Source: Balanoglossus misakiensis (taxonomy: Eukaryota; Animalia; Hemichordata). Taken from it: a stretch of DNA of 64,000 nt. The stretch is from contig CM082584.2 of NCBI GenBank assembly GCA_040954595.2, forward strand, positions 7,087,919 through 7,151,918, in the 5' to 3' direction. Below the pieces are notes generated by a model that did not search any database, was not told the origin of the DNA, and worked only from the letters and a program-made list of their open reading frames with translations. Positions within the stretch are counted from its first letter, which is position 1; each line of letters starts with the position of its first letter. The position numbers and the translations under genes were made by a program. This document shows, in pieces, positions 1 to 64,000 of this stretch.

Positions 1-293
1 GCCAGTTACCATGGAAATTGAGTGCTGGCCAACAGTTCAGCAGTGTTACATGTCAATGAAACATTTGAGGATTTTTTGTGTATGTAGATACTTAGTACAT
101 GTACTTTCTTCTGAACACTGAGCTCGCGAGAAAACCTCATGAAAACTTCATTTATACAGTCTGTGTCAGTGGTACATTTGCATAGTTCTGTCCAAACGTA
201 CTGAACATGTTTCTCTTTATGTCTTTCAAAAATCCTTCATTTTTACTGAGAAATTCCTGCATGCAATTTACTCCTTGTTTGCCATGTTTTCAG

Positions 294-941
294 GATATAC
301 TGATTTATCAGTGGAGGGTAGATGGAGATGGGTGAACTGTAGAGATTCCTCAGAATGGGATCTGGGCAACTGGGAACCAGGGCAGCCATCAAATGGAACT
401 GATGAAGACTGTGCTATCGCAAACACTAATATGAAGTGGGAAGACAGAAACTGCAATAATGAGTTGCCTTATGTTTGTAAGATCCACTTCAAAGGTAAGT
501 CCATTGAAATTTGAAATATTGACTTGATAAGTAGGACTAGTGTTGCCTAACATCAAATATATGCATATTGCTTCTCTTTGAACATATACTCAGTGTGTTT
601 TTCTACAATTTTCTACAAATATATTTTTTCAACAATTTCAGACTTTGACTGGGAAGATATCAATGTCCAGGCTGTGTATGCAGATGGCATCTCACCATAT
701 GCAGTCCATGTCACCTGGGATGTGTCCGAGTACAACTGTGATGTGGTTGGCTATCAAGTCAGATACAGACGAGATGATTGGCTGGGAGGTTATTCCTATG
801 TGTATGTGGTGGGTGGTGACAGGGATGAAGTAACTCTGATAGACTTGGAAAGTTCCACCACTTATGTGGTGTATGTGGCTGCAGATACAACCAGGCAACT
901 ATTGGCCTACGTCGGACCAGCCTATGCACAGACCCATGAAG
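294..941 (+). CDS. Unit 0 (partial): 3' exon of a C-type lectin domain plus an FN3 exon
   Basis: Exons 294-494 (GYTDLSVEGRWRWVNC...ELPYVCKIHFK) and 642-941 (DFDWEDINVQAV...AQTHE), each bounded by AG/GT. Confidence 0.88.
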
Positions 942-3900
942 GTAGGATAACTATGAAATGCATCGCTTGAAATTTCGAACTCTTCAGTTGGTATCTTATC
1001 CACATAAAAAGCTTTGATATTTGTAATTGTTTATGAAAAAACTCTAACACATTTTCTTGTACCTGTGTCTTTTGTTGATAGTTGTGAAGCTTCCAGAACC
1101 TATAGTTGAACCAGAGAAACCGTGTGGTGGAAATTATACAACAAAAGGAGGAAACATGGTTCAGATCTCTTCGCCAAATTATCCAGAAGCATATGACCAC
1201 AATTCAGTGCGTATCATTATATATTGTTTTTAAAACATGAGTTAAAACTTATGGGTCACCATGTAATTTTTAGATTTTGCAGACTACTAGATGACATAGC
1301 ATCAGTTATATGAATATCCGTGTTTTGATGTTTTGATATTAACATTTGTAGCGCAAGTTTCAAATGTGTTCCTCTATTGAACTGTACTTCCTATATCTTC
1401 TTACCAGTACTGTGAATGGTTTGTAGAAGCCTCAGCTGAAGACAAGGTGCTCATTGTACACATCCGTGACTTTTTCACCGAGCGATGGTTTGATATTCTG
1501 GACATCGGAGAAGGCAGTGAAATAGATGAATCACTGGTACATAGTATCTCTGGTTTCCTTGCACCATTTGAATACTGGACATCATCAACACATCAGCTGT
1601 GGCTGACATTTACAACTGATAGCACTTTCAGATATAGAGGATTCTATCTCGAAATTGAAGAAGTTGATCAAGGTAATGAATGCCATATTTGTTTCAGGAA
1701 ATGTTTCATCCCATATGGTGTGCAAAACACCAGCAAGACAACAGTTATTTCAGATTTTGTATAAAAATGTTCTGAGGCTCACCAATATATACAATCCTCT
1801 TTATGGTCATCCACCATCTTCTGTACATGTATTTAGCACATTCCATCCCTTCTACAGAAACAGCAGTACCAACACCAAAACCATTACCAACAGAAGATCC
1901 ACCAGAAGCCAGACCGTGCGGTGAGAACTACACAATACCAGCCAATGGCTATCTGAATCTGACATCACCAAACTATCCTGACGACTATGAGAATGATCTC
2001 AACTGTGTGTGGTACTATGACACAGAGACTGGGAACAGAATCGGTGTCACCTTCATCTTCTTTGACACGGAGTACTGCCATGATTGGTTGGAAGTTGGAA
2101 ATGGAGACAACCACAAGGAGTTGTTGACGTCTATTGTTAGAGTGTCTGGTGATTATTCTAGTGGTCCACCTGAATCTGTCTCATCCACTGGTAGTAGAGT
2201 GTGGGTGACGTTTACATCAGACTATTCTGAGACCAGACAAGGTTTCCACATTCAGTTGAGGGAAATCACTACAGGTAAGTATCAATTTTCCTATCACCAA
2301 TCAGACTATTCTGATATCAAAAACGGTGTTCATATCTTTTGCAATTGAATATGAAATCAGAAGTTATGTGTTGTTTATCTTTTCAGATCCAGATTGTGGT
2401 GATTCCCATGTCCTTCCTGGAACTGTTGGATCCTCTGTTGCCATCACATCACGTAACTACCCAAGCAATTATGACAGCAATGAACACTGTCTATGGAACA
2501 TCAACATTGATGATCAGAGTTCCGAAGATTTGCATATTTACTTCCGTGTGACCGAGTTGGATACAGAGGTGAACTTTGATTGGTTGGAAGTTGGTTCTGG
2601 GTCAGATGAGCTGGATTACTCCTCCTTGTTGTATCGTTTCTCTGGAAATCAAGAAGGAGAGTCTTACTTCACGGACCAGACAGATTTGTGGTCTGTGTGG
2701 ACAAGTGATCTCTCAAACACTGGTAGAGGGTTCAATGTCACCTACTTCACAGGTAAATATGCAACAGTTGAATAATCAAATCTGTGTGTCATGCCAATGT
2801 CAGATAAGCCACTATGTTGAACTATTTCTCTTTTGTATGCTTTGCCTTCTGCATATATTCTTTCATAAAATGATGTGCTGAAAATGCAATTCTCATCATC
2901 TCTCACACAGTTGTACCATGTGGTGGACATTTGAATGCACCTGATGAAATCACATCTCCATTATTCCCAATGAACTATCCGCATGGAAGTTCCTGTTCAT
3001 GGAATATCCATGTCAGCGCTGGCAGTCTTATTGAAATCGTATTTCATGATTTCCATCTGGAAGATGGTTATGATTATCTCTACATCTATGAAGGAACAAG
3101 TGAAGACACATCTGCTGTTGTGGTGAGAACAATTTTGCTGTGTGTCGTTAATAATTCAATGCTCACTTTTAGTTCAAAACTAATATCTCAGCTACTAGCT
3201 GTTTGAAGATTATGTCTTCTAAAGTTTCTTTGAATTAATATGCATACAGTTCTTGACAGAATAATAATTGTCTTTGTAACATCTGACAGGAGTTGACAGG
3301 AGAAGAGATACCCAAGACTACAATCATCAATTCAGACGCTGCACTATTAGTTTTCACCTCTGACATCACAATCAGTGGAGGAGGATTCAGACTGTCATTC
3401 AATGAATACAATGAAGGTATATACACGATTTCATGTAATTCTCAGTTATCGGAAAATTCAGGCATGAGATATTATTGAATCTGTACTCTTTATACAACTC
3501 AGTTTTCATAATTTTAGAACAAATGTGTCTGTAGATGAGTTTATTCATAAATGAAGCATATCGTTCACCCCAAGAGTAGGCATTAATTGACTTCAACATA
3601 ATAAGAACCATTTATTGACTACATATTATTAATTATTATTTCTGTTCACAGATATCTTACCTGCCAAACCTTGTGGTGGTAATTATGAAGCCAAGTATGA
3701 TTCTATCCTGGTAATCCAGTCACCCAATTACCCATCCAACTATTATGACAGTGACCTCTGTCGCTGGAACATCACTTCACCAGAAAACACCAGAATGACG
3801 GTCACTTTCCGAGACTTTGTGACAGAAGATGGCTATGATTGGGTGGATATTGGAGATGGTTTAGATGATAGTGACATAACAACAAGGGTTCTACATCATT

Positions 3901-4413
3901 CCGGAGAAACACTACCATCACCCCTTATGTCCATGGATACAGAACTGTGGATAAGCTTCATCAGTGATGAAGATAATAATTACAAAGGATTCCTGCTGCA
4001 AATTGAAGTCATCAATGATAGTGAGTGCTTCTCTAGTTATACAATTGGATTTTGAAGGAGAATTTCTTAGAAGTCTGGGAATAAACTAAAATCTGGCAAT
4101 TTAATTTGATACAGAATTATCCAGTTCATGTTTCCATTGTATGTAACTACCAATATTTTGTCCGTTTCAGCTGAGACATCTGAACCAAAGCCGACTGTAC
4201 CACCCAGTCCAACACCAGTAACTCCTCCAGTCTGTGGTGAGCATATCATTGTACCAGCAGTGGGAGAGATAGAGGTGATTTCTCCAAACTATCCCGATGC
4301 AAACTATGACAACAATCTGTACTGTGAATGGACAGTGAATACCACAACACCTGGTAGAAGAATTCGAGTGAATTTCCTAGATTTCAGTACAGAACGCAGG
4401 TAAGCATAGGCGC

Positions 4414-4451
<38 letters not shown>

Positions 4452-7400
4452 ATTGTTTTTCTTACAATTGTACACTTTAGATGGAGTAACAGAACGTGAA
4501 ATGATGGGAGTAGTTTCAGTTTGTTTAGCTCATGAGTGTTTGTGATAATTCCTGAAATCACAATTTTGTTTACAGATTTGATTACCTGGAACTGGGTGAT
4601 GGTGTGGACTCAACCATTCGTCGGTCACTGGTCAGAAGAGAGTCTGGATCAAGGTTACCTCGACCTCACACAACACTGACTGATCAGATGTGGTTATTAT
4701 TCATCACAGATAATTCCATCACTTATCCAGGATTTAGATTGACACTGCAAGAAGAACAAGGTAGTCAGGATTTCACAATGAATACCCCTGATATCACAGA
4801 TGTTAATGTTGTTAGATCGCAATTTAACAACTTAAGTTTTGGTTTATGGCTGGTGCCATAGTACTGGTAGAGCTGTGATTTTCAATCATTTTTGATTTGA
4901 AACACCTAAGAGTGATATACTCTTGCACTTTTGATCTCACAATCTCCTCTTTTCATCCTGTCCAGACTGTATCAATGAAACTGTACATATTCCATCTGGT
5001 GGTGTAGCAAGAATACAATCACCATACTATCCCAATGTTTATGATCACAATACATTCTGTGAGTGGAAGGTGACTGCAGAGGCTGGACACAACATACATG
5101 CAGTTGTCAATGAATTTGACACAGGTAAAGATTTAATGGCCAGAATTGTTTTTTGGCAGATTTTTATCTTTATATAACAGTGAAATTATGTGGGTAACTT
5201 TTTGAAAGTTTTTTTTGTCTTTATATCACACCACTAAATAACCATTCGTTTCCCTTCGAACACAGAGATGGGCTATGACTTTGTGGATGTTGGTTCTGGT
5301 CAAAACACTCTTGATCTGACGACAAGAATGTTACATGTTGCTGGTTACTCTGACCCGACCACTTTCTACACTGGTACTGATCAGATTTGGATGACCTTCA
5401 TATCTGACAACACTATTGCCAGGAAAGGATTTCAGATTGATCTCTATGATAGTAAGTTGGCAATAAATCACTTCTACACTGTATGTTTGCATTCACATCA
5501 ACAGCATCTGTTGCTATGCACATCATTGAATGGTATTGTTGTTATTTCACAAAATTGTACTAAACTAACATCAATCTGTGGCATTTGCAAATGATTCATT
5601 CTTGAATAGAGATTGTTAACTTTTTGAAAATTGTTTTATTAAACATCAAATCACATTTTTCTTCTTCCCAGACGGTTGTCAGAGAATGGATTACACCTCA
5701 GAACCTGGAGTCATCAATTCACCCAACTATCCCAATGACTATCCCAACCATGCTGACTGTGTGTGGACAATCAGTCTTGGAGAAAACGAGAGAATCAAGA
5801 TCACTTTCATCGATTTCAATCTTGAATCTGACTATGATAGACTGCTGATAGGAGAGGGAACTGATCCAAATTCGGATCAGTATGTGGTAAGTCTTGGTTA
5901 TATTGGATTGAAGCAGAATGTTCTGTAAAATGGTCTAATGTTAATATTGTCATTTGTGTTTTTGTTAACTGAAACATTTTGTACCATTACAGGAGCTAAC
6001 AGGTCCAGATCTTCCAGAGCCAATTGTCAGTAGTGGTAATGAAATGTGGTTACGTTTCCAGACAGACTGGAGTATAGTCAACAAAGGCTTCAATCTCACA
6101 TATGAATTTGACTGTGAGTACACTATATTGTATGTTAATACCTGCAAAACATCAAAATGTAATTGCTATCTCACTGCCGAAATTTGATAGATGCATGTAA
6201 GGGAAAGTTTGCATTTTTTGTTATATTTCTTGACTCTGCCTTCATTTCTGTTCATAGACTTTAATTATAACATGTTTGTGATTATTTTGTAGGCATTGAA
6301 GGTTATGAGAAACACTGGGTTGGTGAGGATGCAAGATGCTACAAATTTGTCAATGATCCCAAACCCTGGAATGAAAGCAGAGAAGATTGCTTGGCTACTG
6401 AAAATGGTGATCTGGTCATCATCAATGATCAGACAGAAGTGGAACTTGTCAGCAGAGAAATGAACGCTAACAAATATTGGATAGGTAATGTATAATGATG
6501 GACTATAAGAAACGCAAATAAATCTGACTGCTGTTTGGGAGCGGAAGGGGTCAAAAACTATGTGCACAATTGCAAGAGTTGCTGTGCCTGTTGACAGACA
6601 TAGAAGTTTCAACATCTGGAACTTTATTTCATACATGTAGGTTACAGTGACATTTCAGTGGAGGGTAGATGGAGATGGATAGATTGCAGAGACTCTTCAG
6701 AATGGGATCTTGGCAACTGGGCCCCTGGGCAGCCATCCAATGGTACTGATGAAGACTGTGCTGTTGTTGATGCTGATAATAAATGGCAAGATGAAGTCTG
6801 TAGTGATGCTTTGCCATATGTCTGTGAACTCAATCCGAAAGGTAAATACACCGTTAACTTTATAGAGGAATACCTGGTAGTATTCATATGAGATAACTCA
6901 TTTTTCTTAAGTGCAGCTGTTATTGGAATACAACTTGACAACAAGCAGTATCCAGTATTGACATCAAATGAATTTCTTTTAGAGTTCAACTGGGATGATG
7001 CTAATGTCCAGGCTGTGTATGCAGAAGGCATCTCACCATATGCAGTCCATGTCACCTGGGATGTGTCCGAGTACAACTGTGATGTGATTGGCTATCAAGT
7101 CAGATACAGACGAGATGATTGGCTGGGAGGTTATTCCTACGTGTATGTGGTGGGTGGTGACAGGGATGAAGTCACTCTGACAGACTTGGAAAGTTCCACC
7201 ACTTATGTGGTCTATGTGGCTGCAGATACAACCAGGCAACTATTGGCCTACGTCGGACCAGCCTATGCACAGACCCATGAAGGTAGTTTTTGTGTTTAAT
7301 AAAGTGTTTATAAATAACTAGGATTTAATGATTACTCTACTAGGTTGAGTGTACTGTTCATGCTATAAAAGAGAGTGTTTGCAGTTTGTTGTTAGTTTCC

Positions 7401-10400
7401 AAAATTCTATAAACTCTAAAGTGGCCAATTGCATGAAGTAGTGCCATGTTTCTTGTCATGTTTAGGAATTTGGATCAGCTGTGTTTTGGGTGCACTTTAC
7501 TTGTACATATAAACCCCCTAGATTAATTTGAATTATATAAGATTGTGAGATAATGTTTGTCGTTCTTTCTCTGTTTCATAGTTGTCAAGCTTCCAGAACC
7601 TATAGTAGAACCAGAAAAACCATGTGGTGGAAACTATACAACCAAAGATGGAAATGTAGTTGTAATCACATCTCCAAATTACCCAGACTTTTATGACCAC
7701 AATTCAGTAAGTTCCTTTGGCCAATGCACAAGTTAATATTTGTCTCACTAATAGAAACGCTTAATTCGTCACCATTCATTATTAGAATTACACTTACATG
7801 TACTTACTTTTTAGGTTTTAGCATTCCAAATCAGTTAACGCACACTTGACTGTAGTAAATCATGGAAACAATATTGTTCCGGTAAATATAGACCTGTACT
7901 TTCTATATCTTCTCATCAGTACTGTGAATGGTTTGTAGAAGCCTCAGCTGAAGACAAGGTGCTCATAGTACACATCCGTGACTTTTTCACCGAGCGATGG
8001 TTTGATATTCTGGACATCGGAGAAGGCAGTGAAGTCGATGAATCACTGGTACATAGTATCTCTGGTTTCCTTGCACCATTTGAATACTGGACATCATCTA
8101 CACATCAGCTGTGGCTGACATTTACAACTGATAGCACTTTCAGATATCGAGGATTCTACCTTGAAATTGAAGAAGTTGATCAAGGTAATGAATGCCATAT
8201 TTGTTCAGGATTTTTTTCATCCTATAATATAGTGTGCAAAACACAAGCTAGACAACAGTTTTTTTTTCAGATTTTGTGTATAAATGTTCCTAGGCTCACC
8301 GACATATAAATCTCCTTTATACATTTGTACTATGGTCTTCTGTACATGTACTTAACACATTCCATCCCTTCTACAGAAACAGTCGTACCAACACCAAAGC
8401 CATTACCAACAGAGGATCCACCAGAAGCCAGGCCATGTAGTGAGAACTTCACAATACCAGCCAATGGCTATCTGAATCTGACATCACCGAACTATCCTGA
8501 CGACTACGAGAATGATCTGAACTGTGTGTGGTACTATGACACAGAGACTGGGAACAGAATCAGTGTCACCTTCATCTTCTTCGACACTGAGTACTGCCAT
8601 GATTGGTTGGAAGTTGGAAATGGAGACAACCACAAGGAGTTATTGACTTCTATTGTTCGAGTGTCTGGTGATTATTCTAGTGGTCCACCTGAGTCTGTCT
8701 CATCCACTGGTAGTAGAGTGTGGGTGACATTTACATCAGACTATTCTGAGACCAGACAAGGTTTCCACATTCAGTTGAGGGAAATCACTACAGGTAAGTA
8801 TCAATTTTCCTAACACCAATCAGGCTATTCTGATACCGAAAATGATGTTCATATCTTCTGCAATTGAATTTGAAATCAAAATTAGATCATTGACTCCGAA
8901 ATTTTATGAAAAATGCTTAACCTATACTTGTGTGAATATTTGCAGACCAAGGTTATACTTTGTGTTGTTTATCTTTTCAGATCCAGATTGTGGTGATTCC
9001 CATGTTCTTCCTGGAACTGTTGGATCCTCTGTTGCCATCACATCACGTAACTACCCAAGCAATTATGACAGCAATGAACACTGTCTATGGAACATCAACA
9101 TTGATGATCAGAGTTCAGAAGATCTGCATATTTACTTCCGTGTGACCGAGTTGGTTACAGAGGCCAACTTTGATTGGTTGGAAGTTGGTTCCGGGTCAGA
9201 TGAGTTGGATTACTCCTCCTTGTTGTATCGTTTCTCTGGAAATCAAGAAGGAGAGTCTTACTTCACGGACCAGACAGATTTGTGGTCTGTGTGGACCAGT
9301 GATCTCTCAAACACTGGTAGAGGGTTCAATGTCACCTACTTCACAGGTAAATATGCAACAGTTGAATAATCATATTTGTGTGTTATGCCAATGTCAGATA
9401 AGCCAGTATTACAATGTTGAACTCTTCCTCTTTTGTATGCCTTGCCTTCTGCATATGTGCTTTCATCAAATTATCTGCTGAAAGCATAATACAATTCTCA
9501 TCATCTCTCACACAGTTGTACCATGTGGTGGACATTTGAATGCACCTGATGAAATCACATCTCCATTATTCCCAATGAACTATCCACATGGAAGTTCCTG
9601 TTCATGGAATATCCACGTCAGTGCTGGCAGTCTCATTGAAATCGTATTCCATGATTTCCATCTGGAAGATGGTTATGATTATCTCTACATCTATGAAGGG
9701 ACAAGTGAAGACACAACTGCTGTTGTGGTGAGAACAATTTTGCTGTGTGTCGGTAATAATTCAAGACTCACTGGGAAACGCCAGAGATAGTGGCAGATGA
9801 TTCGAGCAGTTTAGTCAAAATTAATCATGACAGAATAATAATTGCCTTTGTTACATCTGACAGGAGTTGACAGGAGAGGAGATGCCCAAGACTACAATCA
9901 TCAATTCAGACACTGCACTATTAGTGTTTACCTCTGACATCACAATCAGTGGAGGTGGATTCAGACTGTCATTCAATGAATACAACGAAGGTATAAACAT
10001 CATGTGTAATTCTTAGTGGTAAAAATCAGACATGAGACCTCATTCAATCTGTACTCGTTCTGAAACTCAGTTTTCATAATTTTAGAACAACTCAGTCTGT
10101 AGATGAGTATATTTATAAATGAAGCATATCTTTCACCCCTATAGTAGGCATTAATTGACATCAACATAATAAGAACCATTTATTGACTACTAATATTATT
10201 TTTCTATGCTCAGATATCTTGCCTGCCAAGCCCTGTGGTGGTAATTACGAAGCCAAATACGACTCAATCCTGGTAATCCAGTCACCCAATTACCCATCCA
10301 ACTATTATGACAGTGACCTCTGTCGCTGGAACATCACTTCACCAGAAAACACCAGAATGACGGTCACTTTCCGAGACTTTGTGACAGAAGATGGCTATGA

Positions 10401-10921
10401 TTGGGTGGATATTGGAGATGGTTTAGATGATAGTGACATAACAACAAGGGTCCTACATCATTCTGGAGAAACACTTCCATCACCCCTTATGTCCATGGAT
10501 ACAGAACTGTGGATAAGCTTCATCAGTGATGAAGATAATAATTACAAAGGATTCCTTCTGCAGATTGAAGTCATCAATGATAGTGAGTGCTTCTATAGTT
10601 ATACAAGAACGATTTGATCTTTGATACAGAATTATCCAGTTCATGTTTCCATTGTTTGTAACTAACAATAATGTGTACATTTCAGCTGAGACATCTGAAC
10701 CAAAGCCGACTGTACCACCCAGTCCTACACCAGTAACTCCCCCAGTTTGTGGTGAGCACATCATTGTCCCAGCAGTGGGAGAGATAGAGGTGATTTCTCC
10801 AAACTATCCCGATGCAAACTATGACAACAATCTGTACTGTGAATGGACAGTGAATACCACAACACCTGGTAGAAGAATTCGAGTGAATTTCCTAGATTTC
10901 AGTACAGAACGCAGGTAAGGC

Positions 10922-10967
<46 letters not shown>

Positions 10968-13900
10968 ATTTTGGGAGTTTGTGTGTCTCATGAGTACTTG
11001 TGATAATTTGATTGTAATCGTAATTTTGTTTACAGATTTGATTACCTGGAACTTGGTGATGGTATGGACTCAACAATCCGTCGATCACTTGTCAGAAGAG
11101 AGTCTGGATCAAGGTTACCACGACCACACACAACACTGACTGATCAGATGTGGTTATTATTCATCACAGATAATTCCATCACATATCCAGGCTTTAAATT
11201 GACACTGCAAGAAGAACAAGGTAGTCAGGATTTCACAATGAATAGCTCTGATATCGTATATGTGAATGTTGTTACATTGCAGTTTAACAGTTTAAGTTTT
11301 GGTTTATGGCTGGTGCCATAGTGCTGGTAGAGCTGTTATTTTCAATCATTTTTGATTTGAAACACCTGAGAGTGATATAATCTTACATTTTTGATCTCAC
11401 GATCTCCTCTTTTCATCCTGTCCAGACTGTATCAATGAAACTGTACATATTCCATCTGGTGGTGTTGCAAGAATACAATCACCATACTATCCCTATGTTT
11501 ATGATCACAATACATTCTGTGAGTGGAAGGTGACTGCAGAGGCTGGACACAACATACATGCAGTTGTCAATGAATTTGACACAGGTAAAGATTTAATGGC
11601 CACAATTTTTATTCCTGGCGACAGTTACAATTAGTTTTGATCAGATTTTAATCTTATAACAATGAAATTATGTGTGACACTTTTGAAAGATTTTTTTGTC
11701 TTTATATCACCACCACTAAATAACCCTTCTTGTCCCTTGAAACACAGAGATGGGATATGACTTTGTGGATGTTGGTTCTGGTCAAAACACTCTTGATCTG
11801 ACAACAAGAATGTTACATGTTGCTGGTTACTCTGACCCAACCACTTTCTACACTGGTACTGATCAGATTTGGATGACCTTCATATCTGACAACACTATTG
11901 CCAGGAAAGGATTTCAGATTGATCTCTATGATAGTAAGTGGGCAATAAATCACTTCTACATTGTATGTGTGCAGTTACATGAATGCTGTTATAGCTGTGC
12001 ACATCATTGAATGTTATTGTTATTTTGAATTCTAGACTTTTGATTTGATATCTATTACAAAATTTTACGAAAAAACATCAATCTATTGTATTCGCAAATG
12101 ATTGATTCTTAAATAGAGATTGTTAACTGTGTGAAAATAGTTTTATTAAATGTCAAATCACATTTTTCTTGTTCCCAGACGGTTGTCAGAGAATGGATTT
12201 CACCTCAGAACCTGGAGTCATCAATTCACCCAACTATCCCAACGACTATCCCAATCATGCTGACTGTGTGTGGACAATCAGTCTTGGAGAAAATGAGAGA
12301 ATCAAGATCACTTTTATCGATTTCAATCTTGAAACTGACTATGATAAATTGTTGATAGGAGAGGGAACTGATCCAAACTCAGATCAGTATTTGGTAAGTC
12401 TTGGTTGTTTTGGATTAAGCAGAATGTTCTGTAAAATGGTTTAATTTTGGATTTTATCAAAGTTCATTTTCTTGTACTGCCTGTGTAGAAGATATTACAG
12501 GTATGTATTTTCATCAAGTACTTATTATAAGATGTGTGAAATGGTGCTGAAATGACTTTTTAAGAATGTTGTATTTTCATCGTATTTTTGTTAATAACTG
12601 AAAGATTTTATACCATTACAGGAGCTAACAGGTCCAGACCTTCCAGAGCCAATTGTCAGTAGTGGTAATGAAATGTGGTTACGTTTCCAGACAGACTGGA
12701 GTATAGTTAACAAAGGCTTCAATCTTACTTATGAATTTGACTGTGAGTACACTATATTGTATGTTAATACCTGCAAAACATATCAAAATTTCATTGGTGT
12801 CTCACTGACGAACTTTGATAGAGATACATGCAGACTAACAGAGAGTTTTGTGATGTTTCTTTGACTGTTTACCTTCATTTTTGTTCATAGACTTTTGTCA
12901 TAAAATGTTTGTCATTCTTTTGTAGGCATTGAAGGTTATGAGAAACACTGGGTTGGTGAGGATGCAAGATGCTACAAGTTTGTCAATGATCCCAAACCCT
13001 GGAATGAAAGCAGAGAAGATTGCCTGGCGACTGAAAATGGTGATCTGGTCATCATCAACGATCAGACAGAATTGGAACTTGTCAGCAGAGAAATGAACAC
13101 TAACAAATATTGGATAGGTTACAGTGACATTTCAGTGGAGGGTAGATGGAGATGGATAGATTGCAGAGACTCCTCAGAATGGGATCTTGGCAACTGGGCC
13201 CCTGGGCAGCCATCCAATGGTACTGATGAAGACTGTGCTGTTGTTGATGCTGATAATAAATGGCAAGATGAAGTCTGTAGTGATGCTTTGCCGTATGTCT
13301 GTGAACTCAATCCAAAAGGTAGATTAAAATATACAATTAGCTTTCTAGTATGGTTGCTAGTGGTAATACATTTATTAAACGTGACTAAAAAGACACATAT
13401 ACATATATCTCTGGATTCGTTATCACTATGTTAGACTGGAAAAGTTTCCAGTATTTTCCTTCAGTTCAACTATCAGAGACACTTTTTCTAGGAATATTGA
13501 CTTTAAGTGAATTTCTTTCAGAGTTTAACTGGGATGATGCTAATGTCCAGGCTGTGTATGCAGAAGGCATCTCACCATATGCAGTCCATGTCACCTGGGA
13601 TGTGTCCGATTACAACTGTGATGTGATTGGCTATCAAGTCAGATACAGACGAGATGATTGGCTGGGAGGTTATTCCTATGTGTATGTGGTGGGTGGTGAC
13701 AGGGATGAAGTCACTCTGACAGACTTGGAAAGTTCCACCACTTATGTGGTGTATGTGGCTGCAGATACAACCAGGCAACTATTGGACTACGTCGGACCAG
13801 CCTATGCACAGACCCATGAAGGTAGTTTATATAATGTGTTTAATCAATTGTTTATAAATTAACTTGGGGTGCACTTTTCATACTATTACAGGGGATATTT

Positions 13901-16900
13901 TCAGTGTGTTTGTACATGTAAACTTACAAAATTGCAAAGCCAATTGCATGAGGTAGTGCCATTTTGATGTGTTTCTATCATGTCTAGGAATTTGGGTCGG
14001 GTGTGTTTAGGGTGCAGTTTAGTTGTACATAAACCCCCTGGATTAATTTGAATCATATAAGATTGTGAGATTTATCACATATGGATAATAATTGTCTTTC
14101 TTTCTCTGTTTCATAGTTGTCAAGCTTCCAGAACCTATAGTAGAACCGGAAAAACCATGTGGTGGAAACTATACTACCAAAGATGGAAATGTAGTTGTAA
14201 TCACATCTCCAAATTACCCAGACTTTTATGACCACAATTCAGTAAGTTCCTTTGGACTGCATTTGCCAATGCAAAAGTTTATATTTTTCTCATTTAGAAA
14301 CGCTTAATTCGTCACCATTCATTATATATTAGAATTACATTTACATGTTCTAACTGTTTAGGTTTTAGCATTCCAAATCAGTTAACACACACTTGACTGT
14401 AGTAAATCATGGAAACAATCCTGTTCCTATAAATATTGACATCTGCTTTCCATATCTTCTCAACAGTACTGCGAATGGTTTGTAGAAGCCTCAGCTGAAG
14501 ACAAGGTGCTCATAGTACACATCCGTGACTTTTTCACCGAGCGATGGTTTGATATTCTGGACATCGGAGAAGGCAGTGAAGTCGATGAATCACTGGTACA
14601 TAGTATCTCTGGTTTCCTTGCTCCATTTGAATACTGGACATCATCTACACATCAGCTGTGGCTGACATTTACAACTGATAGCACTTTCAGATATAGAGGA
14701 TTCTACCTTGAAATTGAAGAAGTTGATCAAGGTAATGAATGCCATATTTGTTTAGGATATGTTTCATCCTATATGGTGTGCAAAACACCAGCTAGACAAC
14801 AGGTTTTTTTCCCGATTCTGTGTATAAACGTTCCTAGACTCACCGATATAAAAATCTCCCTTTTACATTTGTACTATAGTACTTAACACATTCCATCCCT
14901 TCTACAGAAACAGCAGTACCAACACCGAAGCCATTACCAACAGAAGATCCACCAGAAGCCAGACCATGTGGTGAGAACTACACAATACCAGCCAATGGCT
15001 ATCTGAATCTGACATCACCAAACTATCCTGACGACTACGAGAATGATCTGAACTGTGTGTGGTACTATGACACAGAGACTGGGAACAGAATCAGTGTCTC
15101 CTTCATCTTCTTTGACACGGAGTACTGCCATGATTGGTTGGAAGTTGGAAACGGAGACAACCACAAGGAGTTATTGACTTCTATTGTTAGAGTGTCTGGT
15201 GATTATTCGAGTGGTCCACCTGAGTCTGTCTCATCCACTGGTAGTAGAGTGTGGGTGACATTTACATCAGACTATTCTGAGACCAGACAAGGTTTCCACA
15301 TTCAGTTGAGGGAAATCTCTACAGGTAAGTAATTGGTGTTCATATCTTCTGCAATTGAATATGAAATCAGAAGTTATGTTAGATCATTGACTCTGAAATT
15401 TTATGAAAATTGCTTAACCTACACTTGTGTGAATATTTGCAGACCAAGGTTATACTTTGTGTTGTGTTTCTTTTCAGATCCAGATTGTGGTGATTCCCAT
15501 GTTCTTCCTGGAACTGTTGGATCCTCCGTAGCGATCACATCACGTAACTACCCAAGCAATTATGACAGCAATGAACACTGTCTATGGAACATCAACATTG
15601 ATGATCAGAGTTCAGAAGATCTGCATATTTACTTCCGTGTGACCGAGTTGGATACAGAGGCCAACTTTGATTGGTTGGAAGTTGGCTCTGGGTCAGATGA
15701 GTTGGATTACTCCTCCTTGTTGTATCGTTTCTCTGGAAATCAAGAAGGAGAGTCTTACTTCACAGACCAGACAGATTTGTGGTCTGTGTGGACAAGTGAT
15801 CTCTCAAACACTGGTAGAGGGTTCAATGTCACCTACTTCACAGGTAAATATGCAACTGTTGTTTAATGAATTTGTGTGTAATGCATTTGTCAGATATGCC
15901 ACTATTAGCATATTGATCTATTTCTCTTCTGTATGTCAGATTAGCCTGTATTAGAATGTTGAAGTCTTTCTCTTTTGTATGCTTTGCCTTCTGCATATAT
16001 TCTTTCGTAAAATGATGTGCTGAAAAGCTTAATGCATTTCTCATCATCTCTCACACAGTTGTACCATGTGGTGGACATTTGAACGCACCCGATGAAATCA
16101 CATCTCCATTATTCCCAATGAACTATCCACATGGAAGTTCCTGTTCATGGAATATCCATGTCAGCGCTGGCAGTCTCATTGAAATCGTATTCCATGATTT
16201 CCATCTGGAAGATGGTTATGATTATCTCTACATCTATGAAGGAACAAGTGAAGACACTACTGCTGTTGTGGTGAGAACCGTTTTGCTGTGTGTCGTTAAT
16301 AATTCAACACTCATTGGCAAATGCCACTGATTGTGGCATATGATTCGATCAGTTTAGTCAAAATTCATATCTGCAGTTCTTGACAGAAAAATAATTTTCT
16401 TTGTAACATCTGACAGGAGTTGACAGGAGAGGAGATACCCAAGACTACAATCATCAATTCAGACGCTGCACTATTAGTTTTTACCTCTGACATCACAATC
16501 AGTGGAGGTGGATTCAGACTGTCATTCAATGAATACAATGAAGGTATGAACATGAGTGTAATTCTTAGTTATCACAACTAAAAAAATATTATTGAATCTA
16601 TACTCTTTATACAACTCAGTTTCCATAATTTAAGAACAAATCAGTCTGTAGATGAGTATATTCATAAATGAAGAATATCATTCACCCCAGGAGTATGTAT
16701 TGATTGACATCATTATATAATGTAATAAGAACCATTTATCAACTACTTGTTATTTCTATTCACAGATATCTTGCCTGCCAAACCCTGCGGTGGTAATTAC
16801 GAAGCCAAATATGACTCAATCCTGGTAATCCAGTCCCCCAATTACCCATCCAACTATTATGACAGTGACCTCTGTCGCTGGAACATCACTTCACCAGAAA

Positions 16901-17551
16901 ACACCAGAATGACGGTGACTTTCCGAGACTTTGTGACAGAAGATGGCTATGATTGGGTGGATATTGGAGATGGTTTAGATGATAGTGACATAACGACTAG
17001 GGTTCTTCATCATTCTGGAGAAACACTACCATCACCCCTTATGTCCATGGATACAGAACTGTGGATAAGCTTCATCAGTGATGAAGATAATAATTACAAA
17101 GGATTCCTACTGCAGATTGAAGTCATCAATGATAGTGAGTGCTTCTACAGAAGTTTCATCTTTTGAGTGGCAAAAATATTCAATTAGATTTTGAAGAAGG
17201 ATTTCTTAAAAGTCTGGGAATAAACTAAAATCTGGCAATTTATATGATACAGAATTCTCCAGTTCATGTTTCCATTGTCTGTAACTACCAATATTTTGTC
17301 CATTTCAGCTGAGACATCTGAACCAAAGCCGACTGTACCACCCAGTCCAACACCAGTAACTCCACCAGTCTGTGGTGAGCATATCATTGTCCCAGCGGTG
17401 GGAGAGATAGAGGTGATTTCTCCAAACTATCCCGATGCAAACTATGACAACAATCTGCACTGTGAATGGACAGTGAATACCACAACACCTGGTAGAAGAA
17501 TTCGAGTGAATTTCCTGGATTTCAGTACAGAACGCAGGTAAGCATAGGCGC

Positions 17552-17593
<42 letters not shown>

Positions 17594-20500
17594 TGATTGA
17601 TTGAAATTTTGGGAGTAATGGCGGTTTTTATGTCTCATGAGTATTTGTGTTAATTCCTGTAATCATAATGTTATTTTCAGATTTGATTACCTGGAACTGG
17701 GTGATGGTATGGACTCATCAATCCGTCGGTCACTGGTCAGAAGAGAGTCTGGAACAAGGTTACCACGACCACACACAACACTGACTGATCAGATGTGGTT
17801 ATTATTCATCACTGATAATTCCATCACCTATCCAGGCTTTAGATTGACACTGCAAGAAGAACAAGGTAGTCAGGATTTCACAATGAATACCTCTGATATC
17901 GTATATGTTAATGTTGTTAGATTGCAATTTAACAACTTCAATTTTGGTTTATGGCTGGTGCCATACTACTGGTAGAGCTGTGATTTTCAATCATTTTTGA
18001 TTTGAAACACCTGAGAGTGATTTAATCTTGCATTTTTGATCTCACGATCTCCTCTTTTCATCCTGTCCAGACTGTATCAATGAAACTGTACATATTCCAT
18101 CTGGTGGTGTTGCAAGAATACAATCACCATACTATCCCAATGTTTATGATCACAATACATTCTGTGAGTGGAAGGTGACTGCAGAGGCTGGACACAACAT
18201 ACATGCAGTTGTCAATGAATTTGACACAGGTAAGCCAAAAAAGATTTAATGGGCTCAATTTTTATTCCTGGCGACAATTAGAATTGTTTTTTTGTCAGAT
18301 TTTTATCTTACAACAATGAAATTATGTGTGTCACTTTTTGAACGATTTTTTTTGTCTTATAATATCACACCATAAAAATAACCATTCTTTTTCCTTGAAA
18401 CACAGAGTTGGGCTATGACTTTGTGGATGTTGGTTCTGGTCAAAACACTCTTGATCTGACGACAAGAATGTTACATGTCGCTGGTTACTCTGACCCGACC
18501 ACTTTCTACACTGGTACTGATCAGATTTGGATGACCTTCATATCTGACAACACAATTGCCAGGAGAGGATTTCAGATTGATCTCTATGATAGTAAGTTGG
18601 CAATATATCACTTCTACACTGTATGTTTGCATTCACATCAACAGCTTCTGTTGCTATGCACATCATTGAATGGTATTTTGTTATTTCGATTTTTTCTTTT
18701 GATTTGAGATCTTTCACAAAATTTTACCAAAATAACATCAATCTGTGGCATTCGTAAATGATTGGCTCTTGAATAAAGATTGTTAACTGTGTGAAAATTG
18801 TTTTATTAAACATCTAATCACATTTTTATCTTCTCCTCAGATGGTTGTCAGAGAATGGATTTCACCTCAGAACCTGGAGTCATCAATTCACCCAACTATC
18901 CCAATGACTATCCCAATCATGCTGACTGTGTGTGGACAATCAGTCTTGGAGAAAACGAGAGAATCAAGATCACTTTCATTGATTTCCATCTTGAATCTGA
19001 CTATGATAGACTGCTGATAGGAGAGGGAACTGATCCAAATTCGGATCAGTATGTGGTAAGTCTTTACTTATATTGGATTTTAGCAGAATGTTCTGTAAAA
19101 TGGTCTAATGTTAATATTGTCATTTGTGTTTTTGTTAACTGAAAGATTTTGTACCATTACAGGAGCTAACGGGTCCAGATCTTCCAGAGCCAATTGTCAG
19201 TAGTGGTAATGAAATGTGGTTACGTTTCCAGACAGACTGGAGTATAGTTAACAAAGGCTTCAATCTAACATATGAATTTGACTGTGAGTACAGTATATTG
19301 TATGTTAATACCAGCAAAACATATCGAGATTTCATTGGTGTCTCACTGACGAACTTTGATAGAGATACATACAGACTAGGAGAGAGTTTTGTGATGTTCA
19401 TAGACTTTTGTTGTAACATGTTTGTGATTATTTTGTAGGCATAGAAGGTTATGAAAAACACTGGGTTGGTGAGGATGCAAGATGCTACAAATTTGTCAAT
19501 GATCCCAAACCCTGGAATGAAAGCAGAGAAGATTGCCTGGCTACTGAAAATGGTGATCTTGTCATCATCAATGATCAGACAGAAGTGGAACTTGTCAGCA
19601 GAGAAATGAACACTAACAAATATTGGATAGGTTACAGTGACATTTCAGTGGAGGGTAGATGGAGATGGATAGATTGCAGAGACTCCTCAGAATGGGATCT
19701 TGGCAACTGGGCCCCTGGGCAACCATCCAATGGTACTGATGAAGACTGTGCTGTTGTTGATGCTGATAATAAATGGCAAGATGAAGTCTGTAGTGATGCT
19801 TTCCCATATGTCTGTGAACTCAATCCGAAAGGTAAATACACTGTTAACTTTATAGAGGAATACCTGGTAGTATTCATATGAGATAACTCATTTTCTTAAA
19901 TGCAGCTGTTATTGAATTACAACTTGACAGCAGCAGTGTCCAAAATTGACATCAAATGAATTTCTTTCAGAGTTCAACTGGGATGATGCTAATGTCCAGG
20001 CTGTGTATGCAGAAGGCATCTCACCATATGCAGTCCATGTCACCTGGGATGTGTCCGAGTACAACTGTGATGTGATTGGCTATCAAGTCAGATACAGGAG
20101 AGATGATTGGCTGGGAGGTTATTCCTATGTGTATGTGGTGGGTGGTGACAGGGATGAAGTCACTCTGACAGACTTGGAAAGTTCCACCACTTATGTGGTG
20201 TATGTGGCTGCAGATACAACCAGGCAACTTTTGGACTATGTCGGACCAGCCTATGCACAGACCCATGAAGGTTAGAGAGATCTGTATTCTTTGCTGAACT
20301 ACATGTAGTCTTAGAGAATCATGTGTGTCAAAATTATGCAAAACTGTTTGTAATAATCATCTAGTTATGGAATAATTTGGTTACAGTGGTAGAAAAGATC
20401 AAAATTTTCTGCATACAAAATAATTGTGACAATTTTGTGCTGTGTCATTTCTGCAGTAATCAAACCACCGGAGCCCACAGAGCCATCACTGAAGCCATGT

Positions 20501-23500
20501 GGTTCAAACTACACAACTAAAGAAGACATGCTTGTCCAGATCACATCTCCCAATCACCCAGAGGACTATGACAATGATGACGTAAGTGAAATTTCGCCTG
20601 TCCCACTTGTGCTGGTCCACTGCTATCTATAGTACGAAAAAGCGAAAAGAAAACTTTCAGCCACAGATCAGATATTAAATAATCTTTGTTCTCATCCATC
20701 CAGTATTGCGAGTGGTTCATCGCCGCATCCTCACCGGGTAGCACCTTGGTGGTGTATCTCCGAGAGCTGAGAACCGAAACGTTTTTCGACTGGCTGGACA
20801 TTGGTGAAGGCAGCGACAACACAGACTTGGACACCAGGGAGCACCACATCTCTGGCTTCTTCAGGCCGTTCAGGATGTGGCAGTCAGAGACCGATAAATT
20901 GTGGATCACTTTCACCTCAGACCAGTCCATCGCTTTCAGGGGATTTGTGTTGGAGATAGAAGAGACTCAAACAGGTAAAGAAGTAGTTCACTGCAAGTTG
21001 TGTCAATAACATGTCAACCAACAATGGCTTTGTAATCCTGTAAGCTGTTCAGATATGCCTGAAGTTGACATTAAATTGACTCAGATGTTACATTTGTGTA
21101 TGTATTTCATTCATAATGCACCCATTGTTGCTGTTAAGCTGTCTCAGAACCTCATATCAAAAAAGCAGCCAGTAAGATGGTGAAATATTTACATAGAGTG
21201 AAATAATGTTCTCCTAGTTTATCTCTATGTATACCACACAATTCCATCATCTGTTTTCCCTAATTGTGTACTGTTATGTGGTCTTTTCATAAGGCATGTC
21301 AATAATAATTTACCAATTTTTTTCTACTAACTGTATTTGTTTAATCACATTTAAAGAGGGTTGTTTGGTTTAAATTAGCCGACATTGGTATGCATCACTC
21401 ATTTTAAGCATATCACATCTCTTTATTTCCCAACCACAGAAATTCCGACTGACAAACCAATACCAACTGAAACACCAACCACAGAGCCATGTGGTGGCAA
21501 CATAACCGTCCCAGCTGATGGCTACATCGACTTGACATCGCCAGACTACCCAGACAGATATTCCGACGACTTGTCCTGTGTTTGGCACATCAGTACCTCC
21601 ACCAGTCTGCGAATCAACGCCACATTCATTGACCTTGAAACCGAAGAGTACTTTGATTGGGTCGAGCTCGGGAACGGGCATGACCACACCGACCTGACCA
21701 CCAGTGGATTGAGAGTGTCTGGCAGTGAGATTCCAAGCCCGTTCTATTCGACTGGGGACAAAGCGTGGGTGACATTCACCACGGATTCAGACACTAACAT
21801 GAGAGGCTTCCATCTTGTTCTAAGGGAGATTGTACCAGAAGGTAAAGTATATTTCTGCCAATTTCAGACAGCAGGGAAATATGCCCATCGACATATTCAG
21901 AAATAGATTCTACATGCATGTTATAGTGCTAAAACTATTGCTTCCATAAAATTTAATCAACTCTGTACAATTTCATATGATCTGGGTGTCTCTACCGCAA
22001 TTGGAATGAATGTTATGTTCACGTTGTCATTGGTATATACAATAGCTCTCAGCTGCCATATTGAAACGAAAGTACAGTATTTGAATGTAAGATAATGTGC
22101 ATGAAAAACATCTTTGTTGATTTTGTCTACATATTTGGTGTATCTTTTCTCTACATTGTTTTCTAGCCTTATTAAAATATATCATGTGTATTACCATTGG
22201 ATATTTTTCTTTCTTTAGATGATCAATGCAGATACAATGAGATAATTGACTCCGAAGACGGGACAACAGTCACATCTCCTGGGTATCCAGGCCAATACGA
22301 CAACAACGAATTCTGTTCAGGGACTGTCTCTGTGTCCGAGGAATACACAGGCAAACACATCTACCTGCAGATCAACAGCTTCGACACCGAAAGGAACTAT
22401 GATCTCCTACACGTTGGCGCGCTGGGTGATTTAGTGCCAAACTTGCTGTTCCTTTTCTCGGGTTCTGATGTGACGGGGACTTTTGCGACCAAGGAAGAAG
22501 TCTTGCAGCTGGTATGGAGCACAGATGATGATACCACTGAAGATGGGTTTTCTATTACATTCCATGCAGGTTTGTCTCATTTATCAACAGTTTATAACTG
22601 AGTTGAGATGTGTACTAAATGTATACAAATATACACTCACATTCGAACCTTACATGTTCACTGGTTTGCAACAATGCATACATATATCTTTCTCTCTTGA
22701 AAGATTGATTATTTAAGAACATTGCCTATATCAGTCATATGTCGATATTATAGTATGGCTTAGAATGTCAGAGAATGTAGAGAATTGATAGATTTCTTAT
22801 TTTTGTTTCCATCCATAGTTGATCCGTGTGGATATACCGTAGCTGCACCCACCGGAAACATCTCATCTCCCTTTTTCCCGAACAACTACCCACATGCCAG
22901 TGATTGCCTCTGGAATATTCAGGTCTCAGCAGGCATGGCAATCCAGCTGACTTTCCATGTGTTTGATCTGGAAGAGAGCTTTGATTTCTTGCGCATTGGA
23001 GGAGGTTCAAGTCAAAACCCACTCATTGTAAGTTCCACATAGCAATTTTGTAGTTCTTACAAAACCCAATTATAAAATGAATGTAAGCATTAACTTTTTA
23101 TAATAAAAGCATGCAAAACACAATGCAAGCAGATTCCATTGTATACATAGCTACATCTTTACCACATACAGAAGTCTCCAATGCCCCAAAGATGGAAATT
23201 GAATAAGTATGACAGAACACCTAATTTGACCCAATACAATTAAAATATGAAACAAAGAACAGTATTAGAATAATGCTTTGTAGCAGTCTATTGGCGGAGT
23301 TTTGGAATGGTCTTGCATTGACCGAGAAAAGTCAAAATTATTCAGTATTGACTGACAGCAAAACGATTTTCACTTTCATTATCATTTCAATGCAAAAATG
23401 GGAAATATTGTTTTCATTCTCTCTCAGGAGTTGACTGGTTCTGCACTGCCAAAGGTTGAAATCATCAATGAAGACAGTGCCTGGCTTCATTTGACTTCTG

Positions 23501-24839
23501 ACCTCTCAGAAGATGGTGCTGGTTTCTATGTTACCTTTGAAGAATATGAAGAAGGTTTGTTTCTAGGTCATCTTTATCAAGTCCAAAAAATCTTTGAGAC
23601 AATATTGAATGTTTGTGACAAAGTTGGAATCTGCGTAATGTTCTACTTGAGCTGACATTATTATTCTTAAGTTTAATATGTTTGAATTTGTATGTATTAA
23701 ATTAATTCTATGTTATCTCTCACTGTCTATTGTGATACATTGTGATACTGAGGGTGAGGTTTTTGTGTTCTCTGAAAAATGTTGCTTAGTGTCACGTTAA
23801 TAGATTTGATGCCTAAAATTGATGGCAACAAGAAGTTAATTTATGACCGACAGAGCAGCAAACTTGTGTGAATTTTCATTCGTCATTGATGATTGACGTG
23901 TCGATCATTCGATTTCTGTTCACAGAGATCATCACTGGAAAGGAGTGTGGCGGCAACCTCACGGGCAAACTGGGATCACTTCTGATGGTCCAGTCTCCGA
24001 ACCACCCCTCCAACTACTTCGACAGCGACTACTGCCTGTGGAACATCACAGCATCGGACCCGGACAACAGACTCTTTGTGTTCTTCAGATTCTTCCACAC
24101 AGAGCTGGGGCACGACTGGCTGGACATCGGCAACGGTCTCGACGAGACTGATCTGTCGACCAGGTTCAGACGCCATTCGGGTGACAACCGACCCACAGAA
24201 TTTGTGTCGGAGACGAGTGAATTGTGGATGACATTTATCACAGACTTCTCCATCAACTACAGAGGTTTCCTGATCTTCATTGAGGAGAGAAATGACAGTG
24301 AGTAAACGGTTTACACTAATGTTTAACTTTGTAAGTTGTCTTTTTTATGTATGATTACTGAAAATTTAATGGGAATGCACTCAGTGAGAAATGTTTATAG
24401 GTTCATTGTATTTAGCAGTGGAATGTGGTTCTCGTATGTACATCTTACCTTCTGAGTATAATTTGTTGAATGTTGTTTTTCATCAAATTTGCAGTGAACT
24501 TATAATCTTCTAACCTACAGTAATATTTTTTAATCAAAGTTTATTTTATCCACATTTTCAGCGGACACAACAACACCTCGGCCACCAGTGATGACCACAT
24601 CTGCTCCTCCACAACCAACGTCCCCGGCAACCACACCGACGCCATCTTGTGGCCAACATTACGTTGTGCCGTCTGTTGGAAGTATCACAGTCACATCTCC
24701 AGGCTATCCTGATGATTACGAAAATGACCTGTTGTGCGAATGGACCGTTGAAACGGAGGGAGGCAGGCGTGTTAGGGTAGATGTTGTGGACTTCAAAACT
24801 GAAAAGAGGTAATTCTGAATAGTTCAGTTCCACTGCTGC

Positions 24840-24876
<37 letters not shown>

Positions 24877-27800
24877 CCAGTGTGAAAGTAATCTGCATAT
24901 TCAGTGATATAGTCCTTACTTCAGTTCCTTTGTGAGCATCACCCCATTTGACCTGTTGTGGTTGACAAGTTTATATACATGTACAAAGCATAGCATAGTT
25001 TAATTAGAAAAAATGTCCTGTCAGACCAAACCAAGAAATAACTATATTTCTGTTATAGTGTAAACAGTTTCAGAATGTGGTTGTGTTGATGATTAAATAA
25101 AAAATGAATGCACTCTGACGAAATGATCCTGTTGTAGATACACAGAGTGAAAGTGGATTTTGAAGGATACAAGATGGACACTGTGTCAATACTATTCACT
25201 TTGAATGGCTGCAAGCTTTTTTACTAATAGCCCATGTTACCACTTGTTTCAGATATGACTACCTTGATTTTGGTGACGGTATGGATCTGTATGATGGAGA
25301 CAGCAAATTCCGACAACTAGATGGAAAGGAAGACCCGCATGTGTTCACAACTGCTACCAATGAGATGTGGATGAGATTCGTGACTGACCACAGGAAGACA
25401 TACCGAGGTTTCACCATTGAACTCAGTGAAGAAAATGGTATGAAAATGAAAATATTTTGATGAAAATTATATGTTTTTAAGAGGAGTTCTGGACAGCTGA
25501 TCCCAGAGTACTGCCCAGTTGTTGATCTGTAGTGGGCTGTGTTGTGCTGTGCTGTGCTGTGCTGTGCTGTACTGTACTGTACTGTACTGTACTGTACTGT
25601 ACTGTACTGTACTGTACTGTACTGTACTGTACTGTACTGTACTGTACTGTACTGTACTGTACTGTACTGTACTGTGTTGATCTGTACTGTACTGTTCACT
25701 TATAAATTGTCTTTCACTTTCAACAGATTGCATTGACAGTAGGACCATATCAACCGGAGGCATGGAAACTGTGACTTCACCAAACTATGACGACGACTAC
25801 AACAGCGATGAATTCTGTGAGTGGATGGTAGATGCTGATGCAGACAAGAACATCCGTGTCTTCATCAGGGATTTCAGAACGGGTATGTGTCTGAAATAGA
25901 GTACATTGCCAGGGATTAAAAATAAATGATACCAACCCTTGAATACCAATCATGATAAACTTTTCAAAATTATATGGACCTTAGACAATAAAAAGAGACA
26001 GAATGTATCCAATTCACTGGAAATGTTAGGTGTATAAGAACTGGACAAAATATATTCATATGTCTAGTTATATAGTGAGAATTTAGGTTTTGACTGGGCA
26101 TAAGCACCCTCTTCAGTTAATTGACTGCACACCAGACTACAGGTATTGTGAAGTTGGTGTGAAAAAAAACATTGTTTTTCTGGTTTCTGCATCATGGTTA
26201 AGAGTCATTATTGTGGACTTCTGATTTGCTTAAATCCATTTCTCATTTGCAATCTGTGTCTCTTCCACACCAGAAAACAACTACGACTGGCTGGACATTG
26301 GATCCGGTAACAATTCCATGGACGGACTGACAAGACTGGTGCATGAATCGGGAAACCCCGGAAACAAGGAATATGAATTCTTTACACAAAGCAGCCAGGT
26401 CTGGATGACCTTTGACACAGATGGCAGCAAGACTTACAGAGGTTTTGAAGTAGAGTTATATGACGGTGAGTGAAGTCTTTCATGGTGATATATATAATAG
26501 TCAACTCTGATATAAATGTAATGGTTTTGGTGATGTCTGTGAATTTGTATGTGAGTTCATGTGTCTGTACCAACAACTAAACAGTTTTGGTGGGCTTCAA
26601 AAAGTTTCCACTCACTTGCAAAGAGAATGTATTAACTTTTGTTGATAGCGTATTAAAGCTGCTACCTTGAGTGCATTACGCTTAAAGGGGAAATTCAATC
26701 TGGCTGATTTTTACACACGTGCTGGCTTTGGGTTTGACGCATTCTAGGGCTTCATCAGCCTACTGTCTTTTGAATCATGAGGGAAAAAAAACATTTCTAA
26801 TGGGTTTTAACAACTCAGTCTCACATTCTATATCTGAAGTTTTATACGTTTTGACTTTAAATGTTCAAATTCCGTTTTCTCATCAGATGGATGTGTTCAT
26901 GAAGAGCTGACAAACATGACAGGAACAATAACCTCAGCCAACTACCCTGAAGACTACCCACACAACTGCGACTGTATCTGGCAAATTACAATGGATGAGG
27001 GCCAGCTGGTAGAGATAGTATTCAACCATTTTGATCTGGAGAGGAATTACGACTGGCTGTTGATTGGAGAAGGCACAGATCCAAATTCAGATGAATATGT
27101 AGTAAGTACTTACATGTATGGTTTTACTGTTTACAAAGATCAGCTGCAGAACATATGAATATCTTCTGTTCGTGTAATTTCATTGGCTCCTCTGTGCATG
27201 TCTATAAGACTTTCAGTTGTCCAATTTTCATTCCAGATCCAGCACCCTTGTACAGTATTTAACCCCCAAAATCAAAATCATACATCTCGAATATTGTGTA
27301 TTAACTAGCTATTGTTTCATAACAGGCATTCACTGGCAATGATCTACCACGGGACTACATAAGTGAAACTCATCAAGTATGGATACGATTCCAGACTGAC
27401 CTGTCAAAGACAAAGAAAGGCTTTGAACTTTCATACCAAGCATTCCAGTGTAAGTATAAAGAAATATATAAGTGATCTTTTTGGGGTATTTTTATCTGAG
27501 AATGATTTGCTCACCCCATAGAACCTTATCTTGCTTGTCTGTAGCAACTTTTAAGTGCTCTGAAAATTGAAAGACCTTACATGAAATGTCTCTCAACTAG
27601 GCAGTGAAAGATGATTGATAAACAGGATTCAATACATGTTTTTGAATATAAAAACCTACAGGTCCAGATGGTTTTGAGGTTGGCTACAACTATGGCTGCT
27701 ACAGATATGTTGAGAACAACACTGACTGGAATGACGCGAGAAAGGATTGCCAGCAGACTCCAAATGCTGATCTTGTCATCGTCGAAGACGAAGAGGAGTT

Positions 27801-30800
27801 GGCATACTTGGTAGATAGAGTAGGGTCTGCGGTACAATGGATAGGTAAGTTTCTAATATGATATCATTGCAAACTGATTGTCTGGGGGAGGGGCATTCTT
27901 TATACACTTCGAATTGGATGGTGGTGATACTACATATACATACACAACAGAAATTTATGAGGTAGATAGTGTTTTAGTTTATGCTCTATGATATTTCACT
28001 GTGTATGAAATATTTTTATTCGTAGCTGAATAGCAAGTCTTGTAATTAAGAAGCCATGAACTTCTTTGGTGGGATGACCAAACATCAATAGAACAAAGAG
28101 ATCATTCCTATTTCAAACTCAAAGGTGCTGATCCTGCAACGTTTATCATGTTCAATGTATGATGTCTTCCAAAATTCATCCATTGTGAACTCAAAATAAC
28201 TGCACTCAAAAATCGTTCAAGTTATGGTGAGTGCAATGATAACAAATAAACAACTGCACCAACTGTTTTTCTCTCAACGCGAAGTGTGCTTTAATCTCAT
28301 ATACTTTGTATTTACCAGGTTACTCTGATGTTGCTGAAAAGGGACAATGGTTGTGGGTTGACTGCTCGACGTCGGAAGAATGGCATGGTGACAACTGGAA
28401 AACTGGTGAACCTAGCGATGACGGCCGGTGTGTTGGACTGGATAACGGCGAATGGGATGCCCTTCTATGCACAGAGCTGAACCCATATGTGTGCGAAGTT
28501 ACAAGGAAACGTGAGTAACAGTAAATTTCTTAAGATGAAAATGTGACCTGTGTATTTATCTGAAATATGTGTGCTATTGATCGTGGAAACTTAGAGCATG
28601 TTAAGTGCCTGGATCTTGAGTTGTACTATCTAAAAATCATTCAAGTTTTGGTAATACTAACATCTGTTATGCGTGTATTTTTTTCACAGCTTTCAATGAC
28701 TCTGACACGAACGTACAGGCAGTGTACGGAGCAGCACTCTCCCCGTACAGCATTTCCGTTTCGTGGGTGATCCCAGAGTATTACTGCGACGCTGTTGGCT
28801 ACAAAGTCAAGTACCACCGACGAGACTTCGCTGGTGGAGTCAGGGTCATCAACATTGAAGGCGGGACGGTGGATTACACAGAGATTGACGGCCTGGAACC
28901 GGCAACTTTGTACTACATCTATGTTGCTGCTGTCACTTTCGAGGGACAGATGCCGTACATCCCAGGAGATCCTGTCACAACCTATGAAGGTACATTGTAT
29001 ATTTAATATGGAGTCATAGAAACTTGCCATTTAATTAACTTATTGTATTAAAGTTATGTGTTTATGTATTGGTTGAACAATTTGAGGTTGTAAAATAATG
29101 AATTACCCAAAGAATAGTCGGTGGTCGAACTTATGGAGTCATTATGTATATACAAATGTGTAGCTGGACATGATTACAGATATAGGGGTTTGATTGCAAG
29201 ACTATTGGCCAGGTGATTCTGCATATAATTATGCTTATATTTTGTTACATTCCTTAATACTTCGTTGTCTTATACACTAACAATGCCTGTTTGTAAGCCT
29301 TGTGTATGATACATGACATTGAATACAGAGAAAACTCGAAAAGTTTAAATAAATGTGCCACCTGATGTTATTTCATTTCAGTCGTGAAACCACCAGAGCC
29401 ACCAGTTGAACCAGGAAAACCATGTGGAGGCAACTACACTGCCAAGAATGGTACAGTGCTTCGTATCACTTCACCAAATTACCCTGACAACTATGATGAT
29501 CTTGAGGTAAGAAGATGAGGAGGGGAACACGTTCTTTAGCGAAATTGAAATACAAATTACAATGTACTACAGATAATTTTGAACAGCAGATTATAAATTT
29601 CCCAATTGTGCACTATCTAGACAGCTATTTTTTTCATTGTGATTCATTTTGTAGTAGCTCATAATGATATTTATCTTCATTTTGAACCAATCTTGGAAAT
29701 ATTTTGTGTACATTCCTTCCAGTACTGTGTGTGGACTGTCGATTTGACGTCCCCGGGAAGCAGCTTCCTTGTACACCTGCGCGATCTCAGCACGGAGCGA
29801 TGGTTCGATTGGCTGGACATCGGCGAAGGTGATGACATCGGCAACGAGGCAACCAGAGTGCACCATCTGTCTGGTCGAGTTCGTCCGTGGTTGTACTGGT
29901 CTTCGGAATCTGAGAAACTGTGGATAACCTTCTACACTGACAGTAGTGTCAGATACAGGGGATTTGTTTTGGAAATCGAAGAAATTTTAGCAGGTATGAA
30001 GAAATCAGCTGTTAAATTTTGGAAAGGGTTGGTTTAGAAATTGCTATGCACAGCAAAAATCATCTGGTTGATTGCTTTTAGTTGACTGCAAATGTTGGAT
30101 ATTTCTTAGCTACAGAGCTAAGTGGAGTATTGCACTTGTAATGTGTATGAACACTGTTTGTACCTTTTCATTGGAGGTTATATGTATTTTTTTGTTGTCT
30201 TTTTGGTTGCATTTTCCTCTTTTTTTTTCTTTGTATTTATTGTAAAGCGGATAGGATAATGGTTTTCGTTGACACTTCGCTATATATATAACTAATTCTA
30301 AATGTGTGTATCCATGTGTGATTTTTGGACACACATGCAAGAAATGAGAATAGAGTGTATGTAACTAAGGATCCTGTTTCTCTTCCTTCAGAAGAGTCTC
30401 CCACTCAGAAGGTGCCAGAAGAGCCAATACCCGAAGACCCCGTAACCAACTGCGGCGAGAACATCACAATCACAACCGGTGGCCAAGTCTACATCACGTC
30501 GCCGAATTACCCCGACGACTACACCAACAACCTGTATTGCGTGTGGCTGGTGGAGACTGAAAGCCAACTCAGGGTGAATGTGGAATTTCTGGACTTCGCG
30601 ACCGAGCCTTACATCGACTGGCTTGAGGTTGGAAACGGGTACGATGAAAGCGATCTGACGACCAGCGCTTTGAGAGTGTCTGGCAGTAACGTCCCGGATA
30701 ACCACGAATCCACCGGCTACAAGATATGGATCACGTTCACCTCTGACTCCTCAATTGTCTTCAGTGGATTCCGTCTTCTGCTGACGGAAATCCAGGAACG

Positions 30801-33800
30801 TAAGTGAACCTCTTCACATCCAGGAATGTTATACATTGTATGAATGATATGCACATCCTCAGCGCTGAGTTAAACCTTCAACAGTTGTACAATTAACTCA
30901 TTGATCATTTCACTTTACTAGGATATTGCAAAATGTAATGGGCAGTGTAGAACACAAAGTGCAAGTATAGCAACCACACTCATAATAGGATAAAAACAAG
31001 TCACAACATTTACTATTTGCATTTTATGAACGACTTGCTGTACAAGCACATTATAGCCAGAAACAAAATGAGAGCATGATAGAAAAATAGAAATACAAGT
31101 ATGTGTTGAAGTTTTCCAGATATACATAATGTATTTACATTTTCTCATTTGTTTTTAGCTGATGTATGCGGTGAGGATCACGAATTGGAAGCAGTCATTG
31201 GTTCGTCAGCTACCATCATGTCACCCAACTACCCAGCCCACTACAACAACAATGACCTCTGCAGATGGTCTGTCAGGATCGCCCCGTCATTGAGGAGTTC
31301 AACCAGTGGTTACTACCTTTACATCGTCATTGACAGCTTCGATACAGAGGCCAACTACGATTGGCTGGAGATTGGCTCTGGCAGCAGCGCCAGTGATGGC
31401 ACCTTGCTGTTCCGATTCACGGGCTCCGATGTGTCTGGCGTCTACGCGACCGACACCGATCTGCTGTGGGTACTGTGGACAAGTGATGACACCAACACAA
31501 GAGCGGGTTTCAACATTACTTTCTATTCAGGTAATACTTCATCACTGATTCCTCTGTGCTGTTTAATTGTGCATTACTGGCCTTTAGATTGAAAGAATTT
31601 TTGAACTAAAAGAATTACCTACGGTAAGGATGTGTTATTGGGTTTGGTTTCTGTAACTTTTTGTGTTCAACGGTCACAATATTTTACAAGGTTTGTATGC
31701 TCCAGAAAATTTCAACCAGAAAGTTCTTGATATTTGATGTGATACAACTATCATGACTTGTCAACTTCTCAGTGAAACATAAAGCACTATAGAATCACAC
31801 CTGGTAAATGGCACATTTGACCATAAAATGGAAAAGGACTGAAAAATGTTTTGGAACAAGTCATGGAATTTTGAAAGATTCTGTGCATACATATATGGAC
31901 CCTGATTTTAGTGAAAAGATTAAATTTTTCCTGGAAAGTCCTAGATAATTCAGTGGAATTTAAACAACTGTGAGAGTGATTCATTAATAACTTAAACACT
32001 CACACTTACCATATTATTAGATGCACCCCGATTTCACGGACATTGTAGCAATAAAAAACTTGCAACATTGGTAAAAAAACTGCGTTTACAAATATGACTT
32101 TAACGGTAATTCTTTGACACACAGGAGTACCATGTGGTGGCAGCCTGACCGGACCAAGTGGCAATATTTCATCCCCATTCTATCCCAGTGACTATCCTCA
32201 CGGTGCCAATTGTATATGGGACATTACTGTGGATGACCTGAAACTGATCAAGTTCACGTTCCACGTCTTTGACTTGGAGGATGGCTATGACTATCTGTAC
32301 ATTGGTGATAGTAATTCAGAGGATGATGCAGCCCTTGTGGTGAGTAAAAGCAATTTTGTTGATCTGGACCTGTGCTTTGTGAAACTGTCATGCTTTACCT
32401 GATTTTCTCTCTCCATATACCAGTATTCTTGTACATTAGTGTGACTTAATTGCTACTACGGAGCAGTAATTTGTACCTCAAATAATTTTTCTTTCTGGAA
32501 CTAACCAACAGGAGCTGACAGGTAATGAGCTACCAAAAGAACAGATTATTGATACCAATCGTGCCTGGGTACAATTTACTACCGATTTGACACTGAGTAA
32601 CCAAGGCTTCTACTTGACTTATGAAGAGTATGATGATGGTAAGAGCAACATCTTTGAATATTTCAAAAGTGCTAGTTACTATACTCAGCTATGAAAAACT
32701 ATGAATGGTAAATGATGAAAGAGACAACATGGTACAAATTCTTGTATACTATATGCATGCCTCAGTTTAAGACTCAATATAAGGCTATCTTACATCTGTT
32801 GAAGTAAGATATTTAAAGTATATTGAGTGGTTCTGAAAAGGATGCTGTTATCCTTGGTAACTCTTAGGACTACAAAACACCATTATTAGTATTCCCCTTT
32901 TCCATGTTCCTTAACGTGTGTACTTTTATACTCTCTCTCATATTGTAGAGTTGTTGATCGCCAAGCCATGTGGAGGTGATTTCTACACCAAACCCGATTC
33001 CAGACTGGTCATCCAGTCGCCCAACTACCCGTCAGACTACAACGACAACGAACGCTGCGTGTGGAACGTCACGGCATCCTCACCGGAAACTCAACTGTGG
33101 GTGCGCTTCAGGGACTTTGTCACGGAGCCAGGCTATGACTGGGTGGACGTAGGCAACGGGCTGGATGAGACCGATCTGACGACGCGCGAGAGACACCACT
33201 CTGGTTTCCTGAGACCGATATCGTGGCTGTCGTCTGGAAGCGAGATGTGGATCACTTTCGACACAGATGACTCGATCACATTCAGTGGTTTCTATATTTA
33301 TATTGAAGAAAGAAATGACAGTAAGTTGGTTCCTTAAATTGGTAATACACGTTTAAATATAGAGCTTAGTATATACATATAAGATACTCGTACTTGTACA
33401 TTGTACATAATGCATAATGCACTAGTATGTACTGTATGTACGTATGTATCTACGTACGTACATAGTTACATGCATACATTAACATCACCCAGACATTGTC
33501 ATTTTGCACTTAAAGTAAAGTGTAAGTATTGTTTATGAAACTCTTTGATAATTGTAACGCACATGTGGTATTTGTTCATATTCTACCACTCACTAAATGC
33601 ATGGTATTGCTTTCAACAGCTGATCCAACTACACCCAGACCACCATTAGAAACAACCCCTGAACCTCCATTACTCACAACTACGGCTGTCTCCATAACAT
33701 CACCAGTCCCCACTCCATATTGCGGAGAACACATCGATGTACCATCTGATGGTATCATAGAAGTGACGTCACCAAACTATGATGATGATTATGACAATGA

Positions 33801-36800
33801 TCTGCTTTGTGAGTGGACCATCAGTGCCACACCAGGCAGACGAATAAGATTCCATGTGGTTGACTTCAAGACAGAGAAAAGGTGAGCAGTTAGATACCCT
33901 TGCAACTTTTCCATGAAATGAGTTGAAATGCTGTTGGAGCTGTTCTGTTAATGTTGGAGTTGACTTGCTTTGTAAGAATCAGGTTTTGGACGATACCAAT
34001 TTTAGTTTGATTTTCCTGTATTTTTTTTATTCAAAATGACTCATGTTTTGCTAAACTTTATTGTTCAATGTCGACATGGATTCATTAAAAAACTTAAAAA
34101 GGTAATACAACCATATATATATATATACGTGCATGCAAATTCCTGACATGTCTTGAGGTAACATATGTCTAATTGTCTTGTCCAGATATGACTATCTTGA
34201 TGTTGGAGACGGACACGATATAGAGAATGAAGTCTCTCTAGTTGACAGACTGACTGGCAATGAGAAAGAACAGAGCTATGTCTCAGCTACGGATAAACTC
34301 TGGATGAGATTCATCACTGACCACAGGAAGACATACAGAGGATTCAAAATTCATCTCAGTGAAGAAAACGGTGAGTGTACGTCACTCAGGAGTGTGTGTG
34401 AAACGGAATTTCAGGTTCTGTAAAACTAGATGTAAAATGGAGCCTGTATTTCCATAAAATTGAACATGTATGAAAGTGATGTGCGGAATACCACAGACTT
34501 AATCTGTTCTGATGTGATTCTGTAGAAATCACACATTTATGATGCACATTGATACCAGAAATTGTGATATTATTATTCACCTTCATCAGGCACATTGTAT
34601 ACGACATCTTTCCTTGTTCACAGACTGTATAAACCAAAGTGTACTCGTCCCGACTGGCGGCAGCGCTGTGATCACTTCACCAAACTATCCGGAAAAATAT
34701 GAAGACAGCACTTTCTGCGATTGGATCATAAGAACTGAGTCAGGAGGAAATGTGCGAGTTGAAACACAGCATTTTAAGACAGGTAAAGCAGGAATTTGTA
34801 CATCTACAAACGTTCTAATAAAAACAACTTGTGTTTTTGTCTGATCTCCCTTCCAAAAATCTCTCTATGCATATTTACCCTTTTATTTGCTTTGTCTACA
34901 CAGAGAAGAACTATGATTGGGTTGACATTGGCACTGGTGATAATTCCATGATCCTAACAACGCGTATTGTACACGAGTCTGGCAACCTGAAAACACCTCA
35001 TGAATTCTACACACCATCTGATGTCATCTGGTTAACATTTATGACAGACCATGACAAGACTTACGAAGGATTTCAAATGACTTTCTATGATGGTAAGTGT
35101 ACATAGTGAACAATATCTGTATAAATGCATTCAAAACTGCTTTAGATTGAAAGTCAGATAAGTCACTCTGTCTGTATATAAATACTGTACATTTCAACTG
35201 GTTAATCAAAATGTATTGCAAGCAAAAAATAATTTGTGAAAATGGATTTTGTAATTTGGTAAATTTGCAATGAAACTTCCAACTGGGCTTTTACAATGGT
35301 AAAAGCTTTCAGATGTGAAATGTGCCTATACATGTATGTAATGTGTCAAACTATGATGATAAGAACAATAGACTATGATTTTATTAATACAGATAGGTGC
35401 TGGCTTGTGTCAGATATATGTTGATACATTTATGGAATAATGTATTGTTATTTTGTTGTTTTTTGTCAGATGCCTGTGTTACGAAGAACCTGACTACCAC
35501 ATCAGGAATGATCCTCTCACCAAACTATCCCAGTGACTATCCTCACAATCTGGACTGTGTCTGGTTCATACATTTACCTGAAGGAAGACACATCCATCTG
35601 AAGTTCATAGACTTCTACGTGGAAAAGAATTACGACAAGCTGCTGATTGGAGAAGGGTCTGATCCAAACTCGGGTGATTACGTGGTGAGTTTTAAACATA
35701 GAATTGGGAATGGATCGCTTTGCACAGTTAAAACAGATATCCAAATCTCTATTGTAAGGAATCCAAGATAGCTGTATGCTATCAAGATATCAAGCGTGTG
35801 ACACATCACATGAACTGACAAAAAACAATCCTTTATTTTGAGAGACTATTAATGAATGAAATCATAAGCACTATAAAACAAGAACTGGCTGCTATAATTG
35901 CACAGATAAATGTTTAAGTCACATCATTCTGCAATATTTGGTGTTTTTAGATATAATTGTATTAATTGTATATTGAATTTGTATAAACTTGTTTGTGATG
36001 TGTCTCACAAAACTTGTTTTGCAGGAATTTACTGACAGACATGATGGAGAGGATTACACCAGTGAGAGTAGCAAAGTTTGGCTCAGATTCCAGACAGACT
36101 GGAGCAAAACAAAACGGGGATTCAACATCACCTATGACTCATATGATTGTAAGTCAATTATTCAGGCATCTGTCAGTATCCATGTAATAGTGGTTCTTTA
36201 ACTTAAACCATGATTCTTGCCAACTGTGGCAGATAAGTGTACTGTGATACCCACCAGAAATAACTTTGCAGGTTGATGGTTAGAGGGATGGTCTTTTGGT
36301 GAAAAGGCCTTCAGTAGCATATAAAACAGAGAATTGCACTAGATAATTCTGGAATTTCCTCTGGGTGGTTCTGGAACTACATGTACCTCCAGTAAATCGT
36401 GAATTACTGCAAATTCAATGGGCTATCACAAGATGGTGTTGTGCTGCCAGATGGTACATGTATGTGTCCCAGTATTTAACACACATACCATCAGACTGTG
36501 ATATTTATATAGACTTCATACACCAACTTGAATATAACAAATTGTAGTCACACAATTATTATTAAAACAGACCGAGCCTTACGTGGCAACGCGCCTCATG
36601 GTAATTCATCAACATGATACATCTAAACTATTTGTGTTACAGGTCCAGAAGGGTACACTGTCGGTTACAGGTATGGTTGCTACAAGTTTGTCGAGGATCC
36701 AGGCGACTGGGAAGATGCGAGAGAGAACTGCGAATCCACACAAAATAGTGATTTGGCCATCATTGACAGTCAAGATGAGTTAGACTTTGTCATGGATAAC

Positions 36801-39800
36801 ATGCAAGCGTCAGAGTTCTGGGTCGGTAAGTTAGACTGAAGTGTTCATGGAATTCTTGTCTCTTTCAAAGATAGATTTAAGGTTTCCACTTTAATGGCAA
36901 AGTTAAAGAACATAAAGTGTTCAACAGGCATAGATCAAAGAGTGCATTGATTGTTCAGTCCACACATCATTTCATTATTTAGCTATTACTTGTCCACAAT
37001 TTTTATGTGATGATCATTTCAAAATTTCTCCTTGCTTATAGGCTTGGAGCAGTTGGTGCACTGGTTTGTTCACATTTTCGTTTTTTGGCCGATATGAAAT
37101 TATATACCCATAGATTCTGCCCTCCCTGAAATGTCTGACATTATCCTTTTGTAACACCATCTAGGTTACTATGACAGAGCTGTGGAGGGTAGCTGGATGT
37201 GGGTGGACTGTTCTCCATCGTCGCAATGGCATGATGACAACTGGGCAGATGACCAGCCAAGTGCTGGTCCGTACGAAGACTGTTCCATTGTTGCTCAGGA
37301 TGGCAAATGGAATGACAAGGATTGCAGGGTCGCCTACCCATATGTCTGTGAGGTCAATCCTAAACGTAAGTCAAAATTATGATGTATGACAAGAATGTAT
37401 ACAGTGTAGTGTGGTATCAGTACTCTTCCATTTGTAAGAATACTCAAGAAATGTAAGTCAACAGTGCAATATTCAACTGCAAATTTTTCTTTGCTGCAAC
37501 AGCATGTCTAGTAATATGTTATACACTTAACCGCCACACGTGTTATCTTTTTCAGCTTTCGATGACAACGACAAGAACGTTCAGGAAGTAGACGGTGAAG
37601 CACTGTCCACCTCCGAAATCCAAGTGACGTGGGTGATCTCAGATTACCACTGCGACGTTCTTGGATACTATGTCAAGTATCACCGCACAGACTGGGTTGG
37701 CGGAGCGTTTGTGATCGATGTACCGGGTGGTGACAGTGATGAGGCACTGTTGGAAGGTCTGGACTCATCAACGTGGTATTCCATTTATGTTGCTGCTTAC
37801 ACGTACAAAGGAAGGTTGGAGTATGTTCCGGCTGATCCTGTCCAGACTCATGAAGGTAAAGAAACAGCCACTTGTTTGTTTGTTTGTTTGTTTGTTTTGA
37901 ATCAATACTATTACCAAGTTCACAAAATCAGTCCCACAAAGGACTCCCTTAGTTAACAGTTTTGAACATCAGAAACTACAAGCATCAATAACTGTTCATT
38001 TCAAACTGCAAATTGTCACTTGAAGCCATTATAGCGTTAGGAACATCTAAAAAATGTGCCAATTCTTTGATGAATTACATGCAACGATGCATTGGCATTT
38101 CAGTTGTGAAACCACCCGAGCCACCACCAGAATCTGGCAAACACTGTGGTGGAACTTACACTGTGAAGAATGAATCTGTCATACAGATTGCATCGCCTAA
38201 CTACCCTGAGGATTATGACGACAATGAGGTGAGGTGTACATGAAAATTCTAGCAATAAATGTTGATTCATTTGATCTTTATACTATTGAATGTGAACTAG
38301 GTGCAGCTATAGAGAGAAACATCTGTACATTTTCAGAATGTTTTTATTTTTCACCCATCTTCATTTTAATTTGAAAAAGAAAGAAAAGTACACAACATGT
38401 ATAATCTACATATTGATAAAAACAGAAGGATGATATAATTAGTAAGTATACGTGGACAGTATTGAAATAGATCATATCTTCAAATGCATTCAATTTATGC
38501 TACAATCATTATTTTACACTTCTACTTTGCAGTTATGTGAATGGTTCATAGACACCACTGAGGGCAACACCCTCCTTGTCCATCTGAGGGATCTGCAGAC
38601 TGAATTCCTGTTCGATTGGGTGGACATCGGTGAAGGAGAAGATAACAGCGACGTGGACAGTCGAGTGCATCACATCTCTGGTTCATTACGACCATGGAGG
38701 TACTGGCAGTCAGATTCCCACCAGCTGTGGGTGTCATTCACCAGTGATGGTAGTCTGAACAGAAGGGGATTCCTGCTTGATATAGAGGTTGTGTTTGAAG
38801 GTAAGGGTAACAGAATGATATATACAGAGTGATGTACTGACAAATATGCAGACATGACCTAAACAAAAATGGCAACATGCACATATACCAGTAGCTGTAC
38901 TTTGCTTAATAACAAAAAAGAGTGACAGTCAATATTAGCATGTCCTATAATGTTTTATTTAACTTTTTAATAATTTGTTCATTCATGTAAGTTAATTAAT
39001 ATTCATTTTCTATTCTTAATAAAACAACAGAGGTGCCAACAGAAAAACCTGAACCGACAGAACCACCAGTGATAGAACCGGGCTGTGTCCAGAACATCAC
39101 CATCCCACGGGGTGGCTCGGAGAACGTCTACTCGCCAAACTATCCCAGCGATTACGGCAACGACTTAGAATGCCTGTGGCGGGTTGACACGGAGAGTGGT
39201 TGGAGAATCAATGTCACTTTCGTGGACTTTGAAACCGAGTACTGCCATGACTGGCTGGAGGTCGGCGACAGTCACAACTACGAGGATCTGACGACCAGCA
39301 TCCTGCGAATCTCGGGCTCCAGGAATGACCAGGAACCTGTGTACTCGGTCGACGGCAAGATATGGATCACGTTTACTTCAGACTATTCTGTCACTTACAG
39401 AGGATTCCATCTGCTACTGACAGAGATTGATGAAAGTGGTATGTACTATGCACTTAGTAACCAGCAAAGTCAATCTTCTGATTTCAGGCACCATTGGTAT
39501 AAAAGTGAACTTTTTAAATTGTCATTTCGTTACCACCCGTACAATCGAGTGTGATATAGAGAAGGACAATCATTGTTGTCATTATTAATCATCATTTATT
39601 GCATTTTTATTACCAAAATAATAGTCCAGTGTGTACGTGACTCAAACTGTATCTTGTACCTAAAATGTCTTGTTGTTAGTTACATGTATGCTTACAATGT
39701 AGCTCTGTAATGTGTTGGTTGTTAACCAAAGCATATTCAATTCACAGAACCAACATGTGGTGACCAATTAGTAATCCCCAGTGATGACTACAGAGTAATA

Positions 39801-42800
39801 ATGTCACCAAACTATCCGGACCACTACAACAACCTCGACGTCTGCAAGTGGACAGCGACCACAGAAGATGATGCCCAGGAGATCTTGCTGGTCATCGATC
39901 ACTTTGAAACGGAAACCAACTATGATTGGCTGGAAGTAGGCAGTGGACTCTCTGGGTCGTTCAGCCCATCGATGCTGTTCAGATTGTCTGGCACGGAGAT
40001 CTCTGGGTCGTACATGACTCCACAGAACGACGCATGGTTCCTCTGGACGAGCGACGTCACTCGCACTTTCCAGGGATTCTCCATCAATGTACATGCAGGT
40101 ATGATATCGATTTCCAAGTTAGTGAGACAAGGATTCTGCAAAATCAGAATGGTTTGATCAATTAAGAGTGGTAGATATGGTAATATTGTTTCCAAACATG
40201 ACACGTCTGTCACTCAAATGATGAGTGACAGCATTCCTGGATTTGACTTGCAACAGTGATTTGGTAGTTCAGCCAAATTTCACTTGAATTTGTCATTTGG
40301 GGTCAGTTATGATGGGTGTAGCATGCTAGCAGGGTATGCTTACCCATTCCGGACACCTGGTACTACCACTTGGCAGTGGTTCAAGACGTCCCTGTTGAAA
40401 TGTCACTTTTTCTCATTTCCTTCTTGGACCTGGTAATAAGCTTACTTCGAATGATATTAACCAGTGAGTATATGATTGATAAATATTTCAGTTGATGCCT
40501 GTGGTGGCTCCCTCTCCGGAACGCCTGAACCCATCACCTCTCCGTACCATCCAAATCCGTATCCTCACAACAGTGACTGTGCATGGACCATCACAGTGGA
40601 CGCTTCCAAGACAATCAAGATTTCATTCACTGAATTCAGCATGGAGGATAACTATGACTTCCTTCACATCGGCCAAGGTCATACTGTGGGGGCAGAAACT
40701 GTAGCAGTTAGTATATAACTCACTGTCACTGGCTACTTTGATACTCAGAATGTCTGTGAAAATTCCATCTTGCAACATCCCCTTCCCACAAGGTCCCTGC
40801 AGACTTAATGCCTGATGACACTTTTTTTTTCTTTTTTTTCAGGAAATGACCGGGAATGAATTGCCGAAGGAAATGATTGTTGACAGTCACATGGCCTGGG
40901 TGCGATTCACTTCAGACTTGTCAACTGATGGAAGTGGATTCGTGTTGCACTATGAAGAATACAGTGAAGGTGGGCATTTTGTTTTGAGTACCAATGATGT
41001 TATTGCAAGATAGTTTGTGTAATAATAAGGCACATTACATTTGCTGTAGAGAAAATACTAGAAGGTCACCACTGATACTGCCTACTATTTATACTTATAC
41101 TGTAAAACAGGAAATTTTTGTGAACGATAAATTTTCCCAAACTTTGTGAGAGCCAAAAAAAACGAGAAAATAAAGAGTCACGTAAAAATGTTTTTCGAAG
41201 ATATCGATTAGTGAAATAAAAAATAATCGTCGTGTAACAGTTGTCTCTTATGATATCGCGAAAAATTTCCCGGTTTACAGTATACAGGTGTATTTCACCA
41301 CAAGACCAAGAGTGTTTAGTACCTAGCACAATGTTTTTTTTCACAGAACTGCTGCCAGCCAAGCCTTGCGGTGGCAACCACCATGTCAAGTACGATTCCA
41401 CCCTGTACATCCAGTCGCCTAACTACCCTAGAATCTACTACAACAACGCTCGCTGCGAATGGAACTTCACCACAGACGCCGGAATGCTCATCTATGCCTA
41501 CTTCAGGGATTTCGTATCAGAGGAAGGCTTTGATTGGCTGGATTTGGGCAACGGGTTGGACAACGTGGATCGCTCTACCAGATTGGTCCATCACTCGGGT
41601 GAAGGGACGCCGTCTGCGCAGCTATCAACCGGACAGCATATGTGGATGACCTTTGACACAGACGACACTGTTGTGCGTCGTGGTTTCCTGGTTATGTTTA
41701 CAGCTGTCAATGAGAGTGAGTAGATTAGTAAATAAGCTGAGTTTGTGATCAATAAATAAGATTCTTTGCTAGATACTGTCTTATGGTTTTGTACATACAT
41801 CAGTCTAATTTTCACCAACAAAACTTCAAATTCGTAAAACTGAAAAAAAAATTTGATTAAACTTTGTACCAAGCTAGTGGCAAGGGGTGGTCACCTGCTT
41901 TAAGAGGAAACCTACACTTTACAGTATTGCAAATTTGACGAGAGCAAAATCAGTTTTTGCAATTCACAAATTACAATAATCATCATAAAATGAAAACACA
42001 GCAGTAAAAAACTCCATCAATAACTTCTGTGTTAACATTGCCATCTTCAGCTGAATCAAGTACTCCCAAACCAGAAGAGCCAGTGGGTACGACACCAGCA
42101 CCAGTTGAATGTGGTGGTCATGTTCTGATTCCATCTGATGGCACGGTCAACATCACATCGCCTTTCTACCCGGACAACTACACGCCTGATTTGCTGTGTC
42201 AGTGGACTGCCAATACAACCTCTGGCAGGAGAATCAGGGTCATCTATCATGACTTTGACACTGAGAGAAGGTAATAATAATATATACACAACATTACAGA
42301 AATATACTTCAAAATTTAATCTTGAAAATAAAAAGTATGTCTACATATATTACATGCAAATAAGAAAATACTAATTTTCAAGTTTCCATTTTCTTTCCAT
42401 CTCTATCAAAACTCTTTTTGTAGATTGATTTCTCAATCTTTTTTGAACAACAATTATTTTGATCACATTTGTAGATTCGATTTCCTGGAAATTGGCGATG
42501 GTCTAGACATGACTGACAGAGACACGCGTCACAAGAAACACTCTGGGCACAGACTACCTCATCCATTCACAACACAGACCAGTGAAATATGGCTGCAGTT
42601 CGTAACTGACTCTAGCATCTCGTATAGAGGTTTCCACATCACCTTGCAAGAGGAAGTTGGTAGGTGTTATATTTTAGGTGGATTACTTTCACTATCACTG
42701 ACACGTTTAAATTTTAACATGATTTGCCTAAATTGCATGTAGGGAAATTCCAATATGGCAGTATTTAAGTTATGGACCGAAAGCACCAGTTTGATTTTTA

Positions 42801-45800
42801 TTTGATAAGACACATCTGATTTGTTTGAATGGAACGTCATGTGTATCACTGCACACCTCTTGTTGCATTCGAACATTCAACATCTAAAGCTCATGTATGG
42901 TTATCAAACTTGTTTTCTGCCATGTAGGTTGTGAAGAGAGTAGCAGTGTAACTATCCCGTCCGATGGATTCATCGATGTATTGTCACCGTACTATCCCAA
43001 CCAGTATGACAACAACATGTTCTGTGAATGGACCATCAAATCTGATCCCGGAAAGAACATCCGTGTTTCCATCGTTGATTTTGAGACAGGTAACAAACTT
43101 GTTTTTGAACCAGAGCATATGAATAGAATGTATATGTACACAGCACAGTAAACTCTTTACTATCTGTGAGCTTCACCGCACATTGTTCAATTTATGGCAG
43201 ATTTCTTGCTGTTGGTTTTGAAGCAAAGCATGTTCTTAAATTTTCCAACACCATAATTCACTTACCTACATGGTAAATTTTCATCGACAGAGAGGTACTA
43301 CGATTGGGTCGACCTCGGAACAGGATCAAACTCTATCGACCTGTCCACAAGATTACTCCACCTGTCAGGCGACAGGTCAGTTGCGGACTACACCATAGCA
43401 ACCGACGAGGCCTGGATGACGTTCACCTCTGACCCCGACCTGATACACACTGGGTTTAGGATTCGGTTCTATGATGGTAAGAGAGATTCTTGGACACCGC
43501 AATAATCGTAATACCCTGTGATTAGATCACATGATTTTTCTCTGTGGCTATACTTTATGATACTGGTTTTTATTTTAGACATTATTAATGGTACCTGTGA
43601 TCTTGGTTTAATAGAGCAATGCCCACTGGCATTTTCCAAATAGATGGCCAAACTCTTGTCATCGAGACCTCAAACGTGACAACTGAGAATCAATTAACTT
43701 TTATATTGATAATTAATACTCATTTCACTTTTCCACAGATGGCTGCCTGACAGAAACACTGACTGACGGTACTGGCACTATCCAATCTCCATTGTACCCT
43801 GGCATGTACCCACACATGTCAGACTGCATCTGGATCATCGATGTCAGTGAGGATGAACATTTCATGGCTGAAATCTGGCTTGTATTCAACGACTTTGAAC
43901 TGGAAGATCGCTATGACAACCTTCTGATTGGTGTTGGAGATGACCCATACAGTGAACCTGATTGGGTATGTACCATTTTTTAAAAATAATGTTTACTATA
44001 TGTCATAAAGTTTTCTATAGACACAACAGGTAGATGTTGCTACACATCTCAATATATCTATACAGTACACTCTGTTATAGTAATAATAATAAGTTTATTC
44101 CCACTAGTAAACAAATTTAAATATAAAATGTGTATATATACTTTCACACTTCCAGACACTAACTGGCAGTGACCTACCTGATGACATTGAGATTAGATCG
44201 TCCAAAGCATGGTTGAGATTCCAGAGCGACATCTCCGTCGCAAGGACAGGATTTGACTTGACATATTCACTTGAGTGTAAGTGGTCTTACCCTTCTAAAT
44301 TTAACTTTTCTTACTTATCGGTTCTATGGTAACATTTCTTGAGTAAACAAATATCGTAGTGTGCCAGGTCTGTTTGGTAGACATATGCTCCCAATATGTT
44401 TCATGTACATGTACTATTATAGTTTTTGCAATATTTTAATAGAGAAAGTTTATAAATTTTGTCAATTCAATTGGTACAGAAATATTGATGAAGCCAAAAT
44501 TTGAGCTTTATAAAGGTATGCATGCATGTTATCATCTGCCAGAGCTCCATCCAATCCTTTGACTTTTATTTCTTGCTTGTGTAGGTCCCTATGATTATGA
44601 ATTTGGTCATGGCGGCCACTGCTACAAGTTTACTCCCGGAAACTCAACATGGGAGGAAGCTCGAGATGATTGTCATCGACATGCTGATGGAGAGCTAGTT
44701 GTCATAGAAACGCAAGAGGAATTGGACTATATCAGACAAAAGATGGCATATGCAGAATTTTGGATAGGTAAGAACAGTTGTAGAGTTGATTTAAAAAAAA
44801 TCCAAACCTTATTCATCAACATACTCATGCATACCGGTAGTATAGCCAGTACAAGCACCCTTCTACTGTCCGTGTGCAGAGTTATTAGTGAATAAATATA
44901 CATGTACAATGTAGATGTTGTTGCAAATTTTCCCTGGCTCACCCCAGATTTAAAAAAAAAATACAAAGGTGATATGCCAAGCGGCTTCCAAGTTTTTGAT
45001 GTGGACGAACATATACAGACATACATTCATCCATACAGATGCAACTGATTCCATAAGGTCCCATGGTATATATACATACAAAAATGGGACCTAAAAATCA
45101 TGCTAAATTTGGTGCACTCCACTGGTGCTATTACTTGTTAATAAGAGCCGACATCTTGTTTCCAGGATACAATGACAAATCTGTTGAGGGAACATGGAGA
45201 TGGACGGACTGCTCATACTCGAACGCATGGCAGCTCTCCAACTGGGAACCAGGTCAGCCATCAAACGGCCCCAATGAAGACTGCGCTGTCACTACGGCAA
45301 CTGCTGGACAGTGGGCAGATCAAGACTGCGGCGTCAAGTACCACCATGTCTGTGAAATCCTCAGAAAGAGTAAGTTTGAAATGTGTATTCACACGCTGCA
45401 AAACTATACCTCACGGCTAACAATGTGTTGTCACATTTCCAAGTTTCTTTGATGTATGAACATGTAGTAGTTGGCAGGGTCTACCTGAATAGTGGAAACA
45501 GTGCCGATGGTGTGTTTACAAACAGAAAAAGGCGGAATAAGGTAATGGCAGAATATTAAAAGCAAATATGACTTAATGCTTCTGTACATTCTCTCTTTAG
45601 ATTACACAGACGAAGAGATGAATGTCGACAATGTTGTCGGCGAGGCACTATCCCCACACAGCATTTCTGTCACGTGGAACATATCAGACATCAACTGTGA
45701 CGTGCTGGGATACCGAGTCAAGTACCATCGCTTGGACTGGGCTGAAGGTGCCTTCGTCGTCTATGTGGAAGGCGGAAAGACAAGTGAAACACTCCTGACC

Positions 45801-48800
45801 GGTCTGCAGAGTTCCACCTGGTACATGATATACGTCGCTGCCCAGTTGCAAGACTATGCTTTGGAGTATGTGCCGGGTGACCCTGTACAGACACACGAAG
45901 GTAAAACTAATTATGCTGAGTAATCTAATTTCACATGAAATTTACGTGACATTTAACAATTTAAAGATTTAGAAGATATTCCAACCTGAAATTAATGTTT
46001 TCATGAACAAGACTATTGGAAAATTGAATAGAATCAACTAATTTTGAATATGTTATGTACTCCTGATTTAATCCCTGATTGTGTTTTATTTTGTCATTTT
46101 TGCAATATATTGTGTATATACTGCCATGAGGTTGGAATTGATCATGTTGATCTTATTTCATTGGCAGTTGTGAAACCACCAGCTCCTACCCCACCAGCAA
46201 GAAAAGAATGCGGTGGAGAGTATGTTGCCAAGAATGGTACATATCTGCGCATCACATCTCCTGACTACCCAGATAACTATGGTAACAATGAGGTAAGGCG
46301 TAGTTACTACTATTATAGGGACTGATTTAGTTTCCAGTGAACTTGCAAGTATATGTTACAGCAAACTTATAGCCGTTTTATTATCTGCTTAGATTTTCAC
46401 TTCCAGTGTTATTTTGATATAAAAGTTAATTCCCATATTTAGCAGGGGTACATTGTGAAGTAAAAACGCTGATTTTAACTAAAAGAGGAATAATTTGCCA
46501 AGAACATTCATATAAATGAAGTTCTGCTAAACTATGTTTTCCCCCTCTCAGTACTGTGAATGGAAGATCAGTGCACTTGATGGCAATGCCTTACTTCTAC
46601 ACTTGCGAGACCTCCGAACCGAGTACCTGTTTGATTGGATACATATCGGTGATGGAAGCGATCCTAGCGACACAGATTCCATCCAGCATGAAATCTCAGG
46701 ATTCCTCCGACCGTGGGAGTACTGGACGTCGGAAACAAGCGAAGTGTGGATCACATTCACGACCGATCACTCGTGGACGTTCAGAGGATTCGTCATCGAC
46801 ATTGAAGAAATATTCACAGGTAAAGGGATCTTGATGGTTTTACACTGCACACCCTTAGGTTTAACAGTAAAGCAGTACTACCAAGCCAAGCAGTTGCTAT
46901 CTCAGAACTCTTTCTAGTTGTTTGACACTCTGCAGTGTGCCGACTGACAAACAGCTTTGGGTCAATTTGAGAATTTCTTAAAATTTCTCTGAGTTAGTTC
47001 TGTACTTTAGCATATAGTGTGGATAATTGTCGTGAGACACCGGTGAGTTTTTTAAGTCAGTGACGCCGTCATATGGGCTTATAGGGCACACTGTTTGATA
47101 CCCAGATGAATAATATAAACAAACATGTGGCCAACAAAATTTCATTTTGACTGATTAGACTGAATATTCTACATCCTTTTGCTTTCACAGAAGCACCCAC
47201 TGAGAAGCCAGTACCAACAGAACCTGTACCAGTTGATGAATGCGGCGGCAACATCACCATTGGCCCTGGGGAAGTGGAAGAGATCAACTCGCCAAACTAT
47301 CCCAACCCATACGACAACGACCTCGAGTGCCTGTGGCGCGTCAACACCGAATCCGGAGCCAGAGTCAACGTCACCTTCCTCTTCTACCACACGGAATACT
47401 GCCATGACTGGCTGGAAATAGGCAACGGAATTGACCACACGGACTTGACGACCAGTGCCCTGCGTCTGTCCGGAGAACACTCGCCTGAGCCATTCTACGC
47501 CAATGGCGATAAGATTTGGATGACGTTCATCACTGATTACTCTGTAGTCTACCAGGGATTCCATCTGCTCGTCAGTGAAATGGATGAACCAGGTAATTTA
47601 TTTATTATTGTATCTTCATGTTATAAAATTATCGTTCCCTGGTTTAGTGTAGTGCTAGCCAGAAAAAGGATTACATTGTTATAGTGTGGTCGTCAGAAGT
47701 AATAAAACGTCAATGTTTTTTTTACAGATGAAATATGTGGAAGTGATATTGTCCTTGATCCAAGGGTGGGCGATAGAGAGCTCATCTTCTCACCCAACTA
47801 TGGAAGTGACTATAACAATAACGACCACTGCAAGTGGACTGCTTCGGTATCCGATGGATATAACATTCTTGTCCATGTGTACCGCTTGGGTCTGGAGACC
47901 GGCTTTGATTGGTTGGAAATTGGACAAGGCAGCGGTGACGAGGTTGAGACGTCGTCTCTGTTGTACAGGCTGACAGGATCTCTATCGCAACAGCGATACA
48001 GCACAGGGTCTGACCAGGTCTGGTTACTCTTTACAAGTGACAGCTCTGTGACAGACTTTGGATTCGCCATAGCCTTGTCTGTGGGTAAGTCAGTAATAAT
48101 AAATCTTGTAATCTTCAGTTTTTGTGTGTTTGTTGTACAATGAATGCATTCATATTTATTAACAGATTGAAGCATTGAACTTCATGTAATTCTCTACTTT
48201 AATAGAAACACCTTTATCAGGCACATTATACTGATTACATGCATGCCAATGTACCTGACTGATCAACCACAGTATATTGTTAACGTACATAGACATGACA
48301 GATTGAAACTTTACATAAAAATTACAAATTGTATCTTATAGTCGATGCATGTGGAGGACATCTGACTGCAGAAAACGGCACCATCATGTCCCCACTCTTC
48401 CCATACGATTACCCTCATGGAAGTGAGTGTATCTGGACCATTGATATTGAGGATGCTGAGGCCATTGAGTTCATATTCCATGATTTTGAATTGGAAGAAA
48501 ACTTTGACCACCTGTACCTCGGAGAAGGACTGGTTCCGGACGAAGGATACTCATTTGTGAGTTCATGACAATTTTATATTTGGAAAAAATAAAAATAGAT
48601 AAAAGACTGGTGAACTCAAATTAGTTTCTTTATGGAATGCAGCTTGTCTGATATTGTGTCTAACTACTATTTGCAGGACCTGACAGGATCTGAGTTACCA
48701 AAGAACACCACTGTAAACAATGGAAAAGCTTGGCTGAAATTCACCTCTGATAACACAATAGTCGAAAAGGGATTTAATTTGACCTACAGAATATATCATG

Positions 48801-51800
48801 ATCGTAAGTAGACATCTTTATTTCAGAAGCCTTACTGACATGTTTTACTTACTAGAAGTTGTGGTATCTTTTATTGTAGGAAAGTTTTACTGGCAGTTTC
48901 TTGATTGTGAATTAACAGGTGTTCTTCAAGCCAAAGACTGCCGATATGAAATTGAGCTGAAAGAGGGATCGGTGCTGTTGATCCAGTCTGAAAACTACCC
49001 CGTCTCGTACTACAACAACCACCGATGCGAATGGAACGTCACCAGCGAGTCCGGCAAACCGATGGTGGTCACTTACAGAGACTTCCAGACGGAGAGACAC
49101 CACGACTGGCTGGACATCGGTTCCGGGTTGGACAACTCGGATGTGACGACACGTCTCAGGCACACTTCCGGCGACTACCTTCCGACTCAAGTCGTGGTGA
49201 ATGCGCCCTCAATGTGGATGACATTCTATACAGATAACAGTGTTGTCTTCAGAGGGTTCCTGTTGATGATTGAAGAATATGATGGTGAGTTTGGTGAATC
49301 TTTTCTGATTTTCATCAGTGTTGCCATCCTTATTTAAACAGTGTGTATTGAACAGCTGGTGAAACCTTGAATTTGAATTGCCACATGGCCTTCACTTCAT
49401 GCATACTGTAAAACAGGAAATCAATAAAGAAAAATTGCTAAGTTCACGAGAGCCCCCCAAAAACACGAAAATAAATAGTCGTGAAAGAACAATGTGTACA
49501 ATGGAATATTTTCGGAGATAGAAGAACGCAAATATAATTTGTTGGTAAATAGTCGCCTCTGTTGATATCGCGAAAATTTCCTGTTTTTATGGTATACAGG
49601 TTTCACCTGTTCAACAGCTACAATAACTAAAATATGAAGACAGTACTTTTAACGATTTGTTAACAAATTATTCTATTTTATAACAGCTGAAACTAATCCA
49701 CCCAAGCCTGAGCCTACCACCTTGCCAACCACCACGCCAGCACCGGAAGTATGTGGCGGCCATATTGAACTCATCGGAGACGAGATCTACAACATCACCT
49801 CTCCCAACTACCCGCAGCACTATGACGACGACCTCTGGTGTGAGTGGCTGGTCAACACCACCTATGGCAAGAGGATCACCATCACGGTCGTGGACTTCAG
49901 CACTGAGTACAGACACGATTATTTGGAGTATGGCAACGGAAACGATCCCAGCGTCAGGCGCTCGAGGGTGAGACGAGTTTCTGGCGTGCAACCTGCCGTG
50001 GAGTTCACATCTGATACGGAAAGCATCTGGTTCAGATTTGTGACGGACCATTCACTAACGGACAGGGGATTTTTCATTCAACTTCAAGTCCAGGAAGGTA
50101 AGAGACACTTACAATGTACATTAATTGACTATAGTAATACTTGCATACATTAATCATCAATGAATTATCAATTGAATACTTTCCAAGTTCAGAACTGTTT
50201 GAAATAAATAATTTTATTTTTACATGAGGGATTATACAAAAAATCACACAAACAGACAATTTGACATAAGAGACAGACATAAGAGACAGTTGTTTTCTAT
50301 TATTACCGGTAGACTTTTATTTCACTGGACAGGTATCTAAGAATATGTTCATAATTCAATTCAAATAAAACAAATCGAATAACTCTATGGGTGTAACTCT
50401 GTCTGTCTCTTGTAGATTGCAATTATGAATACACAATCCAACCTGGAGGCCAGGTCACCATACAGTCACCTGGATATCCCGGTTCATATGAAAATGAGCA
50501 ATTCTGTCAGTGGATCATTAAGGCTGAAACTGGAAATCCTATCAGATTTAACATCCTGGACTTTGATACAGGTGAGAAGAGAACATAAATTGCAATTTAA
50601 CGTCGATTCTTCACCTGTCTGTGATTGCTCAGTCAGACTATGCCATTGCAACATGTGTATGGATTTTCAGCCTTTCAGATATGTTTGCTTCTGTTAAACT
50701 TTATGGTACAGTACCACTATGAGGGATATTTCTTCTTCTCTGTTTATGATGAACTTGAAATGCATCAGCCATTCAAATTGAATTTACCAAAATACAGTAA
50801 TTTTTTTTTCTATGCAAGGATATTTTTATCTCCAAATACCTGCAATTTTTTTCAGTAAACTGTACTATTTATTGGATACAAAATGTAGGTTGTGCGATCG
50901 AGTTACATATTCTTGGGTGGCATTTTGTATGAAACTGAAATGTTGCGTGTTTTTTGTCTGCCTATAAACAGAACGCTGGTATGATTATGTTGATGTCGGC
51001 ACTGGTAACTACACCGCAGTGACTTCCACCAGACTTCTGCACATCTCTGGTCCGGGCAGGAAGGATGCCTCAGAGACTCACTTCACGGGAAGTGACGTTG
51101 TCTGGGTCACTTTTACCACAGATAGAACACTCCGCAGATCGGGCTTTGAAATTCAGTTCTTTGATGGTAAGTGATTCCACACACACAAAGGTCACCGTTG
51201 TTTTGGTACTTTTCAGCTAGATGATAAAGATTCAGGTGATTTTATCATACTATGAGTGAACTTAATGCAAGTTGTTATATTTTGCAGTGGTAAAAGTTAT
51301 TATGAGTACTGTAAAACACTAAATTATTTTCGCGAGCAATAAATTTTTACCAAATACGCTAGAGCCAAAATAGCGTGAAAATGAAAAGTTGCGTAATTTT
51401 TTTTTAAGATAACGATGCAGTGAATGAAATAATAGAACGCGAAAATTAATACTCGCGGAACAGTGGGCTCTCTTGATATTGCGAAAATTTTAACTCATGA
51501 AAATAAAGTGTTTTACAGTATTTGATTGTCATCATTTGGTCATCTTTACATACATTATATATAGTGATGATATAGCCATATCTTTTTTATTATGTGATAA
51601 TATTGATGATAATTTCCACTTTACATTCTATATCATCCACTGTAAGACATCTAGATTCTATTCTTCTCTCTATGCAGATGGATGCACTGAAATGACCTTC
51701 ACCACAACACCGGGTGAGATCTACTCCCCGTTCTACCCAAGTCCGTACCCTCACAACGCTGACTGCAGATGGCTGATCTCTTTAGCAGATGCCTCTCTTA

Positions 51801-54800
51801 TCAAGGTCACTGTGGAAACGTTTGATCTGGAATTTGGATATGACAGACTCTTGGCAGTAGATGGGGCTGATCCTGAATCGGGATATTCCAGGGTACGTGG
51901 ATGTTAGAAAATTGATATAGTGAACTTCGGTCTGTGTATGTATTGGTTATCTGTGCTACAATGTAGCTGTGCTGTGTTACACACAAAATTCCCATTGTGA
52001 CATGGTACAGACCATTTACCCAAAATCTCAGCAACTTTACCAAATTAAAACTATGTGCTGTAATGTACGTATGTGATTATAATGAGGCTGTTTTTCTTCC
52101 ACAGGAACTGACTGGTGTAATTGCAAATGGCACAGAATATGTAACCCAGGGTAATGAGTTGAGACTGAAACTGGAAACTGACTGGTCAGTAACTCGTGCA
52201 GGATTCCATTTACATTTCACATCTGACTGTGAGTATTCATGATTTTAATACTGTTTATTTTGAAATCATTCCCCCTTGTCAATATATCTTATGAAGAAAG
52301 CAAGAGATTTTTGCGCAGCGATTAGAATTTATACAAATTGTCGGACAATTGAGAAAATTACATTTAACAAATGGTACATTTTGTAAATTAAATGGAATGT
52401 GTTTATTTTTGCTGGAAGAGGGAGATCATTCATGAAAGTATTGACAATGATTCAAGGTAGGGTTAATGATTTTTTTTAATTTGATGATTACAGGTCCTGA
52501 GAACTATGAGGCTGGAAACAGTGGCAAGTGCTATAGATTCATAGAAGAGGGAGCCAGCTGGCAAGATGCCAGAGAGGAGTGCATGACAACCATCAATGGT
52601 GACCTAGTGATAGTCAACGATGAGACAGAACTGGATTACTTGAGAGGTCGAATGGCTGGTGCTACCTTCTGGATTGGTATGATATAAAATTTTAAAATGA
52701 TTCTTGTGGCAGATGACTCTGAATTTACTGAATGCTGCTTTCATTCCTTTGTATATGAAATTTTCAAATTGCCCTTGCCTACAAAACATTTCCCAACCAA
52801 AACATATGCCATGAGAACTACAGTTAACGATATACTGGTAGTTACCGGTAAGTGTGGCATCTTATGACATCTAGTGAATATGTGGATTTGATTGGCTTTC
52901 AGGTCTATCCTACATTGAATGGGACAGGGATTGGCAATGGATCGATTGCTCGGCTATGACAGCATGGCAGCGAGATCAGTGGGACGGTTCCGTGCCTACA
53001 GACCCAGATGTTGTAGGATCCGAGACATGTGCTGCGTCCAATGGCAACTGGACAGGATATGAATGTTTTACCCTGCATAGCTATGTCTGTGAACTTAACG
53101 TCAAAGGTAAGTGTCTTCGCTGGATACCCAATCCAAGCATGCAGTTGGTTCAGGGGTGGCCACTCTTTCCATAAAAAGAGGACACAATTTACTTAGCTGT
53201 AACACATAAAAAATGTCTGGTATCTTAAAGAAATGTATTTCAAGTTGAGAGAGTTTACTGAAAGTATATTTGCTGGTGGTAGAGGGATAAGTATAGTGTT
53301 AGTTGTAGCAGTTATGTGAGCCCATAAGAATACAATTTTATTTTGCTTTGATAGGACAATCAATTTGATAGGAAACTTGTTATTATTTACCGTAATCAAG
53401 TAGATTCACTTCCAGTTATTGTGACTTAATGCTGAAGTTAAATATTGTTTGTTTTCTTGAGCAAATGTTAACGTTTCCATTTTCTTCTTCTCACTAGACT
53501 TTGAAGTAGATGACCTGAATCCAACCAATCTGGCAGGAGTTCCCCTCGCGCCATTTGCAATTTACATATCTTGGGAAGCACCGACTTTTGCCTGTGACAT
53601 CCTGGGGTATAACATCTCGTATAGCGTTGTGGATGAACCGTGGAGCAACCAGACAGACTACGTGGAGGGTGCCATGAACACCGATTATCGAATGTTGGAT
53701 CTCTTGGCCAATACTTCTTATTCCATCACAGTGGAATCGCATACCTTCAAAGGAGTTGTGCCTCCTGGCGTCACTATCATTGTGACCACTTTGGAGAGTA
53801 AGTGTTTCCCAATTATGTCTGCGATATGGCAAATAAATACATTTCTATACTTATTTATGCATATACCTTTGTGTGTACCATGGTTATTTTAATTCTGGGT
53901 TTTTCACCTAATTTTATTGATGCCAAAAACTTGTCATAATGCATGCAGTGTGTTTTACATTTATTGTATCAATGATGTATTCTACTTGTAATTATGTTTC
54001 TTCAGCCAAAGAAGAAGAGCCAGTAGAACCTACACCAAAACCATGCGGCGGTGACTACACAGTCAAAAATGGTACCACGTTGGAGATAGTGTCACCTGGT
54101 TACCCTGGTTATTACGCCAACAACGAGTATTGCGAGTGGATAATCAGATCATCAGATGGAATGAGATTGAAGGCAACGATCTGGGAATTCAGTACAGAAT
54201 ATGGATATGACTTTGTCGATCTGGGTAAGCACTTGGCCGTTTCCGTTGTCAGATATAACTCCCAATGCCCGTAAGATGACATAAAAATATCCTCAACTGT
54301 TTTATGATTGAAACTTATAACTCTTGACTCAGCGCAATTTTGCAGTAGTTGATAGGTCCACTATGAGATATATGTAGGCTTACAAATCAGAGAGACCCAC
54401 CCTCTAGATACATATACACTCAGTCAAGTTGCTAATTGTTTTCTCTGCAGGTAATGGTGACGTTCCGGGCGATACCGAATCCCTGCTCTCCAGATTATCA
54501 GGAGTTGTAGGTTATCGCACACACCTATCAGAGGCCGAGTATATGTGGCTGGTGTTTGACAGTGATGGTTCAGTTACAGCTCCGGGATTTGTCATTGAAT
54601 TCAACCAGGAAGCTCCAGGTATGACTGGGAAAGTTTTTCTTAGCTTAGTGGTATGGTTAAATGCAATTTTCTATATTAAACAGTGTCATTTGTCTGAAGT
54701 GGATTTTCAGGTATTTCTCTAATGTAATCCTGTGGTATTTACAAATTTGCACCCTTTTTTTACTTATCTGCGCAGTTCTTGAGGAGCCAAGTGAAAAACC

Positions 54801-57800
54801 AGACATCGGAACCACTGTAGCGCCAACTACATGCGGCGGGGATGTGACTGTGTATTCTGAACCGGTGCCAGTTATGTCGCCGAATTACCCGTCCAACTAC
54901 GACAACGGCCTGGACTGTCTGTGGAGCATCACCGCCCCGGAAGGCAGGCGTATCCTCATCACCATCGTCGATTTCGAGACCGAGGCCGGGTTCGATTGGG
55001 TCACCATGGGAGTGGGACACAACTCCTCCAACGCCAAGTCCGTCTTCAAGTACCTCAGCGGTTCTGTCTATCTTCTTCCGTTCGATGCCAACTCCAACAA
55101 GATGTGGATGACGTTCGCGGCTGATTACTCGGGCTCCAGGAGAGGTTTCAACATCACATTCCAAGAGCTGAAGAGTCTTGGTTAGTGTCAATAATAAACA
55201 GACAAATTCTTTGAGTCACTGTTTTATACATCAATACTACTATTCCATTGTTCACACTATTGATTATTTACCATATGCATAGCGAGAGCTAAAGTACGGC
55301 TCAGCTGTACTTTGCATGTTAATTAAGATTTGACTGTCATGAATCGATAAACAAATACAACACATCAAAATGTGTTACTGTATTGCTATGCAGTGATGCA
55401 TTTGAGCAACAGTTATTGTTTTAGTTTAGTGTACAAGTGGACTTGAGCAGCACAATTGATGCCAAATTGGTCACCATATGAGGACAAAGTCAGAATGGTG
55501 AAGTCTGTCTCAAGAAAATTCTTTGTTCAATTTTAACATTCTAACCACGACTATCATCTTCCCACAGACTGTGGTGGCACCTTCAGGATCCCGCCCGGTG
55601 GGAACGTTGGCATCTTCTCGCCAAACTACCCATCAGAGTACGACAACGGCGAGTTCTGCGAGTGGATCATCGAAGCGGAGTCGTCGCGCACCATTCTCGC
55701 CAACGTGCGATCCTTCGTCACCGAGGATCTGTACGACTGGGTGGACATGGGCCATGGCTTGGACTCCACCGATCAGAACACTATGATAAAACACATGTCT
55801 GGGCAGTACCCGGCTCATCAGTTCTCCACCGGTGCAAACAAAATCTGGGTGACATTCATATCCGATGGATCTGTTACCAAACAGGGTTTCTCCATTGAGT
55901 TTTCTGAAGGTATGTAAAACTCTAAGCTCTAAAATCTCATAATTATAAAAAAAATCACTAAACATTAACACTTCTGTACACAATATTCCATGTTTACAAC
56001 TACATGTTTATATAGGATGATCGTGAACTACTCAAACGAAACTTCAAGCATAAGCTGCAAACAATGCACTGAGAATTAGAGCTGTACATTTTGAACACTT
56101 AAATGATATGTATATCATTATTGAACTTCAGATGCTGCGTGTGGGGACGAATACTTGACTGACTCCAGTGGTTTCATATCCTCACCGAACTTCCCGAACA
56201 ACTATCCCAATCACATCGACTGCACCTGGATCATTGAAGTCAACAGCACCCGCAGTGTGAAAATAGAATTTGTCAGTTTTGAGACAGAAGGTGGCTATGA
56301 TTGGTTGATGATTGGTGATGGATACGATCCAAATGAAAATGAACAGCATGTAAGTCTAAATTCTTCAAGCCCTCTTCTATAATGTATTGGTATTAGTTTA
56401 GAAATTCCATTTTACAAAAACTTATTTGGTATCAACAGAATGAAAATATTATGAATTCAAAATACACAAAAGGAAAGAACTCCTGCTGTCATCATTTGCC
56501 ACCATTTGAGGTATATAAAAATTCATTAACTTATAAAGCTAGGAATTTTTTTCATGTCATAATTTACTTTCACAAAATTTCAGAGATTCAGTGGTAACGA
56601 TTTACCACCAACCATCGTCAGCGAAGGCAACGTGGTATGGTTGCAGTTTACTACAGATTATTTAGTCAGCTACCAAGGCTGGTTCCTTTTGTACGAAGAA
56701 GGTATGTTTGACAGAGCTATCACAGATATTGCGCAAGTATTGTTGTAATATACTGTAACCAATATTCTTGTAATAATGGGACGTAACGACAAAGCATTTC
56801 CTTCTACTCAAGAATAAAAATATCCATGTACATTGTGTAGACTCTGTGGTGTTTTACAGAATACCGGTACATATACTGAAGAAGCCATGTAATATACTGT
56901 CTGATGACATGCTGTGTTTAAAATGTCTTCATGCGTACTTCGCCAGATTTTCATATTAACCTCATATGTAAGATTGAGAATGAACAATATAATCAGACAA
57001 AGTGTCTATTGTGATGAAATGAGGAAAACTACATTGTAGTTCGCACAAGAATAAAGCTGAGTGGCAGATAAAAAAAGGAAGGTGGGCTAGCTCGGCAAAA
57101 ATCCCTCAGGGAGAACAATGTATATATCTCAATTACTGTCGTTTATTCAGTGCTTATAACACCGCCCCCACCAACTACCACCATTCGACCCACACCGTCA
57201 GCACCAAGTTCAACGCCATGCAGTCCTTGCGGCGGAGAATTAGAAAGTGGCGAGCCCATCATCAGCTGTCCGTACCCGGACGGCTCGTACTGTGAATGGA
57301 AGATAACGTACCCGCCGGATCAGTATGTCCACTATTACATCGTGGAGTTCGACATGCAGGCCGGTTTCGACTGGGTCTACATAGGCTACGGCTCCAATGT
57401 AACCGTGGAAACGACCCTGGAGAAGCTGTCCGGCGTCAAGGGGGATCCGGATCGCTCCGTCTACAAGATACCGGATGAGGTGGTGGCACCGTCCAACGAA
57501 GGATGGATCGTGTTTGAGAGCAGCAGAATTACAACCAGAGTGGCTCACTTTGTAATCACACACAACTACACTGATACAGGTAAATATAACAATAATGCAC
57601 TTTTAAAATCTTGATTGAGGATGATATCCAATGTAACTTGATATATTGCTTTCTCATAAATTTGAATACAAGACTGATTGAATTTTATCAGATATTAGAA
57701 AGATTATTACTATCATTTTTATGAATTATGGGAAAATAATCTTGACATACATTTTTTTCAACTGCATAACATTCAGTTATTTTCATGAAAAAGCATAATG

Positions 57801-60800
57801 TGTAGGACATAAATTTCATGTACAAATAATGAGTCATTGCTGAATCAGAAACTTGTTTTTTTTCTGTACAGCTCCACCTCAAACTCCACCACCACCAGAA
57901 GAGCATGACCTGACAGATGAAAGCGGTCAGATAACTTCTCCTGGTTGGCCGGAACCCTATGGAAATAATCTGGTATGTTTGCTTGCATCACACACCCTGC
58001 TATGTTAAGGGTCTGGCTCGTCTGATACATGTACATCACACTCTGAGCCCTTGTCCAGAAATGGCCATGTTTTGTGTACATTGTATAACACTATTATTGA
58101 GTACCTTCATTTCTGGTGAGCGTTCACTGTACATTATTATGGGGCATATTTTTTGAAGTGGAAATCCACCAGACATCCAGACCTCTATAAAACTGAAGTT
58201 TTGCTCTGTTTGCAGAATATCTTATGGGTCATCACTGTCGACAAGGGTCTCCTTGTGCGCATCTCTATCCTAAACTTCATCACAGAGGAAGGCTTCGACT
58301 TCCTGTCATTCGGATCCGGCTCGGAGAGAGGCAGTCGGCAAATAGCAAGCCTGAGTGGAAGACTGACGGGAGGAATACAGAAGAGGGATGTCTGGGCGCA
58401 GGAAGATGACTTGGTGTTCAGGAGCGATGATTTCTCCATGTGGTTAGAGTTCATCACGGATAATAGCGTCATCGACGAAGGTTTCCAGTTGGTGTACGAC
58501 ACACTGAATGCCCAAGGTACGACATACCCACGTCAGAGTTTATTTCTTATGGTTGATTGTGTGTGAATTTCAATTGGGGTTGTGATTCTTACCGAAGCTG
58601 CAAGGCCTGTATTTTTTCTTCCAAAAAAGAGGGGTCGTTTTGGTGGTAGTACAATAGTGCATTGTCACTGTCAAATCAGTTGATGTTTTGGCCAATTATG
58701 GAATCTCTACTATGCGCGCAAGAAAAGCACATACAGCACACCAATCAAAATGATTCTCTAATTGCATCTGCAGACGTGTATTGTGGCAAGATGAATCTCA
58801 CTGAACCGGAAGGAATTATCACCTCACCGAACTATCCAGAGGAATATCCAAATAACATAGACTGCCAGTGGAACATCATACTTCCTGAAGATCTTGAAGA
58901 CCAGAGAGTCAAAGTCACATTCCATCATTTTGACCTTGAGCAAAGGTAAATTTTCTAGCTGTTAAGACCCTGATTGGAATCAACAAATTTTCCAACGAGG
59001 AGATGAATTCTTGGTTGTATCTCTGTAACAACGAACAGGGACCAGTGAAGTTGCAAAGTCTGATGTATCTGTATGTTTCAATAAGCAGGCATTGCTGCTT
59101 TGTAGGCACACATGGAGTGATCATTTCAATCAAAGACAAATGCAAGAATTAAAAAACAAACAGGCAAATACATTTGATTTTAAATACATTTGAATTTAAA
59201 CTGTCCAGCTAATTCATATGTACCTTTTCCATATTTCTTTGAACAGCCAAGATTACTTGTTGTCGGGATCGGGCAATGAAATGATCCTCGGAGCGCACAC
59301 TGGCGATACCCTACCTGACCCTGTCATCAGCCCTGACCATACCATGTGGCTAAGATTCAGTAGTGACGAGTCTATTACCACAACTGGCTTCAACTTAAGC
59401 TACAGTTACACGGAGGATATACGTAAGTTGTGACGTGAAGGTGCATCGCCTGTAGGCTTGATGCAAACTGCTGTTTTGGATAAAAAAAAAATTTCCATCT
59501 CTAAATTTGTGGTGTCATTTGTATCAGCTTCTGTGATAGATGAATAGATGCTATCGAGGTTCTGAATATTACTATTATTGGTAATAACTGCTACATGTAT
59601 GATGGCACAGTTATGAATTCGAATGACTAGCTTTGTCAAGGCTATTTCTAAGGAAAATAGTTGCTACTTCAAAATAAAATTCAGGCACCACCATCATACA
59701 TGTATGCATGTCAAGTGGTTTACTATTAGAACCAAAGGTTTATTTGACTAGAATTAACATTTCTAACACAAGATTATGTTCTAAACTTCTAATGATTATT
59801 TTCAGCTGAACCAATATGCCCCACTCTGCCTCCACCAGTGAAAACTTCCCCGGCCACAACTACCAAAGACACTTTGACCGGGTCCAAAATAATACCAACC
59901 AGAGTAACCACCAAAGGAACAACCACTGAAGGAATAACCACAACAAGGAAACCTACATTCCCACCAGATGAAACCTTTGCTGCATCGATCATCATCTATG
60001 ATGGCAACACCACGTGGGTATGTGAAAAGTTACACTGTTAACTCGTGTGGATTCTTCCATTTCTTATGAAAGACCTATAACATAGTTGTTCACATCAGCT
60101 GCTTGAAAAAAGATGCTGTGGCAAGGAAAGTGAGCAGTTGATTTTCCGTAGTACCATGACAAAATATTGATAGGCTCAAATCAGGTCGTTCATCCACAAT
60201 TATCAACAGAATTAATTGATTTCTTTTTAACAATAGTTTGATGGTCCAGTGAAGGATGACTTTGCAGCTGAACTTGCTAAAGTTTTGAATGAATGGTGCG
60301 CCGTCCCTGACAACTGTCTTGTTACTGATGTTGAATTTGGGTAAGCCTCTCCTCCTCATGCATGTCCGAAAGACACATGTTTTAACTTACAGTATTGTCT
60401 TAAACTCAAAACACCCCCTATTATAAAAGGGGATATGGGTACATTGTTTGCCAGACCAAACCACACGGTCTTGTGTCAGGAGACCTCAGTACTTCCTGTA
60501 TTTCATTGTATTTCTGACCTGCATAGACTCAGAACCAAACACCAAGTGGACCATGTTTATTATGGTGAAAATGATCTAAAATGAAGTATGGGGTTTGTAA
60601 TGCCAACAAGGATGCATTTGTACCATACAGTAGATGGATATGATGATAGTACCCTTCCTTGGGCAGAAATTCATATAAATGGAATTATTACTAATAATCA
60701 ATGCTATTGTAATTAATGCTAAAATTGTGTCTTTGTTTGTAGGCCGGAAGACATAGAATTCCTTGACCTGGAAGATGTAACGGCAGGATTAGTTATGGAC

Positions 60801-63598
60801 ATCAGGGTGAAACATCCGGAAAAGGATGGTGCATACGCTCTGACGAAGGAACAGCTGGAGAAAATGTTACGGGAATACGAGTCGGAACTGGAGAACACCA
60901 TGAACTTTGACTACGAAGTGGTTGAGAGAAGTGAATATGAACCCGCCCCGCAAGACGCAGTCCTCGAAACCTGGATGATAATTTTGATTATTCTAGGCGG
61001 ACTACTGTTGCTCATCATACTGATTCTGCTCATTGTCTACTGTGTCCGAAGAGCCCGGGTGGTCCAAAAGTAAGTATTTAATCACAATTTGTGTGTGTGT
61101 GTGTGTGCTATATATGGAAGCAGTAAATGGACTTGCAATGGATTAGTACATGTATTATATCAGTGTCTCTACCTTTTAAAGCTTTCACTGTTTTATGTCT
61201 GTGGCTTTCATGATTGTCATTTTGTCTGTTGTTAAGTTTGTCGCAAAAAATTGCAATTGTGATTGTTTCTTAATAATCTACTTTCATTTTTAAACAAGTA
61301 AAACCTGTACTTGTTTGCTGTGTGCATTTCGTAACTTTAAAAATGAGTGTGCTTTCCATGGATAAAGAGTCTGGCTATTGTGTGTGATTGCAAATATGCA
61401 AGCTACAATATGTATAGTTCACTAGTCTCAAAATCCTGCGTATTTCACGTATTTCTGTCCATAATTACGCAGAAATAATGACAAACGCATACACCTGTAT
61501 GCATGCAAATTATATTGAGCATTGAAAGCTTGCAAGCAAAAAATTAGCGCACGACCTACCCTGGTACACATGACCTGGACATGCTCGTAACTGAGCTCTT
61601 ACATTGAAATGTTGCAGTTTTCATCAACAACACAACAGAAAAGTGCCGTTTTTGTGGCTGTATTTTTAGTTCCGTCTAGTCTTAAGCGTCATTGTCTAAA
61701 TGACATTGGTGTCATTTGTATATGTGCATGGTGGAAGGAAAAAGGACCAGACTATCCGGTTCATAGTGGCCATTTTGTCATGTTTTCATGTCTGGAGCCA
61801 TAATGTGAACATGGCAACATATTTCATGCAGACTTGGTATAAGAACATTGTACCACGATGTACATATTCATACCTTATTGTGTCATGATGTGATCCAGTT
61901 TGGCTACTCAGGAGGGCCATTTGTCTGCATACTTGTTATAACCCTGTACCATAACATATGCATGGATGTCAATTTTTGGTGCAATTTATTAATTTATTGA
62001 TCCAGTGAGGGCTATGTCATTGACAATGAGACGGTCAAGCAGTTAAGTCTGGTCACACCTTGTTGATCGACAATCCATCTTCAAAGTACATGCATGTACA
62101 CATGAAGACAAACCCCTACGGCCTGAGTATCCATCTGCCCTTTCTCTCATACCTCACTTCTGCACACTTAACCAATCTCTCTGTGGTTATGTCGTTGATA
62201 ATGACTTGTTCTCTGCACTTCCAGAAGCTCTTCTCTTCCTTCCTACTCACTAGACTTTGCTACTGACTGTGACTTCACAGAGGCTTACTCTGAGATGTAA
62301 GACACGCATCGATGTTCTGTCACGAGTCGTTGTCAAACGTGTTACCTGTTGCATATGAGTTCCAAGGCTAGGTTGTGTTGTCAAAAGTGTGCGCTTGAAA
62401 CCAGTGATTTCTGTTGATAAAATCACATCTCTTTCACTTGAGCAGATGGATCTGTTGGTGAATGTGGATATACATGTAACTTGTGTGTGAATAAGAGCTT
62501 GCATCATACACACTCTGTGTCGTTGGATCATGATCAGAATTGTAACATCTCACATGATCTGTGTGGCCAACTCTTGGGTTGGACGAATGTGGTTTTGTTC
62601 ATGATTTCAGTGGCCAAGTGCGTGTTTCTTTATGATTGAACTCGAACAGGATTCATACACACCAGAAATTTTTGTGAAAAAGTTTGGGTATTTTACACTT
62701 CTCAAAAGACTAAAAATTGAAATTTACACCTGCCACGGAAGGTAATGAAAAAACTCTGTTATTGCCTCATGTTGCCACAAATGTCAATTGAAGCAATCAT
62801 GGACAATTTGACCTCAAATTAAAGTGCTTGAAAACCACAGGAAAAACTGGAAAAGTCCTAAAATTTGAATAATTTCTGTTAACCCCTGTCAAAGACATTG
62901 TGTTGTACAGAGTAGGATAAATCAGTTGGCCTCATCAAGGACATGTATCTCATTAAGTATCTTAAAGATAAATCATAATTGTTGTATTTATTTATCATTA
63001 ATTGTTTCAAGGATTACTTTGACATTAAGGTACAAAGCAAAAGTACATTAATGAACATTTTTGGCAAAAATGGTACATGCAGCAATTAGTTTTGTTGTTG
63101 TTACTGTTGTTGTTGTTGTTGTTGTTGTTGTTTAGCAACATTTATAATGTAATGGCAAGCATACACTATCCAAAATGTCAAAATGTTATCAAAAAACAAT
63201 GAAACATGACCATGTCTTCCTGGCTAAAACTTGAAAACAATTGTTTTGGATGGGAAATGCCGGACAAAGTACAGATAAACTGGAAATGATCGCAGATTTC
63301 TGTGAGTTACAAGGACAAGGATTACCAGTGGAAACTTAACTGCACTATATTCACTTAATGTGTGTGAAATGTTAAAAGGCAAATGCAAATTTTACAGCGT
63401 GTGTTGTATTGTGCATATAATTACATGTGTTGCTTAACTCTTTGCTCTTAACATGCTTTATAACTGCTGCTAAGCTGCTTTTTTTTCTCTGTTTGCCTCT
63501 CCTACTCAGCGATGATGACAAAAAAAATGGTTTTCGAATTTACAGGCCATGGCTCAAAGACAGCTACCATGTTTCTGACATAGAAAAGAATAAGCCAG
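294..63598 (+). CDS. Giant multi-exon type-I membrane protein, [CUBx8-CTLD-FN3]n super-repeat, cubilin-like; 5' and 3' ends lie outside the window
   Basis: About 126 exons with canonical GT..AG boundaries and compatible phases were joined by hand. No start codon, signal peptide or stop separates the units. CUB motifs (CGG..SPNYP..Y.N...C.W; TE..YDWL; W.TF.SD.S...GF), CTLD motifs (CY.F; WIG; W.D; YVCE) and FN3 motifs (V.W; GY.V.Y; L...T.Y..YV.A) recur in a fixed order. A hydrophobic helix lies near 60970-61045. Confidence 0.9.
1082..7282 (+). CDS. Super-repeat unit 1: CUB1-8, CTLD, FN3 (16 exons, 3669 nt = 1223 aa)
   Basis: Exons: 1082-1206, 1408-1672, 1858-2274, 2387-2752, 2911-3122, 3290-3416, 3652-4020, 4171-4399, 4576-4760, 4966-5124, 5266-5451, 5672-5886, 5993-6113, CTLD 6293-6484 and 6641-6841, FN3 6983-7282. 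Confidence 0.9.
4414..4451. repeat. (GATT)n microsatellite, CUB6 intron of unit 1
   Basis: The tetranucleotide run is directly visible. Confidence 0.95.
7582..13821 (+). CDS. Super-repeat unit 2 (15 exons; CTLD in a single exon)
   Basis: Exons: 7582-7706, 7920-8184, 8377-8793, 8981-9346, 9516-9727, 9864-9990, 10214-10582, 10686-10914, 11036-11220, 11426-11584, 11748-11933, 12179-12393, 12622-12742, CTLD 12926-13318, FN3 13522-13821. Nearly identical to unit 1. Confidence 0.9.
10922..10966. repeat. (GATT)n microsatellite, CUB6 intron of unit 2
   Basis: Same intron position as in unit 1, with a longer run. Confidence 0.95.
14117..20270 (+). CDS. Super-repeat unit 3 (15 exons; CTLD in a single exon)
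   Basis: Exons: 14117-14241, 14467-14731, 14908-15324, 15478-15843, 16059-16270, 16417-16543, 16766-17134, 17309-17537, 17681-17865, 18071-18229, 18406-18591, 18841-19055, 19163-19283, CTLD 19439-19831, FN3 19971-20270. Confidence 0.9.
17552..17604. repeat. (GATT)n microsatellite, CUB6 intron of unit 3
   Basis: Same intron position; longest of the three runs, with one GTTT interruption. Confidence 0.95.
20457..28989 (+). CDS. Super-repeat unit 4 (diverged, 16 exons)
   Basis: Exons: 20457-20581, 20704-20974, 21440-21841, 22219-22569, 22819-23027, 23428-23554, 23926-24297, 24562-24808, 25253-25437, 25727-25882, 26274-26465, 26887-27101, 27326-27449, CTLD 27662-27844 and 28319-28510, FN3 28690-28989. 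Domain order and intron positions match unit 1. Confidence 0.88.
24833..24876. repeat. (CTG)n(GTT)n microsatellite, CUB6 intron of unit 4
   Basis: The trinucleotide run is directly visible. Confidence 0.95.
25537..25694. repeat. (CTGTG)n(CTGTA)n pentanucleotide microsatellite
   Basis: Visible ~160-bp run in the intron between CUB6 and CUB7 of unit 4. Confidence 0.97.
29382..37855 (+). CDS. Super-repeat unit 5 (diverged, 16 exons)
   Basis: Exons: 29382-29506, 29723-29993, 30392-30799, 31159-31530, 32125-32339, 32512-32638, 32949-33320, 33620-33881, 34186-34370, 34624-34782, 34904-35092, 35470-35684, 36025-36148, CTLD 36643-36825 and 37165-37365, FN3 37556-37855. Confidence 0.88.
37872..37896. 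repeat. (TTTG)n microsatellite
   Basis: Visible run just after the unit 5 FN3 donor. Confidence 0.85.
38104..45900 (+). CDS. Super-repeat unit 6 (diverged, 16 exons)
   Basis: Exons: 38104-38228, 38533-38800, 39031-39438, 39748-40098, 40492-40706, 40843-40969, 41347-41715, 42051-42270, 42475-42659, 42928-43089, 43291-43476, 43739-43965, 44156-44276, CTLD 44585-44767 and 45166-45369, FN3 45601-45900. Confidence 0.88.
41100..41280. mobile_element. MITE, TA-flanked (Tc1/mariner/pogo-type ends), copy 1
   Basis: Imperfect terminal inverted repeats, ta|CTGTAAAACAGGAAATTTT ... AAAATTTCCCGGTTTACAG|ta, with no ORF. Internal motifs (GAGAGCC, GATATCGCGAAAA) are shared with copies 2 and 3. Confidence 0.8.
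44960..45097. mobile_element. Possible remnant of a non-autonomous Helentron/DINE-1-like element
   Basis: A degenerate (ACAT/ACAG) microsatellite is followed by a 9-bp perfect stem, AGGTCCCAT (45056-45064) / ATGGGACCT (45084-45092), and an A-run. The 5' end was not identified. Confidence 0.35.
46168..53797 (+). CDS. Super-repeat unit 7 (diverged, 15 exons; CUB6 in a single exon)
   Basis: Exons: 46168-46292, 46552-46819, 47191-47592, 47728-48084, 48342-48556, 48677-48803, 48919-49284, 49687-50097, 50416-50571, 50972-51166, 51678-51892, 52105-52228, CTLD 52494-52676 and 52903-53106, FN3 53498-53797. Confidence 0.88.
49406..49592. mobile_element. MITE, same family, copy 2
   Basis: ta|CTGTAAAACAGGAAAT ... 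GATATCGCGAAAATTTCCTGTTTTTATGG|ta; the interior aligns with copy 1. Confidence 0.75.
51309..51518. mobile_element. MITE, related family member, copy 3
   Basis: Perfect 14-bp inverted ends including the TA flank: TACTGTAAAACACT ... AGTGTTTTACAGTA. Internal AGAGCCAAAA and TTGATATTGCGAAAATTT resemble copies 1 and 2. Confidence 0.8.
54006..59422 (+). CDS. Seven membrane-proximal CUB domains (one CUB quartet plus three divergent CUBs)
   Basis: Exons: 54006-54224 + 54451-54618; 54776-55180; 55568-55909; 56132-56349 + 56584-56701; 57151-57579; 57872-57972 + 58216-58516; 58774-58945 + 59247-59422. Each shows recognisable CUB motifs. Confidence 0.85.
59806..61069 (+). CDS. Thr/Pro-rich stalk, SEA-like juxtamembrane domain and transmembrane helix
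   Basis: Exons 59806-60017 (PEPICPTLPPPVKTSPATTTK...TTTRKPTFPPDETFAASIIIYDGNTTW), 60237-60340 (FDGPVKDDFAAELAKVLNEWCAVPDNCLVTDVEFG) and 60743-61069, which ends in WMIILIILGGLLLLIILILLIVYC followed by the basic stop-transfer segment VRRAR. The SEA-like call is an inference from the residue pattern. Confidence 0.82.
61090..61107. repeat. (GT)n microsatellite
   Basis: Visible run about 20 nt downstream of the TM-exon donor. Confidence 0.85.
63092..63132. repeat. (GTT)n microsatellite, interrupted
   Basis: The trinucleotide run is directly visible. Confidence 0.85.
63510..63598 (+). CDS. Cytoplasmic-tail exon (gene continues past the window)
   Basis: Strong polypyrimidine tract with CAG at 63507-63509. 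The phase matches the AA|GTAAGT donor at 61069/61070. The exon reads (N)DDDKKNGFRIYRPWLKDSYHVSDIEKNKP and ends at CAG|GTAAGT. Confidence 0.7.
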
Positions 63599-64000
63599 GT
63601 AAGTGATTTCACTGCCCTAAGTTAGTGTTTCTATAGTATTGGGAAAATCATGTTTCCCACTGACTGATTTACTGCATCTGTGCAACTGTTTGAAAACACT
63701 GGAGAATTTCTATGAATTTCTTAGTGTCAGCCATGATGTAATGTGGATAAATGTTCTTGTTTTCTGTCTGATATAATGCAGGAAAAGCAGAAGTTCTCTC
63801 TCAAGAAGATGTACCAGAAGACTATGAATACAACAGTGACCTGAATAATGACGGGTAAGTGAAATCCTAATGTTGATATAACATGTACAATGGTTGGGCA
63901 GGGTCTCTCACTGAACAGTGGGAACAATGCTGATGACATGTTTATAAACAGAAACGTCGCACATGTGCAGTTTAGACGACCGTAAACTCTCTCACAGCAC

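Follow-up and report, generated by a model that had tools for sequence, protein, structure and literature searches.

Long arrays of Ca2+-binding CUB domains act as multiligand sites in cubam, where the CUBs pack into a Ca2+-dependent globular crown and amnionless places a SEA domain immediately before a single transmembrane helix; in human cubilin, Ca2+ sites are present in 13 of the 27 CUBs (PMC6283879, available part of the text). Cubilin itself combines its 27 uninterrupted CUBs with eight EGF domains and a trimerising N-terminus, and has no transmembrane helix. Amnionless carries cytoplasmic endocytic FxNPxF motifs. Many CUBs are also found in CSMD, a single-pass protein in which they alternate with sushi domains, and in rendezvin, a secreted CUB-only egg-coat protein without CTLD-FN3 pairs or a CUB8-CTLD-FN3 period. 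The cadherins PCDH15, CDH23 and CELSR1, as well as ACE2-collectrin, possess a SEA-like domain of the same fold as the one discussed below, and the cadherins among them also have long repeat ectodomains. Like the protein considered here, EBR1 is an ambulacrarian surface protein of large size whose CUB-containing repeats stand in tandem and are in part near-identical (PMC13672419, available part of the text).

According to our analysis the window, i.e. the whole 64,000-nucleotide stretch of Balanoglossus misakiensis DNA under study, very probably covers the 3' part of a single acorn-worm gene whose product would be a giant membrane protein with one transmembrane pass, of the form [CUB8-CTLD-FN3]n-CUB7-SEA-TM (Table 1), which shares with cubam the long arrays of putative Ca2+-binding CUBs. 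The exon chain came from a splice-aware dynamic-programming search trained on the window, followed by five hand edits (exon 16766-17134 merged, acceptors set at 7582 and 36643, 36571-36600 and 45468-45509 dropped). The curated plus-strand chain joins 127 exons into 9,860 aa without a stop, all 126 introns being GT-AG with a median of 225 nt, and even before the tail exons 125 exons from 294 to 61069 give 9,818 aa, again with no stop, so that the more than 9,800 aa claimed by the initial annotation hold. Three low-scoring candidate exons (36571-36600, 45468-45509 and 62225-62296) have no counterpart in other units or orthologues and were rejected; the last of them, a 72-nt in-frame candidate tail exon that is missing from orthologue tails, is either spurious or alternative.

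Table 1. Parts of the modelled gene in the window (nucleotide positions counted from the first letter of the window)
Feature	Position	Strand	Remarks
End of unit 0 (orthologue of unit A): second half of CTLD, FN3	294..941	+	82% to P. flava unit A over 166 aa; gene continues upstream
Unit 1 (B-type): CUB x8, CTLD, FN3; 16 exons, 1,223 aa	1082..7282	+	
Unit 2 (B-type copy): 15 exons, 1,223 aa; without CTLD intron	7582..13821	+	
Unit 3 (B-type copy): 15 exons, 1,223 aa; without CTLD intron	14117..20270	+	
Unit 4 (C-type): 16 exons, 1,217 aa	20457..28989	+	77% to P. flava unit C
Unit 5 (D-type): 16 exons, 1,236 aa	29382..37855	+	76-82% to P. flava, 70% to S. kowalevskii
Unit 6 (E-type): 16 exons, 1,217 aa	38104..45900	+	80% to P. 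flava, 68% to Glandiceps, 63% to Saccoglossus
Unit 7 (F-type): 15 exons, 1,216 aa; without CUB6 intron	46168..53797	+	
Terminal block of 7 CUBs; fifth without Ca2+ signature	54006..59422	+	
Pro/Thr-rich linker, ~53 aa	59806..59966	+	
Predicted SEA-like (ferredoxin-fold) juxtamembrane domain, three exons	59967..60924	+	model of P. flava orthologue
Single transmembrane helix	60972..61040	+	hydropathy; present in orthologues
Cytoplasmic tail exon 1	63546..63598	+	matches P. flava and Glandiceps tails
Cytoplasmic tail exon 2	63782..63854	+	last tail exon expected past base 64000

With profiles built from the window's own domains, the chain reads LF-[C8LF]x7-C7-stalk-TM, that is 63 CUBs, eight CTLDs (the first partial) and eight FN3s, and the same CUB profile finds 27 CUBs in fish cubilin, which is the known number. 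The 63 CUBs, the seven units of about 1,220 aa, the partial unit and the seven further CUBs noticed by the initial annotation are thereby recovered, and the FN3-to-CUB1 junctions that it named (7282/7582, 20270/20457, 53797/54006) are all present in the exon model. Pfam, to which 36 of the 127 exons were submitted, confirmed the domain identities on these exons: all 20 CUB exons and all six FN3 exons scored above the curated cut-off, and Lectin_C matched seven of seven CTLD exons, five above the cut-off and two half-CTLD exons below it. Unit length stays within 1,216-1,236 aa and exon lengths repeat between units. Up to the neck the model consists entirely of CUB, CTLD, FN3 or short linkers with no gap above 60 aa, its ectodomain is strongly acidic (pI of the whole model 4.2), and it contains 90 N-glycosylation sequons. 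There is no room for sushi domains between the window CUBs and none appear in the Pfam lists of the family, while CSMD has neither CTLD-FN3 nor a CUB8 period, and identity with CSMD was rejected.

RefSeq presents the corresponding hemichordate loci as several models (at least three in P. flava, two in Glandiceps, four in Saccoglossus), which might be taken to mean two or more tandem genes, for secreted CUB proteins and one anchored member. The loci concerned are those of XP_070564553-555 (P. flava), XP_077864846-850 (S. kowalevskii) and XP_077981826-827 (G. talaboti). One P. flava model, XP_070564554, indeed begins at a unit junction with a hydrophobic N-terminus, and among the eight unit-junction introns of the window three have an in-frame ATG and three an AATAAA. 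These introns are, however, all phase 1 and, at 140-392 nt, like the others in length; their donor and acceptor sites are normal, and a stop exon is absent. Moreover, Glandiceps and Saccoglossus models read through the very Z-A junction at which XP_070564554 starts, and for this reason its 'signal peptide' was rejected as a true start. The other RefSeq breaks differ between species and lie mostly in the middle of domains; the end peptide of XP_070564554 resembles an off-frame reading of the window at 31294-31545, which points to an indel in unit D of the P. flava assembly. Jointly the models span all nine junction types (X-Y, Y-Z, Z-A, A-B, B-C, C-D, D-E, E-F and F-terminal, with every type crossed by one model or more, and B-C and C-D by those of P. 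flava alone), and the echinoderm orthologues are single, computationally predicted models. Tandem genes appear improbable to us on these grounds, and the computed models support the initial annotation in its view of one very large type I membrane protein with the N-terminus upstream, a single transcript being what we infer from them.

The best match of the window's FN3 profile is a Saccoglossus 'cubilin-like' fragment, and searches with this fragment returned nine hemichordate models together with sea star, sea urchin and crinoid proteins; the next matches, cubilins and mannose-receptor-like proteins, aligned with no more than a quarter to a half of it. At 55% identity or more, P. flava models account for 117 of the 127 exons, with no minus-strand match; the remaining ten exons fall below this filter, and when units 4-7 and the terminal block are aligned globally only two internal gaps appear, one of 17 aa and one of 13 aa. 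Identity to the window units is 72-82% in P. flava, 60-68% in Glandiceps and 55-70% in Saccoglossus, so that the gene is of enteropneust type and probably closest to that of Ptychodera. A unit tree, built without terminal blocks and without fragments under 300 aa, groups the units by position and not by species (window unit 0 with A, 1-3 with B, 4 with C, 5 with D, 6 with E, 7 with F), and both the set of units and their order are shared by Ptychodera, Glandiceps and Saccoglossus, whose loci RefSeq divides into 'cubilin-like' models. Upstream of A, P. flava and Glandiceps have two complete units (Y, Z) and the last part of another (X), while Saccoglossus has Z; the consecutive P. flava models XP_070564555/554/553 total 10,985 aa and 71 CUBs. 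Probably, then, at least three further units precede the window, which would bring the B. misakiensis gene to 87 CUBs or more and some 13,400 aa if it keeps Y, Z and A; the true N-terminus is not reached in any hemichordate model among the matches. In S. kowalevskii there are two D-type units 83% identical to one another as well as B-like partial duplicates (P0001, P0063), and its matches lack a C-type unit, XP_077864848 lying outside the set compared.

Echinoderm receptors, among them S. purpuratus LOC579551, A. rubens LOC117291426 and P. miniata LOC119722655, share with the acorn-worm protein the spare cysteines of the CTLD-FN3 pair, the CUB clade, the SEA-like neck and the transmembrane helix, and by these features would be orthologues or close paralogues of the window gene, uncharacterised so far. 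They unite CUB blocks, CTLD-FN3 pairs, neck and helix in single models of 3.2-4.2 kaa, several of which start with a signal-like peptide followed immediately by CUB5. Their order, CUB5-(CTLD-FN3)3-6-CUB5-(CTLD-FN3)4-5-CUB-SEA-TM with 11 CUBs in full models, is lectin-rich, whereas the acorn-worm members are CUB-rich, with an inferred length of about 11-14 kaa and degenerate sugar sites. The features that define the family (a CTLD-FN3 pair with two spare cysteines, one-disulfide CUBs, a SEA-like neck and a transmembrane helix) were all found, and in the matches obtained by word-based searches of proteins up to 5,000 aa the family appears confined to hemichordates and echinoderms. These searches were run by length (175-2,000, 911-2,900 and 2,901-5,000 aa), so a longer full-length annotated orthologue could not appear among them; a search at any length with the neck-TM exon gave two matches at E<=1e-10, both fragment models.

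No description of this family was found in the open full-text literature, with sources partly available and subscription papers and most proteomics and single-cell supplements, which may name an echinoderm orthologue, outside its scope. Within the same limits no characterised protein shares the architecture, in agreement with the initial annotation, which had not recognised one with the CUB8-CTLD-FN3 period. A P. miniata protein with CTLD, CUB and FN3, PMI_003522, which may belong to the family, is reported from one peptide at 41% probability (PMC5460417, available part). LOC579551 is absent from two supplements of PMC12768270, and the available part of PMC4729200 holds nothing relevant to the family.

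The signature Tyr-Glu-Asp-Asp (Y-E-D-D) marks Ca2+-binding CUBs, whose ligand binding is low-affinity, multipoint and pH-sensitive (PMC10850435, available part). With columns placed by alignment with cubilin CUB5-8, it is present in 62 of the 63 window CUBs, which argues for the multivalent protein binding suggested by the initial annotation; elsewhere we count it in 11 of 27 CUBs of hedgehog cubilin, 22 of 25 of a bryozoan cubilin-like protein and 7-9 of 10-11 in echinoderm orthologues. Just two cysteines occur in 55 of the 63 window CUBs. In a tree from which the near-duplicate window units 2 and 3 were left out, 82 CUBs of the family cluster in a single clade (FastTree local support 0.98) that excludes the 51 CUBs taken from two cubilins; this separation and the missing second disulfide make the likeness to cubam one by analogy. 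Unlike cubilin, the window protein has 63 or more CUBs in blocks of eight split by CTLD-FN3, and its own membrane anchor, kept in orthologues. Identity with cubilin was rejected on three features, the uninterrupted 27 CUBs, the lack of a transmembrane helix and the CUB clade. No EGF domains occur in the Pfam lists of family matches, the N-terminus of the window protein lying upstream.

In the same tree CUB1 is sister to CUB5 and CUB2 to CUB6 (support 0.92 and 0.93), so the octet is probably a duplicated tetrad. Pro/Thr linkers of 13-35 aa stand ahead of CUB1, CUB2 and CUB6. CUB2 of units 1, 2, 3, 6 and 7 has a third cysteine, with no obvious partner, directly ahead of the first Asp of the Ca2+ site (e.g. 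1858-2274, 39031-39438, 47191-47592).

Units 1-3 are 97.8-98.2% identical in protein, as compared with 42-52% for other unit pairs. An assembly artefact was ruled out by dS of 0.11-0.15, dN/dS of 0.07 and the divergence of introns, the first 13 of which are 73-96% identical among the three units with many differences in length. By these sequence measures they are real, recent and selected copies of unit B, of which P. flava has one. Units 1 and 4-7 have a phase-1 CTLD intron (cf. 6485-6640) that is exactly missing at 12926-13318 in unit 2 and at 19439-19831 in unit 3, which would place exact intron losses within the recent triplication; unit 7 lacks the phase-2 CUB6 intron (exon 49687-50097). 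The FN3 exons of A and B (642-941 and 6983-7282) are identical at 287 of 300 nt, compared with 150 of 201 nt for the preceding CTLD exons, and the A and B FN3s of P. flava are likewise near-identical to one another, which suggests exon-limited homogenisation, separately in each species. The array may be read as a detailed record of how a super-repeat evolved: a tetrad was duplicated, units were gained in particular lineages, introns were lost exactly and homogenisation stayed limited to exons.

Such a triplicated unit brings to mind a receptor for gamete recognition on the egg surface, of the EBR1 kind, in which units 1-3 would be the species-specific repeat, since EBR1 also has near-identical, species-specific and negatively charged CUB-TSP1 repeats (PMC13672419, available part), and units 1-3 are triplicated relative to P. 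flava. The triplicated unit, however, has a clear P. flava orthologue at 80% identity, while the species-specific repeats of EBR1 have no significant identity between species (PMC13672419, available part). EBR1 is moreover ADAMTS-like, with CUB-TSP1 repeats and a reprolysin domain, none of which is present in the modelled region, and TSP1 is absent from the Pfam lists of the orthologues. Identity with EBR1 was rejected on these domains and on the orthology of the window repeats between species. A role in gamete recognition, one of the uses proposed by the initial annotation, is disfavoured by unit-by-unit conservation across three genera together with the low dN/dS, and we consider it very improbable.

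Each complete CTLD-FN3 pair has one spare cysteine in either domain, in 162 of 162 CTLDs and 162 of 162 FN3s from 24 proteins, five protein pairs being near-duplicates, so that these rows are not independent. A two-domain model of a Saccoglossus pair (pLDDT 94.9, pTM 0.85) is consistent with a fixed orientation of the two domains, and we suggest, from cysteine pattern and model together, that CTLD-FN3 is probably a new, disulfide-locked module; among the Foldseek matches listed for this model there are only single CTLDs, at TMq of about 0.5. The CTLD fold as such is borne out by Lectin_C and Foldseek. Sugar-binding CRDs carry EPN or QPD plus WND at Ca2+ site 2. The canonical site, searched for as EPN/QPD/EPD/QPN plus xND, is present in none of 24 hemichordate CTLDs (the seven full window CTLDs read QPS in five cases, EPS in one and VPT in one) and in 24 of 75 echinoderm CTLDs. 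The absence from the 24 hemichordate CTLDs leaves the glycan binding that the initial annotation considered for the CTLDs poorly supported.

From the 'stalk, TM helix and tail' of the initial annotation, helix and tail stand, with one further tail exon (Table 1) and a tail that runs beyond the window end; the stalk gives way to a Pro/Thr linker plus a juxtamembrane neck predicted to fold as a SEA-like domain. The neck was modelled on the P. flava orthologue, whose terminal block is 73% identical, with pLDDT of 92.9 and an order of strands and helices that fits SEA; Foldseek matched it to ACE2 chains (E 1.9e-4, TM 0.69), presumably to their collectrin-like neck, and Pfam gave a sub-threshold Collectrin match. 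VIA-align found CELSR1 (Z 11.6, rmsd 2.5, 98 aligned), PCDH15 MAD12 (Z 11.1, 2.5, 99), CDH23 MAD28 (Z 8.5) and IA-2 (Z 7.1). Neck identity to the SEA-like proteins is 9-15%, and the window protein has neither their cadherin repeats nor a peptidase domain. Amnionless is not among the structural matches listed for the neck by Foldseek and VIA-align, and absence there does not exclude it.

Thirteen family tails were scanned, the window tail being incomplete, and none has [FY]xNPx[YF] or NPxY; a partial motif, YSF[DM]NP or YYVNP, occurs in four of them. This missing endocytic motif and the cadherin-type SEA matches keep close a second reading, in which the protein is a structural tether or surface-coat scaffold, for example a long apical link between microvilli or cilia or an anchor of a cuticle or mucus coat, whose CUB beads would bind one another or coat proteins through Ca2+ and whose SEA neck would bear load as in tip-link cadherins. 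The top VIA-align matches are adhesion proteins, unit order is constant across genera with variable unit number, as expected for a length-tuned spacer, Pro/Thr linkers stand at fixed places and sequons are plentiful. A shared SEA fold nonetheless says nothing on function, the near-complete ligand-binding signature over 63 domains fits capture at least equally, and the echinoderm orthologues obtain their length from CTLD-FN3 pairs, about a third of which (24 of 75) have canonical sugar motifs. We regard a tether as unlikely, though it is the most serious of the rival readings.

Near the C-terminus nine of the 13 tails carry [DE]PxYA, namely all eight of sea-star and sea-urchin orthologues and that of a urchin paralogue (P0012, P0013, P0014, P0017, P0018, P0021, P0044, P0054, P0074). 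The motif recalls EPIYA-type SH2 docking sites. Combined with the CTLD and CUB content and the more intact sugar sites of echinoderms, it could indicate a pattern receptor of innate immunity or signalling, with microbes or opsonised particles as ligands and a signalling tail. [DE]PxYA is, however, missing from the two complete hemichordate tails as well as the two crinoid tails, the hemichordate CTLDs lack the canonical site, and the matches point to one slowly evolving locus rather than an expanded family; for the acorn-worm protein this role seems to us quite improbable.

Taking the above together, we tentatively prefer, at somewhat less than an even chance, a self-anchored, Ca2+-dependent multivalent protein-capture receptor on an epithelial surface; granted one gene, capture together with uptake comes nearer to an even chance. 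Each CUB would bind Ca2+ and with its Glu and Asp grip, weakly, a basic side chain of the ligand, and 70-90 such weak sites would give avid and broad capture with release at low pH or low Ca2+. The octet, two ancient tetrads broken by Pro/Thr linkers, may form a bead, and the putatively disulfide-locked CTLD-FN3 may space the beads, in acorn worms as a strut more than a sugar sensor. A filament, as proposed by the initial annotation, is one possible shape, the CUBs of cubam being packed into a globular crown. The two weakest steps are that the SEA neck and the helix would fulfil in one chain the role that amnionless has for cubilin, and that an absorptive or filtering surface, e.g. of the gut or the excretory complex, would hold the cargo and probably also take it up. 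A conserved cubilin-amnionless signature is described for the bilaterian hindgut (PMC12768270, available part), which makes such uptake cells plausible in these animals and is silent on the window gene. Against capture it may be said that a high Y-E-D-D fraction is not unique, as the bryozoan protein demonstrates, and against uptake that the scanned tails have no canonical endocytic motif.

It is conceivable, with a chance that we would put well short of even, that a single-chain receptor of about 11,000-14,000 or more residues with 70-95 Ca2+-binding CUB sites constitutes a cubam-like capture device that evolved independently of cubilin from an ambulacrarian ancestor and was rebuilt as a lectin array in echinoderms and as a CUB array in acorn worms, its reach tuned by whole 1,220-residue units. 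If true, it would rank with the largest known membrane receptors of modular build (megalin has about 4,600 aa and ADGRV1 about 6,300 aa), and with so many sites we know of no more CUB-rich protein. Every domain kind and the RefSeq fragments were known before; the hemichordate super-repeat, its size and the history of its units are added by the window, and one family would contain two opposite designs in hemichordates and echinoderms. Fragments named 'cubilin-like' in RefSeq can pass for genuine cubilin in comparative studies of how gut and kidney evolved, and the single-model S. purpuratus orthologue makes the function testable in a standard embryo.

Several smaller observations concern introns and relatives of the gene. 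A (TGTAC)30 array occupies 25543-25695, ATTG microsatellites lie in the same intron of units 1-3 (4414-4451, 10922-10966, 17552-17604), and an intronic element of about 190 nt is shared, at 68% identity, by 41098-41268 and 51307-51491. The Lytechinus paralogue (P0021, P0060, P0065) is arranged as (CTLD-FN3)11-CUB3-neck-TM, with an arginine run inside the SEA-like domain as a possible furin site. XP_006816183 of S. kowalevskii (P0073), a Thr-rich membrane protein of 505 aa, has the same SEA-like neck (E 4.4e-4) with two cysteines retained, and its tail carries a full YDNPAY motif.
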